Position numbers and translations under genes: made by a program
Assembly: GCA_964415885.1 (NCBI GenBank)
Contig: CAYQCE010000001.1
Location: 8,871 to 72,870 of the forward strand
Length of the DNA stretch: 64,000 nucleotides
Direction of reading: 5' to 3'
From: an uncultured Ignavibacteria bacterium
GTDB taxonomy: Bacteria > Zixibacteria > MSB-5A5 > JAABVY01 > JAHJOQ01
Shown here: one piece after another, positions 1 through 64,000 of the stretch
How positions within the stretch are numbered: position 1 is the first letter of the stretch
Layout: the number at the start of each line of letters is the position of its first letter
Notes under the pieces: model-generated
Databases searched by the model: none
What the model was told of the DNA's origin: nothing
The model's input: only the letters and a program-made list of their open reading frames with translations

Positions 1-611
1 AGGAGGTAGTTGGGCGATGCCTCGAGCATTGGTACCGTCAGTTCCCGCCCTTCTATATACTGCTCGACTATCACGCCTTCGGGGTATTCATCCAGGAGCT
101 CGCCAACGACTTTCTCAGCGTTCTTTCTCGACTCCGCCACAGACTGCTGCGTGATCCCCATACTCGATCCCTCGTAGTTCGGCTTTATGAAGACCGGAAA
201 TTCGAGATCGTCGGGAATGTCGGGATAATCCTCTGTGATAAGGCATCCTTTCGGAACCTGAATGTCCCTGATGTCGAGCAGCTTCTGTACGAGACGTTTG
301 TCGAGTCCGGCATGCAGGAGCCCCGGCGTACCGCCCGTGTAGGGCATTCCAAGCAGCTCGTATATGGCTGGATAGTATGATTCTCGCCTCTTGCCGCCGA
401 CACCTTCGGCCATATTGAACACCAGATCGGGATGTGAATCGACGAGTTCGTCGGTTACCTTCCCCGGTGGTCCGGATACTTCTACAGGTGTCACCTTGTG
501 ACCGAGTTCCTCGAGCGCAGAAACGAGCCTGTCTACGTAGTCCTGTGTGAACAGCTCCGCTTCACTCTCATCCTCAGACCTGCGGAGGTTGTAGGTAAAT
601 GTGATTCTCAT
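1..611 (-). CDS. ATP-grasp enzyme of the D-alanine--D-alanine ligase family; gene runs off the window edge, N-terminus at 611
   Basis: Manual minus-strand translation from the ATG at 611-609 gives MRITFTYNLRRSEDESEAELFTQDYVDRLVSALEELGHKV...PYTGGTPGLLHAGLDKRL...VFIKPNYEGSSMGI, which matches Ddl-family ATP-grasp motifs. The ORF is open to position 1 and so was absent from the supplied ORF track. Confidence 0.6.
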   Translation of the reverse strand, partial: MRITFTYNLRRSEDESEAELFTQDYVDRLVSALEELGHKVTPVEVSGPPGKVTDELVDSHPDLVFNMAEGVGGKRRESYYPAIYELLGMPYTGGTPGLLHAGLDKRLVQKLLDIRDIQVPKGCLITEDYPDIPDDLEFPVFIKPNYEGSSMGITQQSVAESRKNAEKVVGELLDEYPEGVIVEQYIEGRELTVPMLEASPNYL

Positions 612-708
612 ATCTCGAGTCTTGCCACCTCCCGCTGTGGCTGTTCCAACATCATTCCCTTGCTATCTGTAACACGCTACTGAAGTCATTGTTGCGACTG
701 CATGGCTG

Positions 709-2301
709 TCAGGGAACTCGCATCGTTAGAAGAGATAACGCCAGCGCATAGATCTTTACGTTCTCGATGTAACGTTCGATTGTCACTCGCTCATCAATCT
801 CGTGCGCCAGTTCGGGATCTCCGGCCTGAACATCACGAGGACCGAATGACACGGCATTCGGGAATCCCTTTGAGTAGGTCGTTCCGCTAAGAGCTGTGAG
901 GTTCGGCTGCCGTTTGGTGATTGACTCATATGCGAGCTGCAGTGTGTACAGGAACTCCGGGAATTCGTCTGGTGAGACGTAGAGCGGTTCCTGAACTCGC
1001 CCGCGGAGCCTTGAGTGGATAGATATCCTGCGGTTCTGATTAGAGATTTCATCCGCAACTTCAGCGAAAGACTTCCTGACTCTCGGGCTGTCGATCCCAG
1101 TCGGAAATCGGATGTTGAATATCGCCTTGCCCGATCCGGCGCCGAACTCGATCACACCGAGGTTGATCGTGGTGTCGCCGGAGTACTCGTCGTGATGCGA
1201 TATCCCGAACCCTGATCCATCGAGGTGACCGGCCCTTTTCCTGAGTTCTCGCGCAAAATATTGCAGGCCGGGATTTATGTCATCGATCATATCGAGAAAT
1301 GCAAGAGCATCCAGGGCAGCGTTGTGGCCGTTTTCCGGAAAGGCACTGTGCGCGCTTTCGCCCTTGAACTGTATGCTGAACAGAGTCCAGCCGGGAAGTC
1401 CGGCGTCTGCCTCGTATCTGAGTTCCGCTTCCGGAGCGGATGTCGATTCTCGCAACTCGACTATCTTGTTTGCGAGCTTCTGTGCGACAGACTCCATTTG
1501 GAAGTCGGGTGCGCGAAGCTTGAGTGTCGCCAATGCCGGAACCATATTGTGACGCTCACCGCTGTGAAGCCCGACAAACTCGATCTCGCTGTTGTTCTGA
1601 CTTGCGACTTCCCACGACACTCGCCATTCGATCATCGCCATACCCTTCTCGGCATTCACGATCGGAAAGATTCCGTCAGGCACGATTGTGACATCTGGAA
1701 TCTCGCCTTTCTCTCTAAGAAGATCGACATCCGGCCAGTCGTCGGTCTCCTCCAGGGTACCGATCAGCACACGGATATCTTTGAGCGGTTCGAGTTCGAG
1801 GCTTCTTATAGCATCGAGTGCAGCGAAAATCGCAGCAACCGGGCCTTTGTCGTCCTGCGCGCCTCGTCCCCAGATCGCTCCATCCGCGACCGCACCGGAG
1901 AACGGCGGATGTGTCCATCCGTTGGTCACAGGCACTACATCGATATGTGCAGCGACACCAACTGATCCTGTCGATCCCGGTCCTACGCCCAGCTCGGCGA
2001 CCGCGGCCAGGTTGTCGTAATTGCGAAACATCATCCCGAGTCGCTCGGACTCAACTTCGAGATAGCTCAAGCACTTGCTTATTTCGGCCCTAAAGTCGTC
2101 TTCCTCTCGAGATGTTCTTGCCCCGCTGATCGTCTTGAATCGCAGCAGCCCGGAGAGGAAGTTGATGTAGTGATTGCGGCGTTCCTCGACCAGCCCGTCA
2201 ATTTGCGATGATAGTCTCGCTATCTCTGCGCCTGTGAAGAGATCCTTCAAGTTTATCACATCCTTACGATGGAGTTGGTGGTACATCTTATAGGATTGCA
2301 T
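709..2301 (-). CDS. M20-family metallopeptidase (dipeptidase, PepV/Sapep-like)
   Basis: 555-aa ORF with the AAHIDVVP...WGRGAQDDKGP metal-binding motifs typical of M20 peptidases. The start is uncertain between MQSYK at 2301 and MYHQ at 2286; neither has a clear SD. Confidence 0.75.
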   Translation of the reverse strand: MQSYKMYHQLHRKDVINLKDLFTGAEIARLSSQIDGLVEERRNHYINFLSGLLRFKTISGARTSREEDDFRAEISKCLSYLEVESERLGMMFRNYDNLAAVAELGVGPGSTGSVGVAAHIDVVPVTNGWTHPPFSGAVADGAIWGRGAQDDKGPVAAIFAALDAIRSLELEPLKDIRVLIGTLEETDDWPDVDLLREKGEIPDVTIVPDGIFPIVNAEKGMAMIEWRVSWEVASQNNSEIEFVGLHSGERHNMVPALATLKLRAPDFQMESVAQKLANKIVELRESTSAPEAELRYEADAGLPGWTLFSIQFKGESAHSAFPENGHNAALDALAFLDMIDDINPGLQYFARELRKRAGHLDGSGFGISHHDEYSGDTTINLGVIEFGAGSGKAIFNIRFPTGIDSPRVRKSFAEVADEISNQNRRISIHSRLRGRVQEPLYVSPDEFPEFLYTLQLAYESITKRQPNLTALSGTTYSKGFPNAVSFGPRDVQAGDPELAHEIDERVTIERYIENVKIYALALSLLTMRVP

Positions 2302-2451
2302 TCTTAGGCGAATTGTTCGAAAAAAGCGGCTGATTGACGTGACTTTAGTCTGATTGGCGGTGCATTTTGAAGACAAATCTCGGTCGGGGACAAAAATAAC
2401 GGCGGGTTCGTAGATGAACCCGCCGCGAAGAATAGGTCTTGGTGCAGGAGC

Positions 2452-3882
2452 TTAGTCGCAGGAGCCGGGACCTATTTCACCTTCATTGAATTGTCTGAAA
2501 ATGTCATCGAGTTCTCGGACGAGTCGCTTTTCGTCGGCATTGAGGCGTCTCCAGTGATACCAGCGGTGCTCGGCGAGGAAGGCATCCGCTTCAACAATTT
2601 CGTCGGCGATTTCATCCGGGGTAGCTCCGTAGGCGATATTCAGCTTGGCAGCGAGGAACTCAGAATACAGTCGTGTGATGCCGTTCGAGTTGCTTCGCGC
2701 ATTCGCCATGAGCAGTATCAGCTTTGCCTGAATAGATGACCGTACGAGTACGCTGTGTCTGCCTCCTTCGTTTCCGAGCCAGATGGGAAGGAACTGGCCT
2801 ACGAGGTCACGTTTCCAGCCGAATCCCGAATGGTGCTGCCAGTATTTCCTGCTGTGTGTGCAGGATGTGTCAGATGCGACCGGGTAGTAGATTCCAGCGG
2901 TGTAGTTCTCGACGTGCTGGCTTGCTGCAACCGTGAAGCACTCGGTCAGACCCGTGAGGGGATCGGCGTCGCTGTCGAACAAGTCATCCGAGCCGGCGTT
3001 CGCGGGGCTGAATGTATAATCCGGCGGCAAACTGAATTCGAGCTTGTAATTGCCTGCGGGAAGACTATCGAACAGAAAATGACCGGTGGAATCGGTGATT
3101 AAGCTGGCGACAAATTGCCCGCTGCATTCGTGAAGATTCGTCATTATTCCGGCGAATCCGGATTCGTCCTGGTCCATGATGCCGTTCTTGTTCGCATCAT
3201 TCCATACTCTGCTGCCGACACTTGCGTCGTTGACTTCGTAGACGACCGCCGGAATGTCGAATCGGATCAGTGCATGTTTGTCGAGCGGCGCGCCGGACAT
3301 ATTCGCGACCATCAGCAGAGAATTGCCTTCAGTGTTGTTGGTTGGCATTGCCTGATCGATGAAGACATCGGCAAGCGGAAACGCGGTATCGCACACCGGG
3401 CCATCGGCGGTCAAGATACATATCTCGAGGTATGGCGAATAGCCCGATCTCTCGCTGCTGAAGAGCACAGCGGGCGAGAATCCGGCAGTGACCTGCTCGA
3501 TGAGAAGACCGTAGTTTGCGTGTTCCTCTGCTGTCCATGAATTTGCCAGAGCAGTTACATCTACCGAATACCATCCCTTTGAATTGGCGGTGAATGATCC
3601 GGATACGTCGGAGCTGAACGCAGCCCCAAATGAGTTCCATGACACGGTGCTGGCGTTCCAGTCGGACGTGATTCGGTGAATAATCAGGGTCTGCTGGTTG
3701 GGACCATCGACCCAGACATGGAGTGTTGCTCCGGATAGCTCTACTGGTGCTGAAAGCGGAGCGATCTCCTCGGTAATCACTACGTCACCGTTCGGCGCAA
3801 CTGGGGAATCCTGCTTACCGCAGCTCGTAAGGTGAATGAGCAGCAGTATGGCAACGATTACGAGACCTCTTCTTATGATCAT
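2452..3882 (-). CDS. Secreted lipoprotein with Cna-B/SdrD-type and DNRLRE-like beta-sandwich domains
   Basis: N-terminus MIIRRGLVIVAILLLIHLTSC carries an LTSC lipobox. It contains SD-repeat/CnaB-like VWNDANKNGIMDQDESGFAGI and a WNASTVSWNS...ANYGLLIEQ segment reminiscent of the DNRLRE domain. Confidence 0.5.
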   Translation of the reverse strand: MIIRRGLVIVAILLLIHLTSCGKQDSPVAPNGDVVITEEIAPLSAPVELSGATLHVWVDGPNQQTLIIHRITSDWNASTVSWNSFGAAFSSDVSGSFTANSKGWYSVDVTALANSWTAEEHANYGLLIEQVTAGFSPAVLFSSERSGYSPYLEICILTADGPVCDTAFPLADVFIDQAMPTNNTEGNSLLMVANMSGAPLDKHALIRFDIPAVVYEVNDASVGSRVWNDANKNGIMDQDESGFAGIMTNLHECSGQFVASLITDSTGHFLFDSLPAGNYKLEFSLPPDYTFSPANAGSDDLFDSDADPLTGLTECFTVAASQHVENYTAGIYYPVASDTSCTHSRKYWQHHSGFGWKRDLVGQFLPIWLGNEGGRHSVLVRSSIQAKLILLMANARSNSNGITRLYSEFLAAKLNIAYGATPDEIADEIVEADAFLAEHRWYHWRRLNADEKRLVRELDDIFRQFNEGEIGPGSCD

Positions 3883-4377
3883 GACGAGTGCTCCTCTTTT
3901 ATGGGCGTGAATGCGGAATACTCCGCAGAGTAGGGTATTGCGAAAGGCGTGCCCAGTTAAGTGGAATGATACGAATACGTATAAGCCAGAGCCTCACAGG
4001 GATTTAGCTCGATCACTCAATCTCGCCGGTTGTTGTTTCAGTCTGCAACTCTTGCTCAGGGGATGAGCAGGTGGAGGCCTTTGAACAGAGGCGGCCGGAG
4101 GAGGTCGCAAAACATGATGTCAACAGGTGTCCACATGCGTTCCAGGCTTCGAAGCATTTGTCGCAACAACCTCAATCAGAACTGGTTCTCGCCGCGAATC
4201 ATGTGTGGCAATCAGCGTTGAGAAATCATGCACGTAGAAAGTTCTGTCCATATAACCCATGCCGGGCTAATCCCCCAACCTCAAGTACAGCCTTGACTTA
4301 ATCTGAAAATCCGCTAACTTAGTCCTGTTACATCTCAGTCGGGCCTGCCGGCTGTTCTATCCATTAGTTCGAAGCAG

Positions 4378-6081
4378 ATGTCAATGTATATACAAAGGAG
4401 ATCCGCAGTGCTGAGCATACCCAAACAGTTATTCTGCGCCTGCCTCGCGGTGTCGCTGATAGCACCGCTTGCCTTCGCCGATGATCAGACGGAAACGGCG
4501 GTCGAGGGCGAGAAGCACGAAGCTGTCTACTATCTACAAGATGGGCCGCGACAGGTGGCGTTTGATCCCGTGACCGGCGAATCGGAGCAGGTTCAGACCG
4601 AGATCATCTGGAAGCCGATCTGTTCTGGAGAAGCCCATGATCTGACGAACGCCGAGTTCCGGTCGTGGGTACGCGAGCACAATGCGGCAATGGAGATGAG
4701 ATCATATCAGCCGATAAACACGTCCGCGCCGGCTCGGGGGCTTGACGTCGTCATCCTGACCGACGGTTCAGTGCCTGCGGATGCTGTCGCAGCTCTCGTA
4801 GATGTCGAGCTGTATCTCGAGGCCACATTCGACGATCCAGTTACTGTCAGAGTGAGTATCGATTTCGATCCCAGCCTGCCCGGTGGAACACTGGGCGCAA
4901 CCGGTGTATATACCGCGAGTCCGATTGCGTGGAGCACGACCCGGGTGAGATTGACCGACGATATGGACCCGGATGATATCGTGCATGACTACCTGCCGTT
5001 CTCTTCCCTGCCGGTGCGCTACAACGGCGGCTCGACTACAGTTACGAATGAAACTCGCTGCTATTTCGCGTGGGCGAACTACGGTGCGGTCGGTTACACA
5101 ATTACCGGGCTCTCAGGCGCGATATCATTTAATCCGTCGGTGAGCTGGGACTATGACCCAAGCGATGGTGTCACGTGGAACAGGTACTGCTTCCAGTCCG
5201 TCGCAGTGCACGAGATAGGACATGCGCTCGGGTTTATCACAAGAGCGGAGGAATGGTATCAGCCGAATGAGGATGTTTTCTGCATGGATATTTTCCGATT
5301 CCAGCACACCGATGGTTCCGGTGACTACAACCCGGACGTGATAGCCGAATTTGAGACAACCCCGCGTCTTGTGGATTACAATTATCCTAACGACACACAC
5401 AATTCCAATCTGTTCAATCTCGACGGCGATGATATCGAGTGGCGCATGTCGGACGGCAGCCCGTACCAGGCGTCGCATCTGAGGCCGGGTGTCAACGGCA
5501 TAATGGTGCCGTACAGTGGGACGGGCGAAACCGACTACCCTGACTTTTTCAAGCAGGCCGATCTCGATATTTTCGATGCCATGGGCTGGGACTACTGGAC
5601 GACATTCCCGGATGCTGACGGAGACGGTATCGTGGATCGTGACGACAACTGCCCGCTTGTCAATAATCCCGGACAGGAGAACAGCGATACCGATGAATTC
5701 GGGGACAGTTGCGACAATTGCATCCATGTCGACAATCCGGAGCAGGACGATGGCGACGGCGACTCTGTCGGTGATTTGTGTGATAACTGCCCGGACGACT
5801 ACAATCCGGACCAGCTCGATTCAAACGGTAACGGTGTCGGAGATGTGTGCGATTTCGTGTGCGGAGATTGCGACCGCAGCATGGCTGTCGATATCGATGA
5901 TGTCGTGATGCTCATCGCTTACGTTTTCCAGTCCGGTACTCCACCGGATCCTGAAGAAGCGGGGGATGTCGACTGCTCGGGCGTAATCGACATTGATGAT
6001 ATCGTTTCCCTCGTGGCTTACGTGTTTTCCGACGGAAACAGTCCGTGTGATCCGGATGGCGACCTGATCCCGGATTGCTGA
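4378..6081 (+). CDS. Secreted zinc metalloprotease (HEIGHALGF zincin) with thrombospondin type-3 repeats and a C-terminal dockerin-like domain
   Basis: A signal peptide is present. An alternative GTG start at 4408 has AAAGGAG 7 nt upstream and gives MLSIPKQLFCACLAVSLIAPLAFA. The HExxH motif is SVAVHEIGHALGF. TSP3 repeats (DADGDGIVDRDDNCP..NPGQENSDTD..DNC..NPEQDDGDGD..DNCPDDYNPDQLD) lie at nt ~5605-5850. The C-terminal dockerin-like double Ca-loop reads GDCDRSMAVDIDDVVMLIAYVF / GDVDCSGVIDIDDIVSLVAYVF. Confidence 0.75.
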   Translation: MSMYIQRRSAVLSIPKQLFCACLAVSLIAPLAFADDQTETAVEGEKHEAVYYLQDGPRQVAFDPVTGESEQVQTEIIWKPICSGEAHDLTNAEFRSWVREHNAAMEMRSYQPINTSAPARGLDVVILTDGSVPADAVAALVDVELYLEATFDDPVTVRVSIDFDPSLPGGTLGATGVYTASPIAWSTTRVRLTDDMDPDDIVHDYLPFSSLPVRYNGGSTTVTNETRCYFAWANYGAVGYTITGLSGAISFNPSVSWDYDPSDGVTWNRYCFQSVAVHEIGHALGFITRAEEWYQPNEDVFCMDIFRFQHTDGSGDYNPDVIAEFETTPRLVDYNYPNDTHNSNLFNLDGDDIEWRMSDGSPYQASHLRPGVNGIMVPYSGTGETDYPDFFKQADLDIFDAMGWDYWTTFPDADGDGIVDRDDNCPLVNNPGQENSDTDEFGDSCDNCIHVDNPEQDDGDGDSVGDLCDNCPDDYNPDQLDSNGNGVGDVCDFVCGDCDRSMAVDIDDVVMLIAYVFQSGTPPDPEEAGDVDCSGVIDIDDIVSLVAYVFSDGNSPCDPDGDLIPDC

Positions 6082-6106
6082 TCGAACACAGTTCGGAGAT
6101 TGTCTG

Positions 6107-7309
6107 ATGTGGAGATTCCTGGCCGCTCTATTGCTGCTTTTCGCTCTGGTCAAGGCGAGCTCAGCCGTGATCATAGTTTCGGACGGGCCGCACAACGACT
6201 ATGAGTCGTGGATAGGGCGTATTCCCGATGGTCGTTTGATGATCCTGTTCGACAGGAATCCCGACTGGGCGTCAGGGGATATCTACTCCACCTTCTCCGA
6301 CGACGATGGCATCTCATGGTCCGAGGCTCAGATTGCTGTTTCAGGGTTTGGCGATCAGGCGACACTGAGTTATGTCGTCATGCCGGACGACACCGTTCGT
6401 CTATTCTATGCTTCGAATGAGACGGGCACATACAAAATCTATGAAGCGGTATCGTATAGCTGTACAACGTGGGCCGGAAGGGGCATGATCAATCTCGGAT
6501 GGTCCGTCGGCACGAATTGTTTCGACCCGACAGTCATTGTTGAAGCTGATGGCTCGCTGACAATGAGCTATGTTGTTGCCGGATCTGGCGTATATGTCGC
6601 TCACAAGCCGCTGAGCGGAGCGTGGGATCAGGATAAGGTCCAGCTCGCGACGTCGGCGTATCGTCCGCGCATAGCGAAGCACTCCGACGGGACATACATC
6701 TGCGTCTACCACAAACGCACCGGAACATCGTCACAGTATGATGTCTTTGCTCGAAAGTCCACAGGTTTGACGAACTGGTCGGAGCCGGAGAGGCTGACAT
6801 ACAATCAGAATTCACACGATCCTTTCGTCACAGAACTTCCGGACGGTTCGTATGCCGTATATTATGCGAAGTATGTGGCACCGGCCTATAATCTCTGCAG
6901 GAGGATGTCGTACGATGGCGAGTCGTGGGAATCGGAGGAACAAATCACCAGCGACGACGTGAACAACACTCAGCCACATCTTCTGTGCGAACCCGAGATG
7001 GCATATCTCGTGTGGGCTCATGCGGTGAGTTATCCCGATGACCACGATGTTTATCTCGAGAGATACGCATTCGAGCCGCAATACCTCTGTGGAGACTGCG
7101 ACTCATCCGACGGTGTCGATATTGACGACATCGTGCTTCTAATCGCATTCGTCTTTCAGGGAGGGACAAGCCCCGATCCCGCTGAAGCGGGGGATGTCGA
7201 CTGCTCCGCGGCCATAGATATCGATGACATAGTGTATCTCATCTCGTACGTGTTCGCCGGAGGTCCCGCTCCATGTGATCCCGGTGGTGACGGCCTTCCC
7301 GATTGCTGA
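6107..7309 (+). CDS. Secreted BNR/Asp-box beta-propeller (sialidase-like) protein with a C-terminal dockerin-like domain
   Basis: Signal peptide MWRFLAALLLLFALVKASSA. BNR motifs are SDDDGISWS, HSDGTYI and SYDGESWES. The C-terminus reads [23 protein letters not shown]...GDVDCSAAIDIDDIVYLISYVF. Confidence 0.65.
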   Translation: MWRFLAALLLLFALVKASSAVIIVSDGPHNDYESWIGRIPDGRLMILFDRNPDWASGDIYSTFSDDDGISWSEAQIAVSGFGDQATLSYVVMPDDTVRLFYASNETGTYKIYEAVSYSCTTWAGRGMINLGWSVGTNCFDPTVIVEADGSLTMSYVVAGSGVYVAHKPLSGAWDQDKVQLATSAYRPRIAKHSDGTYICVYHKRTGTSSQYDVFARKSTGLTNWSEPERLTYNQNSHDPFVTELPDGSYAVYYAKYVAPAYNLCRRMSYDGESWESEEQITSDDVNNTQPHLLCEPEMAYLVWAHAVSYPDDHDVYLERYAFEPQYLCGDCDSSDGVDIDDIVLLIAFVFQGGTSPDPAEAGDVDCSAAIDIDDIVYLISYVFAGGPAPCDPGGDGLPDC

Positions 7310-7369
7310 ATCAGGATTGACACATTCATTTCTACACCTATCATTTAATGAATAACCATAGCCGATGAG

Positions 7370-8026
7370 GTGAGCGTGGAATACTCCGAGGACGAAATCC
7401 GGTCCAGATGTGAAAGTTTCTGGAGGCGATGCTTTTCGCAGCTGGAAGGGGAGCTTCCGGAGCTGCCTGAGACCGTTCTGCATCCACTCTGTGATAGATT
7501 AATTGCACGGAATTGCCGCAGTGTGTTGGATCTTGGCTGTGGCTACGGCAGGTTTGCTCTGGCGCTTGCCAAAGAAGGATTCGATCTAACAGCTGTAGAC
7601 ATTTCGCAGGAGGCAATCGCGATTCTCGCAAGTACCGCCATTGAGCGTGGATTGCAGATTGAGACTATCACAGAATCAACAGACCGGTTCTGCAGACCCG
7701 ACTCGTTTGATGCCGTCCTGTGCGTGTCTGTGCTCGATCATATGCCGTTTGAGTGGGCAGAGCGGGCTACCCAGAACATTCGGATGAGTCTCAAGTCGAA
7801 CGGTCTGCTGTATACGACATTCGATCATGTTGATTCTGAAGAACAAACAGATGACATTGCTGAGCTATCGGATGGAACGCTCTTCCATGTCACAGGTGAG
7901 AGCGAGGGTTTGCTCTGGAGATATTTCACCGACGAAGAAATCAGATGGCTCTTCTCAAAATTCGAGCTTCAGTCCTTTGAAACCACTGAATCCGGCGCAA
8001 GGAGAATCTGGGCATCACGGGTCTGA
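7370..8026 (+). CDS. Class I SAM-dependent methyltransferase
   Basis: Motif I is VLDLGCGYGRFALALAKEGFDLTAVDIS. The ORF uses a GTG start, with a possible alternative GTG at 7376 after GAGGTG. Confidence 0.7.
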   Translation: MSVEYSEDEIRSRCESFWRRCFSQLEGELPELPETVLHPLCDRLIARNCRSVLDLGCGYGRFALALAKEGFDLTAVDISQEAIAILASTAIERGLQIETITESTDRFCRPDSFDAVLCVSVLDHMPFEWAERATQNIRMSLKSNGLLYTTFDHVDSEEQTDDIAELSDGTLFHVTGESEGLLWRYFTDEEIRWLFSKFELQSFETTESGARRIWASRV

Positions 8027-8230
8027 CGCGAGCAGAGTCTTCTAAAGAAAAATGTATCAAACAGCCTGTGTCGACGCACTTGTATAATGGCATGTTATGA
8101 GTGTGCTTAGGCGGAGGATGTGGCGAGACCGTCCGAAGAACTGCCCTTACTTCTACAGCAACAAAGTAGGTTTCAGATAATATTCGCACCAATTGAAATC
8201 GGATTTGTGGAGTGATATTCGGGAATTTGA

Positions 8231-8803
8231 ATGACTGTTTCACGTGAAGACAACCTGGCCCGCATGCTTGCCAACTGCAGGAATGGTGACCGTGACGCAT
8301 GGAATGAGTTGATTGAAGTTGTAGCGCCGGTCATCTTTTCTGTCTGCAAGCGCGCCAGGCTGTCACGTGATGAGAGCTTCGATATATATGGTCAGATTTG
8401 TCTTGAGCTGGTGAGATCGATTGCCGAGGTAGAATCTCCTTCGAGCATTACTGCATATGTGGCGACGATCACCAAACGCAAAATCTACCGAATCTATAGG
8501 CGAATGCAGATATTCGAGCGGATTTCCGACGATGTACAGGAATTCCTGCATGGAAGAAAGGTGGAGGATCCGGAGCTCTCTTATGGCCAAATCGAGAAAA
8601 GGAGAGTACTCAAGGATGCGATTTCCGAACTGCCGGAGCGCGACGGACGACTGATAGAGATGCTCTTTCTCGATCCCGGTGAGCCGAGTTACAGGGATAT
8701 ATCTGATAAGCTCGGCATGCCGGTCTCGTCGATTGGCCCCACGCGTATGCGCGCACTCAGGGAACTGCAGCGAATACTGAGGCGCCGGGGATATAGAAGA
8801 TAG
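8231..8803 (+). CDS. ECF-type RNA polymerase sigma factor (sigma-70 regions 2 and 4)
   Basis: 190 aa. The region-2-like segment is FDIYGQICLELVRSI...YVATITKRKIYR. The region-4 HTH is YRDISDKLGMPVSSIGPTRMRALRELQ. Confidence 0.8.
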   Translation: MTVSREDNLARMLANCRNGDRDAWNELIEVVAPVIFSVCKRARLSRDESFDIYGQICLELVRSIAEVESPSSITAYVATITKRKIYRIYRRMQIFERISDDVQEFLHGRKVEDPELSYGQIEKRRVLKDAISELPERDGRLIEMLFLDPGEPSYRDISDKLGMPVSSIGPTRMRALRELQRILRRRGYRR

Positions 8804-8837
8804 TATTTTAGGAGGTGTTTCAGGGCACTCCAACGAG

Positions 8838-9428
8838 GTGAAGATGGATAAAAATCGCGGCAAAAACGACGAAGATAGACTTCTCGAGGTTTATCTCGCG
8901 CGGGAGGATTTCGCGGATCGAGCGGAGTTGCTTCGAAGACTAAGGGTCGATAGCAGCTTCCGCCGGGTGCTGATCGATCTTCTCGAGATCCGGGCCGATG
9001 ATGCTGCCGGCTGGGATGCAGTGATGCCGGCGGCACGTGAGCTGGCACGAGGGATCATCGATAGCGTCGTGAAGGATGGTCAGCGCAATGCCGGCGTGAT
9101 CACTTACGATTCGAGTCTGCTGCCGTTGCCGGATGGAGTCCGCAGCGCCGGAGTTGACACACGGCGGCTGAAAGTTGACCTGAATGGCGGTAGGCTCTCG
9201 GTGTCTCTGTATCCGGTCACGCCGAAGTCGTACCGAGTGATGGGTCGACTTCATGACGTCGAGAGTCCGGAAGATTTCACGGCAGTGCTTAATGCACAGA
9301 GCAAGACAGTAAGAGCGCGATGCAACGAGGGCGGAGTGTTCATCCTGGATAGGGTGCCCGCCGGGACATGCGACATTACTCTGCGACGTGGTCAGGAATT
9401 AGTCTCGAAGTTCACAGTTTCGATATGA
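8838..9428 (+). CDS. Hypothetical cytoplasmic protein, a candidate anti-sigma or sigma-associated partner, with a C-terminal CarboxypepD_reg-like beta domain
   Basis: ~195 aa with no transmembrane segment or signal peptide. The N-terminal helical region is LLEVYLAREDFADRAELLRRLRVDSSFRRVLIDLLEI. The C-terminus GGVFILDRVPAGTCDITL resembles a carboxypeptidase regulatory-like fold. The likely start is the ATG at 8844, 6 nt after GAGGTG. Its stop overlaps the next gene's start (ATGA at 9425-9428). Confidence 0.5.
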   Translation: MKMDKNRGKNDEDRLLEVYLAREDFADRAELLRRLRVDSSFRRVLIDLLEIRADDAAGWDAVMPAARELARGIIDSVVKDGQRNAGVITYDSSLLPLPDGVRSAGVDTRRLKVDLNGGRLSVSLYPVTPKSYRVMGRLHDVESPEDFTAVLNAQSKTVRARCNEGGVFILDRVPAGTCDITLRRGQELVSKFTVSI

Positions 9429-12181
9429 TAGACAGCAAGACTGTACATACCATCCGTGACAAGCGAGCTCTTTCAGAGCTCGTCGACGCCGGTTACGACG
9501 GCGATTATCGTGCAATGATTTCCGATATCAGCCGTACGGTAAACAAGCATCTCATGGACGATCTGAAGGCTGCCGGAGAGTTGATCTCCGAAGTCGGACG
9601 AATCAGGAAGCATTTCCCGGAGCGTCTTCGCCCCAAGATTCAGGCGATCGAGGCAAGGTATCATCACTGGACAGGTGAGAGCAAGCGAGCACGGAGCGCA
9701 TATCTGAAGGCCGCACAGGATCTGCTTCGTTTTCGGGACTACGAGTCGGCCGCGCAGGCTCGTCTTGGACTGATGGATGTTCTCATGTATCTCGGGGAGC
9801 ATGACAGAGCTCTCGATACCGGAAGGAGTGTGCTAAGGTATTACAGGCGGAAAGGGGATTCTGTCACTGCGGCTCGCGTCATGACCAATATCGGCAATGT
9901 ATATCATCGGATGGACAGGAACAATTTAGCGCTGAGCTACTATGACAAGGCGCGGGCGATCTTTGAGGCAGATGGCGGCATTCCCGTGGCCATCGTGGAT
10001 TACAACCGCGCCAACATCTATGCCAATCTCAATCAGCTCGACAGGGCATCAGAGTTGTACGAAAGCGCCGCCGTTGTGTATTCCCAGCACGGCATGGACC
10101 TTGCTGCCGCGAAAGCTCGCTATTCGCTTGGCTATCTTCATTTTTTGTCGGATCGATACACGAAAGCGATTACTGAATTCGAGGACTTGATCGATGAGTT
10201 TGAGAGACTCGGCGACGACAAGGCGTGCACCGTGAGTCGACTCGATCTATCCGAGATCAATCTTCATTTGAATCAGTATGGTTCGGCTGTGATGCTTGCA
10301 GATCGGGTAATTGCCGAGTCCAGGTCTTCCGGCCTTGAGTACGAGTCTGCCAAGGCTGCATACTATGCGGCCGAGGCCTATCTGGAGCTTGACGAGCCGA
10401 CCGAGAGTCGGCGATATCTCCGACACGCGAGGAGTTTGTTCTCTCAGGAGCGAAACCCGCTCTGGATCGGGATGTGTGATCTTATGGAAGGCAGAATTGA
10501 GATTCGACGACGAAGATACTCGAGGGCTCTGGAGCTGCTGCTAGATGCTCGCAAGCATTTCCGCAGGAGTGGAGAGCGGCGCAGACAAGTTGACGCAGAA
10601 CTTACCGTGGCTGAAGCGGAACTGCGCTCGGGGAATGGGAAGACTGCCTCGAGGCGTCTGCGCAGGCTGCTTGATCAAAAGACGCCGGGATATCAGAAGC
10701 ACCGGTCGTATTACCTGCTCGGACTGTGTGACTTGCAGAACTTCGCTGTCAGCAAGGCACTTGCGCACTTCGAGAATGCCATGCGAACAGTTGAAGATAT
10801 TCTCGCGAATCTCTATCCCGACGAATTGCAGCACTTCTATCTTGCAGGTAACTACGATACATATCTGAAGGCTGCGGAGTGCTATCTTAAACTTGGAAAA
10901 CCGGTTGAGTCTTGTGATGTGCATTCGAGGGCGCTATCGCTTCTAAACGGCAAGCACATTCCCGCATTACATCTGCGTAGAGAGCTGTCCGAGAAACATA
11001 TCAGGGAGCGAGAGAAACTGAGGTCACAGTTGAAGAAGCTGAATCTGCTACCGCCCGGCGGTCAAAGATCTGCCGTAGCGATTGAGCCGGAAGATATTGA
11101 GCAAGATCTCTGGACGATCGAGCGCAAACTTCGTACAAGACGCTACAGATCAAAAGCCCCGGCGACTGTGGAAGTCGATTCAGAACTGATGAAGTCGTCT
11201 CTGCAGAACGGTGAGGCGATTCTGAGTTATGCGGAGATCGACGATGGCATCGTGGCATTTGTCGTGACCAAAGATTCTGTTTCGCATTACAGGTCGTGTC
11301 TCGATCCGGGAGAATTCCGCTCTCTCCTGTCTGAGTTATCGTTCATCTGCGAGAATTCAGTCTTTGAGAGGACAGCGCCAGCGTCAGATGGAGGCAGATC
11401 AAATGCCATAATAAGCCATCTCCGTGCAGGGCTTGTGGATTTTGCTCTCGATCATTCAGGCATCAAGAGGCTCATTTTGCTCGTGGATGGCGTCTTTGCG
11501 CAGGTGCCGTTCTGGGCAATGCGATTCACGGGCGGTGAGTATCTGCATGAGCGATTCAGCATCAATGTTATCTCCGACCCGGCAGATATTGTGCGAGACC
11601 GTTCTGTCAGCAGGTTCCAAAGCTCCGAGCGATCGTCTGTATTCGCGGTCGAATCAAATGAGCTGCCGATGATCAGTATTGAGACCGAGGAGATCGCGCA
11701 GAGGTTCCCGATGGCGAAAGTCCGATCAAACGGAGCGGCGACGGTCGATCTGCTTGCATCCGAGCTCAGAGAGTGCGACGGTTTCGTGCATATCGCTACT
11801 CATGCAGCACGATCGTCGGAGAACCCACTCTTTTCAAAACTTCTGATGTCGGATGGACCGTTCTACCCGTTTGATTTGTTCGAGGGAGGAGTTCGTGCAG
11901 AACTTGTTGTATTGTCGGGTTGCCAAACTGCGGCACCGGGGATATATTACGGTAACACTTTCAGTCTTGCAAAAGCATTTTACCAGGGCGGTGCTCGCTA
12001 TGTTCTGGCGTCGCTATGGCCCGTATCAGACAAGATAAGCATGTTCTTTATGAGGTCATTTTACGGATCGCTTGCGGACAATGTGAATGTACCATCAGCG
12101 TACTCCAGAGCGCTCTCGGAAGTCCGCGCCATCAATGACGATCCGGGATTTTGGGCACCCTTTGTTCTTTTGGGAATGTAA
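9425..12181 (+). CDS. TPR-repeat CHAT-domain (caspase-like) protease
   Basis: N-terminal TPR-like helical repeats include YLKAAQDLLRFRDYESAAQA, ALSYYDKARAIF and ASELYESAAVVY. The C-terminal CHAT domain has the catalytic-dyad context FVHIATHAARSS ... AELVVLSGCQTAAPG. No signal peptide is present. The start ATG at 9425 overlaps the upstream stop codon, indicating translational coupling. Confidence 0.8.
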   Translation: MIDSKTVHTIRDKRALSELVDAGYDGDYRAMISDISRTVNKHLMDDLKAAGELISEVGRIRKHFPERLRPKIQAIEARYHHWTGESKRARSAYLKAAQDLLRFRDYESAAQARLGLMDVLMYLGEHDRALDTGRSVLRYYRRKGDSVTAARVMTNIGNVYHRMDRNNLALSYYDKARAIFEADGGIPVAIVDYNRANIYANLNQLDRASELYESAAVVYSQHGMDLAAAKARYSLGYLHFLSDRYTKAITEFEDLIDEFERLGDDKACTVSRLDLSEINLHLNQYGSAVMLADRVIAESRSSGLEYESAKAAYYAAEAYLELDEPTESRRYLRHARSLFSQERNPLWIGMCDLMEGRIEIRRRRYSRALELLLDARKHFRRSGERRRQVDAELTVAEAELRSGNGKTASRRLRRLLDQKTPGYQKHRSYYLLGLCDLQNFAVSKALAHFENAMRTVEDILANLYPDELQHFYLAGNYDTYLKAAECYLKLGKPVESCDVHSRALSLLNGKHIPALHLRRELSEKHIREREKLRSQLKKLNLLPPGGQRSAVAIEPEDIEQDLWTIERKLRTRRYRSKAPATVEVDSELMKSSLQNGEAILSYAEIDDGIVAFVVTKDSVSHYRSCLDPGEFRSLLSELSFICENSVFERTAPASDGGRSNAIISHLRAGLVDFALDHSGIKRLILLVDGVFAQVPFWAMRFTGGEYLHERFSINVISDPADIVRDRSVSRFQSSERSSVFAVESNELPMISIETEEIAQRFPMAKVRSNGAATVDLLASELRECDGFVHIATHAARSSENPLFSKLLMSDGPFYPFDLFEGGVRAELVVLSGCQTAAPGIYYGNTFSLAKAFYQGGARYVLASLWPVSDKISMFFMRSFYGSLADNVNVPSAYSRALSEVRAINDDPGFWAPFVLLGM

Positions 12182-12198
12182 TCGATGAGGTGATAGTT

Positions 12199-14076
12199 AT
12201 GAGCAGGCGGATGCGAATAGTGATTACAGTGATATGTGCGATGCTACTGGCATCGAGCGTCTTGACACGCGCAGAGACATTCTCGGGCTGCGGAGTGCTC
12301 GCACAGGGACCCGGTTGTATTGTCTTTTTCCCGCAGGTTGGGGCACCCGGACCGGGCTTTCCGATGGAAGTCAGCTCTTCAGGCGAGTTTACTGCCGGCG
12401 ACTTTGTGTACGTTGAGGGCACGATTGACTTTGACTGCCCGAGTCCATGTGACAGCTCGTTTGCCTGTCTCGATGTGGCGACGATTGATTATTGTGAGTT
12501 ACCTCCGGAAGATCGGTACTTCGAGGCGCTTGGAGTTCTAATGAGTGCCGGCGGCTCAGTTCTGTTCGCCCCTGCTGGAGACTCCCAGGCGTTTTTTGAG
12601 CTTGAGAATCTCGGAGACTACGGCGCAGGTGACACGGTACGGGTTGCTGGTATACTCTCGCCCGGCTGTCAGCCGTCGTCGCCTCTGGCACTGGCCTGTA
12701 TCCTCAATAACACGATTACTCTTGCCTACTATCCCGGCTCACCGATCAGCGGAAATGCGGTGGTGCTCGTCTCTCCGGAAGCCGACATTGACTCCGTTCT
12801 GGCGGGATACGAGGCAAACGTGCTCGACAGTATTGAAGATCGGAGGACATACCTGATCGGCTTCAGCGACTCGATCCCGACATATCAGTTCATGCACCTG
12901 CTGGCTACGAATCCTGATATCCTCATGTCCGAGCCGAACTTCGAACTGGAAGTTCCGGAGAATCTCCAGATGAGCATTTCATTTCCGGATGAGCAGGCTC
13001 CAACGCATGTACCGGGTGCCTCCCCGGAGGCGTACTACGACCAGGGTGGCGGCGATGCAGTACATATCGATTCGGCTCATCAGATCTCAACCGGTACCGG
13101 TATTCGAGTTGCTGTCATCGATAACGGCTTTGATCTCGATCATCCGCTGCTCGCCGGTTCGTTCGAGTTCGGCGGTTATGACTATCTCGATGGCGATTCC
13201 GATTTGAGCCCGGACACGGGTAGCGTATTTGGGCACGGGACTTTCGTTTGCGGCTTGATCAAGCTCGTTGCGCCGGACTGCAGCATCGTGCCTTTTCGTG
13301 CGTTTGACGGTGAGGGGATTGGTAACAGCTTCGCTATCGCGCAAGCGATATATCACGCTATTGAGGTCGACGTAGACGTCATCAACATGAGCTTCGGGAT
13401 GTATGATCCGAGCATGCTCGTCGAGGATGCCTGCTATGCCGCTCGCGCTGCCGGGATAACGCTCGTCGCGGCGGCCGGGAACGACGGTACCGCCGTGCCG
13501 GTTTTCCCCGCAGCATTGCCGGATGTCATTGCGGCCGGCGCGCTTGATACCCTCGAATATGTCGCAGACTTCTCGAATTTCGGCGGGTTCATCGATGTCT
13601 GCGCGCCCGGTGTCAGTGTGTACAGCTCTTTGACCGGCGAGTGGGACTGGGGTCACTGGAGCGGCACATCATTTTCCACACCGTTCGTCAGCGCAACCTG
13701 CGCGCTCGTTCTTGCGCATGACAACGGCCTGAACGTCGGTGAGGTTAAGGCGCTCCTCAACTCTACAGCAAGGAACGAGCTGTCGTGGGGAACGGTCGAT
13801 GTTCCTGATGCTCATTACGGATATGGTTGCGTGGATGCAGCAGCGGCTGTCAGCAGCACCGATGATCCGATATGGGTCTGCGGCGATGCTGACGGGAGCT
13901 TTTCCGTTGATGTCGATGACGTCGTATTCCTCGTTGCATATGTTTTCGATGACGGCGCCGCTCCGAATCCGCTCTTCACCGGTGATCCGAATTGCTCGAC
14001 CGCGATTGATGTAGATGACATTGTATACCTCATATCCTATGTCTTTTCCGGTGGACCTGAACCTTGCTGTCTGTAG
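12199..14076 (+). CDS. Secreted subtilisin-like serine protease (S8) with an N-terminal Cys-rich repeat pair and a C-terminal dockerin-like domain
   Basis: The ATG at 12199 is preceded by GAGGTGATAG and followed by signal peptide MSRRMRIVITVICAMLLASSVLTRAET. Catalytic-triad contexts are VAVIDNGFDLDHP (Asp), HGTFVCG (His) and GTSFSTPFVSA (Ser). The C-terminus reads CGDADGSFSVDVDDVVFLVAYVF...GDPNCSTAIDVDDIVYLISYVF. Confidence 0.85.
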   Translation: MSRRMRIVITVICAMLLASSVLTRAETFSGCGVLAQGPGCIVFFPQVGAPGPGFPMEVSSSGEFTAGDFVYVEGTIDFDCPSPCDSSFACLDVATIDYCELPPEDRYFEALGVLMSAGGSVLFAPAGDSQAFFELENLGDYGAGDTVRVAGILSPGCQPSSPLALACILNNTITLAYYPGSPISGNAVVLVSPEADIDSVLAGYEANVLDSIEDRRTYLIGFSDSIPTYQFMHLLATNPDILMSEPNFELEVPENLQMSISFPDEQAPTHVPGASPEAYYDQGGGDAVHIDSAHQISTGTGIRVAVIDNGFDLDHPLLAGSFEFGGYDYLDGDSDLSPDTGSVFGHGTFVCGLIKLVAPDCSIVPFRAFDGEGIGNSFAIAQAIYHAIEVDVDVINMSFGMYDPSMLVEDACYAARAAGITLVAAAGNDGTAVPVFPAALPDVIAAGALDTLEYVADFSNFGGFIDVCAPGVSVYSSLTGEWDWGHWSGTSFSTPFVSATCALVLAHDNGLNVGEVKALLNSTARNELSWGTVDVPDAHYGYGCVDAAAAVSSTDDPIWVCGDADGSFSVDVDDVVFLVAYVFDDGAAPNPLFTGDPNCSTAIDVDDIVYLISYVFSGGPEPCCL

Positions 14077-14266
14077 GATTTGTGAATCGGGCATCGACTG
14101 CAGCTCTCAGGCATACCCGCCGAGTCCTGTCTCTGTGTGCTGACCAACTGTAAGCATTGCGAACTTAAACACGACAGGTTGATGTATCAATTGGCGGTCC
14201 GCAGTGCACTCAGATTATAGATAGCTGTAAAGATAGAATGAATTAATCCTGAACGCCACGGGAGGG

Positions 14267-15838
14267 ATGGGAATGAGAAAGTTTGCATTGCTGACTATCT
14301 GTTTCTGTCTCGTGTTATCGTCCATGCTCATTGGCGAAGATGGCAGCATCCTGCGTGACTCTAAAGAACCTCACTATGAGTGGGCACGTGATGGGTCCGA
14401 GATGGACGTTGACGTTTCGGGCTCTCTGGGTGGATATGCTATAGAGTTCTCGACCGCGCTTTTCGGATTTAGCGGCAGCGAGCCGTCGGGTAATCCGAGG
14501 AGCACTGATTGTGTTGAGGTAGACATCGAGCTTCCCGATACGGTGGGGCCGGGTCCAGGTGCAGGATGGGGGCCGCCATTGGCGGAAGGTCATTTCGAGC
14601 TTCTGAATTGCGGGGATGCACCAGCAGAGATACACCTCACACTGGCGCTGACCATCATTGTTGACCATGTCGCCGATACGACTGTCATCTCACCCGATTT
14701 CACGGTGTATCTCGGGGCGGGAGAATCGATCAGTCATGACTTCCTGATCCCGGTGCCGCCATTTGACGGCGTTTATACCGCGTGCGTTTCGGCGGTCGCC
14801 GGTGAAGCGGAGATGACCGACTGTGCTACCATGGTTGTAAATGGAATCGAGTTCCCCGGAGTGCCGTTCAGCGCTCCGGGTATTCTCGTTCAGGGCACGA
14901 ACTGTGTGCTGTTCGCTCCGCACGGCAACCCGGAGATCACCTTTGAACTCGAGCATTATGGGAGTTTTCAGGTCGGCGACGAGGTCTTCGTCTCCGGTAT
15001 GCTCTTCTGGGATTGTGATACTGACTGTGTGGATGCAGATGGTTGCGTGTTAGACAACACGATTGGTGATTTCGAAGTGCCGGACATCCCGTTCGAGGCG
15101 TGCGGTGTCCTGATTCAGGGAGTCGAATGCATCCTGCTCGAAACTCTGGAGCCGTATCCGTACGGTATGTTTGTGGTGGAGAATCTCGGGCAGTACTCCG
15201 TAAGTGATACTGTATTCGTTGCGGGCACTCTACTGCAGGATTGTCCGTCTATTTGTATGGAAGGGACCGGTTGCATTGTAGAGAACGTAATCGAACCGTG
15301 CCCGGGCGATCCCGGCGATGGCATCCCCGTTCAGGGATGCGGTGTACTGGTCGCTGATTCAGGTTGTGTGCTGTTCGCACCGACCGTTGGTATTCTTGGC
15401 ATGCCGGATGGCGGGGTGCTCCTCGAAAACTACGGTGGTTTTGGAGTTTGGGATACCGTATTTGTCGACGGCGTTTTCCAGCCCGGTTTCCAGCCGGGTT
15501 GCCCGTCCGCGCCTGGTATCATCGAAGAGAACACGATCGGAGTCTGCGATGGTGCTTTCTCGGGACATCCGAACAGACTCGAGATTCAGAACTACCCGAA
15601 CCCGTTCAATCCGTCCACAACTATAGCGCTTACGCTTCCGTATGAGACAGTAGTCAAGGTCACGATTTACAACATCGTGGGCCAGGTTGTTACAACTCTG
15701 GTTGACGATGTGTTAAGTGTCGGGACACATGAGTTTGTCTGGAACAGCTCCAACGCTGGCGTGGCGAGTGGAATGTACTTCTACAGAGCACAGGCCGGCG
15801 ATATCGATGTGACCAGGAAGATGCTGCTTGTGAAATAG
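14267..15838 (+). CDS. Secreted protein with three ~65-aa Cys-rich repeats and a T9SS (Por) C-terminal sorting domain
   Basis: Signal peptide present. An alternative ATG at 14273 follows GGGAGGG. The C-terminal ~85 aa (LEIQNYPNPFNPSTTIALTLPYETVVKVTIYNIVGQVVTTLVDD...GTHEFVWNSSNAGVASGMYFYRAQAGD) matches the T9SS type-A CTD pattern. Confidence 0.75.
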   Translation: MGMRKFALLTICFCLVLSSMLIGEDGSILRDSKEPHYEWARDGSEMDVDVSGSLGGYAIEFSTALFGFSGSEPSGNPRSTDCVEVDIELPDTVGPGPGAGWGPPLAEGHFELLNCGDAPAEIHLTLALTIIVDHVADTTVISPDFTVYLGAGESISHDFLIPVPPFDGVYTACVSAVAGEAEMTDCATMVVNGIEFPGVPFSAPGILVQGTNCVLFAPHGNPEITFELEHYGSFQVGDEVFVSGMLFWDCDTDCVDADGCVLDNTIGDFEVPDIPFEACGVLIQGVECILLETLEPYPYGMFVVENLGQYSVSDTVFVAGTLLQDCPSICMEGTGCIVENVIEPCPGDPGDGIPVQGCGVLVADSGCVLFAPTVGILGMPDGGVLLENYGGFGVWDTVFVDGVFQPGFQPGCPSAPGIIEENTIGVCDGAFSGHPNRLEIQNYPNPFNPSTTIALTLPYETVVKVTIYNIVGQVVTTLVDDVLSVGTHEFVWNSSNAGVASGMYFYRAQAGDIDVTRKMLLVK

Positions 15839-15883
15839 CCTGTTCGCAAGAACAGATGGGTGTTAGCTTCCGCACAACGCGAG

Positions 15884-15920
15884 GACGGGAAGCACGTTCG
15901 GTGCCTCCCGTCTTGCTTTG
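15884..15920 (+). terminator. Rho-independent terminator-like hairpin after the T9SS-CTD gene
   Basis: gacgggaagcac-gttcg-gtgcctcccgtc pairs at 11 of 12 positions and is followed by TTGCTTT. Confidence 0.5.
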
Positions 15921-16168
15921 AGCGGGGGGAACGTCGATCACATCCCGAAACATGCGATTACTGAGCCCATCTTAACTCTGAACGTGAATCACGGGTTTTT
16001 CCACGTTGTTCCAGTCTGGAACCCGCCTCTATCAATCTGAAAACAACTCAGGAATTCGGCTGCCCGAACCGATATTTCAACTATGACTTTCGCAAATACG
16101 GTTGTAACGCTGAGACGGTTCGGGCGGCGCTCGACCGTGCTATTACGAATCGGGCAGGGGGTCAGTGC

Positions 16169-19100
16169 ATGGCTACCAGATCGAGGACGATACATCAGAT
16201 CGAGGAGGATCTTCTCAAGTTGACAGGGAAGATCAACCAGTTTGTTTCAAGAGTGGATACTCCCGGCAGTGCCAACGAGCAGCTTTCATTTGCAAAACTG
16301 TCTCTCGACAGTTCCTGCCATCCCGCGGTCCTTGTGGACTCAAATGCCAATCTCATCTACTTCAATGACGCCGCTCTCAACAAATTCGGCTATACAGAAG
16401 AGGAATTCGGTCAGCTAAGCCTGCTCGATCTGCTTCCGAATCGCGATCCGAGTGCGTGGAGCGACCTGTGGGCTGAGATCCGGAAGCGGATGACCTACAT
16501 CGAGGATACGATCTTGAAACTCGCAAACGGCGACCGGCAGGGGGCGGAACTCACGATCAATTACCTTCGATTCGATGAAAGTGAATACGCCGCCGTGATT
16601 GTGAGAGACACCCTCGTTCACGACTCGCAGGATAACGATCTGTGGCTGAATGAGTACCAATATCGCAACTTTGTACAGAAGCATGAGGGTATAGCTTTCC
16701 GTACCACGCTCGATTTTCGTCCTGTGCTCTTTCATGGCGCACTTGAGGAAATCACAGGCTTCTCGGAAGAGGAATTCATCGAGGGTGGTATCAGGTGGGA
16801 TCAGATAATTCATCCGGATGATATTGAGCTGTTTCTCGAGCGCACGGACTATTTGCTGCGGGTTCCGAGCAGTTCGGCGGAGATCGAGTATCGTATAATC
16901 CGCAAGGATGGTGTGGTGCGCTGGCTCAGCGAGCATATTCAGAGTGTCTGCAACGTCAGGGGCGAGCCAGCTTATATCCAGGGGTTTGTCTACGATATCA
17001 CTCGTCATAAGGAGCCCGAAGAGGATCACAGAGACTCCGAGACAAAATACCGCACGATGATGGAGGCAATGCGAGATCCGGTTCATATCTGCAATCAGGA
17101 TCATCAAATCGAGTACATGAACTCGGCAATGATTGAACGCGTCGGAAGGGATGCCACCGGCGATCTCTGTTATGCGGCCCTCCATGACAGACCAGACATT
17201 TGCCCCTGGTGTCCATGGGATGAGACCAGGCTGGGCAAGACACAGACTCGCGAGATTGTCAGTCCGAAAGATGAGAAGTCTTACCAGATTACAAGTTCGC
17301 CCGTTTTTCACTCCGACGGTTCGATGGTTATGCTGACAATTTATCGGGACGTCACGGATCAGAAGAATGCTGACAAGGAGCTGTCGTTCTTGTCATCCGT
17401 AGTGCAGCAGTCAACGGAGGGCGTTGCTGTAACAGACTTGAACGGACGGATAATGTTCATCAATAGAGCCTGGGCCGAAATGCACGGATACAATCCAGAT
17501 GCCAGCTTTGAGGGGCGCCATATCAGCCTCTTTCACTCTGAAGAGTCGTACTCGATCGAAATCGCGCAACTCAGTCACGATGCCATAGAGATCGGCTCCA
17601 GGTCTGAAGAGGTGGAGCACAAGCGGAATGACGACACGTTCTTCACTGCGCTTACTACAACAACTGTACTAACGGATAATCGTGGTAGGAAATTCGCTCT
17701 CGCCATGCTCGCCAAGGATATATCGGACCGTAAGAGAGTAGAGCGTGAACTCCGCAAGCTGAACGAGGAACTCGAAGAGCGAGTTGAAGAGCGTACGGCG
17801 CATCTTCAGGAGGAACTCGAAGGACGTGAGCGTATCGAAACCGCGCTTCTGGATGAAACGGAGAAAATACAGTCACTTCTCGACAATGCGGGGCAGGGTT
17901 TCCTTACTTTCGGTTTCGATATGAAGGTGGATGTGGAGTATTCAGAGGAGTGCAGGAAGCTCTTCAACGGTGAGATTTGGGGCAGCCTCTTTCCCGATCT
18001 CGTCTATCCGGATAGCGAGGAGAAGCGGGACTTTCTGACGTCGCTGCTGACTGACTATTTTGCTGAGACAGAACCTGAACGCGTTAATCTGTTCATGAGC
18101 CTGCTCCCGTCCGAGGTTTTCCTCAACGGCAGGTACATTCAGGTCGAGTACAAGCCTATCGTTACGCCCGACAACGAGCGCGAAAAGCGTCTGCTGATCG
18201 TATTGACTGATGTGACGGAGAAGCATGAGCTGCTCGACCAGGTCGAGGAAGAGAAGAACCGTCTGAAAATGCTGGTACGAGCCGTCACGCACTACGACGA
18301 GCTCATTGATGCAGTTCGCGGTTACGAGTGCTTCTGCAAGAGCCGAGTACACAGGATTCTCGAGAGCGAAGAATCATCGGATGCTCGCATCGGCGAGTTG
18401 TTTCGAGAAATCCATACATTCAAGGGCACCTTCAGTCAACTCGAAATGAAAGGTGCGGTGGACAAGCTTCACGGCCTCGAAAGTCGGATATCGGAAATTC
18501 GCTCGAAAAGCACGAACGCTATTGACGAATTGAAAACGGTGATCGCCGATTCGGGAATCGAGAACTGGCTCGACGATGATCTCAGGATTGTCACCGGCAC
18601 ATTGGGCCACGAGTTCCTGAGTCGAAAAGAGACACTTCGAGTTGAGCCATCACATGTTGTCGAACTCGAGAAACAGATGATCTCAATTTTGTCTCCGGCA
18701 GAAATGAAGCTACTGTTGCCCAAGCTGAGACGGATGCGCTGCAAATCGTTGAAGCGCATGCTGTCGCCGTTTCCGGAATACCTTGATCGACTGGCGTCCG
18801 CATTTGGCAAAGCGATCTATCCACTCGAGATCGAAGGCGACGACATTACGGTCGACCCGGAGCGCTATCAGCAGTTCGTGAAGACTCTCGTTCATGTCTT
18901 TCGGAATATTATGGACCACGGGCTCGAGAATGTCGATGACAGAATTGAGTCCGGTAAGGATGAACAGGCTAAGGTCAGATGTTGCATCGGCAACGATGAT
19001 GAACATCTGGTAATCGAAATCTCGGATGACGGCAGGGGAATTGACGCTCAGAAGCTGCGAGAACACGCTGTCAAACTCGGCATATGCGATCAGGCCACCG

Positions 19101-19801
19101 CTGACTCGATACCGGACAGCGAGATAGTAACACTAATCTTTGATGACAATTTCTCAACCGCCCAGAGCCTTACGGCAATGTCTGGAAGAGGAATCGGAAT
19201 GGCTGCGGTGAAACGCGAACTGGACAAGCTCGGCGGCAGTGTCGAGATAGAGACAGAGATCGGCAGGGGGACTCGACAGATATACAGGATCCCGATCGAG
19301 GATTCGCTGGAGATACCGGAACTCACGGTTGACGATATCATGAAGCCCCTGATGGTCAAGGCGAGGGAGTATATGACCTCGGAGCTTGATCTGCAGATAA
19401 CCGGGGGAGACGGAGGCAGATTCAGTCGATCGGAGAAACTGGCTATTAAGAGTACTACAGCCATGATTGCAATAAAGGGAACGCTTCGCGGTACTTTCAT
19501 GCTGAGTTTTGACGAGAAGCTCGCGCGATGTGTCGTAAGTCGGTTTTCAATGGATGACCTGACCGAGGCAGAGGTTGAGGCATATGCAGAGGATACGGTT
19601 GCCGAGATATCGAATGTCATTCTGGGCCAGACGATAAGCGCGTTGCAAGAGGGTAACGACCTTGTCACTATTGAGCCGCCGGTCACGATTCGAACCAGCG
19701 CATCTCACGTCAAATACACGAAATCCTACATATACACGAACAATATCGAAACCAACGAGGGAAGCCTGAGCATCAGTTTCTTTTCTTCCGATGCTCTTTG
19801 A
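16169..19801 (+). CDS. PAS-array sensor fused to a CheA-like histidine kinase (Hpt + dimerisation + HATPase) with a C-terminal CheX/CheC-like phosphatase domain
   Basis: 1210 aa with several PAS-like segments in the first ~700 aa. The Hpt motif is FREIHTFKGTFSQLE. The CheA-type N box is LVHVFRNIMDHGLE. G boxes are DDGRGID and MSGRGIGMAAVKRELDKLGGSVEIETEIGRGT. There is no CheW-like P5 domain. The C-terminal ~170 aa (AMIAIKGTLRGTFMLSFDEKLA...EISNVILGQTISAL) resembles CheX/CheC. Confidence 0.7.
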   Translation: MATRSRTIHQIEEDLLKLTGKINQFVSRVDTPGSANEQLSFAKLSLDSSCHPAVLVDSNANLIYFNDAALNKFGYTEEEFGQLSLLDLLPNRDPSAWSDLWAEIRKRMTYIEDTILKLANGDRQGAELTINYLRFDESEYAAVIVRDTLVHDSQDNDLWLNEYQYRNFVQKHEGIAFRTTLDFRPVLFHGALEEITGFSEEEFIEGGIRWDQIIHPDDIELFLERTDYLLRVPSSSAEIEYRIIRKDGVVRWLSEHIQSVCNVRGEPAYIQGFVYDITRHKEPEEDHRDSETKYRTMMEAMRDPVHICNQDHQIEYMNSAMIERVGRDATGDLCYAALHDRPDICPWCPWDETRLGKTQTREIVSPKDEKSYQITSSPVFHSDGSMVMLTIYRDVTDQKNADKELSFLSSVVQQSTEGVAVTDLNGRIMFINRAWAEMHGYNPDASFEGRHISLFHSEESYSIEIAQLSHDAIEIGSRSEEVEHKRNDDTFFTALTTTTVLTDNRGRKFALAMLAKDISDRKRVERELRKLNEELEERVEERTAHLQEELEGRERIETALLDETEKIQSLLDNAGQGFLTFGFDMKVDVEYSEECRKLFNGEIWGSLFPDLVYPDSEEKRDFLTSLLTDYFAETEPERVNLFMSLLPSEVFLNGRYIQVEYKPIVTPDNEREKRLLIVLTDVTEKHELLDQVEEEKNRLKMLVRAVTHYDELIDAVRGYECFCKSRVHRILESEESSDARIGELFREIHTFKGTFSQLEMKGAVDKLHGLESRISEIRSKSTNAIDELKTVIADSGIENWLDDDLRIVTGTLGHEFLSRKETLRVEPSHVVELEKQMISILSPAEMKLLLPKLRRMRCKSLKRMLSPFPEYLDRLASAFGKAIYPLEIEGDDITVDPERYQQFVKTLVHVFRNIMDHGLENVDDRIESGKDEQAKVRCCIGNDDEHLVIEISDDGRGIDAQKLREHAVKLGICDQATADSIPDSEIVTLIFDDNFSTAQSLTAMSGRGIGMAAVKRELDKLGGSVEIETEIGRGTRQIYRIPIEDSLEIPELTVDDIMKPLMVKAREYMTSELDLQITGGDGGRFSRSEKLAIKSTTAMIAIKGTLRGTFMLSFDEKLARCVVSRFSMDDLTEAEVEAYAEDTVAEISNVILGQTISALQEGNDLVTIEPPVTIRTSASHVKYTKSYIYTNNIETNEGSLSISFFSSDAL

Positions 19802-19837
19802 GCTGTTATCCCGGAATCGAGTTACCGGGGAGGGAAA

Positions 19838-20227
19838 ATGGCACGAATAATGATTGTTGACGATTCATCGATGATGCGCCGGAACCTGAAGAAAATAATC
19901 TCGGAAGCCGGTCACGAGGTGGTGGCCGAGGTGTCGAACGGGTCTGATGCCTGTACCACATACGAAGAATGCATGCCGGATCTTGTTACAATGGACATAA
20001 CGATGCCGTACCTCGATGGTATAGAGGCGGTCAAGACCATCAAAGAGGTTTTTCCTGATGCGAATATCATCATGATCAGCGCTCATGGCCAGGAGGACAA
20101 GATCTACAAGGCGGTCAAAGCCGGCGCACGGGGATATATTGTAAAACCCATACGCCCGAGCAAGGTTGCACAGGTTATCGACCAGGTTTTATCCAGTACG
20201 AAACAGGATCAGCAACCACAACGCTGA
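19838..20227 (+). CDS. Single-domain CheY-like response regulator
   Basis: 129 aa, MARIMIVDDSSMMRRNLKK...DLVTMDITMP...ARGYIVKP, carrying the conserved Asp and Lys of receiver domains. It lies 36 nt downstream of the CheA-like gene. Confidence 0.85.
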   Translation: MARIMIVDDSSMMRRNLKKIISEAGHEVVAEVSNGSDACTTYEECMPDLVTMDITMPYLDGIEAVKTIKEVFPDANIIMISAHGQEDKIYKAVKAGARGYIVKPIRPSKVAQVIDQVLSSTKQDQQPQR

Positions 20228-20249
20228 GCGGCGATCATTCCTCAGACGG

Positions 20250-21608
20250 CTAAGCTATCCAGATAGTCTTGATATTCACGAACTCCCGGATTCCATAGTG
20301 GGATAGCTCGCGCCCATAACCGGATTTCTTCACACCTCCGAACGGCAGTCGTGGATCGGACTTGGTCATGCCGTTTACGAACATGTTTCCTGTCTCAATT
20401 CTCCGAGCCACTCGAATTGCACGTTCGACATCCTGTGACCAGACGGATCCGCCGAGGCCCAGCTCGGAGTCATTTGCGACCTCGACAGCCTCATTCTCGT
20501 TTTTGACTGGAATGATGGCGGACACGGGCCCGAATGTTTCCTCATCATAGGCCGGCATGCCCTTTGTAACGTTCGTTAGCACGGTCGGGAGGTAGAAAGC
20601 CCCCCTTCTGTCGGCTCTCTTTCCGCCGATCAGGAGCTTTGCGCCCTTGTCTATGGAATTTTGAACCTGCTTGTGAAGTTCCTCGAGCAGGTCTTCACGC
20701 GCAATTGGACCAACCTCCGTATCTTCGTTCATCGGATCGCCAAGCTTCATCGACTGCATGATTTCGGATTGCTCTCTCTCGAATCTCTCGAGCATGGATT
20801 CGACGACAATGAAACGTTTGGCGGCGATGCAGCTCTGTCCCTGGTTAATCATTCGAGCTTTGGCGGCCGTTTTCACACACTCTGAGATATCCGCGTCTTC
20901 GAGGACTATGTACGGATCTGATCCGCCTAGCTCCAGAACCGTCTTCTTGATTTCGCTGCCTGCAATCGATGCGACACAGCTGCCGGCGGGCTCGCTGCCC
21001 GTCAATGTAGCCGCTTTGACTATGGGATTTCGAATGACGGCTTCGACCTTGCTGGATGAGACCAGCAATGTACGGAAGAGATTCTCAGGGAGATCCGCCT
21101 CGCGGAAAAGCCTTTCCAGCGCCATGGCGCAGCCGGGTACGTTGGAGGCGTGTTTCAGCACACCCGCATTACCGGCCATAAATGCCGGTGCGGCGAAGCG
21201 CATGACCTGCCAGAAAGGAAAATTCCACGGCATCACGGCCAGCACGACTCCGAGCGGCTGAAAGGCAACGAAGCTCTTGGATGCGTCGGTTTCGATTATC
21301 TCGTCGGCGAGGAAGTCGCCGGCATTTTCTGCATAGTAATCACATACCCAGGCGCACTTCTCTACCTCGGCGCGCGATTCGGTGATAGTCTTGCCCATCT
21401 CCCGGGTCATTATCCTGGCCCATTCATCGACTTTGTCGCGCAGCACGGAGGCGACGTTCTTCACGAGCTTCGAGCGATGCTCGAACGATGTCTCGCGCCA
21501 ATCGAGGAAATCACTTTGCACTGCCTCGAGTATCTCCTCGACCTCGCTCTCCGTATGTTCGGGGTAGTCCTTGATCAGTTCATTGGTAGCTGGATTGATT
21601 GCTTTCAT
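20250..21608 (-). CDS. NAD(P)-dependent aldehyde dehydrogenase (succinate-semialdehyde dehydrogenase-like)
   Basis: 452 aa. MKAINPATNELIKDYPEH..., the ELGGSDP motif and the catalytic Cys context GQSCIAAKR are all present. Confidence 0.85.
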   Translation of the reverse strand: MKAINPATNELIKDYPEHTESEVEEILEAVQSDFLDWRETSFEHRSKLVKNVASVLRDKVDEWARIMTREMGKTITESRAEVEKCAWVCDYYAENAGDFLADEIIETDASKSFVAFQPLGVVLAVMPWNFPFWQVMRFAAPAFMAGNAGVLKHASNVPGCAMALERLFREADLPENLFRTLLVSSSKVEAVIRNPIVKAATLTGSEPAGSCVASIAGSEIKKTVLELGGSDPYIVLEDADISECVKTAAKARMINQGQSCIAAKRFIVVESMLERFEREQSEIMQSMKLGDPMNEDTEVGPIAREDLLEELHKQVQNSIDKGAKLLIGGKRADRRGAFYLPTVLTNVTKGMPAYDEETFGPVSAIIPVKNENEAVEVANDSELGLGGSVWSQDVERAIRVARRIETGNMFVNGMTKSDPRLPFGGVKKSGYGRELSHYGIREFVNIKTIWIA

Positions 21609-21799
21609 ATTACCTCACCTTTCCGGAAGTCGAATCTGTCTCGAGTGTATTTCTGACTCCATAGCATCGGACTAATCCGATCGTATGTTCGAGATTGCCG
21701 TAAACTGATTCCGTTTGATCAGAGACACGGTGTCGTATCCGTGCCTCTGCAAACTCAGATTACTGTTCTTGAGTCGTGTTGCAATTGGTGCATGAGTTC

Positions 21800-24700
21800 T
21801 CATACTGAGCGACCCTCGGGAGACTGATCCGTTCCTTTACTGCGCTGATTTTCTTCGATAAGCTTGTCGAGATTGGTGGGCAGGATTACCGTAAGTTTCG
21901 TCCCCTTACCGGGAGAACTCTCAACTCTGATGTCACCGAAATGCTCCTTAACTATCTGGAAGCAAATCGACAGCCCGAGACCGGTTCCAACCCCGACCCC
22001 CTTAGTCGTGAATCCGGGATCGAATATCCGCGACAGGTGCTCGGAAGATATGCCCGAGCCAGTGTCCGATATCTCGATGTAGATATTTCTGTCTTTCTCG
22101 TAAGTCCTGATAGTGATTGTCCCGTCACAGGCTATGGCTTGTCTCGCGTTGTTGAATATATTCAGGAGTACCTGGTTCAGGCGTCCCGGGTAAACAGATA
22201 CCGGACGTATCTCGCCGTAATCCCGTTCAATCTTGATGTTGTGCTTGATTTCGTGATGGATCAGCGTGAGCGTGTCCTCGATTCCCTCATGAATGTCGAC
22301 CTTCTTCAGCTCGGCTTCGTCAAGTCTCGCGAAACTCCGCAGTCTTCTGACAATTGATGTGACTCTCTCGGTACCGGATTTGATCACACGGTTTGCATCC
22401 TCAATCGCTTTTAGTGCAGTTTTGACCTGAGGATTGTCGTCGACGACGCCCGGCTGTTCCGATTCGAGTGACGTTCTCAGTTTGCTGATTGCGCGTATCA
22501 GTGTGTTGTGCATGCTGGCAACCGCGCCGACAGGTGTGTTGATCTCGTGCGCGATTCCCGCTACAAGCTGGCCGAGGGAGGCCATTTTTTCCGACTGCAC
22601 GAGCCGGCTCTGTGCCTCGCGGAGTTCCCTGTTGGTACGTTCGAGATCCTCGAGCAGGGATTTCATCTCTGTGATGTCATGCGCGACGCCGATCGCTTCG
22701 ATTATATGCCCGTTGTTATCCTTTAGGAGAGCTGTTGCGGATGTGAACCATCTCCAGTCACCGTCTTTCGTGCGCATTCTGAACGGGTATGTCCCGGTTG
22801 GATGAGGATGATCCTGATACATGCCTTCGGCTATCCAGCGCTCGGTGTCCTCGCGCTCCTCCGGATGAATCAGCTCCAGCACTGATCGCCCTGTGAAATC
22901 CTCCGGGGCGAAGCCAGTCGCAACAGTGAACTGCGGTGAGATGTAGTTGAACTCCCCCTTCGCGTTCATTGAGTAGATGACGTCCGTTGCCTTCTCGACG
23001 AGGCTTCGGAATCGTTCTTCGCTAACCCGCAGAGCCTCCTCGAACTGTTTCCTGCCGATGTAGACACCGATCATTTCAGCGGCTGTGCGGAGTAGCCGCA
23101 CGTCTTCGCTCGTGAACTCATCGCCTTCCATGCAGTCATCGAATCCTATGAAGCCGTACCATTTTGACCCGACCACAATTGGAAGCCCGAGAATGGACTT
23201 TATATCCTGCTCTTCAAGTAGATTTTGCTCAGATTCCGGGAAGTCCGCAACATGCCCCTGAATTGCCTCGCCTCGATCGAGCGTCTCTTTCCATCGCGTG
23301 AATCCGGATGAGTAGGGGAAGTGAAGCAGCTCCGAGTTGTCTATCTGCGGCTCAACACCTTCAGCGCACACCTCGTGCGTCTGACGCATGCAGAGGCCAT
23401 CATCCGGATCCTCGATATTCTCGAATATGTATACCCTGCTCACTCCGGTAGCGTTGAGCAGGTCCCTGAGCGCTGAATCTATAGCCTCGTTAAAACTGTC
23501 GCCGGTCAAAAGCGAGCGTGACAGGCTTGCGATGCCCTCCTCATATTCCAGTCTCTGTGACAGTGCCTTCTGTGCGAGGCGCTGTTCGGTTACGTCGCGA
23601 CCGATACCGGCGAAGCAGATCAAGTTGTGGTCCTCGTCATAGACGGGGAAACCGCTGATATCGACGGTCTTCTTACTTCCGTCCTTCATCGTGGCATTCA
23701 GCTCGGTTCTGAAACTATCGGCATCGCTGTTGATCGCCTGCCGTATCTTCGTGAATTCTATCTCGCCAATGATCCCCTGCAAGCCGATTTCTCGCATTTC
23801 CTCTGGAGTATAGCCGGTTACCGCAGCGTGGGTCGGGTTGGATTCGAGGAAGTTGCCCTTCTTGTCCAGAATCACGATGCTGTCTCGCGAGTTGAGGAAT
23901 ATCTCCTTGTAGAGGCGGAGTTTGTCTTCGGCACGCTTTCGCTCCGTGATGTCTATACCCGTCGCGATAACGTATTCGACTTCACCGTTCGAATCGAGGA
24001 TAACTGTATTGGACCAGGCGATGAGTCTGCGTTCGCCATTTTTGGTGAGCCAGTGATTCTCTCCACTGACGTATCCCTTTCGACGTCTTATTTCGGCGAA
24101 CCGATCGGCGAGCATCTCTTTCTCCTCTGGCAGGACGAATATACCCTGAAAGCCTCTGCCGAGAACCTCGTTGGCTCTGTAGCCGCTTATCCGCTCGCAG
24201 GTGCGATTGAATATCAGAATTTTGCCGTGCGGATCGAGCACTATGACGAGTGCACCCGCCGTGTCGAGAATCGCTGTGACGAAACTCCGTTCCTTCCTTA
24301 GCTCCTGTTGCGTTTCTTTCAGCTCGGTTATATCCGTGATTCCGCCGATGACTACTTTTTCGCCGCCGAGTTCGGTCAGTGCGAGAGACATCGAAGTCCA
24401 AATGATCTTCCCGTTTCTGTGTTTCAGTCTCACCTGGAAGTTGTCTACAACTCCTTCCTCACGAATCCTCGTTATTAACCGCTTGCGATCTCTTATGTCA
24501 TAGTAGAACTCCGGGGTCGTCCTGTCCTTGATTTCAGGCGTGCTGTATCCGACGAGGTTCGCGAGATGGTGATTCAGATAGATTACCCTGCCGTCCTCGA
24601 TGCTGCTTACAATCGTGGGGGTAGGTGAGGTCTCAACGATTAGCTTAACCTGCTCGATTGTCTTGCGGTCTTTGGTGACATCCACAAATATCCATGCGCG

Positions 24701-26218
24701 ACCAATCTCCGAGCCGTCCGAGTCGTGCACAGGCAGGCAATAGAAAACTATCCATCTGGTTTCGTCGACTTCGAATTGGATTGCCTTCTTCTCCAAATCC
24801 ATCCATGATTCAGAGGTGTCTGCGAGCGAATCCTGGTTCTTCAGGACATCCTCGACCCTGAGCTGGAAGGCGCGTTTGTCACGGGCTCTCTCGGAGAGAC
24901 GGTGAAGCAACGTATCCCATGTCTTTCCCACTGCGTCACGTTCAGATACTCCGAAGAACTCGACAAATCGCCGGTTGACTGTACTGACAATTCCGGCGCG
25001 CCCCACCATGGCGAGGGCGGAGGGTGAGGCGTCGTATATTGCGCGGAGTTCATTCTGTTTGTATGAGAGTTCATCGAGTAACTGCTTCATCTCAGCGTTC
25101 TTCTTTTCGAGCTCCTCCTGAATCGAGAGCAAGTCGACATTCGCCTGAGCGAGTTCAAGAGTTCGACTCTCGATCTGTTTGGCCTTTTCGTCGAGCTTCC
25201 GGTTAGTATCACGTAGAACGCGCGTGCGCTCGTCGACCTCCCTCTCCAGATGCTGGTACGATCGTATGTTCTCTATCGCAAGTCCGACCATCGAGGCAAA
25301 CGTCTCGAAGCGCGCAACATCCTGCTCATCGAGGTCTCTCTCGTGATGCTGCATATTGCCAGCTATTACACCGATCGGCTTGTTTTTGACCCTTAATGGC
25401 GTGAAGACCACAGCCTTTGTTCGGATTATCTGTCCCTGTTCCTTCGGCCATCTCGGATCGGCATTCAGATCATGAATGACAATGGTGTGGTTCGTCTCCA
25501 GACATTCCTGCATGTGGGGAGGACGCGGCACGCTCGGGTCCTTGAATCTGTCCCTGAACATTTCGGTTAACTCGGCGGAGTCCTTCTCGAAGCAGAGTGA
25601 CCTGATTTCAAAATCTCCGTTTTCAGCCAGGAAGCAGATTGCTCTGTCAAAGCCGAGTGTGCTCGTCAGAAGAACCGGAGTGTTATCCAGCAGTTCGTTT
25701 TCGTCATTGATTCGCGTGATCTCGTTCGAGAGCCTGCTCAGAGCCATGAGTTGCCTGTTGGAGAACTCGACTCGTGCAGTACGCTCTTTAACGCTCTGCT
25801 CAAGGTCCTGCGAATAGGACGCGAGTTTGCTGCGCAGAGCGACAATCTCAAATGCCTGCTGGACCACGATATCGAGCTCGTCGGATTCGAACGGTTTCAG
25901 AAGAAAACTCGTGGCTCCCCGTCTGATAGCCTCTCTGGCGAGCGATGCTGTACCGTGCGCGGTTAGAATAAGAAAGGGCGCTTCAGGAGAAATGTCTTTA
26001 ACTCGATCCAGCACCTCGAGCCCGCTCATTTCCGGCATATTGAGATCACAGAGGACCAGATCGATTTTGCGATCACTCAGAATCGACAGGCCCTTCTCGC
26101 CGGTATCGGCAACGAGGCATTCGTATCCCAGATTGGTGAACATCCGGGCGACGTCCAGCCTCTGCTGGGGGTCATCTTCGATGTATAGAACAGTTTGTCG
26201 TTTGTTTTCATTGTTCAC
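21800..26218 (-). CDS. Large hybrid sensor histidine kinase (N-terminal REC, GAF, multiple PAS, HisKA, HATPase_c)
   Basis: 1472 aa. The N-terminal receiver is VLYIEDDPQQRLD...DLVLCDLNMPEMSG. Repeated PAS-like blocks follow. The H box is LGQLVAGIAHEINTPVGAV, with C-terminal ATPase G boxes (DTGSGI, GLGLSI). Confidence 0.85.
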   Translation of the reverse strand: MNNENKRQTVLYIEDDPQQRLDVARMFTNLGYECLVADTGEKGLSILSDRKIDLVLCDLNMPEMSGLEVLDRVKDISPEAPFLILTAHGTASLAREAIRRGATSFLLKPFESDELDIVVQQAFEIVALRSKLASYSQDLEQSVKERTARVEFSNRQLMALSRLSNEITRINDENELLDNTPVLLTSTLGFDRAICFLAENGDFEIRSLCFEKDSAELTEMFRDRFKDPSVPRPPHMQECLETNHTIVIHDLNADPRWPKEQGQIIRTKAVVFTPLRVKNKPIGVIAGNMQHHERDLDEQDVARFETFASMVGLAIENIRSYQHLEREVDERTRVLRDTNRKLDEKAKQIESRTLELAQANVDLLSIQEELEKKNAEMKQLLDELSYKQNELRAIYDASPSALAMVGRAGIVSTVNRRFVEFFGVSERDAVGKTWDTLLHRLSERARDKRAFQLRVEDVLKNQDSLADTSESWMDLEKKAIQFEVDETRWIVFYCLPVHDSDGSEIGRAWIFVDVTKDRKTIEQVKLIVETSPTPTIVSSIEDGRVIYLNHHLANLVGYSTPEIKDRTTPEFYYDIRDRKRLITRIREEGVVDNFQVRLKHRNGKIIWTSMSLALTELGGEKVVIGGITDITELKETQQELRKERSFVTAILDTAGALVIVLDPHGKILIFNRTCERISGYRANEVLGRGFQGIFVLPEEKEMLADRFAEIRRRKGYVSGENHWLTKNGERRLIAWSNTVILDSNGEVEYVIATGIDITERKRAEDKLRLYKEIFLNSRDSIVILDKKGNFLESNPTHAAVTGYTPEEMREIGLQGIIGEIEFTKIRQAINSDADSFRTELNATMKDGSKKTVDISGFPVYDEDHNLICFAGIGRDVTEQRLAQKALSQRLEYEEGIASLSRSLLTGDSFNEAIDSALRDLLNATGVSRVYIFENIEDPDDGLCMRQTHEVCAEGVEPQIDNSELLHFPYSSGFTRWKETLDRGEAIQGHVADFPESEQNLLEEQDIKSILGLPIVVGSKWYGFIGFDDCMEGDEFTSEDVRLLRTAAEMIGVYIGRKQFEEALRVSEERFRSLVEKATDVIYSMNAKGEFNYISPQFTVATGFAPEDFTGRSVLELIHPEEREDTERWIAEGMYQDHPHPTGTYPFRMRTKDGDWRWFTSATALLKDNNGHIIEAIGVAHDITEMKSLLEDLERTNRELREAQSRLVQSEKMASLGQLVAGIAHEINTPVGAVASMHNTLIRAISKLRTSLESEQPGVVDDNPQVKTALKAIEDANRVIKSGTERVTSIVRRLRSFARLDEAELKKVDIHEGIEDTLTLIHHEIKHNIKIERDYGEIRPVSVYPGRLNQVLLNIFNNARQAIACDGTITIRTYEKDRNIYIEISDTGSGISSEHLSRIFDPGFTTKGVGVGTGLGLSICFQIVKEHFGDIRVESSPGKGTKLTVILPTNLDKLIEENQRSKGTDQSPEGRSV

Positions 26219-26579
26219 AGACGGCCATCCTGTTTGCGCCTAATCGATCCAATATATTGTCTGAGTGCGCAAATCCAAAACGAAAGAACGCAATCGGACG
26301 CTCCAACAGATTACGATTACATCCACACTTATATCTGCGAGCGCACTACTGTGCACGTTCGACTTGCGGGGATGACTTGTGCCGGATCGGTCAGTTTTCG
26401 GTGATGATCCTGCGAATGATATCCGTGACCTGACGACTGTTTCTGCCATAATTGCTCAGGACTGCCGCTCATCTTCGTAGTTCATCTGAGTGTAGCCGAT
26501 AGCGAGGTTTCGGACGGGTGTATCGGTCTCGAAACAACCGCTGTTTTGCACTTTTCACTTTCTAACTGAGCTTCCAACT

Positions 26580-26813
26580 CTACTTCGATTGGGAGCGGGA
26601 TGTCAGCGAGAACACGAGCAGACCAATAAGGAAGCCTATGAATCCTGTCAATGGGATAAGGAGGTTCGCGGACATCCTGATGTCCCAGAAGAGAATGTTG
26701 ACCTCGACCGTGTGGCTGTTCTGGATCAGGAGAACTATAAGCAGGGCGCAGAGCACCACAACGGCCGTCAGCTTGCCGCCCGGGCTTCCGGTTTGGGATG
26801 GCTGTTTCGTCAT
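26580..26813 (-). CDS. Small two-TM membrane protein, LapA-like (DUF1049)
   Basis: 77 aa. Its hydrophobic pattern, AVVVLCALLIVLLIQNSHTVEVNILFW...LLIPLTGFIGFLIGLLVF, resembles LapA/YciS. Its stop overlaps the MscS gene start at 26810-26813. Confidence 0.45.
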   Translation of the reverse strand: MTKQPSQTGSPGGKLTAVVVLCALLIVLLIQNSHTVEVNILFWDIRMSANLLIPLTGFIGFLIGLLVFSLTSRSQSK

Positions 26814-27775
26814 GTTTTGCTGGCACTTTCGGAAGTGTTATCCGCAGACTTCGACAGCGGCACCGGCAGGGGAGAGCGAACGTGAAGGTCTCGCTGCGGA
26901 AACGGTATTTCTATATTGTATTCCCTGAATTTTCTTACGATTGCTGAGTTGAGCTCGGAACGTATCCTCCAGTGACGACGCGGACTCGGGATCCAGACGC
27001 GCAGTTTCATATTCCAGGATGAGTCACCGAATGTTGCAAACAGAACATCCGGTTTTGGCACTGATAGCACGTCGGGATGCCCATCGGCAACTTCCGCAAG
27101 GGTCTGCAGCACGTCCTCGAGGTTCGAGTTATAGGACACGCCCACTTCGATATCGACCCTTATTTTGGGATCGCCGTGCGACCAGTTTATGACGCGCTGA
27201 GAAACGAATTCCGAGTTCGGCACGATGTAGGAGATATTGTTCAGCGATCGTATCGTTGTCGATCTCATGTTGATCGATAGCACATCACCTTCCGTGTCGC
27301 CGACCGTAACGCGATCGCCAACCTTTATGGGTTTCTCGAAAAGCAGGATTACACCCGAGACGAAATTGGAGGTCACGTTTTGGAGGCCGAAACCGATTCC
27401 GACCGACAGCAGCCCGAAGATTACTGCAAGCCCGCTCAGGTCTATGCCGACGAACTGAAATGCCACCAGTGCGCCGACGCTCATGACGAGGTAGTGCGTA
27501 ATTCGCCGGAGGGGATACTGAGTGCCCTCTTCGATTTGGAATCGGTTCAGGATGCGTTTCATCAAGCCGCGAACAAGGAGCCTTGAGACGAGCAGGAAGA
27601 GGAGCATGACCACGACAAACATGATCAGCGACATAAACGTGATCGGCGTCTCGTTCAGCTTGAATATCTCGTAGTGGAGAACAGCATCCGCAATTTGGAA
27701 CATCTCATCCAGGGTCTTCGGGAGGTTGATGCTCTCCATCAGAGAGTCCAAGTTGTTGTTTGTGCTCAGGCTCAT
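26810..27775 (-). CDS. Mechanosensitive ion channel, MscS family
   Basis: 321 aa with N-terminal TM helices and a conserved MscS beta-domain, IKVGDRVTVGDTEGDVLSINMRSTTIRSLNNISYIVPNSEF. Confidence 0.8.
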   Translation of the reverse strand: MSLSTNNNLDSLMESINLPKTLDEMFQIADAVLHYEIFKLNETPITFMSLIMFVVVMLLFLLVSRLLVRGLMKRILNRFQIEEGTQYPLRRITHYLVMSVGALVAFQFVGIDLSGLAVIFGLLSVGIGFGLQNVTSNFVSGVILLFEKPIKVGDRVTVGDTEGDVLSINMRSTTIRSLNNISYIVPNSEFVSQRVINWSHGDPKIRVDIEVGVSYNSNLEDVLQTLAEVADGHPDVLSVPKPDVLFATFGDSSWNMKLRVWIPSPRRHWRIRSELNSAIVRKFREYNIEIPFPQRDLHVRSPLPVPLSKSADNTSESASKT

Positions 27776-27818
27776 TATATCTTCATATCCTCAACTGTTA
27801 GAATCTGCATCGAAAAGC

Positions 27819-28667
27819 TCATCGGCGCAAGAACTCCTCAGTTGTTTTTCGCGCCGGAGGGCTCTTGTCCGGTTCTTCAGGATAGCCGAGCGGTGTGACT
27901 GTTGCTATGTAATGCTCTTTCGGTATAACCAGCCACTCCTTGACGTCTTCACGGTCCATTGCCGCGATCCAGCACGTCCCGAGACCGTAGCACCAAGCCG
28001 CGAGCATGAAATGGTACGCTCCGATGCACGCGTCCTGGATATGGCGTTTAGACAAAGCGGGGTCCGAGGCCACTGCAACTGCGAGGGGAGCGGCATTGAT
28101 CGGTCCGGATGGTTTGCCACGGGTCTCTGAAAGCCGCTTCTTTGTCTCCGGGTCCGATATGATTTTGAAGTAATACGACTGGCAGTTCTTCGATGTTGGG
28201 GCGAAACGAGCGAGCTCGATCGCGTTGTTGAGAACTCCCTCGTCGATACTGTCCGGTTTGAACTGGCGAAAGCTCCGGCGCGACAGCAGCAGTTCATCAC
28301 TCATACGGTGCGGCTCGATCGGATGGTCGAAATATTGAAATTCCAGAGGCCGACCCTCAGGGTCCGCTGCAAAGAACTGGTAGATACGATACTTTTCATT
28401 GTAGCTGGGAGGGGAGAGAGCGGTCTGCTTGAATCTCTCATACATTCTGTCAACCTGATCTCGCGTGCTGTAAAAGAAGGTCAGCATCCCCTCAGTTTCA
28501 GGCTCGTCTCGTTCGCACAATCCGAAGATGAAATTGCCGTGACGAAACAACTTGCAGTCCCCCTGATCGAGCCACAACTCACAGCCGATCTTCTCGATGT
28601 AGAATCTTTGGAGCTCGGTCAGCATTCGGGTTTTGAAGAAGACGATACCACTCATAGCTCCTCGCAA
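27819..28667 (-). CDS. Fusion protein: N-terminal VOC/glyoxalase-like domain plus C-terminal nitroreductase-family domain
   Basis: The N-terminal ~115 aa have a glyoxalase-like pattern (FIFGLCERDEPETEGMLTFFY...). The C-terminal part has nitroreductase motifs (LLSRRSFRQFKPDSIDEGVLNNAIELARFAPTSKNCQ). Its start overlaps the preceding gene by 16 nt. Confidence 0.55.
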   Translation of the reverse strand: MRGAMSGIVFFKTRMLTELQRFYIEKIGCELWLDQGDCKLFRHGNFIFGLCERDEPETEGMLTFFYSTRDQVDRMYERFKQTALSPPSYNEKYRIYQFFAADPEGRPLEFQYFDHPIEPHRMSDELLLSRRSFRQFKPDSIDEGVLNNAIELARFAPTSKNCQSYYFKIISDPETKKRLSETRGKPSGPINAAPLAVAVASDPALSKRHIQDACIGAYHFMLAAWCYGLGTCWIAAMDREDVKEWLVIPKEHYIATVTPLGYPEEPDKSPPARKTTEEFLRR

Positions 28668-29308
28668 TTCTCGAACAGCAGTGTTATCCGATTTTCCAGC
28701 TCATTCGTGTCGATCGAATAGCCTTCCGCTTCGAGTGATGTGACAAACTCGCTGTGCTTCCGATTCCTGCGGTACTCCGGCTCGCGAGGCGGGTGCTTCA
28801 AGTAACGATCTATCTGCTTTGCGTCGCCCGCGAGGTTTATAACCCCGTGATAGAAGACGGATCTCTTGTTGCGGTAGATCGCTGTTCCGGCGATTTTTTG
28901 TTCGCCGATTGCGATGTCCGATCTGCCCTTGTGCGATACGTCTCGCACTCCCATCTTCGTAAGCGCATCGATGATGATAGAATTGAAAATGCGGAAATAC
29001 TCGCCCGAGTCTCGCTGGTTCTCGGTGTAGACGGCAAATGACACAATTGCCATTTTGCGGCTTAAAACTACCGCGCAGCCGCCGGTGCTGCGGCGCACAA
29101 CGGGAATCCGATCTGTGCGGATCATGTCTGCGACGATCTCGTTCTGCGGTTTTGAACCATTCCCGATCACCACGAGTGTCTCTGTGGGAACCCAGAACTT
29201 CATAGCTCGAGGCTGGCCGTTGGGCTTCAATAACTGCGAATCGGGCAGATCGTAGCGAGAACTAATCTCAATTCGTTCGGTCATTCCAGCATCCAGAGAA
29301 ATGTGCAA
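28652..29308 (-). CDS. Lipoate-protein ligase / octanoyltransferase family protein (BPL_LplA_LipB domain)
   Basis: 218 aa with the LplA/LipB hallmark RRSTGGCAV. It lies immediately downstream of the E3 gene of a 2-oxo-acid dehydrogenase operon. Confidence 0.65.
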   Translation of the reverse strand: MHISLDAGMTERIEISSRYDLPDSQLLKPNGQPRAMKFWVPTETLVVIGNGSKPQNEIVADMIRTDRIPVVRRSTGGCAVVLSRKMAIVSFAVYTENQRDSGEYFRIFNSIIIDALTKMGVRDVSHKGRSDIAIGEQKIAGTAIYRNKRSVFYHGVINLAGDAKQIDRYLKHPPREPEYRRNRKHSEFVTSLEAEGYSIDTNELENRITLLFENCEEL

Positions 29309-29324
29309 AAAGCCGACTACTGAT

Positions 29325-30680
29325 CTAAACTATATGGATCGGTCTGTCCATCGCCTTGAAGACAGCTTCCATGACGGTCTCGGAAACTGTCGGGTGGGCA
29401 TGCACGACCTCACCCACATCCTCGAGTGTTCCCTCGAGTCTCATGATCGAGACTGCTTCGGCGATCATGTCGGTAGCATTCGGGGCGACAATGTGTACGC
29501 CCATCACCTCGCCATACTTGCTCTCGGCGAGGACCTTCACGAATCCTTCCATGTATCCCTCGATCATAGCCTTACCGTTAGCGGACATCGGGAATTCGCC
29601 GACCTTGTACTCGATGCCCTTGTCTTTCAGCTCCGCCTCGCAGTAGCCGACGGACGAGACCTCCGGGTCGAGGTAGATGTTGATCGGGAGCTTTCGGTAG
29701 TCGATTTCGCGCTTGATGCCCGCGATGTCGTTGACCGCAGCGAGGCCCTGAGCCGACCCGATGTGTGCGAACATCTGTCCGGTGACATCACCGATTGCGT
29801 AGATCGAGTCAACGCTGGTCTTGAGACTGTCATCAACTTCAATCTTGCCCTCAGGAGTGATTTTGAGATCGATTCCCTCGATCTCAGGCAATACAGGCTT
29901 GCGGTCGGCGCAATTGATAACGAGATCGCACTCGATGAAATCATCGCCGGCATAGACACCACCCTCGGCCTGTTTGGTAATCTCGGACTCGTAATATGCC
30001 TTGATTCCGGATTTCTTAAGCTTGTCGGCCATGTACTCTGTGAGGGAATCATCGAGAAACGGCGCCGGTACTTTGTCCGGAGTGACGAGACTTGTCTTCT
30101 TGCCAATTGTCTTGAGGATGTACGCTGTCTCGACTGCTGCCGGATTACCACCGAACACGAGAAGAGACTCCGGCAGATCGTCTTTTTCGTAGAACTCGTC
30201 GATCTCGATCACTTTCTCGGGGTCGACATTCTTGATCGCATCCCGGTTCGGCCTGGATCCGGTTGCGATGATAATCTTGTCGGCGGAGTAGGAACCGTCT
30301 CCAACCTTCAATTCCGTTGGACCGGTTATTCTCGCTTCTCCCGTAATGACCTCAACATTGTTCTTCTTGAGCAGGAACTCCACACCTTTGACTAGACGGT
30401 TCACGAGCCGGTCTTTTCGGGAGATTGCTTTCTTCCAGTTGAAAGACAGCTCTTTGGCGTTGATCCCCTCGATACCGAATTGCCTGGCGCTGCCGATCTT
30501 GCCGAACAGTTTGGCGCTCTCTATCAGAGCCTTGGATGGTATACAGCCCCAGTTGAGACACATGCCCCCGATACTGCTCTTCTCGACTAACCCAATGTTG
30601 ATTCCGAGTTGCCCTGCCCGTATAGCGGCCACATAACCCGCCGGACCGGCACCGACAATTATAAGATCGAAGTTTTTCAC
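29325..30680 (-). CDS. lpdA: Dihydrolipoyl dehydrogenase (E3)
   Basis: 451 aa. FAD-binding N-terminus IVGAGPAGYVAA, redox-active disulfide GGMCLNWGCIPSK, and the C-terminal interface-domain motif HAHPTVSE. Confidence 0.9.
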   Translation of the reverse strand: MKNFDLIIVGAGPAGYVAAIRAGQLGINIGLVEKSSIGGMCLNWGCIPSKALIESAKLFGKIGSARQFGIEGINAKELSFNWKKAISRKDRLVNRLVKGVEFLLKKNNVEVITGEARITGPTELKVGDGSYSADKIIIATGSRPNRDAIKNVDPEKVIEIDEFYEKDDLPESLLVFGGNPAAVETAYILKTIGKKTSLVTPDKVPAPFLDDSLTEYMADKLKKSGIKAYYESEITKQAEGGVYAGDDFIECDLVINCADRKPVLPEIEGIDLKITPEGKIEVDDSLKTSVDSIYAIGDVTGQMFAHIGSAQGLAAVNDIAGIKREIDYRKLPINIYLDPEVSSVGYCEAELKDKGIEYKVGEFPMSANGKAMIEGYMEGFVKVLAESKYGEVMGVHIVAPNATDMIAEAVSIMRLEGTLEDVGEVVHAHPTVSETVMEAVFKAMDRPIHIV

Positions 30681-30692
30681 TGTGACCTCCTG

Positions 30693-31991
30693 CTACATTA
30701 CCAGCATTGCCACCGGATCGGCGAGCATTGTCATGATGTTACTGAGGAAACGGGATGCCTCGGCGCCATCGACTATCCTGTGATCGAACGATAGCGACAA
30801 CGGGAGAATATGCCCGATCACGATCTCATCATTCTCGTTCACTACCGGTGTTTTCAAAATCCGTCCAACGCCCAGTATTCCGACATCCGGGTAGTTTATA
30901 ACCGGAACGCCGTAGATTCCCGCAATCGCGCCGTAGTTCGTGACCGAGAACGTGCTATCCTTCAGCTCTTCGAGCTGCAACTCCCGATTCTGCGCACGCT
31001 CGATTTTGTCCACGATCTCGTTGGCGAGCTCGATTATGCTCTTTCGATCCGCGTCCTTAATGACCGGCACAACCAGCCCGTCGGGAGTATCGACCGCCAT
31101 CCCGATATTGTAGTATTTGTTGTAAATGACCCTGTTGCGCTCCATATCGAGTCGGCAATTGAGCTTCTTGTGGTTCTTCAGCGCGTGTGTAACGGCTTTG
31201 ATAATGAACGCCATATATGTCAGCTTCACGCCCTGTTCGGCGAGCTGCTCTTTCTTTTCATTGCGAAGTTCCATAAGACGCGATATTTCGACTTCTTCGA
31301 ATGCGGTGGCATGCGGGGCGGTAAACTTGGATTCGACCATTTTGTTGGCGATTGTCTTGCGGATCTGCGTCAGCTCCTCGGCTTCGGCACGTTCCGGGAC
31401 TTCCTTCGGGATCGATGTGCCCGCAGTTTTTCGCCCGACTTTCGGTCCCGCCTGCTTCTCTTCGAAAGCCCGCCTGATATCATCCTTCATCACGCGACCA
31501 GCCGGTCCGGTGCCGCGAACCGTGTTGATTTCGATTCCGAGGTCTTTGGCCATCTTGCGGGCTACAGGGGTCGCGAGTGCCTTGCGCTTTGGCTTTTCGG
31601 CTTCCGCGGCGTCCTCATCGTCTTCCATACCCTCACCGGTGGATGGGAGAAATGCCTCCGAGCCGGCATCCTCGATTTGACCGACGACTCCGAATCCGGG
31701 TTCTTCTACATCGACTTCCTCTTCAGCCTTTCCTTCAGCCTCGGATTCTTCACCCTCGATCTCGATTTCCGCGAGAGCATCGCCGACATTGATCGTTTCG
31801 CCGACCTTCCCAAAGAGATTCTTGACAACGCCCGTTCTCGGGCTCGGTATATCGGCGACGACCTTATCGGTCTCCATCTTGACAATAGAATCGCCTTCTT
31901 TTATTTCCTGCCCCTTCTTGACAAACCATTCGAGGATCTTGCCTTCGCTGATGCCCTCTCCGATATCGGGGAATTTGAATATGTACAGCAT
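30693..31991 (-). CDS. Dihydrolipoamide acyltransferase (E2) of a 2-oxo-acid dehydrogenase complex
   Basis: Lipoyl domain MLYIFKFPDIGEGISEGKILEWFVKKGQEIKEGDSIVKMETDKVV, with the start ATG at 31991 after GGAGG. An E3-binding domain and the catalytic motif DHRIVDGA are also present. The ORF track's 32204 start is upstream of the likely true start. Confidence 0.85.
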   Translation of the reverse strand: MLYIFKFPDIGEGISEGKILEWFVKKGQEIKEGDSIVKMETDKVVADIPSPRTGVVKNLFGKVGETINVGDALAEIEIEGEESEAEGKAEEEVDVEEPGFGVVGQIEDAGSEAFLPSTGEGMEDDEDAAEAEKPKRKALATPVARKMAKDLGIEINTVRGTGPAGRVMKDDIRRAFEEKQAGPKVGRKTAGTSIPKEVPERAEAEELTQIRKTIANKMVESKFTAPHATAFEEVEISRLMELRNEKKEQLAEQGVKLTYMAFIIKAVTHALKNHKKLNCRLDMERNRVIYNKYYNIGMAVDTPDGLVVPVIKDADRKSIIELANEIVDKIERAQNRELQLEELKDSTFSVTNYGAIAGIYGVPVINYPDVGILGVGRILKTPVVNENDEIVIGHILPLSLSFDHRIVDGAEASRFLSNIMTMLADPVAMLVM

Positions 31992-32001
31992 TAATCCTCC
32001 C

Positions 32002-32979
32002 TCAGAACTCGATCGTCTTCTTGATAGCGTGGTAGATCCTCTCCGGAGTCGGGAAATACAAATCCTCGCCTTTCGGAAGAGGCACGACCGTATCGTTACC
32101 CGTAATTCTTGCAGGCGGTGCTTCAAGATACAGGAACGCCTCTTCGTTGGCAATAGTGAAGACCTCTGAGGCGACTCCGAATGACCGCGGTCCCTCATGG
32201 ACAACGAGCAGACGTCCGGTCTTTTTTATCGAATCCGCGATTGTCTCCCGGTCCATGGGATAGATGGTTCTCAGATCGATCAGTTCGACCGAGTAGCCAT
32301 CTTTCTTAGCCTGTTGGACGGCCTGCTGTGTGGTACGGAGCATCGCGCCGTAGGCAACGACCGTGATCTGCTCCCCCTCCTTTATGACCTTGGCGGTACC
32401 GATTTTGATTCTAAACTTTTTGTCCGGCACTTCCTGCTTGATCGAGCGGTAGACTTTCTTCGGCTCCATGAAGATGACCGGGTCGGGATCCTCGATTGCC
32501 GAGATCATCAAGCCCTTGGCGTCATACGGTGTCGCCGGGATCACAACCTTGAGACCCGGGATGTGACCGAAAATTGCTTCCATGCTCTCCGAGTGGCTTT
32601 CGAGAGCACGGATCCCACCGCCGTAAGGCATGCGGACAACGACCGGGCAGGTGAGCTGGCCTCGAGTGCGATAGCGCATCCGAGACAGGTGCGAGATGAT
32701 CTGATTGAAAGCCGGGTACACAAATCCGGAGAACTGCATCTCCGCTATGGGCTTCAGCCCGTTTATCGCCATTCCAATGCTTGCGCCGACAATTGCTGAT
32801 TCAGCGAGTGGAGTATCAAAGACTCGCTTTTCGCCATATTTCTTCTGGAGTCCCTCGGTGACTCGAAAGACACCCCCCTCGAGTCCGGCGTCCTCGCCGA
32901 ACACAAGTACGGATTCATCCTCCTCGAGCTTGATATCGAGGGCCGAGTTGATTGCCTGAACCATATTCACGACTGACAT
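32002..32979 (-). CDS. 2-oxo-acid (pyruvate/branched-chain) dehydrogenase E1 beta subunit
   Basis: 325 aa, MSVVNMVQAINSALDIKLEEDESVLVFGEDAG...RVFDTPLAESAIVGASIGMA, a transketolase-like fold. Confidence 0.9.
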   Translation of the reverse strand: MSVVNMVQAINSALDIKLEEDESVLVFGEDAGLEGGVFRVTEGLQKKYGEKRVFDTPLAESAIVGASIGMAINGLKPIAEMQFSGFVYPAFNQIISHLSRMRYRTRGQLTCPVVVRMPYGGGIRALESHSESMEAIFGHIPGLKVVIPATPYDAKGLMISAIEDPDPVIFMEPKKVYRSIKQEVPDKKFRIKIGTAKVIKEGEQITVVAYGAMLRTTQQAVQQAKKDGYSVELIDLRTIYPMDRETIADSIKKTGRLLVVHEGPRSFGVASEVFTIANEEAFLYLEAPPARITGNDTVVPLPKGEDLYFPTPERIYHAIKKTIEF

Positions 32980-34065
32980 TTACCGGCCCTCCTTTCGCGC
33001 GAGGAAATTCTGTAGTTCGATCTGCTGCTGTTTCAAGCTGTCGGGCAGCTCGGCGAATTGATACTTGAAAATGTCTTCGACGGTCGGGGGAGCCATGTTC
33101 TCCACTTCACGGAACTGCTTAGCGACATCCTCCTCCGCCTCATTCCTGTATTCCTCTTCCTTCTTATCATCCCAGAGCTTTTTTTCTTTGAGGAATAACT
33201 TCATTCGCTTTAGTGGGTCTTTGTCCTTCCATTCTCCTTCTTCCTCTTTTGTGCGATATCGACCGGGATCATCGGAGGTCGTGTGCGCGCCCATCCGGTA
33301 GGTTACGGCTTCGATCATCACCGGTCCCTTGCCCGAGCGAGCGTGCTTGACCGCCTCGGATGTCGCCCGATAGACGGCGAGAAAATCGTTGCCGTCGACC
33401 TGAATGCCGGGCATCTCATAGGCTATGGCCTTCTGTGCGAGTGTCTCGGACTTGGTCTGCTTCTTCCGGCTCAAGGATATGGCGTACTGGTTGTTGTTGC
33501 AGAAGAAAATAACCGGGCAATTGTAGACGGCTGCCCAGTTCATGGCCTCATGAAAATCGCCCTGCGATGTACCACCGTCGCCGAAATATGCAAGAACGAC
33601 ATCGTTTTCGCCTCGGTAGTTGATAGCGTGAGCGATTCCGACGGCATGTGGCAGTTGAGATGAAATCGGGACTGCAACGGGGGTTATCCTTGCGTCCTCG
33701 GCATACCGGCTGCCCTCCTCCGAACCCCCGAAGTACAGGAAATAGTGCTTCATCGTCATTCCCTTGACCAGCCATGCCCCCAGCTCACGATATGCCGTCA
33801 CCATCCAGTCCGACTTCTCGATTGCAAGCGCGCTGCCGACGGCCGCTGCTTCCTGTCCCGTGTTGGCCGGGAGAGTGTAAATCCGTCCCTGCCTCTGCAG
33901 CGATACGGCCTTGATGTCGGCCACCCTGGCATACAGCATGGTCTTGTAAGCTTCGATCAGCTTGTCGTCGTCAAGTTGGGGAACCCATTTCTTAACTTTG
34001 ATCTTGCCCTCCTGGTCGAGAACCTCAAGCTGCCTTCCCTTGAGCGGATCGAAAGTATTGAACAT
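32980..34065 (-). CDS. 2-oxo-acid dehydrogenase E1 alpha subunit (TPP-binding)
   Basis: 361 aa with TPP motif YFGDGGTSQGDFHEAMNWAAVYNCPVIFFCNNNQYAIS and the phosphorylation-loop-like YRMGAHTTSDDP. It is directly adjacent to the E1 beta gene. Confidence 0.9.
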   Translation of the reverse strand: MFNTFDPLKGRQLEVLDQEGKIKVKKWVPQLDDDKLIEAYKTMLYARVADIKAVSLQRQGRIYTLPANTGQEAAAVGSALAIEKSDWMVTAYRELGAWLVKGMTMKHYFLYFGGSEEGSRYAEDARITPVAVPISSQLPHAVGIAHAINYRGENDVVLAYFGDGGTSQGDFHEAMNWAAVYNCPVIFFCNNNQYAISLSRKKQTKSETLAQKAIAYEMPGIQVDGNDFLAVYRATSEAVKHARSGKGPVMIEAVTYRMGAHTTSDDPGRYRTKEEEGEWKDKDPLKRMKLFLKEKKLWDDKKEEEYRNEAEEDVAKQFREVENMAPPTVEDIFKYQFAELPDSLKQQQIELQNFLARKEGR

Positions 34066-34239
34066 TATCTATCTCCTATAGCAAATAACAGAATACTCGG
34101 GAGTTACAACGTGCGCCCAGTCTACGGGTTTCCTTCTCCGAATCGGTTTACTCAGAAGTCCCGATTATTATGTCATAAACGGCTCAAACTACTCCATGTT
34201 CCCCAAACAACTCCATCTTCGAGAGTTGCGGAGGATACG

Positions 34240-35256
34240 CTATCCGAATGTCACAAAAAACGCACCGACAATCGCAAGACCGATGGCGAGAACTTTCGTG
34301 GACGTTATACTCTCTTTTAAGACGAGGGCGGCGAGGATGAATATGAAGACGTTGCTCGTCTGGTTCAGTGCCGCCGCAACCGATGCCTGCGTGAATTTCA
34401 TTCCCGCAAGCCACAGCATCATAGCGACATAAGCTCCGATGAAGGAACCTATGAGCGTGTAACCCAGACGGCTTCTTGTGAATATGGATTTCACTATCGT
34501 CTTTCTATTTCTGAAGAAGAGAAGAAGTAGTGCGAGAGATACAGAACCTGCGACCAGTCTCCACTGGACGACCCAGAGAAGGGGAGAGCGGTCGAGGAGC
34601 GGCTTGACCATCACGACCCCTGCACCGTTGGCGATCTGTGAGAGTGCACCGATCAATACCCCTGTGATTACCTCTTTCCGCGAGCGTGCCTCGGCACTCT
34701 TCGCCCGCGTTGCGGTCAGCACCGCAGATATGATAAGGACCGCGCCGATTATCTGTATGGCTGCGAGAGACTCGCCGAGGAACAGGAGCGAGAGCGTTAT
34801 GATCGACGGGCTGTAGAGACAGTCGACGATTGCTGTCAGCCCGGCGCCGAGCCTGTTGAGGCAGATGAAAAACAGCGTGTCGGCAATTCCGATCCCGACA
34901 GTGCCCGAAACAAACATAAGTACGTAATCGGATGCGGATGCGGGCCTAAACGGGTTCTCGCCGATCAACAGGATCGTCGGGAAGAGCAGCACCGATGCAA
35001 GCGCTCCCTTGAACAGATTCAAACCGATCGGATGAACGACTTCGCCGGCTCGTTTGAACAGAATTACTGCAGTTGCCCATGCAACAGCCGTCAAGAGGGC
35101 GAGAATCTCTCCGTAGTATGGTATCGTCTGATCCAATTCGTTGCCTCTGTCGAGCGATGTCCGTCGCGCTGAAATCGTCCGCCGAAGATACGAACTGGTC
35201 GGCTCGCCGACAAGCTCTATAGCGGGGATGATACCACCTTGAAACGATTTCCGCAC
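34240..35256 (-). CDS. DMT-superfamily (EamA-like) transporter
   Basis: About 10 TM helices and two EamA-like halves (LLTAVAWATAVILFKRAGE...). The start codon is uncertain: the long N-terminal extension in the ORF track is probably not translated. Confidence 0.65.
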   Translation of the reverse strand: MRKSFQGGIIPAIELVGEPTSSYLRRTISARRTSLDRGNELDQTIPYYGEILALLTAVAWATAVILFKRAGEVVHPIGLNLFKGALASVLLFPTILLIGENPFRPASASDYVLMFVSGTVGIGIADTLFFICLNRLGAGLTAIVDCLYSPSIITLSLLFLGESLAAIQIIGAVLIISAVLTATRAKSAEARSRKEVITGVLIGALSQIANGAGVVMVKPLLDRSPLLWVVQWRLVAGSVSLALLLLFFRNRKTIVKSIFTRSRLGYTLIGSFIGAYVAMMLWLAGMKFTQASVAAALNQTSNVFIFILAALVLKESITSTKVLAIGLAIVGAFFVTFG

Positions 35257-35317
35257 GGGCGAGCGAACGATAACGATATTAGTCTTAAGCCGTTACAGCA
35301 TTGATGGTTGGCTGCCG

Positions 35318-36295
35318 ATGTGCATAGAGAGTGGATTCAGTTGCGGGCCTGAGAAAAATCTACCTGAGGCACAAATGGCCGTGAAACAGCTTATAGTCAA
35401 GAATGCGAAGCCGGACATTGAGATTCCGGACGGCGAACATACGTCCAGCCGCGAGTGGATGTTCCGGCACGTGTTCGAGAGTGTGCCGGACCCTTTACTA
35501 CTGCTCGATACAAGCGTGCCACCGAGAATCAGAGCGTCAAATCGAGCATCAGAGGAGCTGATCAGATGCCGAGGCCGCGAATTGGTGGGAAGGTCACTCT
35601 GCGATTTTCTGGACGATCGGAATGCTGCCGTGGAGTTTCAGGAAAAGCTGGGCGCCTCGGCGAGGGATGGTGGTGATCTCGAAGTGCTGGATGTCGATCT
35701 GGTTTCCTCCGAAGGAGATCTGATACCCGTGGATGTCAGGGTTATTCCTGTGACCAATAGTGCCGGCGATCAGATTGGATGGCTCTATTCGCTTCGCAGC
35801 CAATCACGGCGTCTCCGAACGCATGAGCTTCTTTTGCACGAGAGACACAAGCTTGAGAACCTCCGCAAGGCTGTGGAGAGCAAGAATGAGGCTCTGGATC
35901 GCGTGATCCATGAGATGGAATCCGACAAAGAGCAAATCTCCGCACAGATAAGGTCCAACATAAGCAAAACTGTCATGCCGCTGGTCTCGCTTCTTCGAGA
36001 GAGGCAGCTTCCCGATGACCGGGCTTATGTTGACCTACTCGAGACCAATTTGCGGGATATCGCATCCTCATTTACCACGAAGCTCGAAACTAAGTATCCG
36101 AGGCTATCACCGCGTGAGACGGAGATTTGCCGGATGATCCGGGCGGGATTCGCGACCAAAGAGATTGCCCGTATTCTCAACGTCTCAGAACAGACAATCG
36201 GCACCCAGAGAAACCGTATCAGACGGAAACTGGGCCTCGTCAACAGTGACATCAATCTATCATCCTACCTAAAGTCCCTCGATATCGTGGAATAG
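35318..36295 (+). CDS. PAS-domain LuxR-family transcriptional regulator (paralog 1 of 3)
   Basis: PAS-like N-terminus, a conserved coiled-coil linker, and the C-terminal LuxR HTH LSPRETEICRMIRAGFATKEIARILNVSEQTIGTQRNRIRRKLGL. The start is possibly at MAVKQ (35375). Confidence 0.75.
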   Translation: MCIESGFSCGPEKNLPEAQMAVKQLIVKNAKPDIEIPDGEHTSSREWMFRHVFESVPDPLLLLDTSVPPRIRASNRASEELIRCRGRELVGRSLCDFLDDRNAAVEFQEKLGASARDGGDLEVLDVDLVSSEGDLIPVDVRVIPVTNSAGDQIGWLYSLRSQSRRLRTHELLLHERHKLENLRKAVESKNEALDRVIHEMESDKEQISAQIRSNISKTVMPLVSLLRERQLPDDRAYVDLLETNLRDIASSFTTKLETKYPRLSPRETEICRMIRAGFATKEIARILNVSEQTIGTQRNRIRRKLGLVNSDINLSSYLKSLDIVE

Positions 36296-36771
36296 CCTTG
36301 TTCGGCACAGCTCCAATGTCCCAAAGCGCGACACAACGCGTCTGGGGATCGTGTACGGCGGGTACACGATTTGTCGATGGTAATTCAATGTCAATGCTCG
36401 ATCCCGGCAGACGATACCGCTGAATAGAAGAGCATAGAAGGATTAGCTCAGGTTGCGCGGCCATTTGATACGGCGGTGTTTGCAGATAGATGCCCGGGAG
36501 AGTCGTGTATTGAGATGTATACGGATTTTGGGCAGAAACAGAAAAGGGGGTTGCACGCCGCCCTGCTGGCTTGATCATGAATTGAAGGTTGACAAACGTA
36601 TAGTTGAATTTTTCACGATGCGGGAAAGGAGGTCGATCACGGTTTCGCATAGCTCTCGCACTCTCAAAATGACTGCACTTAAGTCTCGTTATTCTCAAGC
36701 AGTTACGGTCTGGTCCAATTCGGGGAGGAAGACCGGCAAAGGGGTGTAAAAAAACAGTCAAGGAGGAAAAA

Positions 36772-38841
36772 TTGAAGTTCAGTTGGAAAGACATCAAGAT
36801 TTCCCAGAAGCTTTACATCGGCTTCGGGATTGTGCTCGTTCTCGCGATTGCGGTCGGATGGATGGGTTACTCAGGTCTTAATGAAGTTGGTCAGCGTGTG
36901 GAGAATTCCACGAAAGCCACAGAGATGGTGAAGCTGATTAAGGACGCCGCTGCTGTGCGGCAGAATTTCCTGGCGACCCATGATGTTGGCAATTTGCAGA
37001 AGGTTGAGACCATTGTTACGGAAATTAAGGGATACGAGACCGAACTCCGCGAAGTCTTCAAGGATCCGGCAGATCTCGAGCTCCTTAATCAGTGCGATCA
37101 GCTACTCGCCGAATATGTCGCCGGTTGGAAAGAGATGGTCGAGGGGCAGATCAGGATGGAGGGGTCAATCGCGAAGATGGATGTCGCTGCTGCCAACGCC
37201 GACGAGAAGGTAGATCTGCTCTTCAACAGTCAGCAGGAACAGTTTGACAGAGACATCGCGCGCAACGTCGGTGCTGAAGCTCTGAAGGAAAGAATGAAGA
37301 AGTATGGCGGCGCCGGCATACTCGTGCGCTTCATCGGCGATTGCAGGATCAACTACCGCGATTTCCGTCGAACGGAGGATATGCAGTACGCGAAAAACCT
37401 GTATGCCGCCGCAGATGCTCTCGTTGCCGAGGCGAGGAATATTCGAGGGCTGATGCGACTGCAGGAAGATATCGATCAGATCGATGGCATCATGCAGGCT
37501 GTCGGCAACTACCGCACAAACTTCGAAACCGTCGTTGAAGAGAAGCTGCATGCCGACGAGGTCCAGGCTCTGCTCGCAAGTGAAGCCGCAGAAGTTGTTG
37601 AGAAATTCGATCAGCTTGGCAGCGGGCAGCATGCCAAGATGGAAGCCGCTCAGGCATCGGCAATCACGATGGCTATTACCTTCGTGGTTGGTGCAGTCTT
37701 GATTGGTATTTTTGTCGCCTTCTTCATCTCGCGCGGCATAAGCCAGCCTGTCTCGAGAATGGCCTATATAGCCGATCAGATATCGATCGGAGATGTCGAT
37801 CACAGTATCGATTATGAGTCGAAGGACGAGATCGGTGTGCTCGCGGGATCGTTCCGAGAACTTGTCGCCTATATGAAGAACCTCGCGGGTGCTGCGGAGC
37901 GGATCGCTGACAACGACCTTACAGTCGATGTCGAGCCGAAGTCCGAGAAGGATGTACTCGGTAACTCGTTTAAGACCATGATCACGAGTCTCCGTCAGAT
38001 AGTTCGCCAGCTCACTGACAACGCCAAGGAACTTGTCAGCGCTGCTACCGAGATAGCATCCGCATCCGAGCAGATGTCCCGTGGCGCCAAGGATCAGGCG
38101 GACCAGGTGGGCCAGGTTTCCACGGCCATCGAAGAGATGACCGCGACTATCGTCGAGTCGTCCAAGAATGCCGGTGAGGCGTCCGATCTCGCCAGGGGAG
38201 CATCGGATACCGCAAACAACGGTAACAATGTCGTGGCGCAGACGATTCAGGGTCTTGCCAAGATCACCGACTCTGCGCAGAACACGAGCCAGATAATCGG
38301 GGAGCTCGCGAGTGCCTCCGACAAGATCGGCGAGATCATCGGTGTTATCGATGATATAGCTGACCAGACCAATCTGCTCGCTCTGAATGCCGCGATTGAA
38401 GCGGCGCGTGCGGGCGAACAGGGTCGCGGCTTCGCCGTGGTTGCCGACGAGGTTCGTAAGCTCGCAGAGCGGACCGGGAAGGCGACCGGAGAGATTACCG
38501 ACATGATCAAGGGTATCCAGCGTGACTCCAACGGTGCTGTTGAAGCAATGAATTCCGCTGGTGAACTGGTCACTGAAGGGCAGGATTTTGCCAATCAGGC
38601 CGGTGATTCGTTGAACGAGATTCTCGGAATGTCGCAGAAAGTCATGGATATGATCCAGATGATTGCGACCGCTTCCGAGGAGCAGTCGACCGCTGCCGAG
38701 CAGATATCCAGGAATATCGAGCAGGTGTCGTCGATCACGAAGGAAACCGCAACAGGTGCGGAGCAGTCCGCCGCTGCTGCTGAGGAGCTGAATCGCCAGG
38801 CCGAAGGCCTTAAGACTATGGTCGGCAGATTCACCGTATAG
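36772..38841 (+). CDS. Methyl-accepting chemotaxis protein (4HB-type N-terminus, HAMP, MCP signalling domain)
   Basis: TTG start after AAGGAGG. The N-terminus is [30 protein letters not shown]. The highly conserved signalling tip is [47 protein letters not shown]. Confidence 0.9.
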
Positions 38842-38900
38842 CAATCAATTCGCTTCGATCCCGGAGCGTAGTGCTCCGGGATTGAGGTTGGGAGGGATCT

Positions 38901-39413
38901 ATGCCAGAGAAGGAAATTACGAGCGGCAGTGTCAGGGCGCAGGATGTAGATAATACCTCCGTTGACGAACTCCTTCAACTCGTCTCGTTTCGCATTGGTG
39001 AAGAAATGTTCGGAGTCGATATCCTGAAAGTACAGGAAATCAACCGTCTGACTGAGATCACCAAAGTTCCGCAGGCGCCGAGCTTCGTTGAGGGTGTGAT
39101 AAATCTGCGTGGCAAAGTCATCCCAATTATCGACATTCGCAAGCGATTCGGCATGAGTCTGAAGGAGTGCGACAAGGACACCCGTATTGTAGTTGTGGAT
39201 ATCGAGACATCGGTCATGGGTATGATCGTCGACGCGGTTTCGGAGGTCCTGAGGATTCCGGCAACAACCGTTGAACCGGCTCCGGATATCGCAACATCCG
39301 TATCGTCGGAATACATTAGAGGCGTCGCAAAGCTGGAAGACAGATTGCTCATTCTGCTGGAGCTGGGTAAGATATTCAGCGAGGCTGAACGAGAGATCAT
39401 GTCGAGCTTCTAA
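38901..39413 (+). CDS. cheW: Chemotaxis coupling protein CheW
   Basis: 170 aa, LVSFRIGEEMFGVDILKVQEINRLTEITKVPQAPSFVEGVINLRGKVIPIIDIRKRFG, a canonical CheW domain. Confidence 0.9.
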   Translation: MPEKEITSGSVRAQDVDNTSVDELLQLVSFRIGEEMFGVDILKVQEINRLTEITKVPQAPSFVEGVINLRGKVIPIIDIRKRFGMSLKECDKDTRIVVVDIETSVMGMIVDAVSEVLRIPATTVEPAPDIATSVSSEYIRGVAKLEDRLLILLELGKIFSEAEREIMSSF

Positions 39414-39627
39414 GCCCGCCGCTTATGCACTTGAAATCGGGCCCCGGTTGAACAAGCTGCAGCCGGGGTTCGGAAGCTGTTTGGTGTCTTATTAGACAGC
39501 CTCCTCTCTTATGTCGATGACCTGACCGCCACGAAATAATATCATTGTTACCCCGCCCTAATATTCTACTAATATTTCGGTGCGATCTTTGCCGTGACAC
39601 CAAAACAAGGGTACGTACTGGCAGCTC

Positions 39628-39668
39628 AAACCTCCTTTCGTTCAACGATCGGAGGTTTTTTTCTTCTC
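39628..39668 (+). terminator. Rho-independent terminator
   Basis: The stem aaacctcc...ggaggttt is followed by tttttttcttc. Confidence 0.6.
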
Positions 39669-39745
39669 CTGTTCAACATTCGAACACCTTGTGCCGACAT
39701 CTATGAAGTGAGACGCAAGCTGCGAACCAGGGCGCAGGAGTCAGA

Positions 39746-41155
39746 ATGCCACTTGATACGTTCGGAGTAAAAAGTTCAAATCCGGCAGCGAAAACCATGA
39801 GATCATTTTGTGCAAGGCAACATTCGCGAATCGAGGCGTTTCGCTTACTCGAAATCGAGAATTCCGAGTTGAGGCACTCCGGCATCTCGCTTCTCGCGGA
39901 CATAGCCCTGGAGGCAGGCAGTGAGAGTGGCTCCCGACGTCAGATGGTCGAGAGGCTGACTCATGTCATACGGAGCTATGGGGATTGGCTTAGACTTACG
40001 TCAGCCGAAGTGCGCTACTACAACGAAATCCTCGCGGATCGCCTGGCTGTACGCTCCCCTGGCAGCTTCGAAGCGGACATTGAATCTGAGTGCGGGGAGG
40101 CGGGGCGGCTTTTACTGTCGTTCAACGAAGATTTCGCTCGCCGATTCAGATCATGTCTCCAGAGTCTCACCGACGCGTGTGCCGCCGCCGTATCACTCAA
40201 GCTCTTTGATTTCGAAAAGATGCTCGATGATCGTGCCGAAGTCGAACGGCTCTCTCTGGCGGTCCCGGGCGAATCCCGAAAGCTGGCGGAGATTGCGGGG
40301 CAACAACGCGAAGAGAATAAACGCAGGGAAACGGCCGAGGCGGCCCTTCGCGAATCCGAGGAGTTGCATCGTGTTACTCTCGGCAGTATCTCCGACGCGG
40401 TCTTCTTAACCGACGACGACGGTCGCTTTACGTATGTTTGTCCGAATGTCCACGTGATTTTCGGTTATGATCGCGACGAAGCGAGAGCACTTGGATCGAT
40501 CGACAAGCTCGTCGGCTGCGACTTGTTCTCGATAGATGCGCTGGAGGAAGTCATGGAAATCGAGAACATCGAGCGGGGAATACTCGACAAGTACGGCCTC
40601 ATGCACTACCTGTTGATAAATGTCAAGCGCGTCTCCATTCTGGGCAGCACGGCGCTAATCACATGCCGCGATATTACGGGCCGAAAGAAGGCGGAGGACC
40701 AGCTTAGAGAAATAAACTCCAAGCTCGAAGCGGAACGGTTCGCGCTGAGAGAGAAGAACATCGTCCTGAAGGGCGTGCTGGAGGAAATCGACGGTGAAAA
40801 GAAGCTGATCGAGCGCCGGGTGCAGTCCAACGTTGATCGAGTTATCCTCCCGACTCTTCGTCTCATCCGGAGCCGACTGAATCAGTCCGACAGCGAATAC
40901 GCGGACCTTCTCGAACGTAATCTCCGTGACGTAGTCTCCCCCTTTGTATCCGAACTGGAATCACGATGCCAACGTCTCGCGCCCCGCGAACTCGAGATAT
41001 GCAATCTCCTGAGAATGGGTCTCTCCTCGAAAGAAATAGCCGATTCACTCACGATCTCGGTTCATACGGTAAACAAGCAGCGTCAGCGCATCCGAAAGAA
41101 GCTTGGATTAGCCAACACAAATCTCAATCTACCGACATTTCTGAAATCGATGTAA
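39746..41155 (+). CDS. PAS-domain LuxR-family transcriptional regulator (paralog 2 of 3)
   Basis: PAS region VTLGSISDAVFLTDDDGRFTYVCPNVHVIFGYDRDEA. The same coiled-coil linker as the other paralogs, with the LuxR HTH LAPRELEICNLLRMGLSSKEIADSLTISVHTVNKQRQRIRKKLGL. Confidence 0.8.
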   Translation: MPLDTFGVKSSNPAAKTMRSFCARQHSRIEAFRLLEIENSELRHSGISLLADIALEAGSESGSRRQMVERLTHVIRSYGDWLRLTSAEVRYYNEILADRLAVRSPGSFEADIESECGEAGRLLLSFNEDFARRFRSCLQSLTDACAAAVSLKLFDFEKMLDDRAEVERLSLAVPGESRKLAEIAGQQREENKRRETAEAALRESEELHRVTLGSISDAVFLTDDDGRFTYVCPNVHVIFGYDRDEARALGSIDKLVGCDLFSIDALEEVMEIENIERGILDKYGLMHYLLINVKRVSILGSTALITCRDITGRKKAEDQLREINSKLEAERFALREKNIVLKGVLEEIDGEKKLIERRVQSNVDRVILPTLRLIRSRLNQSDSEYADLLERNLRDVVSPFVSELESRCQRLAPRELEICNLLRMGLSSKEIADSLTISVHTVNKQRQRIRKKLGLANTNLNLPTFLKSM

Positions 41156-41460
41156 CAGTCTGAAACGATTGCACGATTCTCCTGCGTAGCTCTCGAACGT
41201 TGTTCGCTCGAGAATGAGTACGCATTGTACTCAAGTAGTAGGCAAAGTTGTCTTATTAACCTCAGTGAAAAATGGTCGAAATGAACAATAAATAAACCAT
41301 AAACGAACCGAATATCGTTCGGATTAGGCTCTGCGTATCCGGTCAGGGCTATTGCAGAATTCGAACCCAACGAACTGACATTGACTGCGCACAGCACAAT
41401 TGAGATTGTCGCCATTGGGATTGATGACCGTCGCAGTCGAGTAACGCAAGGGGAGGGCAA

Positions 41461-43635
41461 GTGTTCAAAAACCTGAAAATCAACACCAAGCTCATCGCGA
41501 TCTTCATGCTGATCGGATTAGTTCCGCTCATCACAGCCGCGATGATCTCGCTCAACAACAGCTCCGCTGCACTCGAGGAATCAGCGTTCAATCAGTTGAT
41601 CTCGCTTAGAGATGTCAAGAAGGGGCAGGTCGAGAATTACTTTGGGGAACGTCTCGGAGATGTCTCCGTGCTGTCCACCAATCCAACCGTGCTCGCTGCG
41701 CTGAAAGCCTACGAAGCCGGTTTCGACAATGGTGGGGTAAACGGAGAAGCTTGGAAGAGCGCGGATGAGACATACTCAAAGTGGTTGACACAGTACGAGA
41801 AGGAGTACGGTTACTATGATCTGTTCCTGATCTCGGCTGACGGAGATATTGTCTATACGGTTGAGAAGGAGCCGGATTTCGGTACCAACATCGTCAACGG
41901 TCGCTTTTCCAACGAGAACATTGCAGAGCTTTTTAGTAAGGCTCGGACCAGTGTGTCGATGGTAGACTTTGCTCCATACGCGCCTTCCAACGGTGCCGCC
42001 GCGTCATTTGTCGGTGCTCCCGTCCGTGACGAACACGGGCAGTTCATCGGCGAGGTGGCCCTCCAGCTCCCGCTCGATCGAATAAACGCCATAATGCAGG
42101 AGAGGAGCGGACTCGGTGAATCCGGCGAGACATACCTTGTCGGTAAGGACCTATTGATGAGATCTGACTCGAGATTTTCCAGGGAATCTACCGTCCTGAG
42201 CCAGAGTATCGAGACAGAGACCGCCCGCGACGCCATAGCCGGAAATTCGGGTGCGGAAATAGTCAAGGACTATCGCGGAATAAACGTTCTCTCTGCGTAC
42301 GCTCCGCTGGTTGTCGGGGGAATGCAGTGGGGTGTCCTGGCGGAGATCGACGAGGAAGAGGCATTCGCGAAAGTCGCCGCACTCCGTAACTCGATAATCA
42401 TCCTCGGAGTGATTCTTGCGCTGATCGTGGCAGTTGTTGGCTGGTTTTTCGCGAGAAGCATCTCCAGACCAATCACGGAGATCTCGACAGCGGCCGAGAA
42501 GATCGCAGTTGGCGATATCGATCAGTCGATTACGATCCGGTCCGGTGATGAAATCGGTATTCTCGCTGACTCATTCCGGAGTCTGATCGAGTATATGAAC
42601 AGCCTGTCTCGGGCAGCGCAGTCTATTGCGGATAACGATCTCACGATTTCTGTAGAGCCGAAGTCCGAGAAGGATGTCCTCGGGCAGTCGTTCAAGACAA
42701 TGATTCGGAATCTGACAGGAGTCATTCGCCAGTTGACGGACAACGCCCGTGAACTCGTAGCAGCGGCTGGTGAAATAGCAAGTTCGTCCGAACAGATGTC
42801 TCGCGGAGCCAAGACCCAGTCGGATCAGATGGGGCAGGTCTCATCGGCCGTTGAGGAAATGACTGCTACTATAGTGCAGAGCACGAAGAACGCTTCGGAA
42901 GCGTCCGAGGCTTCGCAGGGGGCATCGTCGACTGCTCAGGAAGGCGGCACAATCGTCTCCGACACAATACAGGGCATGCAGCAAATATCTGACACAGTTC
43001 GCGAGTCAGCAGAATCGATCAGCAAGCTCGCCCAGTCGGCAGAGCAGATAGGTGATATTATCGGCGTGATTGATGATATCGCCGACCAGACGAATCTCCT
43101 CGCTCTGAATGCCGCAATAGAGGCAGCCAGGGCCGGTGAGCAGGGCCGCGGGTTTGCGGTTGTTGCCGATGAGGTCAGAAAGCTCGCCGAGAGAACGGGT
43201 CACGCCACGGGCGAGATCACGGAGATGATACGAGGCATTCAGGGAGAGACCGAGGATGCGGTCAAGTCCATGAAGTCCGGTATCGAGCAGGTCGATCAGG
43301 GCCGTGGACTTGCGGATCAGGCCGGCAACAGCCTGACCGAGATTGTAGGCATGGCGAACCGCGTCGTAGATATGATACAGCAGATTGCCACAGCGAGTGA
43401 GCAGCAATCGGCAGCCGCGGAACAGATCACCAAGAATATCGAAGAAGTATCGAACATCACGCGAGAAACGGCGTCGGGCGCTGAGCAGTCCGCAACCGCT
43501 GCGGAAGAGCTCAATCGTCAGGCTGAAGGTCTACAACAGATGATCGGTCGATTCCGCGTGAGAAATGACGAGATCGAGAACCGCGTTACTGAAGAAACTG
43601 CAAGCGTGGAACCCGGCAGAGTTGTGACGGATTAG
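41461..43635 (+). CDS. Methyl-accepting chemotaxis protein with a periplasmic Cache-like sensor, HAMP and MCP signalling domain
   Basis: GTG start, then N-terminal [34 protein letters not shown] ~280-aa periplasmic region ends at a second TM. The cytoplasmic domain is a close paralog of the MCP at 36772-38841, sharing the tip [47 protein letters not shown]. Confidence 0.9.
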
Positions 43636-43928
43636 CAGCACGGAAGTGAAGGACTTTGGGCCATGGATGCGGATCAAGTGCGATCCAAGCCTGGACTGAA
43701 GCAGAATACTCGATAGAATGACCTCAAGCGTTTTCCAGTTGACGGTTTCCAGCTTGATCGGGGCGGCTCTCTAAAGGCCGCCCCACCCCATTAAACCTGC
43801 TGAGGTACTCGGTAGGGATCGACAGCCAATATCTATAGCCTTGATCCATGATACACTAAAAGACCTTGACTTTGACGATCCTCCGGCTACACTGTAACTG
43901 ACAGGCCCCATATTCGTCTTTCCCATCT

Positions 43929-46298
43929 GTGCGGCAGCAGAGCTGTACGGGGCCGAAGAAGAAGGACAAAATGGACACCGCCGATAACGAGTCTTCCGGT
44001 GAAGATCGACCGGGTGATTACAAGACTGCTTACCCGGTCGGCGGCTCGCGGTCGAAGCTCGACTACTACGCAGATCTCCTCGAGAACGCACCGATAGCAT
44101 ACCAGTCACTCGATGCGAACGGTCGTATACGCGACGTAAACGATTACTGGTGTTCGCTCCTCGGCTATCATCGGTCGGAGGTGATTGGCCGGGCGTTTGC
44201 GGAGTTCATTCCATCACCGTTCCTTCAGACCTTTCGGTCATCTTTCCGAAAGTTCAAATCTCATGGATCGATATCAGACAGAGAGTTCGATCTGGTTAGC
44301 AAGAGTGGCAAGATACTGACAGTCTCTTTCGACGGCCAAGTCCAGTGCGATAGCTGTGGAGACTTCATCTGCACACATTGTATAATGCGAGACCTGACCG
44401 ATCAGCGGCGGGCGGAAGCGGAGTCGCGCGATTATTCGGTGAAGCTGTCCAGTTTCATAGAGTGCTCGGACAGCATCCTTGTCCTGCATGATCTCGATGG
44501 AAACTACCTGTACTTCAACGGACCCTCTGTTTTTGGTGTCGATCAGGAGTCGATCGTGGGGAAATCGGTCAGAGACCTTTTCAGCAATGAAGAAGCGGAA
44601 CGGCTCATCGAGCAGATTCGCGAGGTTGCGTCCTCGCGCCGTGCGCTTCAAGCGGAAAACTCTGTCGAGTGGGACGGCGATAGACTGTGGTTCCTGGATC
44701 ATGTATATCCCGTGATCGACGACGACGATGAAGTACGGCGCGTCGGCAAAGTCTGCCTTAATATTACTGCTCTCAAGAAGAAGGACCTGCTGCTTGAGGA
44801 GGCCAATTCCCGGCTCAGAACAATAATCGACAGTGTAAAGAGATCGTTCGTTCTCTTGGATTCAGACTACAGCGTAATCATGGCAAATGGAGTCGCGAAA
44901 GATACAACTCGCCTGATGTTAGGCAGAGAGATCAGCGCAGGAGATGCGATTCTGGAGATTATTCCGTTGTCGGACAGGGGAGATTTTGAGTCATACCTTC
45001 GGTCTGCCTACAAAGGCAAGTCGGTGACGATTGATAGAATGCGAATCAATGACTATGACGAGAAGAACTGGTATCGGTTCAGCTTCCATCCCGTGGGGAC
45101 TGATAAGGGAGGAACATCGTGCGTCTGTCTGATGGTCGAAGATGTCACGTATGAACACCGTTACTTGACCGAGGTCTCCCGATTAGATAAGCTCGAGTCG
45201 GTCGGAGGTCTCGCCGCCGGAATAGCACATGAATTCAACAATGTCCTGAGCGGGATAGTGGGCAGCCTGTCTCTGCTGAAGACAGACCTCGACATCCACT
45301 CGGATGGCTACGCTATCGCTATGGAGGCAGAGAAGTCGGCGGCTCGCGCGCGCAGGCTGACGGAGCAGTTGATTACTTTCTCTCGCGGCGGGCATCTCGT
45401 CAAATCTGCGTGTCTTGTCGCTGATATTGTGGATGAAGCCCTGGAGTATGCATCCCTCGATTCGAGTATAAACGTGAAACGGGAGATTGCGGGTGATATT
45501 TGGTCGGTGGCAGCGGACTCAAGCCAGCTTGCGGAGACATTCCTGAATCTGCTTCTAAACGCAGAACAGGCTATGCCGGTGGGTGGCTATGTAACCATAA
45601 CAGGTCGAAACATCGAGATAGACAGTTCCTCCGGCATCCCACTGGATGATGGCAGATATGTCTCGATCTCCGTGGCCGACAGCGGAGTTGGAATTTCGGC
45701 GGATAAGGTCGACAGGATCTTTGATCCGTTCTATTCCACGAAGAAGTTGGGACACGGCCTGGGGCTGACAGCGAGTTATGCAATCGTGCGTCGTCACGGG
45801 GGGCATATAACCGTGGAATCTACGCCGTACCTCGGCTCGCGATTCACAGTCTACCTTCCGGCTTCAATCGAACCAGCCAATCGCAATGAGATATTGAGGG
45901 ATCTCCGCGCACAGTCCGCCTGTCGTATACTGTTCATCGATAATGAACCCGCGATGTGTCGCTTCGCCAGATTGACATTGAGTTCGCTCGGCTATGATGT
46001 CACGATTGTCTCGGATGCACTCGAGGGAATATCGATGCTTGAAACGGCAGTTCGTTCAGGTGTCCGATACGATCTTGTGATTCTGGATGTCGATGATCCG
46101 GACTGTGCACTCGCGACGGAGACTCTTCGGAAGCTCAAGAACCTTGACTCGAATGTTCCGGTGCTCGCGACGTGTCATGATCCGGACGCGCATCTTTTGC
46201 GCGATTACGATGAAACAGGCTTCTCCGGCGCCCTCGCAAAGCCATACTCTGTTTATCAACTCGGCTCAGAAGTGAGCCGGGTAACTGCTCGCTCGTAG
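43929..46298 (+). CDS. Hybrid sensor histidine kinase (PAS domains, HisKA, HATPase_c, C-terminal receiver-like domain)
   Basis: H box LAAGIAHEFNNVLSGIVGSL. ATPase motifs DSGVGI and GHGLGL. The C-terminal REC-like region is ILFIDNEPAMCRFARLTL...DLVILDVDDPD. The start is possibly at MDTADNE (43971). Confidence 0.8.
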   Translation: MRQQSCTGPKKKDKMDTADNESSGEDRPGDYKTAYPVGGSRSKLDYYADLLENAPIAYQSLDANGRIRDVNDYWCSLLGYHRSEVIGRAFAEFIPSPFLQTFRSSFRKFKSHGSISDREFDLVSKSGKILTVSFDGQVQCDSCGDFICTHCIMRDLTDQRRAEAESRDYSVKLSSFIECSDSILVLHDLDGNYLYFNGPSVFGVDQESIVGKSVRDLFSNEEAERLIEQIREVASSRRALQAENSVEWDGDRLWFLDHVYPVIDDDDEVRRVGKVCLNITALKKKDLLLEEANSRLRTIIDSVKRSFVLLDSDYSVIMANGVAKDTTRLMLGREISAGDAILEIIPLSDRGDFESYLRSAYKGKSVTIDRMRINDYDEKNWYRFSFHPVGTDKGGTSCVCLMVEDVTYEHRYLTEVSRLDKLESVGGLAAGIAHEFNNVLSGIVGSLSLLKTDLDIHSDGYAIAMEAEKSAARARRLTEQLITFSRGGHLVKSACLVADIVDEALEYASLDSSINVKREIAGDIWSVAADSSQLAETFLNLLLNAEQAMPVGGYVTITGRNIEIDSSSGIPLDDGRYVSISVADSGVGISADKVDRIFDPFYSTKKLGHGLGLTASYAIVRRHGGHITVESTPYLGSRFTVYLPASIEPANRNEILRDLRAQSACRILFIDNEPAMCRFARLTLSSLGYDVTIVSDALEGISMLETAVRSGVRYDLVILDVDDPDCALATETLRKLKNLDSNVPVLATCHDPDAHLLRDYDETGFSGALAKPYSVYQLGSEVSRVTARS

Positions 46299-46455
46299 TG
46301 GGGTTGATAAACTCCCAGCCGAATACATCATCAGTGAAAACACTTGATTTGCGGTAGACTGTAGTGCTCTGAGGGTTCGGAATACAGACAGATACAACCA
46401 CAAGCTCGTAGCCAACTAACGGATTATTGGAGTTGGATATTTTTGCGCGTATCAG

Positions 46456-46490
46456 GACGGGAGCCCCAAAAGGGCTCCCGTTTCTTCTAT
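46456..46490 (+). terminator. Rho-independent terminator in a convergent intergenic region
   Basis: gacgggagccc-caaaa-gggctcccgt forms a 10-bp perfect stem followed by ttcttct. Confidence 0.6.
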
Positions 46491-46516
46491 CTGCAACGCT
46501 CTGATCGACTTGTCGA

Positions 46517-49500
46517 TCAGTCGCAATCCGCGCAAGGATCTGCTCCACCCTGGAAGACATGCTCGATAATGTATACGACATCATCGATATCTACCGAGTC
46601 GGAACAGTTGACATCACCGGACTCAGGCGGCACCGGATCAGCACCACCCTGGAAGACATACTGGATGACGTAGACGATATCGTCAATGTCGACACCTTCG
46701 CTTTCATCAACGTCGCCGCACACAAACGTCTCGATAACGAATGACATCGTATCAGAGCCGCAGAAGTCATGAGCGGCTACCGAGATTGTCTCAGTCGATC
46801 TGGCATCCGGTACAGTACCGGTTACCGTGTCATTCTGGACTGTCGACCAGGCGGGAACGCTCAGGAACTCCAGTGTGATCTCGGTGTCGTCCGGATCGGT
46901 TACAACCGGTACAAACATGAGCTCCGAACCGTTATACATTGCTTCGTCGTCCACCTCTGCTATCGACGGCGGTACGTTCGAGTGGTCAATGTCAATTGTA
47001 ACGAGTAGCGTATCATTGAGCGAACCATCGCTGACAATGACCGTAAAGAGCGTATCTTCGTGATCACAGCCCGCTGTTCCAGTCACCGTAACATCTGTGA
47101 GAGAACACCAGCTTGGCAGATTCTCAACGGAGAATGTGAGTTCGGTGCCGTCACAGTTGTTGTCGTTGGCGGTAGCTGTGTAGCTGAATTCCTCACCGGG
47201 CTCGAGTCCAATGTAAGATTCAGAGGATATAGTCGGAGCCTGGTTGTGGAACTGCGGATCACAGCAATCATCTTCCGGATGATCAGGACAATCGTCGCAA
47301 ACATCGCCTGCACCGTCCTCATCCGAATCGAGCTGGTCTTCATTCGGAGTAGTCGGGCAGTTGTCTTCGTCGCAGGTGTTGGCCGCGTAACCCGGATTTC
47401 CATAGCCGTCGCCATCGGTGTCTGTGCATTCGTCACATACGTCTCCGATGCCGTCACCGTCGGCATCCGCCTGATCCTCGTTCGCGATTGACGGGCAGTT
47501 GTCCTCATCACAGTTGTTGGCTGTGTATCCGGGATCGCCGTATCCGTCACCGTCGGTGTCTGTGCAGTGATCGCATGCGTCTCCGATACCGTCGCCATCG
47601 GCGTCAGCCTGATCTGCATTCTCGACGTTCGGGCAGTTGTCGGTATCACATGTGTTATGCGGGAAGCCCGGATCACCGAATCCGTCACCGTCAGAATCCG
47701 TGCAGACGTCGCACGAATCGCCTATGCCGTCGGAATCGGCATCTTCCTGGTTCGGATTGTAGACATCCGGACACACATCACAGAGATTACCGATACCGTC
47801 AGCGTCAGTGTCTTCCTGCTCCGGATTAGAGACGATCGGGCAGTTGTCGAGAATGTCGATGATACCGTCGCCATCCGTGTCAGTCTGGTCGTCACACTCA
47901 TACAGATTGACCGTGAAACCGTCGACGCCGGATTCGTTGATTGACTGAGGATCGCCGTCATTGGCTGTGAATCTGACGCGCATATCGGAAGTCATCGTTA
48001 CGCCTGCGGCGGATAGCGCAGCGGCGTCAATCTCGTGAAATCTCCATAGGAGACCGCCGTCGGTGTTGTGATTCGCAATCTGAGTCCACGGTCCGGAGAG
48101 GCCGTTGCTGCTGATCTCAACGAGCAGCTTGTCGGTCCCGTCCGTGTTTGTCAGTCTCAGGAAATAGTAGTACGAAATCGAGGCGATTCCGTTCGCCATA
48201 TCCAATGTTGGTGAGATGAGAGTCACCGAGCCATTGTCAACATCAGTGTTACCGGATGTGTTCTCAGTGAGGAAACACTGTCCGCTTCCATCGCCGTCTG
48301 ATGCGGGATCATAGTCCCAGCTCCCGTCGTTGACCGGTGTTCCTCTCTGCCAGTATCCGCTTGTTGCGCCGCTGTAGGAGGTTGTCCAGCCCTGATCGCT
48401 TTCGAAGTTGTCGTCGATGACATTTGTGAAGCTGGTGGCAACAATAGTCGTGAACGCCGATGAAGGCGCATCAGCCGGATCGGATACAGTGCCGAATCCG
48501 CTCGCTTCGGCGGTGACGTACCATGAGATCACGCTCTCGCAATCGGCTGCCGGAAGGATAGCATCGTAGTGATCCGGCGAGGTTTCGGTCATGGTCCCGG
48601 ATACGTACGGCGCTCCATCGATCGAGTAGAAGAGCTGTCCGCTACCCGGCGTGGGAGCGACGGCGTTATCATTTATGACAACCTCGACCGTTGTGGTCTG
48701 GTTCGGCATCACTGTCTGAGGTCTGCCATTCGGATACTCGAACAGAATCGGGCTCAGCTCGGGACAGTCCATGTTGTGGGCGCCGAAGCCGGCACAGATT
48801 TCAGGATAATGCGGCGTGCCGTTGTCAAGGTTGGCGTCGTCATCATCGAGAGTCAGCCAGTCGATCGTGATCTGCGGTGTAATGGATGTACCCGTGTGAA
48901 GCAGTATCGAGTTGATCGATAGATCGGCCAGGATTGTAATATAATTCGGGTAGTTTCCGATGAGCTCGTTGCGCGTGCTCCAGACACATCCGGAGTAGAG
49001 CTGGCCGCAGTAGTGAATTGCGCCGGAGCAGGGGTACTGGAACGTGTTATCCGCATTTCTCAAAGCCTCGGAGCAACTGCCGTAGAAACCCAGACCGAGC
49101 TCTGGTGAATCCGATAGCAATAGCGACATGATATCGCTGGTACCCTCACCATACTCGCCCTGTCCGCTGCCGCCTACATTGACGAGGTGGTGGCCATATT
49201 CGTGATGAATCACGCTCGACCACGCCGTGTTGGGATGTCCGCTTCCTTCCTGACAGAAGTTGATGGAAACATCGCCGGGATCATACCACGCGTTGCCGGG
49301 GCAGTAGAAATCGTTCCTGTTCACATATACCGGGAAGTTAGACTGGGTGGATACCTGCGGATAGCTCGGGTTGACCTCAATCACAAGGTCGCGAATCTCG
49401 TTTGGTTCAATGTAGCCGTTGACCTGAGCACGAATGAGCGGGTCGGTGTTTGCGGTGTTGTGCTGGAAATCTGCAGGTCCCGGAGGCGTGACAATGCTGC

Positions 49501-50488
49501 TCAAGCCAACATCGCTTCCAGCGTAGTTATAGACATTGAAGTACTGCCCCTTCAGGACAGACTCGACCGTCACCTGGCCGGTTCCGCCATTCGAGATCGT
49601 GTAGTTGCCGTTTTCGTCGGTGTATGCGGTGGTTGCACCGATGCTTACTTTGGCGTAAGGGATCGGCGTATCGATCTCGTCCTCACAATGCTCGGCCCCA
49701 TGACCCTCGGTACCGAGACCCGATACATGGCCCGACACATCCTCGAAGATTATTCTGTCTTCGCTATACAGGATTTCACCGGTCTGAGCATCCGATACGA
49801 ACAGCCACTGTTCGCCGTTGTCACCGTAACCCACAAACTCCAGGGCGAGGCGGGGCTGTTCGGCTTCAACTCCGTCGTAGCCGGCCCAGACTTTAGTTGT
49901 CGGGTCGGTGAACCGCGTCATCTCAGGCATTTCGAGGCGTACAACCCGCTTGGCCGTTTCGAAGTCAGTCGCGAATCGATCCGGCACTCTGAAATCGCCG
50001 ACATCCCACATCGATGACACGGCGAGTACGAGCGGATAGCTCGGCTCGTTGCGCACGAGGAGCCTGAGTTCCGATCTGAAGACCGGGACGTTGTCGACGT
50101 ACTGACGGTAATAGACTAAAGTGAACTTGTAGCTGTCCTTCAGCCTGTCGTACATTAGCTGTTGCGTGCGGCGCTTGTCAGGCATCCTGCTCTCCGGAAC
50201 GAGCTGAGCGCTCTTCGCTCCGACCACAGCGGAGTGTCTCTGGACGAAACCTTCCGCCGATGCCTCCGGGCTCGATCCGAACGAGAACGGCGCGCCGTAG
50301 ATTCGCGTAACCTTGCCAATATCATCGTAGACCTTGATATTGGGGAACTCGCCGCGCAGACCCTGCAAAGCTGTCCGCGCTCGATCCTGCTTTCCGGACA
50401 TCTCCTCCTGTCCGAAAACTGTCGAGATGGACACCAGGAGCAGGACGGCAAGTACAGTAATCACCGTAAGATTTAGCACTCTCCTCAC
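46517..50488 (-). CDS. Large secreted zinc metalloprotease (HEYGHH, M6/immune-inhibitor-A-like) with ~8 thrombospondin type-3 repeats, Ig/cadherin-like domains and a C-terminal dockerin-like domain
   Basis: 1323 aa. Signal peptide [27 protein letters not shown]. HExxH context [18 protein letters not shown] long run of TSP3 motifs ([55 protein letters not shown]...) follows. The C-terminus reads [23 protein letters not shown]...[22 protein letters not shown]. Confidence 0.75.
47300..47890 (-). repeat. Intragenic tandem repeats encoding calcium-binding thrombospondin type-3 motifs
   Basis: Repetitive nucleotide blocks (gatgccgatggcgacggtatcgg..., tgtgcagacgtcgcacga...) encode reiterated DxDxDGxGDxCDxC..NxxQxDxD units inside the 46517-50488 CDS. 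They are coding repeats, not CRISPR. Confidence 0.8.
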
Positions 50489-50983
50489 GTTGTCTCTCCT
50501 TGTTTGGGATTACACTTGTACCGAAATATGGATAGGTGGATATATTTTGCAATATAGAGAACATAGATTATACTGCTTCGGCTGGTACAGGCCGCTGTAG
50601 AGAACATGAATGTATCAAAATAATCTCAGGCGGCTCAATACGTACTGTATGAGGCCGGAGATGGGTAACCTGATTTGCCGTAACCTAATCAAATATAAGA
50701 TCAAAATGCGATTTGTCTACCAAAAAAGCCGATTTTATTCTACCGGTTCAGTCCATGTTTGGTTTGGACCCGATTGTTGAACTCCAGCGAGAGGACTTGA
50801 AATGTTAGAATTAACTTATAGATGCAGGCTGAACGCTGGTCTGCGCCGGTTGACGTATCGAGATTCAACTATGCGGACAGTTTGCGACTGAGGATTACGT
50901 CCGGTCCAGGCCGGAACCTCGACAGTCTTCACCGTGTTAACAGGTCTGAGTCATATAATCACTACAGTTTGGAGGGAGTGCTG

Positions 50984-51394
50984 ATGGACTCAGTGTGTGT
51001 AAACTACTGGGCTGTGCTTGTGTCGGCTGCGGCATATTTCGTGCTCGGGGCCGTGTGGTATTCGCCGGTGATGTTCGGGAATGCCTGGATGAAGCTCCTG
51101 GGCTGGACAAAGGAGCAGGCGCAACAATATTTCTCGCCTCGGAAGCTTGTGTTCGTGTTCGTGCTGTCGCTTTTTGTGGCGTACGGTATCGCGCGGATAC
51201 TCTGCTGGACAGACCTGGAGCCGCTCTGGGGCGGGTTTGCGATCGGACTTACAGCCGGGCTGAATTTCGTAGCCCTCGCGTTCGGCATCAACGATCTCAT
51301 GGAGGCGCGGCCGGTCAAGCTGTTTCTGATCAATGCCGCCTATCACCTGATCGGTTTCGTGGGAATGGGGCTGATAATAGGAGCCTGGCGATAG
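50984..51394 (+). CDS. DUF1761-like small integral membrane protein
   Basis: An ATG after GGAGGG gives MDSVCVNYWAVLVSAAAYFVLGAVWYSPVMFGNAWMKLLGW..., four TM helices. The ORF track's 50822 start is probably upstream of the true start. Confidence 0.55.
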   Translation: MDSVCVNYWAVLVSAAAYFVLGAVWYSPVMFGNAWMKLLGWTKEQAQQYFSPRKLVFVFVLSLFVAYGIARILCWTDLEPLWGGFAIGLTAGLNFVALAFGINDLMEARPVKLFLINAAYHLIGFVGMGLIIGAWR

Positions 51395-51420
51395 GAGAGA
51401 TGTGCAAAGCTGCGAATTAG

Positions 51421-51450
51421 AAACGGGAGCCAGGCGGCTCCCGTTTTGAC
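51421..51450 (+). terminator. Rho-independent terminator
   Basis: aaacgggagcc-aggc-ggctcccgtttt, a 10-bp stem, tetraloop and U-tract, 27 nt after the stop of the DUF1761 gene. Confidence 0.7.
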
Positions 51451-51525
51451 TGCAAATTCGATTCTCACTCTACAGGATGATCCAGGTAGTTGACCACGGT
51501 GATCACCCCCGGCTCACAATCTCGC

Positions 51526-51554
51526 TTGACATCAGGGCTCGCGGGGGGTATAAT
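51526..51554 (+). promoter_or_regulatory. Perfect-consensus sigma70-type promoter (TTGACA-N17-TATAAT)
   Basis: TTGACA at 51526-51531, a 17-nt spacer, and TATAAT at 51549-51554. The predicted TSS is ~51561, about 320 nt upstream of the PAS-LuxR gene at 51877. Confidence 0.5.
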
Positions 51555-51589
51555 TTTCACATAGACCAAACAGCGCCGATAGTCTCAGA

Positions 51590-51625
51590 CAAAAAAAGGC
51601 CTCACTCTTATCAAGTGAGACCTGT
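51590..51625 (-). terminator. Terminator-like hairpin oriented on the minus strand (A7 run + imperfect 9-bp stem), with no annotated minus-strand gene upstream
   Basis: aaaaaaa-ggcctcact-cttatca-agtgagacc. Read on the minus strand this is a hairpin followed by U7. Confidence 0.3.
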
Positions 51626-51876
51626 ATGGACGACTGAATGTCGAGTGTAGTCTATCTAAGTTGCGTGATCGAGCCGCCCGAAAGCTTGTTGCACCTTACA
51701 TAATGAGTTTACGGCCAGTCCGCAAAATAGTCAACAGGTGATTATCGCGTATATCGGTGCGTATTTTTGGTCTTGCCTCGAATGCTGTTCTGTCGTCGCT
51801 CGATTCGGCGTCGATGTAATCTATTGATAACTAACAGTGTGCGAGGCCCAGACATTATCACACACCGATTGGAGGT

Positions 51877-53457
51877 TTGGTTGTGCGAACCGGTGAGGGG
51901 CCGCATGGGGTGCTCGCAGACTGGCTTCCGGATGCGCTGGCTGTGATTCAGGATGGCCGGTGCGTCTCATTCAACGCTGCATTCGCAGAGCTTCTCGGCT
52001 ACGAGCGTGATGAGCTGAATGACAATCCTCCCGTGGACAATCTGCTCCGACCGCGTGGCATCAGCACCGTACAACAGTGGCTCGAAGCTGCCGGACGCAA
52101 CACGGAGTTGAACCGTATCGAGCGAGTCGACGCTGTGAAGAAAGGCGGCGACCTGGTAGCCTGCGATATCACCGTCAAGCCTGTTGAATTCGAAGATCGG
52201 CCTGCGCACGTTCTACTAATCCGTGATGTCCGCGAACGTGAAAGGGCAGAGCGCGATCTCAAGGTTACTGAGGAGCAGTACCGCCTGCTGATAGAGAGCC
52301 AGGAATTGTCTGTGCTCTTTTACGATACCGAGGGCACTCTTCTGTTTATTAACGACACTGCGGCAATGAATATGGGCGGGAAGGCATCCGACTTCACGGG
52401 CCGCCATATCACCGATCTCTTCCGGGATGACGCAGACTTGTTTATGAAACGCCAGAAGATCGTGGCGGAGTCTGGGGAGAGCATGGTCTCGGAGGACCTG
52501 ATCGGCTTTCCGGGCGGGAGCAGGTGGTTTCTATCGACGCTGCAGCCGGTGATTGACGACAATCAGAAGCTGGTCGGAATCCAGATAGTCTCGATCGATA
52601 TCACCGAGAGGAAACTCGCCGAAGAGAAATATCGCCAGACTAATGCCCAGCTTCAGGCTACGCTCAATGCGCTGCCGGATCTGATGTTCGAGGTCGACTG
52701 CGACGGGTTGATCTATGATTTTCGTGCGCCCCATCCAGAGTTACTCTACAGGAAACCGGAAGAGTTCGTGGGGCAGACATTCGCGGATGTCATTCCGGAA
52801 CCGGCGGCTTCGCTTATCATGGGGGCTGTTGAGGAGGCCGCGGCTACCGGGCAGAGCAAAGGTACCGAGTATTCGCTCGAGATGGCGGGCGAGCAGTACT
52901 GGTTCGAGCTGTCTCTTGCAGTTAAGGGTGATCTCCGCAGCCGCGACTGTCATCTGGTTGCGTTGGTTCGCGATATTACGGATCGCAAGCACAGCGAAGA
53001 GAAGCTCAAACTCCTCGCCGATGACCTGATGGCTGAGAGACGTGAATTGACAGAAAAGAACGTCGCCCTCAAGCAGATACTGGATCATATCGAGAGCCAG
53101 AAGAAGGATATGAAGCAGGAAATCTACCAGGATATCGAGAATGGAATTTTCCCGATACTCAGTTCCCTTCGGAAACAGATAGATTCGAAGCACTACGATC
53201 AGCTCGAGAGATTCGAATCCGAGGTTCGTACGCTGCTGTCGCTTGATCGGGATGAGTTCCGCAAGCAGTATGGCAAACTCACATCTCGGGAGTCGGAAAT
53301 CTGCGATCTGATCAAGACTGGCATGTCCTCGAAGCAGATAGCAGACCAGCTAAATCTCTCTATTCTCACCGTGCTGAAGCATCGCGAGAACATTAGGCGC
53401 AAACTCGGAATCTCCGGTACACAGTTGAGCCTCGCCACCTACCTTAGATCGAAGTAG
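51877..53457 (+). CDS. PAS-domain LuxR-family transcriptional regulator (paralog 3 of 3, two PAS domains)
   Basis: 526 aa. Two PAS regions (VIQDGRCVSFNAAFAELLGYERDEL; LFYDTEGTLLFINDTAAMNMGG), the conserved coiled-coil linker, and the LuxR HTH LTSRESEICDLIKTGMSSKQIADQLNLSILTVLKHRENIRRKLGI. The start is TTG at 51877 or GTG at 51883, after GGAGG. Confidence 0.8.
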   Translation: MVVRTGEGPHGVLADWLPDALAVIQDGRCVSFNAAFAELLGYERDELNDNPPVDNLLRPRGISTVQQWLEAAGRNTELNRIERVDAVKKGGDLVACDITVKPVEFEDRPAHVLLIRDVRERERAERDLKVTEEQYRLLIESQELSVLFYDTEGTLLFINDTAAMNMGGKASDFTGRHITDLFRDDADLFMKRQKIVAESGESMVSEDLIGFPGGSRWFLSTLQPVIDDNQKLVGIQIVSIDITERKLAEEKYRQTNAQLQATLNALPDLMFEVDCDGLIYDFRAPHPELLYRKPEEFVGQTFADVIPEPAASLIMGAVEEAAATGQSKGTEYSLEMAGEQYWFELSLAVKGDLRSRDCHLVALVRDITDRKHSEEKLKLLADDLMAERRELTEKNVALKQILDHIESQKKDMKQEIYQDIENGIFPILSSLRKQIDSKHYDQLERFESEVRTLLSLDRDEFRKQYGKLTSRESEICDLIKTGMSSKQIADQLNLSILTVLKHRENIRRKLGISGTQLSLATYLRSK

Positions 53458-53665
53458 CTGAACAGACTCTACCAAAAAAGAAGCGGCCGGCGAACTGAGA
53501 GAACGCCGACCACAGATCCAGTCCTATTTCGCCCTGAGGATAGGGCATTGGTAAGCAATTTGAAGACAGTACTAATAACGTCCGTTTATAGCAATAGTCA
53601 ACGTGGCGTTATTACGTATTTGACTGCGTATACTTACTCACAGCACGTTAACCGTTTCCTGACAG

Positions 53666-53705
53666 GCGGCTTGCGTCCCGTCGAGAACCGCCATCCCGGC
53701 TTTTT
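53666..53705 (+). terminator. Possible terminator (weak stem plus T7 run) downstream of the PAS-LuxR gene
   Basis: ...ggcggcttgcgtcccgtcgagaaccgccatcccggc followed by ttttttt. Confidence 0.3.
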
Positions 53706-53816
53706 TTGTTGATTTTCGTTCCTGATTGCCGTTGCGTTGGAGGATAAATTCGGATTCTGAATGCCATAACCGGGCGAGCACTAAAGAAGTCGTTCAGGTT
53801 TTTTGAATCGATCGGC

Positions 53817-54653
53817 GTGCATGTTCTCCCGGTGCATTTCTACAGCCCAATTCCGGACACCAGACTACTCAGGCAGAAACGGGAGCTGTTCAGGCGCGAG
53901 TGCAGCCTGCATGGGATCGATATGCGGGAAGATCAGCAGGTCGAGCTCATGGACCGTATCTGCCCGAAATACCGCGACGAGTACTCCGATTTCCCGTTGC
54001 AATCGAATGGCGATCCAACGCAGTATCATCTCGGGAACGGCAGTTTCGGGTACGCGAGCGGGCAGATGCACTACTGCATCGTGCGCGATCTCAAACCAAA
54101 ACGCATTATCGAAATCGGGTCGGGGCATTCCACGCTCGCTACGCTCACTGCTGTCGAGAGAAACGATGCCGAGACCGGCAGGCGCGCGAACCTGACCGCT
54201 ATCGATCCGTATCCGAGGGATTTGATCCGACGTCTCAACGGCTCCCGGTTGTCTCTCGTCCGGAGCAAGGTGGAGGATGTCGATCCCGTCATCTTCGATG
54301 AACTGGCGGATGGCGACCTGCTCTTCATTGATTCGAGTCATGTATCGAAATTCGGCAGCGATGTCAATTTCGAGATGTTCGACGTGCTGCCGCGGCTTGC
54401 TAAAGGTGTTGTTATCCATATACACGATATTCAATTCCCGTATGACTACTGGGAGTCGTACATCCTCGACGAACACCATTTCTGGAACGAGCAGTACGTG
54501 GTGCAGGCATTTCTTATGTATAACGACTCGTTCGAGGTTGTCTGGTGCGGGAGCTATATGACCGCGCGCCACCCGGACCTCCTCGAAAAACACTTTCCGC
54601 ACTTCGACCCCTCCCGCGTCCCGACGGGGCTGTATATCCGGCGGGTGAAATGA
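53817..54653 (+). CDS. Class I SAM-dependent methyltransferase (HVLPVHFYSPIPD-type family)
   Basis: 278 aa with a GTG start, confirmed by an in-frame TAA at 53745. The SAM-binding motif is RIIEIGSGHSTLA and the acidic loop is DLLFIDSSH. Confidence 0.6.
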   Translation: MHVLPVHFYSPIPDTRLLRQKRELFRRECSLHGIDMREDQQVELMDRICPKYRDEYSDFPLQSNGDPTQYHLGNGSFGYASGQMHYCIVRDLKPKRIIEIGSGHSTLATLTAVERNDAETGRRANLTAIDPYPRDLIRRLNGSRLSLVRSKVEDVDPVIFDELADGDLLFIDSSHVSKFGSDVNFEMFDVLPRLAKGVVIHIHDIQFPYDYWESYILDEHHFWNEQYVVQAFLMYNDSFEVVWCGSYMTARHPDLLEKHFPHFDPSRVPTGLYIRRVK

Positions 54654-54831
54654 AGATCATGCGTACCGATAGTCTCTGAATCTGCCTTGCCGATTTGCGC
54701 AACGATATTGGCTTACTGTATTTATAGCTGTAGCGGCATATCTGGTTGCAGGAACGGAAGCCGAGGATGGCTTCCGTTCCATGCGCCTGCACTTCTGAAG
54801 GTATTTAAGAGGAGAGTCTGTTTCATGTCAA

Positions 54832-57800
54832 TCAGCAGTCGGGGATTGAATCGCCATCCGGGTCGCAGGGGGCATCACCTCCCTGGAAGACATATGTTAT
54901 GAGATAGACGATATCATCGATGTCGACGCCCCCGGAGCAGTTGACGTCGCCGGACTCGACGGGATTTGGTGCCGGACCTCCCTGGAAGACATAGGCTATC
55001 GTATACACGATATCATCGATATCGACCGAGTTGGAGCCGTTTACATCGCCGCAGAACGTGGCAATGAAGATATCTGCGCCGATCGTGCCGTGGCTGTAAC
55101 CTATGGCGATATCATCCATTACGGTTGATCTCGTGAAGCGCAGGTGCGCCTCACCGACAGCATCGAGCACATAAAACTCCAGCCCGATTATTGCTCCCGG
55201 TCCGGCAAATGTGCCGTTCAGGACTCCAAAGTCAACGAGAATTGAGTCGCTCGGAAAGACCGAGGCGATAAGCATCGTGTTGTCCAGATGATCCGGATGC
55301 AGGAACACCTGTTGCGCCTGGAGCAACGTCTCATCGTACGTTATCTTGAAGGCTCCGGCCTCGACCGGATCGAAATCGTCGCTCAAATTGATCCAGAGTG
55401 TGCAGACCTGGGTCGGGTTCGCGTCGATGTAAGCCGGGTTGAGCGTGACGATTGCCGCTCGGTCACCGGCGCCTGTCCCGGTACCTGTCTTTTCCTTTGT
55501 GCCGCTCATGAACGGCGGCTGTTCTCCGGCGTAGGCGCCATCAAGACCGTAGTTGATGCAGATCACAGCCAGGTCTTCGATGTCGATACGGTTATCCGTT
55601 TGCGGAATACCTGTAGAGACTTCTCCGATTACAGGACCGATGTCTGCCTCGGCATTGTACGATGCATCTCCGTCGAGTGTCCGGTAAGCTGAGCTCAGCA
55701 CCAGTGTATCGCCTGCATCGACAATCCCGCTATAATCGAGATCACCGACAAGATAGCTGGTTGCGAGGATGGTGTCACTCACAGAGAGCGGAGAGTAGTT
55801 TCCGGCCGAATCGAACGCGAAAATGCTGTAGAAGAATGCGTTGCGATCCTGAGACGAGAGGTCATCGAAGTGATACTGTCCGTTGGCGCGGTACACGAAC
55901 CAGCCCTCGGTGTGTGTTAATGGGAATCCGGGCGGGTCCGGAATAAAGTCATCGAATTCGGGGTACGCGCCGACTCCCCAGGAATTCCGTCGGATTTCGA
56001 TACCACGGAAGGAGTTGTCACCTGTCGGGTTCTGCCAGCTCAGGAGGCAGGCGTCGTGCTTGGGTGTCACAGCGAAGCTCGATGGGGATTCGGGTGGGAC
56101 GGTGTCGTAGATGAACCAGTATGCAACGTCACAGTAACCCGTGCATTCGTTGCCGGCGTCATCGACGACCTTCAGGTATACCTCGTGCAAGCCCTGGCTT
56201 ATCCCGCCGGGTAGCTGGAGCGAAATCGTTGTATCGGTAGTGCTCGAATTATAGCTCCATATATCCATCCATGTGCCTTCACAGCCGTCAAGCTGATAGT
56301 ATGCTCGGTCGATTCCCAGATTGTCCGAAATCGAGATGTTCAGTATTGGTAGCGTCTTGAGATGCGATCCCGGAGACGGTGACTGAACGACCGCGTCATC
56401 CGGCGGAGTTACATCGTAGGTAAACTCCCAGACAGGTTGGCACGAATCGGAACGGGCATTTCCCGCGTCATCTGTAACGCGGAAGTAGACTGAGTGGGAA
56501 CCCTCGGATGGTGTGGGCAGCGACAACACTACGCCCGTGTCGTTCTGTGCGCAGTCACCAACCCACAGATCGATCCAGCTATCGCAGCCATCGACCTGAT
56601 AGCCTGCTGAGTACAGTCCGAAGTTGTCCGACAGACTCACATCGAGGGCGGGGACCGAATTCCAGGCCAGTCCGGACGGTGGCGAGGTCACTATCGGGGC
56701 GTTCGGCGCAGCGATGTCGTATGTAAATGTCCAGTAGCTCGAACACGAGTCACCGTTCGATTTGCCGAAGTCATCGCTGACTTTGAAGTACACGCTGTGT
56801 GTTCCTTCGGATGGCGACGGCAGCGAAATGCTCGCGCTTGTGTCGGTTACGCCTGAGTCGTAGTTCCATATCTCCGTCCAGTCGTCACTGCAGTTGTCCA
56901 CAGCGTAGTAACCGCGATCGATTCCTCGATCGTCGGAAAATTCCACATCGACTGACGGCGCATAATTAACGGGCGTGGATGGTTCCGGCGTCAATACGGT
57001 ATATGCGGGATCAAACCCATCATCACAGTAGTTCAGGCCGCCGTCTCCATACATGTAGTGATACTCGATCTCATCTTCGGTCAGCGCGCGGTCATAAATA
57101 GCCAGTTCATCAAGGTCGCCGTCGTACCGGAAGAACGTGCTGAAGGGTAGATGACCTATGTTCATCGGGACTACATCGTCAAAGCCTGCTGTGTACGTAT
57201 ACGATTGCGAACCGTCGAGCTCGCCATCCACATATAGAAGATTGATTCCCTGCATGCCGTCTCGAACGGCTACAACATGATGCCAGACACCGTCCATCAC
57301 ATCCGTTCCACCTACAATTTGAACTCCGGATGAACCGCCATCACGGAGCACATACCGAATTCCGCCCTGACCGAGAGCCTGGTCACAGTTGACGCCGACC
57401 CACCAGATGTTCAGGTTGCCGGAGCCTCCGCCTCTGCGGCCGATGATAACGTTGTTGAAGCTGCTTGTAGTTCCGGTACAGCCGGAAGTTTTGCGCATCC
57501 AGAATTCGATACTGAAGCTGGCATTCGGCCCCCAATCGAACGTGTCGTCGTCTGCAACGAGGACTTCGTCGTCCGTACCGTCGAAGTACTGCGCATTACC
57601 AACCTTACCGGTCGCTGGAGTCGGGCAGTCGTTCGAGCATGTCGCGGTTGTAGTGTCCCAGTAGTCCGCGTAAAGACCCGGACTTGCCTCATCGAGCTTC
57701 CAGTAGTGAGTAATCCCTTCGAGGCAGAGAGGGATATCGGTTACTTCGAGCGTGAACGGCTGCTGGTCCGATCCGCCGGAGTTTGTGGCCTCGACCTCTA

Positions 57801-58803
57801 CGCTATAAGATCCGGTTCCGGTCGGAGTCCACTCGATCATGCCCGTGACGGGATCGATCGTCATACCCGCTGGGTAAGTCGTCAAGCTGTACGTCGGCGC
57901 CGGTGTACCCGTCGCATCCACATCATACGTGTAGAGGCGGTCTTCCCGGATGCTGGTTGTCGGTGAAGTAACGATCTGCGGTGGTGTCACGGTTGAGCAG
58001 TAGCCGCTTCCGAGGTTGATCCCATCATTGTAGTGCGCTTCGATCTCAGTTAACTCGAGCGCGCGATTGTAGACGGCCAGTTCGTCCACGTCACCATCCA
58101 GATAATAGCCTCCGCTAAGATTGAGATACCCGACAGTGATTGCGGACGATGACGCGAACCCGTACGAGTATGCCGGCACGGCAACGGCGCTGTCGAGCTG
58201 CCCGTCAATGTAGACGAGGATTTGCCCGAGGCTGTTGTCCCGGACTGCGGCAATGTGATGCCAGTCCCCATCGGTTACGGAGACATTCGTGATAACCTGA
58301 TCGCCTCCACCGTCATCTTTCAGAACGAAGCGAATAGCGCCTTGCGGACCCTGTGAGCCGCTGCAGTTCACTCCGACCCACCAGAGATTCAGGTTGTTTC
58401 CTCCGGAGCCGTCATAACGACCTGCTACGATATTGTTGTAGTCATTCGCATTTCCGGTACATGTGGAGGACTTCCTGATCCAGAACTCAATTGTGAAATC
58501 CTGGTCGGCTGCCCAATCGAAAGTTGAGCTTGCCGGAATATCGATTTCGTTGCTGCCGTTAAACCGCTGAGCGCCGCTTACTATACCCGTAACTGCCATT
58601 GGGCATGAGCTCGGACACGACGCATCCAAAGTGTCATAAAAGTCGACATACGTCGGACCTCCGGATTCGTCGAGTTTCCAATAGTGAAGCATCGAATCAG
58701 GGCAGCCTTGTGAGAAGGCAGTGCCACAGACAGTGACAAGCAGTAGCAATGTGACTATTGGAAAGACGACACCAAGCCTCTCTGCCAATCTGAATTTCAA
58801 CAT
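54832..58803 (-). CDS. Large secreted multi-domain protein: two LamG-like (Laminin_G_3) domains, an Ig-like domain, four tandem ~100-aa repeats, a candidate internal dockerin-loop plus cohesin-like module, and a C-terminal dockerin-like domain
   Basis: 1323 aa. Signal peptide MLKFRLAERLGVVFPIVTLLLLVTVCGTAFS. LamG motifs are DGDWHHIAAVRDNSLGQILVYIDGQLD and DGVWHHVVAVRDGMQGINLLYVDGELD. Four repeats have the form YxxDGC..W..W...S..LP.PSEGxHSVYF.V.DDxGN. The internal segment is VGDLDYSGIVDAGDTLVLSSAY. The C-terminus reads [23 protein letters not shown]...[22 protein letters not shown]. Confidence 0.7.
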   Translation of the reverse strand: MLKFRLAERLGVVFPIVTLLLLVTVCGTAFSQGCPDSMLHYWKLDESGGPTYVDFYDTLDASCPSSCPMAVTGIVSGAQRFNGSNEIDIPASSTFDWAADQDFTIEFWIRKSSTCTGNANDYNNIVAGRYDGSGGNNLNLWWVGVNCSGSQGPQGAIRFVLKDDGGGDQVITNVSVTDGDWHHIAAVRDNSLGQILVYIDGQLDSAVAVPAYSYGFASSSAITVGYLNLSGGYYLDGDVDELAVYNRALELTEIEAHYNDGINLGSGYCSTVTPPQIVTSPTTSIREDRLYTYDVDATGTPAPTYSLTTYPAGMTIDPVTGMIEWTPTGTGSYSVEVEATNSGGSDQQPFTLEVTDIPLCLEGITHYWKLDEASPGLYADYWDTTTATCSNDCPTPATGKVGNAQYFDGTDDEVLVADDDTFDWGPNASFSIEFWMRKTSGCTGTTSSFNNVIIGRRGGGSGNLNIWWVGVNCDQALGQGGIRYVLRDGGSSGVQIVGGTDVMDGVWHHVVAVRDGMQGINLLYVDGELDGSQSYTYTAGFDDVVPMNIGHLPFSTFFRYDGDLDELAIYDRALTEDEIEYHYMYGDGGLNYCDDGFDPAYTVLTPEPSTPVNYAPSVDVEFSDDRGIDRGYYAVDNCSDDWTEIWNYDSGVTDTSASISLPSPSEGTHSVYFKVSDDFGKSNGDSCSSYWTFTYDIAAPNAPIVTSPPSGLAWNSVPALDVSLSDNFGLYSAGYQVDGCDSWIDLWVGDCAQNDTGVVLSLPTPSEGSHSVYFRVTDDAGNARSDSCQPVWEFTYDVTPPDDAVVQSPSPGSHLKTLPILNISISDNLGIDRAYYQLDGCEGTWMDIWSYNSSTTDTTISLQLPGGISQGLHEVYLKVVDDAGNECTGYCDVAYWFIYDTVPPESPSSFAVTPKHDACLLSWQNPTGDNSFRGIEIRRNSWGVGAYPEFDDFIPDPPGFPLTHTEGWFVYRANGQYHFDDLSSQDRNAFFYSIFAFDSAGNYSPLSVSDTILATSYLVGDLDYSGIVDAGDTLVLSSAYRTLDGDASYNAEADIGPVIGEVSTGIPQTDNRIDIEDLAVICINYGLDGAYAGEQPPFMSGTKEKTGTGTGAGDRAAIVTLNPAYIDANPTQVCTLWINLSDDFDPVEAGAFKITYDETLLQAQQVFLHPDHLDNTMLIASVFPSDSILVDFGVLNGTFAGPGAIIGLEFYVLDAVGEAHLRFTRSTVMDDIAIGYSHGTIGADIFIATFCGDVNGSNSVDIDDIVYTIAYVFQGGPAPNPVESGDVNCSGGVDIDDIVYLITYVFQGGDAPCDPDGDSIPDC

Positions 58804-58866
58804 CTCCTCTTTTACCTCCGGACAAAGTTCAGTATCAAATCTTACTGTTGATATCCCCTCCTGAAT

Positions 58867-61449
58867 CTATTCACAATCAGCGCACGGCACCGGGCCGCCC
58901 GCAAAGATGTAAGCAACTAGGTATACGACGTCATCGATGTCTGTTGAGTCGCTGCAGTCGACATCACCTACAGAAAGCGGATTCGGCGGTGCTCCTCCGG
59001 CGAAGACATAGGCGATTAGAAACACGATGTCATCGATGTCGATCCCACCGCTTCCGTCGACATCCCCGCAGAAATAGCAGTAGCCGTGTCCGGCCAGACC
59101 GTTCGCATAGTGATTCTCTATCTTGGCCTCATCGAGAGCGCGATCGTACAGCGCGAGTTCATCCAGCGCGCCGTTCAGACGGAAATGGTCACCGAATCCG
59201 AGATAGCCTATATTTATCTCCGCGAGATCATCAAAACCTTCGGTATAGTTGTATGAGATGCTACCCGCGAGATCTCCATCGATGTAGAGCTTATTCAGGG
59301 AGTTCTTATCGTCTCGCATTGCGACTACGTGGTGCCAACCAGTGCCTACTATGCTCTGGCTGCTGACAATCATTGTGCCGCTGTCTCCGTTGTCGCGGAG
59401 AACAAACCGAATTCCACCCTGCGTACCCTCCGATGAGTTGCAGTTGACGCCTACCCACCAGATATTGAGCCCGCCTGTTCCCGAGCCGTAGCGTCCGACA
59501 ATAACGTTGTTCTCCGCATTGGTATTGCCGGTACAGTCGGTGTTTTTGTAAATCCAAAATTCGATTGAGAAGCTCTGGTCAGGACCCCAGTCGAAGGTGT
59601 TGTCGTCTGCAATATCCGCCTCGGTCGATCCGTTGAACTCCTGAGCAAGCCCGGACACACCCGCGGTTGAGACAGGACAGGAGGCGCAGAACATGCTGTT
59701 CCCTCCGATTTCGTCCGAATACATCGGGCCAGCCTGTTCATTGAGCATCCAGTAGTGAGACATTCCCTCCGGGCATGGTGGTGGCTCGTAGACTTCGATC
59801 TGGAAGAACTGCTCGTCCGATCCCGCGACATTCGTTGCCGACACGGTTACGTCCATTACTCCGCTGCTCGACGGCTGCCACTCGACTAGTCCGGTAACCG
59901 TATCTATGCTCATCCCCGCTGGTCCGGAGACGAGCGCGAAGACTGGATCAGGATCGCCGTCAGCCTGCACGTTGTAGATATAGTTTTGGCCAAGACCGAT
60001 GGACGTGATCGGAGCGGATACGATATACGGCGCCGATGATCCGGCGCAGTATGGATTGCCGTTCAGGCCGCTGGCGACATGACCAGTGATTTCATGTGCG
60101 TTCAATGCGCGGGAGTAAAGCGCGATTTCGTCGATTGTGCCCGGGAAGTTGCAGCACATTGGGTCAGGCCCGGAAGCTGCAACGTAAATCCCGGATGTAT
60201 CCGCGAATCCGGAGGAAAAGACCGCGCTGGAGCTGTCTTCGAGTGCACCGTCCACATAGAGCAAGACTGAGTCTGTGGTATGATCCCGCGTTGCCGCGAT
60301 GTGGTGCCAATCGCCATCGGCAATGTCAGACACTCCGACGAGATCGACTGTCGTTCCGAGGTCGGAAAGTTGAAACGCAGCAACTCCACTCTGCATGGAC
60401 TCCTTACCGACGAGCCGCAGTTGCCACGAGACAGGAGACAGGCCGTGTCCACCCCTACCTATGATCACGTGGTATGGGTCGATCAGGCCATCGAGCGAGA
60501 TACTATCGACTTTCACCCACGATTCGATTGTGAATGATTGGTCCGCTCCCCATTCGTATGTGTCATCGTCCTCGAAATAGATCAGCGTTTCGCTGCCGAA
60601 ATACTGAGCGGATTCTACCACGCCTCCAACAGGACTTGGACAGTCGACACATTCGCCGTCCAAACCGCCCCACGAATCGATATAGACGTCGCCGTCCGTC
60701 TCATCGAGCTTCCAGTAGTGCGATATTTCTTCAGGACACGCAGTGTAGGGGAGAATATCGTTCAAGTGATTGAACCATACCGCAGCCATCTTGTCATAGC
60801 CTGACTGATTCGGATGCACATTGTCAATCAGATCATCCGGGTAAGTCAGAGCCGTGTCCATATGCACGACAACGAGATCATCACCTTCGCCGATGCGGTC
60901 GAGGACCAGGGCCTCCACGGAGTCGTTATAAGCAATGGTCGTCGAATTATTTCCGTCCGCCCGCAGGATTATGCGTGCTGCGAGAACGGTCACAGGTGTG
61001 GTATAGTCGGCCTCGAACTGATCGATGTTATCGAGAAGCTGATCGACTTCGGAGACATCCACGTGATTGTGGGATACATCATTGGTGCCGATGTGCAGCA
61101 GCACGTAGTCTGCTGGATTGAGAACGAGCCATCCATAGATATTGTCACGTATCTCATCCGCCTCCCATCCTCCGTGGCCTTCATGATCTCTGTCGAAATC
61201 ATCCACGAGACCGTGAAACTGAGTTCCGACGAAATCTACGTCATAGCCCGCATCGGTAAGCGCGAGAAACAACGCCCGTCGATAACCAATATCGAGATCG
61301 CTGCCGGCAGTCCCCTTGGTGATGGAGTTTCCAAGGGGCATAATCCTGATTTCGTCATTAGCAGCGGCTGATGTAACGATCATTAGTACAAGAGTGATTG
61401 TAATTGCCCCAATTCGCATCCAGTTTTCGTTCGAGGCTGTTCTTTTCAT
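58867..61449 (-). CDS. Secreted SGNH/GDSL-family hydrolase fused to three LamG-like domains and a C-terminal dockerin-like domain
   Basis: The likely start ATG at 61449 follows GGGGAG and gives MKRTASNENWMRIGAITITLVLMIVTSAAA. The GDSL block is IRIMPLGNSITKG. Three W-HH(I/V)AA.RD...LY(V/I)DG LamG motifs follow. The C-terminus reads CGDVDGSGGIDIDDIVFLIAYVF...GDVDCSDSTDIDDVVYLVAYIF. Confidence 0.7.
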   Translation of the reverse strand: MKRTASNENWMRIGAITITLVLMIVTSAAANDEIRIMPLGNSITKGTAGSDLDIGYRRALFLALTDAGYDVDFVGTQFHGLVDDFDRDHEGHGGWEADEIRDNIYGWLVLNPADYVLLHIGTNDVSHNHVDVSEVDQLLDNIDQFEADYTTPVTVLAARIILRADGNNSTTIAYNDSVEALVLDRIGEGDDLVVVHMDTALTYPDDLIDNVHPNQSGYDKMAAVWFNHLNDILPYTACPEEISHYWKLDETDGDVYIDSWGGLDGECVDCPSPVGGVVESAQYFGSETLIYFEDDDTYEWGADQSFTIESWVKVDSISLDGLIDPYHVIIGRGGHGLSPVSWQLRLVGKESMQSGVAAFQLSDLGTTVDLVGVSDIADGDWHHIAATRDHTTDSVLLYVDGALEDSSSAVFSSGFADTSGIYVAASGPDPMCCNFPGTIDEIALYSRALNAHEITGHVASGLNGNPYCAGSSAPYIVSAPITSIGLGQNYIYNVQADGDPDPVFALVSGPAGMSIDTVTGLVEWQPSSSGVMDVTVSATNVAGSDEQFFQIEVYEPPPCPEGMSHYWMLNEQAGPMYSDEIGGNSMFCASCPVSTAGVSGLAQEFNGSTEADIADDNTFDWGPDQSFSIEFWIYKNTDCTGNTNAENNVIVGRYGSGTGGLNIWWVGVNCNSSEGTQGGIRFVLRDNGDSGTMIVSSQSIVGTGWHHVVAMRDDKNSLNKLYIDGDLAGSISYNYTEGFDDLAEINIGYLGFGDHFRLNGALDELALYDRALDEAKIENHYANGLAGHGYCYFCGDVDGSGGIDIDDIVFLIAYVFAGGAPPNPLSVGDVDCSDSTDIDDVVYLVAYIFAGGPVPCADCE

Positions 61450-61581
61450 TTCCGGTGTCTCCCCAGGTTGCTGTTCTCGCGACTGCGCAACGTATCGGCG
61501 CCGGACGAGGGATGCTGGTCCGGCACCGACCTGTTTATTCATATGTATCCGGATCGATAGCCCGCTTACAGGCAATCGTGT

Positions 61582-64000
61582 CTATTTCGTGCATCCGGCA
61601 CACGGAGCGTCTCCACCCTGAAAGACATAGGTGATGAGATAGACGATATCGTCGATATCGATACCCTCGCTGCAGTCGACATCGCCTGTCGCCTCCGAGA
61701 CGGGTGCCGGTCCTCCGGCAAAGACATAGGCAATCAGGTAGACGATATCATCGATATCTATACCGGCGCTGCCATCGACGTCACCACAAAGATAGCAATA
61801 CCCGAGTCCACTCAAACCGCTCAAATAGTGGCTCTCTATCTCACCGTCATCCAGTGCGCGATCGTGAACCGCGAGCTCATCAAGGTGACCGTCGAAGTTG
61901 AAATGCTCGGCAAAACCGATGTAGCCGAGGTTTATCGGCACAGTGTCGTCGAAGCCGTCAACGAACGCCAGATTCTCGGAAACTGCCAGCTCTCCGTCTA
62001 CATAGATCATGTTTTCGTTCGTGGTGCCGTTTCTAACCGCGGCGACATGATGCCATCCAGTTCCGATCAGGCTTTCACTGCTGACAATCATGAGTCCGGT
62101 GGTTGCCTTCTCTCTGAGAACAAAACGAACGCTGCCCTGCTCTCCGGTCGATGTGTTGCAATTCAGACCGACCCACCAGATATCCAGATTGCCGGTTCCT
62201 CCGTCGCTCTTCCGACCAATAATCACATTGTTTTCGGAGTTTGTATTCCCATCGCATTCCGTGTCCTTCTTGACCCAGAACTCGATTGTGAAGCTCGACG
62301 TATTCGTCCAGTCGAAGTGCATATGATCCGCAATGTCGAGTTCGTGAGTGCCGTCAAACTGCTGACACCCGTTCACCATACCTGTACCAGCCACGGGGTA
62401 GTTCATGCCGGTGGCGTTTGCCGATCCGATAAAGTCGTGGTAGTTCGGGCCATCGGCCTCATCAAAGGTCCAGTAGTGTACCAGATTCGCCGGGCAGAGA
62501 GGAGCGCCGGTTACGGTAATCGTGAATGGCTGTTCATCCGATCCGACTGAGTTCGCTGCTTCGACGATGACATCGTAATCGCCGGCGAACTCGGCTGTCC
62601 AGGCAATCACTCCGGTAGTCGGATCGATGCTCATTCCGGCAGGAGCCTGAATCAGATCGAAAGTTGGAGTCGGGATCCCGGATGCCTCGACATCATAGGA
62701 GTACGACATTCCAACAGTTGCTTCAGTAAGGGCGATGGAGGTTATGACGGGCGCCACATTGTCACAGTACGATATTCCCTGCAAACCATTAGTATAGTGA
62801 GCCGTCACATCACCGAGCGTAAGCGCACGATCGTACATCGCGACTTCATCAAGATCGCCCTCGTAGCGGTAGAAACCTCCGAATCCGAGGTAGCCAATGT
62901 TGAGAGCGGCATCGTCTGAGAAGCCGGTCGTGTAAGCTACAGTAGTCGATATTTCGAGTTCCCCGTCAATGTAAAGGAGGTTCTCTCCAGTGACGGCATC
63001 TCTAACCACGGCAATGTGATGCCACTCACCATCAACAATGCTCTCATCGCTCAGGATCATCGTGCCCTGACCACCCGAGTCCCTTAGGACGAAGCGAACT
63101 GAGCCTGGAAGACCGTCCGACTGATTGCAGTTTACGCCAATCCACCAGATGTTAAGCGGGTTTTCGCCGGTGCCATACCTGCCAACGATGACCTCATTGT
63201 ATTGACTGCCCTGGGTGCCAGCACAGTCGGCGCTCTTTCGCATCCAGAATTCGACGCTGAAGCTCTCGGTGGGACCCCAGTCAAATGATCCATCATCGGC
63301 TATATCACCCTGGTCGTCGGTGCCGTCAAACTGCTGGGCGCCGTCAACGATGCCAGCCAGCGGAGTCGGGCAGTTTGTGCAACTGATATCGTTACCGCCG
63401 ATGAAGTCATCGTACGGTCCGGACGTCTGCTCGTCGAGTTTCCAGTAGTGCGACATTTCGTCCGGACACGCTATCTCTTCGAGAATTGAAAGCGTATAGG
63501 ATTGCTGATCAGTACCTGATGCATTGGTGACTTCGACAGCAACATCGTAGTCATCAGCGGTGTCAGGAGTCCATTCGATCAGGCCGGTTACCGGATCGAT
63601 CGTCATTCCGACCGGAGCGGTCGTTAGAGCAAATGCCGGAGCGGGATATCCGTCGGCCTCGACATCATACATGTATTCTTCACCCGCACGCCCAACTGTC
63701 ACTGCAGTCGATGTGATTTCGGGTGTTTCGTTGCAGTAGCCGTGTCCGTCATTAATCCCACGTTCGTAGTGGTCCATGATGTCCGAATCGCTCAGGGCCA
63801 CGTCGTGCAGAGCCAATTCATCGAGCAGACCGGTATAGTAGAAGCCGCCGGTACCTGTGTTGAGATAGCCGACATTGATGTTGTCGTCTGCGGCGAATCC
63901 ACTTGCGAACGTTACCGCTGTGGCAGTGGCCTCAAGAGAGCCATCGACATAGAGGTGCACGGATGAAGTCGCGAAGTCATGGACCGCGGCGACATGATGC
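61582..64000 (-). CDS. Secreted protein with at least four LamG-like domains, Ig-like domains and a C-terminal dockerin-like domain; the N-terminus lies beyond the window end
   Basis: The open frame continues through 64000: manual translation upstream of 63960 gives ...HHVAAVHDFATSS, another LamG motif. The C-terminus reads CGDVDGSAGIDIDDIVYLIAYVF...GDVDCSEGIDIDDIVYLITYVF. Confidence 0.7.
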   Translation of the reverse strand, partial: HHVAAVHDFATSSVHLYVDGSLEATATAVTFASGFAADDNINVGYLNTGTGGFYYTGLLDELALHDVALSDSDIMDHYERGINDGHGYCNETPEITSTAVTVGRAGEEYMYDVEADGYPAPAFALTTAPVGMTIDPVTGLIEWTPDTADDYDVAVEVTNASGTDQQSYTLSILEEIACPDEMSHYWKLDEQTSGPYDDFIGGNDISCTNCPTPLAGIVDGAQQFDGTDDQGDIADDGSFDWGPTESFSVEFWMRKSADCAGTQGSQYNEVIVGRYGTGENPLNIWWIGVNCNQSDGLPGSVRFVLRDSGGQGTMILSDESIVDGEWHHIAVVRDAVTGENLLYIDGELEISTTVAYTTGFSDDAALNIGYLGFGGFYRYEGDLDEVAMYDRALTLGDVTAHYTNGLQGISYCDNVAPVITSIALTEATVGMSYSYDVEASGIPTPTFDLIQAPAGMSIDPTTGVIAWTAEFAGDYDVIVEAANSVGSDEQPFTITVTGAPLCPANLVHYWTFDEADGPNYHDFIGSANATGMNYPVAGTGMVNGCQQFDGTHELDIADHMHFDWTNTSSFTIEFWVKKDTECDGNTNSENNVIIGRKSDGGTGNLDIWWVGLNCNTSTGEQGSVRFVLREKATTGLMIVSSESLIGTGWHHVAAVRNGTTNENMIYVDGELAVSENLAFVDGFDDTVPINLGYIGFAEHFNFDGHLDELAVHDRALDDGEIESHYLSGLSGLGYCYLCGDVDGSAGIDIDDIVYLIAYVFAGGPAPVSEATGDVDCSEGIDIDDIVYLITYVFQGGDAPCAGCTK

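Follow-up and report, generated by a model that had tools for sequence, protein, structure and literature searches.

A conserved four-gene ECF sigma factor module with a TPR–CHAT caspase-like protease and a secreted subtilase, possibly controlling protein feeding

Introduction

Release of an ECF sigma factor by a protease has several precedents (PMC10028731; bioRxiv 10.1101/2023.06.23.546230; PMC11506125). In type III-E CRISPR systems, the TPR–CHAT protease Csx29 cuts a soluble inhibitor that is bound to an ECF-like sigma factor (PMC10028731), and in CalpL/CalpT/CalpS a signal-activated cytoplasmic protease cuts a soluble anti-sigma-like protein, thereby freeing an ECF-like sigma factor (bioRxiv 10.1101/2023.06.23.546230). 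DdvA, which acts with the sigma factor DdvS in Myxococcus xanthus, is a single polypeptide that spans the membrane, with its zinc-bound anti-sigma domain on the cytoplasmic side and its TPR–CHAT part on the periplasmic side; a CBASS/CRISPR island is under its control, and self-cleavage by its CHAT domain has been put forward as the trigger, there too as a proposal (PMC11506125).

A further neighborhood of this kind surrounds ECF54, a group described from Actinobacteria, without any anti-sigma factor and near a 4Fe-4S protein (PMC7826278; PMC8999054). Its neighbors encode carboxypeptidase-regulatory, subtilase and CHAT domain proteins, and proteolytic regulation has been proposed for it, with no experimental work (PMC8999054).

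Results

In the window, by which we mean the whole 64-kb stretch of DNA that was analyzed, four genes on the + strand were found to form one operon, encoding an ECF sigma factor, a probable anti-sigma factor, a TPR–CHAT protease and a secreted S8 subtilase. The coordinates of the first three, which a first-pass annotation had singled out as an ECF sigma factor, a small partner protein and a 918-aa TPR–CHAT protein, were confirmed, and these genes proved to be a conserved functional unit. The same annotation had described them as translationally coupled. This was upheld for the partner and CHAT genes, where stop and start overlap in an ATGA at 9425–9428, and not for the sigma and partner genes, which lie ∼40 nt apart with no overlap. 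An overlap of the partner stop with the CHAT start was seen in all 25 informative Zixibacteria loci (ATGA in 24, GTGA in 1), and the CHAT protein is thus predicted to be made in translational coupling with the partner.

The sigma gene (8231–8803, + strand) encodes 190 residues comprising regions 2 and 4 only. The sigma70-ECF superfamily model TIGR02937 was matched at 66.9 bits (cut-off 42.9), Pfam Sigma70_r2 at 24.6 bits, barely above its cut-off of 24, and Sigma70_r4_2 at 22.5 bits, barely below its cut-off of 25.7. With this length and architecture and the match to the superfamily model, the protein is an ECF sigma factor (sigma-70 group 4). Its wider family gave 3775 database matches at E ≤ 1e-8, and no Actinobacteria were present among the best 120 of these relatives listed. 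The region upstream of the sigma gene yielded no ECF-type promoter, and housekeeping-like TTGTC...TATATT motifs were seen there in several loci; autoregulation by the sigma factor is therefore only a candidate, which counts against the mechanism favored below.

For the partner gene, a start at GTG 8838 (196 aa) had been noted earlier. The gene itself stands, and ATG 8844 is the better start, being preceded by GAGGTG and agreeing with public gene calls, so that the reading frame spans 8844–9428 (+ strand) and encodes 194 residues. The product belongs to an unannotated family whose 119 representatives at 50% identity are almost all ∼196 aa long. Its architecture consists of a four-helix anti-sigma-like domain (approximately residues 5–77), a conserved segment and a CarboxypepD_reg-like β-sandwich (approximately residues 85–193). 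The window copy is soluble, showing no hydrophobic segment, and gave no Pfam match; it also has no Cys/His zinc ligands. Evidence was therefore sought at the level of the family, where zf-HC2 was matched by 18 and CarboxypepD_reg by 25 of 102 members at E ≤ 1, one member exceeding the zf-HC2 cut-off of 22.2 with 34 bits. HxxxCxxC or Hx4CxxC is present in the orthologues from Acidobacteria and Chloroflexi, and an AF2 model of the partner (pLDDT 87.6) has four N-terminal helices. Together with the zf-HC2 matches, these observations bear out the anti-sigma-like N terminus that had been noted from the window alone, and this part of the protein is probably an anti-sigma domain. Fold searches with the model returned only Ig-like sandwiches; this result, and the missing zinc ligands and Pfam anti-sigma match of the window copy, count against the favored mechanism.

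Conservation in the partner is highest between its two domains. Across 183 proteins from Zixibacteria, Acidobacteria and Chloroflexi, the segment FDSxLxPxxxGxR exceeds both flanking domains in conservation, with Asp-89, Ser-90, Gly-98 and Arg-100 each conserved at 97–100%. In the window, the signature Y/F88-D89-S90-x-L-x-P94-x-x-x-G98-x-R100 is encoded at 9105–9143 (+ strand). That conservation peaks here and not in the anti-sigma domain or at its zinc site suggests a second partner, and we infer from this pattern a candidate recognition or cleavage segment. It was modeled by AF2, from a deep alignment, as ordered (pLDDT 84–92), and as modeled a binding surface would fit as well as a cleavage loop, a further point against the favored mechanism.

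The third gene (9425–12181, + strand) encodes the 918-aa TPR–CHAT protein, a caspase-like protease in which Pfam CHAT was matched at residues 663–917 (E 1.7e-36) and TPR_12 at E 4e-20, the TPR array covering approximately residues 90–480. No signal peptide was visible at the N terminus and no hydrophobic segment elsewhere, consistent with a cytoplasmic protein. Full-length orthologues of 913–921 aa share down to 37% identity within Zixibacteria and 20–27% in other phyla. An intact His/Cys dyad had been proposed from the motifs IATHA and LSGCQTA; in keeping with this, His-789, His-793 and Cys-833 are invariant in 28 relatives with identity down to 20%. The closest solved relative is DdvA (PDB 8ROT; E 5.9e-4 for the whole protein, 8.3e-5 for its CHAT domain), to whose His-862 and Cys-907 (numbered by counting residues in the alignment) His-793 and Cys-833 align; the dyad residues of DdvA are named in PMC11506125. 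From this invariance and alignment the dyad, encoded between 11801 and 11923 on the + strand (His-793 codon 11801–11803, Cys-833 codon 11921–11923), is intact and predicted to be catalytically competent. The one apparent fusion of anti-sigma and CHAT proteins, in locus L023, was rejected as an artifact of a run of N.

The fourth gene (12200–14076, + strand) encodes an S8 subtilase (Pfam Peptidase_S8, E 1.1e-39). Its ATG at 12200 lies 18 nt past the CHAT stop and has its own ribosome-binding site, GAGGTGA. The protein carries a signal peptide and dockerin-like C-terminal repeats, and because a signal-peptide-like N terminus is also found in most of 20 distinct orthologues examined, export is predicted. 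Neighbors at 4378–19801 include a metzincin, a BNR protein, a methyltransferase, the subtilase, a protein with a T9SS tail and a PAS histidine kinase. The C-terminal dockerin-like double repeat is shared by the metzincin, the BNR protein, the subtilase and four further window proteins, so that the module is indeed surrounded by genes for secreted, dockerin-bearing peptidases, as had been observed at first. The subtilase gene had then been regarded as a candidate member of the regulon; its position was confirmed, and it is more than that, belonging to the conserved module as the fourth gene.

To follow the module across genomes, loci were collected by way of the partner. The order sigma–partner–CHAT–S8 was seen in 22 of 22 genome loci as far as contigs permit, with a sigma orthologue directly 5′ of the partner gene in every one and the S8 gene next after CHAT in all 16 loci of sufficient length; the genes flanking the four vary. 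All four are also carried by Blastocatellia and by Chloroflexaceae, in the latter with the S8 gene upstream of and divergent from the rest, and soil metagenome loci showed the permuted order sigma–CHAT–partner–S8 (80/80, each to the contig limit). The linkage to S8 is thus kept despite permuted order or a divergent upstream position, and the operon is conserved over at least three phyla. Two Zixibacteria loci hold a second, divergent copy of the module, with all four genes visible in one of these copies. Around the more distant CHAT proteins examined, the module was absent.

In Acidobacteria, the gene directly before sigma encodes the substrate-binding protein of an oligopeptide ABC importer in all 39 loci that reach upstream of sigma (36 from the metagenome scan and 3 from look-ups). 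Other importer genes are visible in these loci as far as each contig extends. This placement inside an oligopeptide-importer operon points to protein and peptide nutrition and not to defense, as do the predicted export of the subtilase and the genes for secreted peptidases around the window module. What the module controls looks like proteolysis outside the cell and the uptake of peptides rather than antiviral or CRISPR-like defense.

Discussion

The gene combination of the module is already on record, in the ECF54 neighborhood (PMC8999054), and it is for this reason less new than the first-pass annotation held. As with ECF54, an ECF sigma factor adjoins carboxypeptidase-regulatory, subtilase and CHAT proteins, a likeness that concerns the neighbor domains. 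An ECF54-type neighborhood is reportedly also treated in Huang et al. 2015, J Bacteriol 197:2517. Unlike ECF54, the module occurs in Zixibacteria, Acidobacteria and Chloroflexi, and its CarboxypepD_reg protein carries, at the family level, an anti-sigma domain. The window copy alone would seem to fit an ECF54 without anti-sigma factor, whereas the partner family does not. Nor was a ferredoxin-type match, corresponding to the 4Fe-4S protein of ECF54, found among the neighbors at 4378–19801.

With DdvS/DdvA (PMC11506125), the locus shares an ECF sigma factor and an anti-sigma domain tied to a TPR–CHAT part with a His/Cys dyad. It differs in several ways: these functions belong to two separate soluble proteins of the cytoplasm, neither of which has a hydrophobic segment; zinc ligands are missing from the window copy; there is an additional β-sandwich, and also a secreted subtilase; and there is no defense context. 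To CalpL, a Lon-SAVED family protease that is activated by cyclic oligoadenylate and linked to type III CRISPR, the resemblance is in logic only.

The Craspase arm of type III-E (Csx29/Csx30/Csx31/CASP-sigma; PMC10028731) likewise combines a TPR–CHAT protease, a sigma inhibitor and an ECF-like sigma factor, and the three genes had at first been likened to it specifically. That link was not supported: the Csx29 model NF041237, whose cut-off is 300 bits, scored the CHAT protein at 17.8 bits and in the active-site region only, so that orthology with Csx29 was rejected, and the closest solved CHAT protein is DdvA. Csx29, unlike the protease here, is activated by Cas7-11, crRNA and target RNA (PMC10028731). 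A kinship of the partner with Csx30 or Csx31 was equally not borne out. At E ≤ 1 it had no match among PADLOC and NCBIfam models (libraries that may not hold Csx30/Csx31 models), and a search of PDB sequences at E ≤ 10 brought up neither a Csx30 nor an anti-sigma chain; it appears instead to be a classical anti-sigma-domain protein, unrelated to both. The reported lack of Cas genes and CRISPR arrays in the 64 kb was confirmed by Tandem Repeats Finder, which gave no CRISPR-like array, and by Pfam scans, covering 28 of the larger ORFs, which gave no Cas protein. With an anti-sigma-like partner, an intact dyad and a neighborhood conserved in related and also in distant genomes, none of the findings named at the outset as speaking against a protease-controlled sigma factor was made.

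Based on homology and on these analogies, we propose that the anti-sigma domain would keep the sigma factor inactive, and that the TPR array of the CHAT protein may take up a cytoplasmic signal, possibly peptides. Once activated, the CHAT domain would remove the anti-sigma factor by cleavage or in another way, with the invariant Gly-x-Arg segment as a possible site, as in Csx29/Csx30, in CalpL/CalpT and in the model proposed for DdvA. Judging from gene linkage, the released sigma factor would drive the operon and hence the secreted subtilase. To this reading, a four-gene ECF module in which CHAT removes the anti-sigma factor and so switches on a secreted subtilase for control of protein feeding, we assign an even chance.

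It is possible, if rather unlikely, that sigma and partner are an ordinary sigma/anti-sigma pair responding to another cue, such as thiol or redox state at the zinc site where HxxxCxxC is kept, and that CHAT protease and subtilase are co-regulated outputs outside the switch. The ZAS-type HxxxCxxC kept in partner orthologues is the type of motif that senses oxidation in RsrA-like anti-sigma factors, and the other genes of the module all follow sigma within a single operon. Gene linkage, moreover, cannot separate regulator from target, a caveat of the ECF classification paper (Casas-Pastor et al. 2021, PMC7826278), so that neighbors of sigma may be targets and not regulators; this counts against the favored mechanism. 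Zixibacteria, however, have lost the Cys/His ligands and yet retain the module and the strict partner/CHAT start–stop overlap, the peak of conservation at FDS...GxR lies outside the anti-sigma domain and zinc site, and a large TPR sensor array would be unusual for a mere output protease. Direct degradation or processing of sigma by CHAT or the subtilase, with the CarboxypepD_reg protein as an adaptor and not an anti-sigma factor, is essentially what was proposed for ECF54 with its same neighbor domains (PMC8999054), and the window partner, having no Pfam anti-sigma match, would suit it. The evidence for an anti-sigma domain across the partner family argues against this, and an exported subtilase could not meet a cytoplasmic sigma factor; we consider it quite unlikely. 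Very unlikely is a stand-alone antiviral or abortive-infection module that works without Cas7-11 and either derives from the type III-E Craspase arm or gave rise to it. The shared logic (PMC10028731) and weak PADLOC matches of the CHAT domain to the BovA and SAVED_CHAT models speak for it. Against it stand the Csx29 and partner searches above and the absence of Cas, CRISPR and any other defense genes from the 64 kb searched. The module also keeps a stable chromosomal position with a subtilase, and in Acidobacteria with a peptide importer, unlike patchy, island-borne defense systems, and no such module was found near the plasmid CHAT matches examined.

Within the favored mechanism of anti-sigma removal by CHAT, a more specific version, which we regard as unlikely, would make the TPR–CHAT protein a cytoplasmic peptide receptor. 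Peptides made by the subtilase would be imported and bind the TPR array, CHAT would cut the anti-sigma factor at Gly-x-Arg, and sigma would raise protease production; in Acidobacteria, the importer would be the Opp-type transporter of the same operon, also raised by the freed sigma factor. In Rap-Phr/RRNPP systems of Firmicutes, peptide sensing runs as a loop through a TPR receptor in the cytoplasm, oligopeptide import by Opp and subtilisin-type proteases that are secreted. In Acidobacteria, the operon similarly unites a TPR protein, an Opp-type importer and a subtilase, a likeness in classes of components that is a lead only. The TPR protein here differs in bearing a protease domain and not a phosphatase or DNA-binding domain, and no pro-peptide gene was found. 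To our knowledge, no such peptide sensing is known in these phyla; if true, it would amount to a protease-driven positive-feedback or quorum-like loop, functionally analogous to Rap-Phr/RRNPP but with a caspase-like enzyme and an ECF sigma factor as its building blocks. In two of the acidobacterial loci, the gene for the substrate-binding protein overlaps the sigma gene by 4 nt according to the gene calls.

Gene Organization of the Module

The four genes of the module lie on one strand, as judged from the ORF list and the sequence itself. The first (8231–8803, + strand) encodes a 190-aa sigma factor that passes the ECF superfamily model, with TIGR02937 scoring 66.9 bits against a cut-off of 42.9; in Pfam, region 2 falls just above the cut-off and region 4 just below it. 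After a gap of ∼40 nt comes the gene for the 194-aa partner protein (8844–9428, + strand), for which the best start is the ATG at 8844, following GAGGTG. The window partner gave no match in Pfam, NCBIfam, or PADLOC, and no hydrophobic segment was found in it. Its stop codon overlaps the start of the next gene in the ATGA at 9425–9428. That gene (9425–12181, + strand) encodes a 918-aa TPR-CHAT protein, in which Pfam CHAT covers residues 663–917 (E = 1.7e-36), several Pfam TPR families span approximately residues 90–460, and no signal peptide was seen. The S8 subtilase gene (12200–14076, + strand) begins 18 nt past the CHAT stop with its own ribosome-binding site, and its product carries a typical signal peptide.

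The features read from the sequence alone in the first-pass annotation were thereby confirmed, with ORF list, sequence, repeat scan, and domain searches in agreement. This extends to the absence of a CRISPR array: no CRISPR-like repeat array was detected in the 64 kb, and no Cas or defence proteins were found among the 28 larger ORFs scanned, which comprise metabolic enzymes, PAS and chemotaxis sensors, and secreted dockerin-bearing proteins.

Conservation across Zixibacteria

In a library of 1.8 billion proteins, the partner family has 119 representatives at 50% identity, nearly all of 190–201 aa, and the partner thus defines a family hitherto without annotation. Scanning of species-representative genomes with the partner alignment gave 22 loci, all in Zixibacteria MAGs, some of them labelled Ignavibacteriales. 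By local phmmer, the sigma factor gene was immediately 5′ of the partner in 22 of 22 loci, CHAT was immediately 3′ in all 19 of sufficient length, and S8 followed CHAT in all 16 of sufficient length, and the module is near-universal among the Zixibacteria loci recovered. The assignment of the window to Zixibacteria follows the names of its closest homologues. The partner/CHAT overlap, as ATGA or GTGA, was retained in 25 of 25 informative loci. The outer flanks vary; in one locus (L003), a chemoreceptor and a sigma-54 activator lie upstream and an M28 peptidase downstream.

Two Zixibacteria genomes (L008 and L020) carry, next to the first module, another copy that has diverged strongly. Since all four genes are present in the second copy of L008 (827–6118, minus strand), the module duplicates or transfers as a block; the contig of L020 holds only the sigma factor and the start of the partner of its second copy (7480–8385). 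An apparent partner–CHAT fusion in a further public MAG contig (L023), a potential Rosetta-stone argument, was rejected as an artefact of a run of N at 7360–7465.

Conservation in Other Phyla

A Blastocatellia contig has the order sigma–partner–CHAT–S8, and on a Chloroflexaceae contig S8 is divergent and upstream of sigma–partner–CHAT; full-length matches to the partner HMM were obtained for the middle ORFs of both (E = 7e-19 and 5e-16). Three loci from soil Acidobacteria, reached via a CHAT or sigma factor relative, showed the permuted order sigma–CHAT–partner–S8. A metagenome scan with the acidobacterial-type partner then gave 80 loci (L039–L118, from soil metagenomes), and the module is common in soil Acidobacteria. 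Its setting there is a fixed ten-gene array, oppD–oppF–oppB–oppC–substrate-binding protein–sigma–CHAT–partner–S8–HD_5 phosphohydrolase, found at 2061–14467 of the soil metagenome locus L036 and matched by all 80 loci, each to its contig limit, with zero exceptions. The substrate-binding-protein gene was immediately 5′ of the sigma factor in 39 of the 39 loci reaching that far, the three look-up loci included, and gene calls place a 4-nt overlap between these two genes in two loci. All of the acidobacterial loci may come from one fairly narrow lineage (partner identity 51–92%).

When distant CHAT proteins were taken as controls (from a proteobacterial MAG, Actinoplanes, Streptomyces pSCL4, and Azospirillum), the other three module genes were not found nearby. 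Given the linkage across phyla and these clean negative controls, the four-gene association is specific and far beyond chance, and its persistence through permutation of gene order is a classical sign of a functional link.

Promoters and Other Elements

A search by 6-mer enrichment for an ECF promoter upstream of 25 Zixibacteria sigma factor genes gave nothing convincing, several of these loci bearing housekeeping-like TTGTC...TATATT motifs upstream of sigma, and a consensus scan of the window for ECF promoters performed no better than on shuffled sequence. No small pro-peptide ORF and no known RNA family were found around the module. In the acidobacterial loci, an element of ∼70 nt is strongly conserved, only upstream of S8, between the partner and S8 genes (L036:12215–12290; GGTAAC..GTAACCC..AATTACGGGTGTAAGTTTTGCGAATTTCAACTTTTTCGTAGACTC). 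Of the 80 metagenome loci, 53 also have this element, which is conserved although the loci share just 51–92% protein identity. It misfits the usual ECF spacing and may act as a promoter or leader that depends on the sigma factor.

The Partner Protein

The AlphaFold2 model of the partner (pLDDT 87.6, from a 102-sequence alignment) has four N-terminal helices at residues 5–77, followed by a β-sandwich at residues 85–193. At E ≤ 1, Pfam CarboxypepD_reg was matched in the C-terminal part by 25 of 102 family members, and zf-HC2, which groups the anti-sigma domains of the zinc type in Pfam, in the N-terminal domain by 18 of 102; one member reached 34 bits with zf-HC2 (residues 9–32) against a curated cut-off of 22.2. 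In orthologues outside Zixibacteria, the diagnostic zinc motif stands at the equivalent position, reading AHLRDCEHC in Chloroflexaceae, AHLASGCQRC in Blastocatellia, and QHIDGGCQKC in Acidobacteria, and it is present twice in the locus L032. The zf-HC2 matches and the zinc motif of these orthologues therefore identify the partner family, at the level of sequence, as an anti-sigma family, with the zinc ligands apparently lost in the Zixibacteria branch, including the window copy. A profile of the N-terminal 80 residues searched against PDB sequences returned only RslA (3HUG_B), at a nonsignificant E of 0.33. Similarity of the partner to Csx30 or Csx31, a comparison suggested in the first-pass annotation, was discarded, as searches of PADLOC and NCBIfam models (E ≤ 1) and of PDB sequences (E ≤ 10) gave no such match.

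Conservation is highest in the segment between the two domains, F/Y88-D89-S90-x-L-x-P94-x-x-x-G98-x-R100, followed by R107; D89, S90, G98, and R100 are conserved at 97–100% in 183 partner proteins from all lineages. This segment is disordered in the AF2 model built from a shallow alignment and packs on the sandwich in that from a deep alignment. It is a candidate recognition or cleavage site.

The TPR-CHAT Protein

Residues H789, H793, and C833 do not vary among 28 relatives, the most distant of which are at 20% identity. The sole CHAT match in a search of PDB sequences was 8ROT chain B, DdvA of Myxococcus xanthus (E = 5.9e-4 with the full protein and 8.3e-5 with the CHAT domain alone). By residue count in the alignment, H793 and C833 correspond to DdvA H862 and C907, which have been named as its catalytic dyad (PMC11506125), and the intact His/Cys dyad noted at first reading is thus borne out. 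With the CHAT domain alone as query, Csx29 structures were absent from the PDB sequence matches at E ≤ 10. The protein therefore looks like an active protease and not like a Craspase orthologue. The three genes had been likened to the signalling arm of type III-E CRISPR systems; a circuit from protease to sigma factor that stands alone is plausible, but no support was obtained for kinship with type III-E, the CHAT protein scoring 17.8 bits with the NCBIfam Csx29 model (cut-off, 300).

Relation to Known Systems

Regulation by proteolysis has been proposed for the sigma factor group ECF54 on the grounds of its conserved neighbors with carboxypeptidase, subtilase, and CHAT domains (PMC8999054, citing Huang 2015 and Casas-Pastor 2021). 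This domain combination is identical to that of the module, and the gene neighborhood as such has therefore already been catalogued. ECF54 is described as actinobacterial, near a 4Fe-4S protein, and without a putative anti-sigma factor (Casas-Pastor 2021, PMC7826278), whereas the module occurs in different phyla, is linked to Opp, has no 4Fe-4S protein among the neighbors scanned, and has anti-sigma evidence for the CarboxypepD_reg protein itself. If ECF54 is the same family, the description of ECF54-type groups as anti-sigma-less would need revision. An actinobacterial ECF54 example was sought via CHAT homologues (Actinoplanes, Streptomyces clavuligerus pSCL4, and Azospirillum), none of which had the module.

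The closest characterized relative is the M. xanthus pair DdvS/DdvA, but DdvA is one transmembrane polypeptide whose TPR-CHAT portion is periplasmic, and it regulates a defence island (PMC11506125). The Craspase arm (PMC10028731) and CalpL/T/S (bioRxiv 10.1101/2023.06.23.546230) have their logic in common with the module, but not their ancestry.

Proposed Mechanism and Alternatives

The observations to be accommodated are the linkage of the four genes across phyla, the partner/CHAT overlap, the anti-sigma domain of the partner family, the intactness of the dyad, the export of S8, and the peptide-importer context in Acidobacteria. We propose, as the most likely reading, that the partner would sequester the sigma factor and that the TPR array would sense a cytoplasmic cue, upon which the CHAT domain would cleave or otherwise remove the partner, with the invariant Gly-x-Arg segment as a possible site. 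Arginine at P1 is often preferred by clan CD proteases. The freed sigma factor would then drive the operon, including the secreted subtilase. The context consists of a secreted subtilase in every lineage, an Opp-type importer in Acidobacteria, and secreted metzincin, M28, and BNR proteins as neighbors in Zixibacteria; it suggests a role in breaking down protein outside the cell and taking up peptides rather than in defence against phage.

Less probably, the sigma factor and its anti-sigma factor could form a conventional pair, with CHAT and S8 as no more than its outputs. CHAT could also act on the sigma factor itself, as has been proposed for ECF54, a group described as having no anti-sigma factor, whereas the module has a candidate one. 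A further, unlikely alternative is a stand-alone defence unit.

To our knowledge, sigma-releasing CHAT or caspase-like proteases are known only from CRISPR-linked Craspase and from the proposed self-cleavage model of DdvA. If CHAT does remove the partner, this module would be a split form of the Craspase/DdvA logic, widespread and outside defence, and it may represent a non-defence counterpart of Craspase-type signalling. The anti-sigma partner is an obvious candidate substrate, FDS...GxR a candidate segment for recognition or cleavage, and the secreted subtilase an output that can be read, so that the proposal is directly testable in vitro.

Other Features of the Window

A double repeat at the C-terminus, with two copies of D[IV]DD[IV]V, recurs in seven secreted window proteins (4378–6081, 6107–7309, 12200–14076, 46517–50488, 54832–58803, 58867–61575, and 61582–63960), namely a metzincin, a BNR/sialidase-like protein, S8, and four large proteins of the Laminin_G or TSP_3 type. 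One of the seven weakly matches Pfam Dockerin_1, and the repeat resembles a tag for anchoring or sorting that is used across the lineage. S8 (12200–12900) and the product of the next gene (14267–15838), a T9SS C-terminal-sorting-domain protein, have in common an N-terminal domain of Cys-rich repeats (phmmer E = 4.7e-19); the shorter S8 orthologues of most other Zixibacteria loci (∼475–500 aa) show no cross-match to the T9SS-tail protein.

Downstream of the module, 16169–19801 encodes a 1210-aa multi-PAS histidine kinase. An orthologue of 1210 aa with a CheX-like domain, according to precomputed Pfam matches, occupies the equivalent position in the comparison locus L001, and the gene is missing from that position in more distant Zixibacteria loci. 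Three LuxR-type (GerE) regulators, two with PAS domains (35318–36295, 39746–41155, and 51877–53457), are interleaved with two methyl-accepting chemotaxis proteins (36772–38841 and 41461–43635). A 138-nt tandem repeat (47354–47692; 2.5 copies, 76% matches) sits within the gene for a 1323-aa protein bearing thrombospondin type 3 repeats.

Follow-up and report, generated by a model that had tools for sequence, protein, structure and literature searches.

We describe here a two-gene operon whose products are built from chemotaxis-type parts and which, in our assessment, probably constitutes a self-contained two-component system with a CheX phosphatase domain acting in cis on the receiver. The operon consists of a gene for a 1210-aa sensor kinase ending in a CheX domain and a gene for a stand-alone receiver, and nothing else (Table 1). 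An array-independent kinase that carries a phosphatase for its own receiver is the reading supported by inference from the domain identities, the catalytic residues and the comparative data described below. The term chemosensory is used here for the origin of the parts and implies no role. Both open reading frames reported in the initial annotation are present in the 64-kb window (the whole stretch of DNA that was analyzed), with a gap of 36 nt between the kinase stop and the receiver start. All of the motif strings that had been quoted for the kinase were found as well (HTFKG at residue 749, HVFRN at 909, DDGRG at 953, GRGIG at 1006, GRGT at 1032, IAIKG at 1100, and AEISN at 1145), and the Pfam matches of both proteins are far above chance level. 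Two MCP genes and one cheW gene are located at 36.8-43.6 kb of the window, in a separate cluster that has no adjoining canonical cheA and lies downstream of the operon at a distance of 17 kb, with an opposite-strand dehydrogenase operon in between. The 64-kb window contains no fliM.

Table 1. Features of the kinase-receiver operon. Coordinates refer to the window; residues refer to the 1210-aa kinase unless indicated otherwise.
Feature	Coordinates	Strand	Residues or size	Basis and details
Sensor kinase-phosphatase gene	16169..19801	+	1210 aa	ORF, Pfam and NCBIfam; order PAS x4 - PAS-like - Hpt - P3 - P4 - CheX
PAS domain 1	16280..16612	+	~38-148	NCBIfam stretch 38-148; boundaries approximate
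PAS domain 2	16652..17026	+	~162-286	TIGR00229 best stretch 162-286; PAS_3 190-274
PAS domain 3	17042..17371	+	~292-401	NCBIfam stretches 292-401 and 294-398
PAS domain 4	17375..17758	+	~403-530	PAS_9 417-520; PAS 407-517
Long helix, probable coiled-coil signaling helix	17789..17884	+	~541-572	AF2 helix 2-33 of the 540-1210 construct
Family-specific PAS-like domain (LLDNAGQGFL...LTDVTEK)	17876..18214	+	~570-682	Module HMM match 570-682
CheA P1-type Hpt	18215..18553	+		Phospho-acceptor H749 with K752 and E771; conserved residues, AF2 helices
Short P3-like helical hairpin, putative dimerization	18641..18751	+	~825-861	Alignment with P3 in T. maritima CheA P3P4 (4xiv and 1b3q)
CheA-type ATP-binding kinase domain P4	18752..19297	+		N box H909/N913, G1 DDGRG 953, G2 GRGIG 1006
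CheX-type phosphatase domain (putative activity)	19316..19795	+	~1050-1209	D1142-x3-E1146-x2-N1149-x21-P1171
Shine-Dalgarno-like GGGGAGGG	19827..19834	+		3 nt 5' of the receiver ATG; read from sequence
Stand-alone CheY-like receiver gene	19838..20227	+	129 aa	Response_reg 103.9 bits (Pfam)

The catalytic core of the kinase is of the CheA type. The P4 domain matches CheA P4 domains in the PDB with an E value of ∼1e-32, as compared to ∼6e-3 for HisKA-type kinases, and is 27-33% identical to P4 of T. maritima CheA, with Foldseek TM scores of 0.86-0.93 to CheA P4. NCBIfam CheA models align to residues 856-1043, and the P4 boxes are invariant among the aligned relatives. These results bear out the CheA catalytic core proposed in the initial annotation. 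The motifs listed there as P3/P4 are present as well; all of them, however, belong to the P4 boxes, and P3 is a separate hairpin formed by helices 288-301 and 304-318 of the modeled construct. The AF2 model covers residues 540-1210 with a pLDDT of 87.4 and a pTM of 0.68, a value at which domain placement is too unreliable to judge whether the CheX site reaches a receiver on the same or on the partner subunit. The Hpt region is helical in this model and has the phospho-acceptor His in the helix that follows the first hairpin. The spacing of H749, K752, and E771 is that of H48, K51, and E70 in CheA P1. All 33 aligned relatives have the His, the Lys at +3, and the Glu at +22, and the three residues were found together in 76 of 78 further representatives, which agrees with the earlier call of a P1-like Hpt around HTFKG. 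From the Pfam domains that had been named for checking, HATPase_c (60.6 bits) and CheX match the kinase, whereas Hpt scores 15.4 bits against a cutoff of 24.6 and rises above the cutoff in 15 of 48 relatives. Because the P3-like hairpin is short and gave no Pfam H-kinase_dim match in the kinase, dimerization is only assumed.

The kinase lacks P5, through which CheA is coupled to CheW and receptors. Pfam returned no CheW match in the kinase at E ≤ 1, and none was found in any of 149 representatives, so the absence of P5 asserted in the initial annotation extends to the family. The CheX domain instead begins after a linker of about six residues that follows P4. No P2 docking domain was detected with Pfam in the kinase either. 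CheA has been defined by the combination of Hpt, dimerization, HATPase_c, and CheW domains, and P5 occurs in 100% of the surveyed CheAs (PMC10782961). Lacking a CheW-like P5, the kinase should not be classified as a CheA.

The C-terminal domain, which had been likened to CheX/CheC phosphatases, matches CheX (PF13690) with 56.2 bits against a cutoff of 27 (E = 3.7e-15) and retains the catalytic E1146 and N1149. In the AF2 model, its fold superimposes on CheX 3hm4 with a Foldseek TM score of 0.81. A CheX has one active site per domain and a CheC has two; residues 1045-1210 contain a single ExxN, as expected for a CheX. The active-site consensus of CheX is D/S-x3-E-x2-N-x21-P (PMC12887009), and the spacing of D1142, E1146, N1149, and P1171 is exactly that of the consensus. 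In a set of 90 cluster representatives with the fusion and no more than 50% mutual identity, the active-site Glu, Asn, and Gly are present in all 90 and the Pro in 88. Judged by these residues, the CheX domain is apparently an intact phosphatase.

The N-terminal half of the kinase is sensory. Pfam PAS families match three to four stretches (best E = 1e-30), and PAS domain 3 carries a C334-x4-H339-x5-C345-x2-C348 motif. A fifth domain separates the PAS array from the Hpt and appears PAS-like from its mixed strand/helix secondary structure in the AF2 model. It is kept in all relatives, with or without CheX, and is the hallmark of this kinase family. The 1210-aa protein has no hydrophobic (membrane) segment, the maximum 19-residue hydropathy being 0.88, in keeping with the cytoplasmic PAS sensing suggested in the initial annotation.

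The partner protein is a single REC domain without an output domain and has the conserved pocket residues D8, D9, D53, S81, and K103. Its designation as a CheY holds in the sense that it is CheY-like, but it falls short of both CheY equivalog cutoffs: the best NCBIfam model, CheY_Halo, gives 124 bits against a cutoff of 200, and the E. coli-type CheY model PRK10610 gives 67 bits against 189. The receiver partners of family members are 41-81% identical to the 129-aa receiver (median 52%), as compared to a median of 32% for other REC domains of the same loci and 23-26% for those of the hybrid kinases in the window. The receiver is presumed to be the cognate substrate of both the kinase and the CheX domain. 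Neighboring genes of the locus gave no hint of its target, through which any downstream output would run.

The fusion is real, although it is not unique, as it belongs to a large family. A genome scan recovered 387 relatives in species-representative genomes from many phyla, and a CheX-domain profile retrieved 489 representatives at E ≤ 1e-10. The order PAS-like-Hpt-(P3)-P4-CheX is present in 93 of the best 149 of these 489. HATPase_c and CheX were both found in 48 of 48 scanned relatives, whose N-terminal sensors vary widely and which lack CheW, and the same continuous frame is present in the complete genomes of cultured bacteria (Paenibacillus, Sporomusa, Fusibacter, and Wukongibacter). In a rough neighbor-joining tree of P4 domains, built without support values, the P5-less family forms one clade with the recognized CheAs outside. 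We found no description of a P5-less, sensor-fused, CheX-bearing kinase family in the literature.

The gene context of the family points to the adjacent receiver as the partner. A receiver gene lies directly downstream of the kinase in 47 of 61 CheX-fused loci and directly upstream of it or overlapping its end in about five more (L013, L060-L062, and L064), such that a co-conserved receiver gene adjoins the kinase in ∼52 of the 61; the same was seen in all four metagenomic contexts examined. In three loci (L072, L084, and L090), kinase, CheX, and REC are encoded by three consecutive genes with proper stops and starts, and in two others (L088 and L089) the kinase is followed by a CheX-REC fusion. 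A closely related stand-alone CheX also adjoins some CheX-less kinases of the family. Comparative genomics, through the conserved adjacency and the split and CheX-REC arrangements, thus strongly backs the proposal that the CheX-fused kinase would act on the adjacent receiver. No CheX gene was found within ∼5 kb of 18 of the 20 closest CheX-less relatives, and about half of these 18 still have an adjacent receiver. The phosphatase is hence an accessory, rather than a requirement, of this kinase type.

Based on these findings, our current model is that the four PAS domains would signal through the long helix and the PAS-like domain to the CheA-type core, where P4 would bind ATP and phosphorylate H749 of the Hpt. 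The phosphoryl group would then be passed from H749 to D53 of the downstream-encoded receiver. To our knowledge, CheA-type kinases carry an Hpt instead of a DHp domain and hence have no intrinsic phosphatase activity. The C-terminal CheX domain would supply this missing activity in cis, with E1146 and N1149 entering the receiver active site and speeding hydrolysis of the aspartyl phosphate, as in the B. burgdorferi CheX-CheY3 complex. A kinase and its dedicated phosphatase would then reside on one, probably dimeric, polypeptide, and receiver phosphorylation could follow the PAS input fast, its reset requiring no receptor arrays, no CheW, and no phosphatase encoded by a separate gene. The family thus probably switches its own signal off, as the term self-resetting implies. 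If both activities were constitutive, the fusion would be a futile cycle; the PAS input may control one of them or both.

A different role for the pair would be an auxiliary motility input, in which the receiver binds the motor or another motility switch, for instance that of a pilus, the organism's chemotaxis CheY is an additional target of the CheX phosphatase, and the PAS domains drive, for example, energy- or redox-taxis in parallel to the MCP arrays. We regard this as unlikely. It would account for the fact that all parts are of the chemotaxis type, that the receiver, like CheY, consists of one REC domain and has CheY models as its best matches, and that characterized or solved CheX proteins act on chemotaxis CheY-P (PMC12887009). 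The two MCP genes and cheW in the window also indicate that the organism probably has a chemosensory pathway, and at a distance of 17 kb they make a link to motility possible. These genes, however, lie past the opposite-strand dehydrogenase operon, and the receiver remains under both CheY equivalog cutoffs. Across the family, moreover, orthologous receivers often have a STAS-like output domain or lie 5' of a GGDEF gene, and che genes occur only rarely in the 5 kb around family members (80 related loci), which suggests that the family as a whole is not dedicated to motility. The MCP independence claimed in the initial annotation is consistent with the missing P5 and the rarity of che genes near relatives, but has to be read together with the two MCP genes and the cheW that the window holds. 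Control of the kinase by a chemoreceptor array despite the missing P5, for instance through this stand-alone CheW and the MCPs, seems very improbable to us. The absence of a canonical cheA next to those genes would fit such control, but they form a distant, separate cluster, a CheW-like domain is missing from the kinase and from all 149 representatives, the coupling domain is universal among the surveyed CheAs, and the kinase and its relatives bear sensor domains of their own.

The CheX-like domain might also serve mainly as a receiver-docking or regulatory module, substituting for P2 or P5 by concentrating the receiver locally or by gating the kinase, and not as a working phosphatase. The kinase indeed has no P2, and in one relative (P0005) the C-terminal domain is degenerate, with no ExxN motif. 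Pure docking, however, would not need the Glu and Asn that are invariant in the fused representatives, nor the full consensus that is kept, and docking is compatible with catalysis; we consider this reading improbable. An artifact of assembly or gene calling, for example through contig chimerism or loss of the stop codon separating kinase and cheX, is effectively refuted. Some genomes do have split kinase and cheX genes, and the exact protein is encoded on only one other public contig. That contig, however, comes from an independent assembly (Logan SRR7048225) and encodes the identical 1210-aa protein, and at least 93 independent cluster representatives, as well as the complete genomes of cultured bacteria, show the same frame and module order.

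A broader proposal, which we offer tentatively and on balance doubt, is that P5-less, sensor-fused CheA-type kinases with a fused, adjacent, or receiver-fused CheX represent a distinct and widespread two-component design. The input would reciprocally gate the P1/P4 kinase and the CheX on one dimeric scaffold, a kinase/phosphatase switch that would have evolved independently of the DHp-based one. If true, the family would provide an array-free minimal system for the study of CheA-type kinase regulation and a possible clue to the origin of array-coupled CheA.

Several known systems share features with this operon. CheA-CheC/CheX fusions are known in the F1-class CheA of Leptospirae, for which a dual kinase/phosphatase role on CheY was proposed (Berry, Andrianova and Zhulin 2023, PMC10782961). 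There, as here, a CheA-type core and a CheC/CheX-family domain are part of one polypeptide. The Leptospirae proteins, however, keep P5, have no sensor domains, and work in receptor-array systems, whereas the 1210-aa kinase lacks P5, has its own PAS sensors and PAS-like domain, and is encoded in a two-gene operon without che genes. Stand-alone CheX proteins (T. maritima 1xko, B. burgdorferi 3hzh, D. desulfuricans 3hm4, and V. vulnificus) are free proteins of ∼150 aa in chemotaxis pathways and are dimeric in the described structures (PMC12887009), whereas the domain here is the C terminus of a kinase that presumably phosphorylates the same receiver. With canonical CheA (P1-P2-P3-P4-P5), the kinase shares the P1-type Hpt with its H/K/E triad, the P3-like hairpin, and the CheA-specific P4, but it lacks P2 and P5 and has N-terminal sensor domains; CheA has been described as a kinase that has no input domain (PMC10782961). 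Rhodobacter (Cereibacter) sphaeroides CheA3 is similarly a CheA-family protein that is reported both to donate phosphate to its cognate CheY and to dephosphorylate it specifically (PMC2924250, PMC6829392). In CheA3, P1 and P5 are accompanied by 794 aa in which no domain is identifiable; its phosphorylation depends on CheA4, and it belongs to a cytoplasmic chemoreceptor cluster, whereas the kinase here is complete and its phosphatase is a recognizable CheX domain. Bifunctional HisKA-type kinases, such as EnvZ and HK853, combine sensor, kinase, and phosphatase for one cognate regulator, with the phosphatase activity in the DHp domain that carries the phospho-His. The system described here resembles them in having a sensor, a kinase, and a predicted phosphatase on one polypeptide and in its operon order of kinase followed by regulator. 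It differs in that a monomeric-type Hpt carries the phospho-His and the putative phosphatase lies in a second domain, CheX, of unrelated evolutionary origin.

The kinase gene is followed by the gene for a CheY-like receiver, and sequence reading places a Shine-Dalgarno sequence (GGGGAGGG) 3 nt 5' of the receiver ATG. All motifs that the initial annotation had claimed in the kinase were found at the expected positions (HTFKG at residue 749, HVFRN at 909, DDGRG at 953, GRGIG at 1006, GRGT at 1032, IAIKG at 1100, and AEISN at 1145). The label P3/P4 given to some of them did not hold, since these are all boxes of the ATP-binding domain P4, while the putative dimerization domain P3 is a separate short hairpin. 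In the Pfam search, the kinase matched HATPase_c at 60.6 bits and CheX (PF13690) at 56.2 bits (E 3.7e-15; gathering score, 27), PAS families covered as many as four stretches, and Hpt scored below threshold (15.4 vs 24.6). CheW and H-kinase_dim gave no Pfam match in the kinase even at E ≤ 1, which bears out the earlier claim that the CheW-like domain P5 is missing. The neighboring gene encodes a receiver domain (Pfam, 103.9 bits), as had been proposed, and its top curated model is an archaeal-type CheY at 124 bits, which is under that model's cutoff of 200. The observation of this kinase and receiver is real and far beyond chance. No hydrophobic segment is present in the kinase (maximum 19-residue Kyte-Doolittle mean of 0.88) and it is therefore cytoplasmic. 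PAS domain 3 contains a Cys/His cluster, C334-x4-H339-x5-C345-x2-C348 (LCYAALHDRPDICPWCPW; window 17168-17212, kinase residues 334-348). This cluster is a candidate metal or Fe-S site and could be a hint at the sensed signal. A promoter and terminator scan of 15700-20500 yielded nothing usable, with fewer matches than in shuffled sequence.

To delimit the domains, module HMMs were combined with an AlphaFold2 model of kinase residues 540-1210, which was built from a 33-sequence family alignment and has a mean pLDDT of 87.4. Within Hpt, H749, K752 (+3), and E771 (+22) are invariant in 33/33 aligned relatives, and their spacing is that of H48, K51, and E70 in CheA P1. P4 aligns over its full length with Thermotoga maritima CheA P3-P4 (E ~1e-32), the CheA-specific G1-G2 segment included, whereas HisKA-type kinases match the kinase domain at only ~6e-3. 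The modeled P4 superposes on CheA P4 with TM scores of 0.86-0.93, and the P3 hairpin corresponds in the alignment to the first part of the 4xiv and 1b3q chains.

The C-terminal domain had been assigned to the CheX/CheC type, with the assignment made to depend on a profile match and on the catalytic E and N; the match was found and both residues are present (E1146 and N1149). A profile built from ten relatives' copies of this domain matches every solved CheX at ~5e-9 with the E..N..G helix aligned, including Borrelia burgdorferi CheX from the CheX-CheY3-BeF3 complex. The CheX family consensus is D/S-x3-E-x2-N-x21-P (PMC12887009), and D1142, E1146, N1149, and P1171 of the kinase fit it exactly. 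The domain contains one ExxN only, as expected of CheX and not of CheC. Every feature of CheX that could be tested was found in the domain and, judged by its sequence, it is a CheX. The residues are also conserved among 90 long fused representatives (relatives with CheX after P4; mutual identity at most 50%), where E1146, N1149, and G1153 are kept in 90/90, P1171 in 88/90, and D, E, or S at position -4 in 83/90. The Hpt H, K, and E are present in 76 of 78 fused representatives, with alignment gaps in the other two.

A first word-indexed search returned ~10 proteins with both HATPase_c and CheX, including ones from Zixibacteria (40-42% identity) and Sporomusa, as well as a larger set of relatives that end directly after P4. 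The CheX domain alone gave no match as a word-indexed query, and an exhaustive HMMER search with the family profile was needed. Against 1.84 billion cluster representatives, the CheX-domain profile had 1944 matches at E ≤ 1e-3 and 489 at E ≤ 1e-10. Among the best 149 matches, P4 lies directly upstream of CheX in 93, of which 78 have the complete PAS-like-Hpt-(P3)-P4-CheX order; ~52 are CheX-like proteins that stand alone, with lengths of roughly 155-190 aa. HATPase_c and CheX were both found in 48/48 fused kinases run through Pfam, and the N-terminal sensors of these kinases are HAMP, 7TMR-DISM, PAS, dCache, CHASE2, CHASE4, periplasmic-binding, Fe-hydrogenase-like, and REC domains. No CheW family appeared in the Pfam results of the 48, and the CheW and MCP signaling domain of the window had no match in any of the 149 representatives. 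Highly varied sensors without CheW are what an ordinary modular sensor-kinase family shows, as opposed to a receptor-array kinase. Two of the 48 carry an N-terminal [FeFe]-hydrogenase-like module (Fe_hyd_lg_C and 4Fe-4S domains), which suggests a sensory-hydrogenase input to this kinase type.

A scan with one genome per species identified 387 relatives. The best 80 include Zixibacteria, which reach 48% identity across the 671-residue core, many Bacillota (e.g., Paenibacillus, Sporomusa, Desulfosporosinus, Syntrophomonas, Fusibacter, and Thermincola), Thermotogota, Caulobacteraceae, Campylobacterota, Gammaproteobacteria, and others, and some are from complete genomes of cultured strains. The kinase is one member of a large family, for which database annotation is generic ("ATP-binding protein") and for which we could not find a characterization in the literature covered. 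In a Paenibacillaceae MAG (L044:4614-10162; L-numbers denote genomic loci from the scan), two CheX-fused kinases, one of 780 aa and one of 1065 aa, are encoded in tandem with 9 nt between them; no receiver lies downstream, and a convergent hybrid kinase comes next.

The linkage to a receiver is also widespread. A receiver gene lies 3' of the kinase in all four metagenomic contexts examined first. Among 80 genomic loci, 61 kinases are CheX-fused, and 47 of these have a receiver gene downstream at -45 to +210 nt, while ~5 further fused loci (L013, L060-L062, and L064) have the receiver directly upstream of or overlapping the kinase end. The partner receivers have a median identity of 52% (41-81%) to the window's receiver, as compared to a median of 32% for other receivers of those loci and 23-26% for the window's two hybrid-kinase receivers. 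The domain architecture, the residues, their conservation, and the linkage of the genes were observed directly.

The partner occurs in several forms, the longer of which contain a ~110-aa domain. Pfam STAS matches to this domain were below threshold. However, among solved structures, an 18-copy profile of it matches SpoIIAA and other anti-sigma-factor antagonists near full length, with a best E of 2e-4. In the best alignment, the profile has no serine opposite the DSSG segment of SpoIIAA, where the phosphorylated serine of SpoIIAA lies. Many relatives, as distinct from the window's receiver, probably signal via a STAS-type partner-switching output. A gene for a GGDEF protein of ~300 aa follows REC in L090, L072, and L086. 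A general c-di-GMP link was rejected, as a same-strand GGDEF/EAL gene lies within 2.5 kb downstream in only 3/81 kinase loci, plus L088, L090, and L007; such a neighbor is a feature of a subset of relatives and is absent at the locus described here.

Coordinates of the genes, kinase domains, and related loci discussed in the text
Feature	Position	Strand	Remarks
Kinase ORF	16169..19801	+	1210 aa
Receiver ORF	19838..20227	+	129 aa; gap after kinase ORF of 36 nt
Long helix	~541-572 of kinase		AlphaFold2 model and module HMMs
PAS-like alpha/beta domain	~570-682 of kinase		AlphaFold2 model and module HMMs
Helical Hpt	~683-795 of kinase		AlphaFold2 model and module HMMs
Short helical hairpin (P3)	~825-861 of kinase		AlphaFold2 model and module HMMs
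ATP-binding domain (P4)	862-1043 of kinase		AlphaFold2 model and module HMMs
Alpha/beta C-terminal domain	~1050-1209 of kinase		Short linker before; AlphaFold2 model and module HMMs
Kinase / CheX / REC as three genes	L072:4140-7371, L084:4371-7420, L090:3084-5892		Campylobacterota MAG, Algicola MAG, GCA_015233055
Kinase / CheX-REC fusion / GGDEF protein	L088:3838-7817
Partner form 1, REC alone			119-141 aa; here, other Zixibacteria, Proteobacteria
Partner form 2, REC + ~110-aa domain	L010-L058 and others, e.g., L018:7032-7781, L026:7000-7776, L025:6976-8475 (forms 2 and 3 together)		226-290 aa; most Bacillota and Thermotogota relatives
Partner form 3, added DUF2225			~500 aa; two Desulfosporosinus loci
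ECF-type sigma factor	8231..8803		Sigma70_r2 and r4_2
Unannotated ORF	8838..9428		196 aa; after ECF-type sigma factor
TPR-CHAT protein	9368..12181		937 aa; after 196-aa ORF
Aldehyde dehydrogenase gene	20250..21608		Between operon and hybrid kinase; CheX-kinase operon convergent with it
Hybrid sensor kinase	21800-26218	-	1472 aa; REC, GAF, at least four PAS, HisKA, HATPase_c
LuxR-type (GerE) regulator with PAS	35318..36295		Interleaved in chemoreceptor cluster
HBM-HAMP MCP	36772..38841		Chemoreceptor cluster 35318-43635
Stand-alone CheW	38901..39413		Chemoreceptor cluster 35318-43635
LuxR-type (GerE) regulator	39746..41155		Interleaved in chemoreceptor cluster
dCache-HAMP MCP	41461..43635		Chemoreceptor cluster 35318-43635
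PAS-GerE regulator	51877..53457

CheX is not always part of the kinase. In L072, L084, and L090, P4 is the last domain of the kinase, and separate cheX-like and receiver genes come next; the cheX-like gene of L072 starts at an ATG of its own, with a proper stop codon and an RBS-like stretch before it. In L088/L089, CheX and REC form one protein encoded after the kinase, and this REC matches the window's receiver (E 7e-34). That CheX is fused now to the kinase and now to the receiver is as expected if CheX acts on the phosphorylated form of the receiver. A CheX gene is absent within ~5 kb in 18 of the 20 closest CheX-less relatives, so this kinase type has CheX as an accessory; about half of the 18 still have an adjacent receiver. 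A neighbor-joining P4 tree, which is rough and lacks support values, groups every P5-less member into a single clade, with recognized CheAs outside. Fused and unfused states interleave in the tree and require no fewer than 20 parsimony changes, which hints that CheX was fused and split off repeatedly.

Taken together, the best-supported reading of the mechanism has four parts. PAS input would reach the kinase core by way of the helix and the PAS-like domain, H749 would be phosphorylated by P4, the phosphate would then go to D53 of the receiver, and the resulting aspartyl-phosphate would be hydrolyzed by the CheX domain via E1146 and N1149. Hpt-based kinases are not known to have the phosphatase activity that resides in the DHp domain of ordinary sensor kinases, and the fused CheX would restore a kinase/phosphatase pair on a single scaffold. 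Hydrolysis by the active-site E and N of CheX has been described for CheX-CheY3 (PMC12887009). Phosphotransfer, phosphatase activity, and dimerization are predicted for the kinase/receiver pair, and the input may regulate one or both of the two enzymatic activities. The pair can be summed up as a stand-alone two-component system that re-uses a kinase, a phosphatase, and a receiver of the chemotaxis type. The interpretation in the initial annotation, a module driven by cytoplasmic PAS sensing that would be self-resetting, is supported.

The alternatives concern the output, the input, and the fusion itself. The CheY-like receiver may have a motility-related output: the window holds two MCP genes and a cheW, and the organism therefore has chemosensory parts, but these genes are 17 kb off, past an opposite-strand 2-oxoacid dehydrogenase operon. 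No CheA with P5, CheB, or CheR was found among the window ORFs of at least 120 aa that were scanned. Coupling of the kinase to receptor arrays without P5 is disfavored, as is the possibility that the fusion is an assembly artefact; both were considered and rejected. That the CheX domain serves docking only is likewise disfavored. The strictly kept catalytic residues argue for a working phosphatase and a working phospho-relay.

Several other genes in the window were observed. The hybrid sensor kinase is located two genes from the CheX-kinase operon. Three large secreted-type proteins (12151-14076, 46517-50488, and 54832-58803), an S8 peptidase, a TSP3-repeat protein, and a Laminin_G_3/He_PIG protein, have a near-identical C-terminal dockerin-like double repeat in common. 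The two 1323-aa ORFs among them share this tail only (59% identity over 90 residues) and show no relationship outside it. The 196-aa ORF is a candidate anti-sigma factor.

Nearly all understanding of CheA-type kinases comes from large receptor arrays, a setting in which their regulation is hard to dissect. The family described here, in which a CheA-type core is wired straight to ordinary sensor domains in hundreds of species from many phyla, offers an array-free model for such kinases. If the mechanism is true, CheA-type kinase control and CheX specificity could be studied in a small soluble system, and a sizeable, generically annotated class would join censuses of bacterial signaling. Culturable carriers of the family include Paenibacillus (e.g., P. 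psychroresistens), Sporomusa (e.g., S. malonica), Syntrophomonas (e.g., S. wolfei), and Fusibacter. In the source organism, the findings point to a cytoplasmic PAS-sensed signal. The domain logic will not surprise a signaling specialist; the breadth of the family, its strictly conserved phosphatase site, and the fused, split, and receiver-fused variants make for a clear and directly testable hypothesis.

A 2023 survey defined CheA by HATPase_c and CheW, with CheW in 100% of CheAs, and reported CheC/CheX fusions only for the F1 CheAs of Leptospirae, for which a dual kinase/phosphatase was proposed (PMC10782961). In the literature covered, which leaves out most subscription journals, we found no account of CheA-type kinases that lack P5, are fused to sensors, and carry CheX. 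Compared to CheA, the kinase here fails on P5 and on che-gene association, and it has the phosphatase built in, which chemotaxis pathways supply separately. An experimentally studied bifunctional kinase-phosphatase is Rhodobacter sphaeroides CheA3, which has P1, P5, and a region without identifiable domains. If the proposed mechanism is true, the CheX-fused kinases would represent a second, independent evolutionary route to a bifunctional kinase/phosphatase sensor.

Follow-up and report, generated by a model that had tools for sequence, protein, structure and literature searches.

The chemoreceptors of a cell are usually taken to belong to one fixed flagellar regulon. Inducible chemoreceptor genes under pathway regulators are known in Pseudomonas, where the NahR/nahY and PcaR/pcaY pairs place the receptor under a catabolic regulator of the LysR or IclR type that is shared with the pathway. 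A different type of local regulator is represented by the Streptomyces PAS-LuxR proteins (PimM, PteF, NysRIV, AmphRIV), which are pathway-specific and bind a palindrome near the -35 element of their target promoters (PMC9774167). These are proteins of 152-243 aa, with almost contiguous PAS and helix-turn-helix (HTH) domains and the operator CTVGGGAWWTCCCBAG (PMC9774167). The locus described here, in a 64-kb stretch of DNA that was analysed as a whole (the window), encodes three proteins, R1, R2 and R3, that are like them in joining an N-terminal PAS domain to a C-terminal LuxR HTH in one polypeptide; two of the three lie directly upstream of a chemoreceptor gene.

R1 (35318-36295, 325 aa), R2 (39746-41155, 469 aa as the longest ORF) and R3 (51877-53457, 526 aa) are present on the plus strand where an earlier note on this DNA had placed them. 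Gene callers start R2 at M18, and a start at 39797, giving 452 aa, is likely. In R1, a PAS domain (residues ~48-160; PAS_4, 32.7 bits, above the curated Pfam cut-off) is followed by a long helix and a return helix (~147-250) and the LuxR/GerE HTH (263-309). In R2, an N-terminal region of ~185 aa that is lineage-specific (no family match and one homologue only) precedes a PAS domain (202-320), the helical linker and the HTH; this PAS domain passes the NCBIfam sensory_box model only (44.3 bits, cut-off 22.9), its Pfam PAS score lying slightly under the cut-off. R3 has three PAS domains, all above the curated cut-off, before its linker and HTH. With GerE (PF00196) scores of 47.1, 39.4 and 47.8 bits for R1, R2 and R3, all above the gathering cut-off of 23.5, the assignment of all three as PAS proteins with a C-terminal GerE/LuxR HTH is upheld. 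The fold of the HTH matches those of NarL, RcsB and VraR, and the HTH also matches RcsB, NarL, FixJ and EL222; Pfam finds no Response_reg domain in R1-R3. Exact-sequence look-ups of R1 and of the longest-ORF version of R2 gave no match. The C-terminal organisation that the three proteins had been said to share is there, with the quoted helical segments and L(S/A/T)(P/S)RExEIC, and its alignment spans ~150 residues; pairwise identity (34-44%) is confined to the C-terminal 140-184 aa. R3 belongs to a different clade of the family and adjoins no gene for a methyl-accepting chemotaxis protein (MCP).

The linker of R1-R3 is a helical segment of ~95 aa between PAS and HTH. It had been described as heptad-like, a reading that we reject: its hydrophobic periodicity has a maximum at 3.6-3.67 residues, with no clean repeat of 3.5, as a heptad coiled coil would have. 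The AlphaFold2 (AF2) model of R1 places a return helix of 19 residues between a helix of 83 residues and the HTH, with pLDDT >90 for residues 160-320. No Pfam or NCBIfam model covers the linker, a linker-only profile has no match in the PDB, and Foldseek matches are to the HTH only. The same profile recovers 4,945 clusters (at 50% identity) at E<=1e-3; the match stops ~60 aa from the C-terminus in all 150 of the 150 matches listed, the lengths N-terminal of it differ widely, and the N-termini are PAS, GAF, receiver or unassigned. Linker plus HTH is a widespread module. Some of its other bearers carry a receiver domain, unlike R1-R3. Identification of the linker as a DHp domain of the HisKA or HisKA_3 type was considered and rejected on the grounds that it has no Pfam/NCBIfam match, no PDB sequence match and no invariant His; hhalign gives its match to the DHp domain of a neighbouring kinase a probability of 0.5%. 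There being no sequence support for a DHp origin, homology is not claimed, but the helical-hairpin topology is alike in the AF2 model and a DHp-like way of working is possible.

R1 and R2 each precede an MCP gene on the same strand. MCP1 (36772-38841, plus strand) has an HBM-type sensor, a HAMP domain and an MCP signalling domain. The gene for CheW (38901-39413, plus strand; Pfam CheW E=1.8e-40) lies 59 nt 3' of it and is probably co-transcribed with it; a canonical terminator, a GC-rich hairpin followed by U7 (39628-39665, plus strand; -15.3 kcal/mol, z = -2.9), closes the MCP1-cheW unit. MCP2 (41461-43635, plus strand) combines a dCache_1 sensor with HAMP and MCP signalling domains. All of these domains are Pfam assignments, the MCPsignal scores being 180 and 186 bits. 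The suggestion that the receptors are near-identical paralogs, with cytoplasmic domains ~85-90% identical, fails: their cytoplasmic parts are 62-65% identical in global and 70% in local alignment, 88% being reached in one 40-aa window only, at the hairpin tip. Their periplasmic sensor folds, HBM and dCache_1, are unrelated.

The pairing of regulator and receptor is conserved. In the loci found by scanning with a four-sequence alignment of the module (a seven-sequence alignment was too diverse), MCPsignal is the Pfam family most frequently found directly downstream of family members, at 10 of 63 against 3 of 562 other ORFs of the same loci (Fisher p=1e-8), in a sample whose loci share ancestry, L002 and L003, for example, being near-duplicates. 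Among more distant family members from the metagenome scan, MCP adjacency is rare (1/49). The locus of the R1 ortholog, L082, came from that scan, which otherwise yielded mostly distant relatives; its gene order is R1-MCP1-CheW. L150, the locus of the R2 ortholog, has the order CheW-R2-MCP2. The REG-then-MCP (regulator-then-MCP) order is also kept in more distant Zixibacteria-type genomes, and tandem REG-MCP-REG(-MCP) arrangements recur in L025 and L026.

Each REG-MCP spacer of the window contains one GTAC-N5-GTAC site, and there are two in the 64 kb (0.27 expected). Candidate operator 1 (36350-36376, no strand assigned) reads CGTGTAC-GGCGG-GTACACG-ATTT-GTCG and candidate operator 2 (41215-41241, likewise) reads TGAGTAC-GCATT-GTACTCA-AGTA-GTAG, on the pattern GTAC-N5-GTAC-N7-GTNN with the third half-site at +11 nt. 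The element lies 22-47 nt past the regulator stop codon in L002, L003, L004, L009 and L021, has one mismatch in L011 and L082, and is inverted and upstream of the regulator in L048; the operator-promoter architecture is seen again in at least eight related loci. Candidate operator 1 is kept in the orthologous L082 spacer and candidate operator 2 is the best-conserved block of its spacer when compared with L150. Regulators beside GTAC sites all have KQRQR, KLRQR or TQRN(R/K) recognition helices and no such site adjoins a regulator whose helix is NQRK, KHRE or RHR; the KQRQR-helix regulators of L006-8, L013 and L018 have no such site within 500 nt. In L021(-), an MCP gene is preceded by a TTGT-N15-TCCGAAAA promoter, relative to which CTAT, ATAG and ATAG occupy the identical three positions. 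GTAC-class sites are also found ahead of two genes of unassigned function and one porin gene; the latter is not a motility gene, so a FliA regulon fits it less well. A second motif shared by the two spacers, GCRTAGCTCTCG (36647 and 41184), was discarded: it is unique to them, it is not conserved in L150, and, the spacer-to-spacer local alignment not being significant (52 of 500 shuffles), it is probably due to chance. ORFs on the minus strand over the spacers (36252-36797 and 41083-41460) are taken as spurious, the gene caller having skipped both on the one Logan contig that the window matches. A sigma-70 scan of the two REG-MCP spacers gave no candidates, and Rfam had no match at E<=1 in 35000-54800.

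In 7/7 loci a T-AA/N15/nnCGAnAn motif lies at an invariant distance from the operator, and its CGA is present in all seven. Candidate promoter 1 (36391-36417, plus strand) has TCAA (36391-36394) as its -35 element, a 15-nt spacer and GACGATAC (36410-36417) as its -10 element; in candidate promoter 2 (41256-41282, plus strand) these are TTAA, 15 nt and GTCGAAAT. The sigma-28 consensus, -35 TCTAAAG and -10 GCCGATAA, has the same spacing (PMC12784957); measured against TAAA, 15 nt and GCCGATAA, the spacing is exact, the -10 8-mers match at 5-7 of 8 positions, and the -35 elements are weak (2-3 of 4, with only the T invariant). When the window is compared with L082 (promoter 1) and with L150 (promoter 2), operator, -35 and -10 are kept and the 15-nt spacer and the remaining intergenic DNA vary. 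Transcription is predicted to start at ~36425 and ~41290, which would give MCP1 and MCP2 long 5' UTRs of ~347 and ~171 nt, respectively. There is no fliA gene within the window.

R3 has a repeat of its own. CGTAT-N7-CGTAT occurs twice in the 64 kb (0.08 expected), both times beside R3: upstream of the gene (51726-51764, plus strand), as AATAGTCAAC-N12-CGTAT-N7-CGTAT, and between R3 and a downstream methyltransferase gene at 53817-54653 (53593-53631, plus strand). The two copies align without gaps.

On the observed domain content, family size, synteny and conserved DNA elements with their spacing we build the following model, in which we infer binding by the adjacent regulator, the sigma factor, activation as opposed to repression, and the sensed signal. 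The sensor domain, here PAS, would run straight into the very long amphipathic helix, on which the shorter helix folds back to form what is probably a dimerisation and signal-transmission hairpin carrying the NarL/RcsB-like HTH at the C-terminus. R1 and R2 would each bind, as a dimer or higher oligomer, the three-half-site operator GTAC-N5-GTAC-N7-GT(A/C)N, ~55-60 nt past the stop codon of their own genes and at about -72 to -49 of a sigma-28 (FliA)-like promoter, which would drive MCP1-cheW in the case of R1 and MCP2 in the case of R2; the position of the operator makes a class-I-type activator most likely. Each receptor would be expressed only when the motility sigma factor is available and its private PAS regulator is in the appropriate signal state. 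R3 may act in the same way on its different operator, CGTAT-N7-CGTAT, flanking its own gene and preceding the methyltransferase gene. Since a conserved candidate site and promoter lie between the members of each pair, R1 and R2 probably each act as a signal-dependent switch of the neighbouring chemoreceptor promoter, and the proposal in the earlier note of dedicated PAS-sensing control of individual chemoreceptors gains from finding, in both of the intergenic regions that it singled out, conserved elements, one operator-like and one promoter-like, that keep a fixed spacing. Taken whole (R1-R3 as one-component factors, R1 and R2 on GTAC operators at sigma-28-like MCP promoters, R3 on its own operator, in old cassettes), this is the best explanation that we can offer, and we lean towards it by a modest degree.

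How the window came to have two such cassettes bears on their age. They are alike in gene order, operator type and promoter architecture, and a crude NJ tree makes the signalling domains of MCP1 and MCP2 weak sisters, all of which would suit a recent tandem duplication into two near-identical copies, as the earlier note had it. Against that, R1 and R2 share 27% identity overall (44% within the C-terminal module), the MCPs are 41-43% identical overall with unrelated sensors, and the DNA likeness of the cassettes is negligible, amounting to one 167-nt patch at 71%. Closer pairs exist elsewhere: R2 is 77% and MCP2 91% identical to the L150 proteins (the R2 ortholog being P0271), R1 is 58% and MCP1 70% identical to those of L082, the dCache domain of MCP2 is 63% identical to that of the L021 MCP, and the signalling domain of MCP2 is nearer to those of L002-4 and L021 than to that of MCP1. 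L082, moreover, has cassette 1 without cassette 2. As both cassettes are closer to an orthologous locus of some other organism than to one another, recent tandem duplication is unsupported and we consider it extremely improbable; comparison of the loci instead indicates that the REG-operator-promoter-MCP units are old conserved modules of Zixibacteria-like genomes, mobile in evolution.

The alternatives to activation by R1 and R2 concern what the GTAC element does. The same regulator-operator pair might repress, blocking read-through or upstream-element contacts until the PAS signal releases the protein: LuxR-type proteins are repressors in some systems, the operator comes directly after the regulator stop codon, where it could halt read-through, and neither R1 nor R2 has a canonical terminator after it. 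A site at -72 to -49, however, overlaps neither -35 nor -10 and is typical for activators, and the weak -35 elements suggest activator dependence, so that a roadblock is on the unlikely side. That the palindromes work instead as RNA, terminating or attenuating the regulator transcripts, with the MCP genes controlled elsewhere, is suggested by the R1 hairpin (-17.9 kcal/mol, z = -3.8, followed by UUUGU), which is strong enough that this palindrome could double as a terminator, and by flanking positions that co-vary so as to preserve the palindrome. Yet UUUGU is all that R1 has for a U tract, the hairpins at R2, L004 and L150 fold weakly, at -8 to -10 kcal/mol (no better than shuffles), and have none, a terminator scan of the two spacers is empty, and the canonical terminator 3' of cheW looks different. 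The GTAC cores are, besides, conserved in sequence, the third half-site lies outside the hairpin, promoter-like motifs follow at fixed distances, and the L048 element is inverted and upstream of its gene; an RNA role in place of an operator has a small chance of being right. Similarly improbable, in our judgement, is binding by another factor (a global regulator of motility or of the envelope, for instance), with PAS-LuxR adjacency reflecting co-inheritance only. Regulator binding is deduced from sequence, and the sites ahead of the porin and unassigned genes would suit a broader factor, but the element follows the regulator gene and not the target, 22-62 nt from the regulator stop codon in nine loci with different targets, and it adjoins the regulator in L048 also. 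It correlates with the recognition helix of the regulator, and other regulator clades show different repeats at equal offsets, as R3 has its private one.

Each receptor gene here has its own sensor-regulator, candidate operator and candidate promoter, and which receptors are made, and when, becomes a modular question that can be put to a direct test in an uncultivated phylum, for which GTAC-N5-GTAC-N7-GTNN and, for R3, CGTAT-N7-CGTAT are concrete candidate DNA sites. The classical control of FliA-type promoters is exerted by way of the anti-sigma factor, and activators working at them would therefore be unusual. With a domain model for the linker-HTH module, thousands of 'LuxR family' proteins would be better annotated. 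A wider proposal, speculative and rather doubtful as it stands, is that the ~95-aa helical hairpin and LuxR HTH form an undescribed, very widespread output module (thousands of clusters, in Zixibacteria, Desulfuromonadota, Omnitrophota, Spirochaetota and others) that lets sensor arrays of the histidine-kinase style (PAS, GAF, receiver) bind DNA directly; its Zixibacteria-like subfamily would supply private, signal-gated co-activators of FliA-type promoters, through which the chemoreceptor repertoire might be re-tuned receptor by receptor by redox, oxygen, light or metabolite cues at each PAS domain.

Compared with the PimM family, R1-R3 are longer (325-526 aa) and carry the ~95-aa helical insert, and the candidate operator GTAC-N5-GTAC-N7-GTNN and its chemoreceptor targets differ from the PimM box and polyketide clusters. 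A search for the PimM box found none at <=2 mismatches and one 3-mismatch match inside a distant CDS, under chance expectation; on length, insert and lack of this box, membership of the PimM family is rejected. EL222 is likewise a one-component PAS-family sensor that is helix-coupled to a LuxR HTH, matching ours in sequence and fold, but its LOV core binds flavin, and it has one short Jalpha helix in place of the 83-residue helix and its return; the LOV cysteine motif NCRFL is absent from the R1-R3 translations. With NarL, FixJ and RcsB the shared part is the DNA-binding domain (the RcsB HTH is up to 41-46% identical), and these proteins likewise bind multiple short half-sites ~9-11 bp apart, but R1-R3 lack the receiver, so that input would be direct through PAS and not by phosphotransfer. 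The best match among solved structures is PDB 3CLO, a putative regulator of Bacteroides thetaiotaomicron with a LuxR DNA-binding domain (E=3e-14); the aligned part (profile positions 58-144) takes in the HTH and extends N-terminally into the second linker helix, leaving out the long first helix. There is a parallel in concept with NahR/nahY and PcaR/pcaY, where production of a particular chemoreceptor depends on a dedicated transcription factor; unlike those systems, this one has a private PAS-LuxR gene directly 5' of each MCP gene, a candidate operator in the spacer between them, and a pairing that recurs across genomes.

The regulator R1 (35318-36295, +, 325 aa) is separated by a 476-nt spacer from the chemoreceptor gene MCP1 (36772-38841, +), after which come CheW (38901-39413, +) and a terminator with a canonical hairpin and U7 tract (39628-39665, +). 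R2 (39746-41155, +; 452 aa from the gene callers' start at M18) lies 305 nt upstream of MCP2 (41461-43635, +), and a hybrid PAS histidine kinase (43929-46298, +) follows. The third regulator, R3 (51877-53457), is 8 kb beyond this gene run (35.3-43.6 kb), with a SAM-methyltransferase gene (53817-54653) after it. ORFs on the opposite strand extend across both regulator-MCP spacers (36252-36797, -, 181 aa; 41083-41460, -, 125 aa); neither has a gene call on the matching Logan contig, and they are probably spurious.

R1, R2 and R3 all contain PAS domains (one, one and three, respectively) and a C-terminal GerE/LuxR HTH that score above curated cut-offs. Many histidine kinases have PAS domains 55-66% identical to that of R2, a hint that its ligand pocket may be conserved. 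The N-terminal ~185 aa of R2 (residues 1-185, 39746-40300) match no Pfam or NCBIfam model; their sole homologue is the 77%-identical R2 ortholog P0271, and they may constitute a lineage-specific sensor domain. The helical segments quoted in the earlier note as common to the three regulators are indeed present: ~150 residues align, including the L-x-P-R-E-x-E-I-C start of the HTH. Mutual identity is 34-44% in the C-terminal 140-184 residues; N-terminal of these the proteins have nothing recognisable in common.

The linker between PAS and HTH is covered by no Pfam or NCBIfam model. An exhaustive search with a linker-only profile (96 positions, HTH left out) matches 4,945 clusters (50% identity) at E<=1e-3 and 646 at E<=1e-10. 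In all 150 matches listed, which come from proteins of 161 to 1,526 aa, the match ends ~60 residues before the C-terminus, the space that an HTH needs. Word-indexed searches find PAS, GAF, receiver or unknown N-termini in the family, as well as stand-alone linker+HTH proteins of 140-170 aa. The AlphaFold2 model of R1 (pLDDT >90 over residues 160-320) has an 83-residue helix that carries on from the PAS domain, then a return helix of 19 residues and finally the four-helix HTH. The hydrophobic periodicity of the linker peaks at 3.6-3.67 residues (92 homologues), more in keeping with a straight helical bundle than with a classic heptad coiled coil. Its topology resembles the kinase DHp hairpin, but homology with DHp could not be shown. 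The HTH is nearest to those of RcsB, NarL, FixJ and EL222, and a match to PDB 3CLO reaches back from the HTH into the second linker helix. Linker and HTH together are a widespread output module without a domain model, which we count as new.

Pairing of such regulators with chemoreceptor genes was surveyed in 68 related loci from species-representative genomes, in which ORFs were called and the gene immediately downstream identified. That gene is on the same strand in 46 of ~63 cases, usually after a gap of 150-500 nt. MCPsignal is the commonest Pfam family in this position (10/63), followed by CZB and GreA/GreB-like domains (4/63 each), while MCPs make up only 3 of the 562 other ORFs in these loci (Fisher p=1e-8, the loci not being independent). 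Each of those three comes third after a regulator. Three related loci have the order regulator, two intervening genes, MCP: L032 (8721-13402), L036 (9040-13628) and L007 (5585-9703); in L032, the sole one of them scanned, the intervening genes encode an outer-membrane protein (DcaP-like) and a periplasmic binding protein (Peripla_BP_6). The layout suggests uptake-plus-sensing operons under regulator control. In six Spirochaetota loci (L038, L044, L050, L056, L057 and L059), small genes recur just downstream of the regulator, encoding GreA/GreB-like proteins (confirmed for L056) and CZB zinc-binding domain proteins, which may be further target classes.

The regulator-MCP pair occurs in at least six distinct lineages (L002-4, L017, L019, L021, L025/26 and L046). 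Two of these loci, from other Zixibacteria MAGs (L025, 3734-10763; L026, 3468-8432), have a tandem regulator-MCP-regulator(-MCP) arrangement like that of the window; in L025 the tree pairs the two MCPs as sisters, but not the two regulators. Among distant metagenomic relatives the MCP link is rare (1/49), so that the pairing belongs to a subfamily. The orthologous loci of both cassettes keep their pairs, so the pairing is conserved in relatives. L082 repeats the order of the window, E1-beta, E1-alpha, EamA, R1, MCP1, CheW (58%, 70% and 75% identity for R1, MCP1 and CheW), and differs from it in the gene after cheW. L150 has CheW, R2 and MCP2 (77% and 91% identity for R2 and MCP2) and then a partial ORF where the window has the kinase.

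How the two cassettes came to lie side by side is another matter. The earlier note took them for a tandem duplication with near-identical MCPs, but overall identity of MCP1 and MCP2 is 41-43%, and that of their cytoplasmic parts 62-65% global and 70% local, below the level claimed; 88% is reached only over 40 residues at the hairpin tip, a segment conserved throughout the MCPs of one class. DNA similarity between the cassettes is confined to a single 167-nt patch (71%). A recent duplication is rejected by identities of 27% (R1/R2) and 43% (MCP1/MCP2), against 58-91% to orthologs elsewhere, by neighbor-joining trees that group R2 with L002-4 and leave R1 as a lone deep branch, by the unrelated sensor domains of the two receptors, which have different folds (HBM in MCP1, dCache_1 in MCP2), and by the presence of cassette 1 alone in L082.

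What the cassettes do share lies in their spacers, the same two intergenic regions that the earlier note had singled out. A common palindrome was seen on inspection of regulator-MCP spacers from the closest loci. GTAC-N5-GTAC occurs just twice in the 64-kb window (0.27 expected), at 36353 and 41218, 57 and 62 nt past the stops of R1 and R2. The element lies 22-47 nt past the regulator stop in L002, L003, L004, L009 and L021, has one mismatch in L011 and L082, and is inverted and upstream of the regulator in L048. Anchored on the palindrome, the spacers have the architecture GTAC-N5-GTAC-N7-GT(A/C)N-N14-T(T/C/G)(A/C)(A/T/G)-N15-(G/T)(A/T/C)CGA(T/A/C)(A/T)N, with the CGA of the -10-like motif present in 7/7 loci. 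This resembles the sigma-28 promoter layout (-35 TCTAAAG, -10 GCCGATAA at -15 to -8, 15-nt spacer; PMC12784957) and would put the candidate operator between roughly -72 and -49. Comparison of the window with L150 yields a footprint: the longest conserved spacer block, GAATGAGTACGnATTGTACTCAA...TTGTCTTAT(T/C)AAC, is followed by a divergent 15-nt spacer and then by conserved GTCGAA(A/G)TG. The comparison with L082 gives the same pattern (GGATCGTGTA(C/T)...GTACACGATTTGT, TCAA, AGACGATA). That both cassettes have this operator and promoter design does point to a shared, ancient origin of the cassette type. An exact 12-mer, GCRTAGCTCTCG, found solely in the two spacers (36647-36658 and 41184-41195), is not conserved in the L150 spacer, the spacer-to-spacer alignment is not significant, and the match is probably chance.

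Sites and recognition helices go together. Regulators beside GTAC sites all have KQRQR, KLRQR or TQRN(R/K) helices, and none of these sites occurs in clades whose helix is NQRK, KHRE or RHR. In L021(-), where an NQRK helix goes with a downstream MCP that is the closest dCache relative of MCP2, the half-sites read CTAT, ATAG and ATAG, at identical offsets from a TTGT-N15-TCCGAAAA motif. R3, with a KHREN helix, is flanked on both sides (51726-51764 and 53593-53631) by a ~40-nt repeat, AATAGTCAAC-N12-CGTAT-N7-CGTAT, and CGTAT-N7-CGTAT is found nowhere else in the window; these repeats suggest autoregulation and control of the downstream methyltransferase gene. Taken together, these findings argue that each regulator recognises a site beside its own gene.

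On these computational grounds, control of the MCP promoter by the adjacent regulator through the GTAC element is likely, whether by activation or by repression. The more specific version, with the regulator as activator of a sigma-28 promoter, is only slightly favored; repression is less likely, and the upstream position of the candidate operator and the weak -35 favor activation. Some other protein may bind the element, but the element follows the regulator gene rather than the target: five loci have an MCP as putative target, L021 a porin, and L009 and L011 genes of unknown function. The palindrome could also act in RNA, as hairpin or terminator. The R1 palindrome forms a strong hairpin (-17.9 kcal/mol) with UUUGU after it, which would allow a double role, but those of R2, L004 and L150 fold weakly and have no U tract, no hairpin takes in the third half-site or the promoter motifs, and the clear terminator after cheW looks different. 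We likewise count as new the conserved cassette of regulator, candidate operator, sigma-28-like promoter and chemoreceptor. Of the earlier note, then, the observation is real and its proposal of dedicated regulation gains substantial, purely computational support; the similarity was overstated and the duplication wrong.

Genes around the cassettes code for a T9SS-tailed protein and for LamG/dockerin giants, and the closest relatives indicate a genome of Zixibacteria type (FCB group), known from metagenomes alone. A CHAT-TPR protein overlapping a subtilase gene and then a T9SS Por_Secre_tail protein (9368-14076 and 14267-15838) precede a 1,210-aa PAS histidine kinase with a C-terminal CheX (chemotaxis phosphatase) domain (16169-19801, +). 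The Por_Secre_tail protein fits an FCB-group (Zixibacteria-like) origin, and the kinase-CheX fusion is an unusual link of two-component and chemotaxis signalling. Two predicted proteins of identical length (1,323 aa; 46517-50488, -, and 54832-58803, -), one with TSP_3 repeats and the other with LamG, He_PIG, PKD and dockerin domains, have only their C-terminal ~90 aa in common (59% identity); more LamG/He_PIG giants lie at 58867-63960.

A limited literature search found no description of the linker module or of any pairing between PAS-LuxR and chemoreceptor genes. The PAS-LuxR (PimM) family of Streptomyces consists of proteins of 152-243 aa with contiguous domains that bind CTVGGGAWWTCCCBAG (PMC9774167); R1-R3 share neither the length, nor the contiguity, nor the binding sequence. 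Response regulators have a receiver domain and LOV-HTH proteins a flavin-cysteine motif; R1-R3 have neither, and therefore belong to neither group. Judged by their domains, R1-R3 are one-component regulators of the LuxR family that take their input through PAS.
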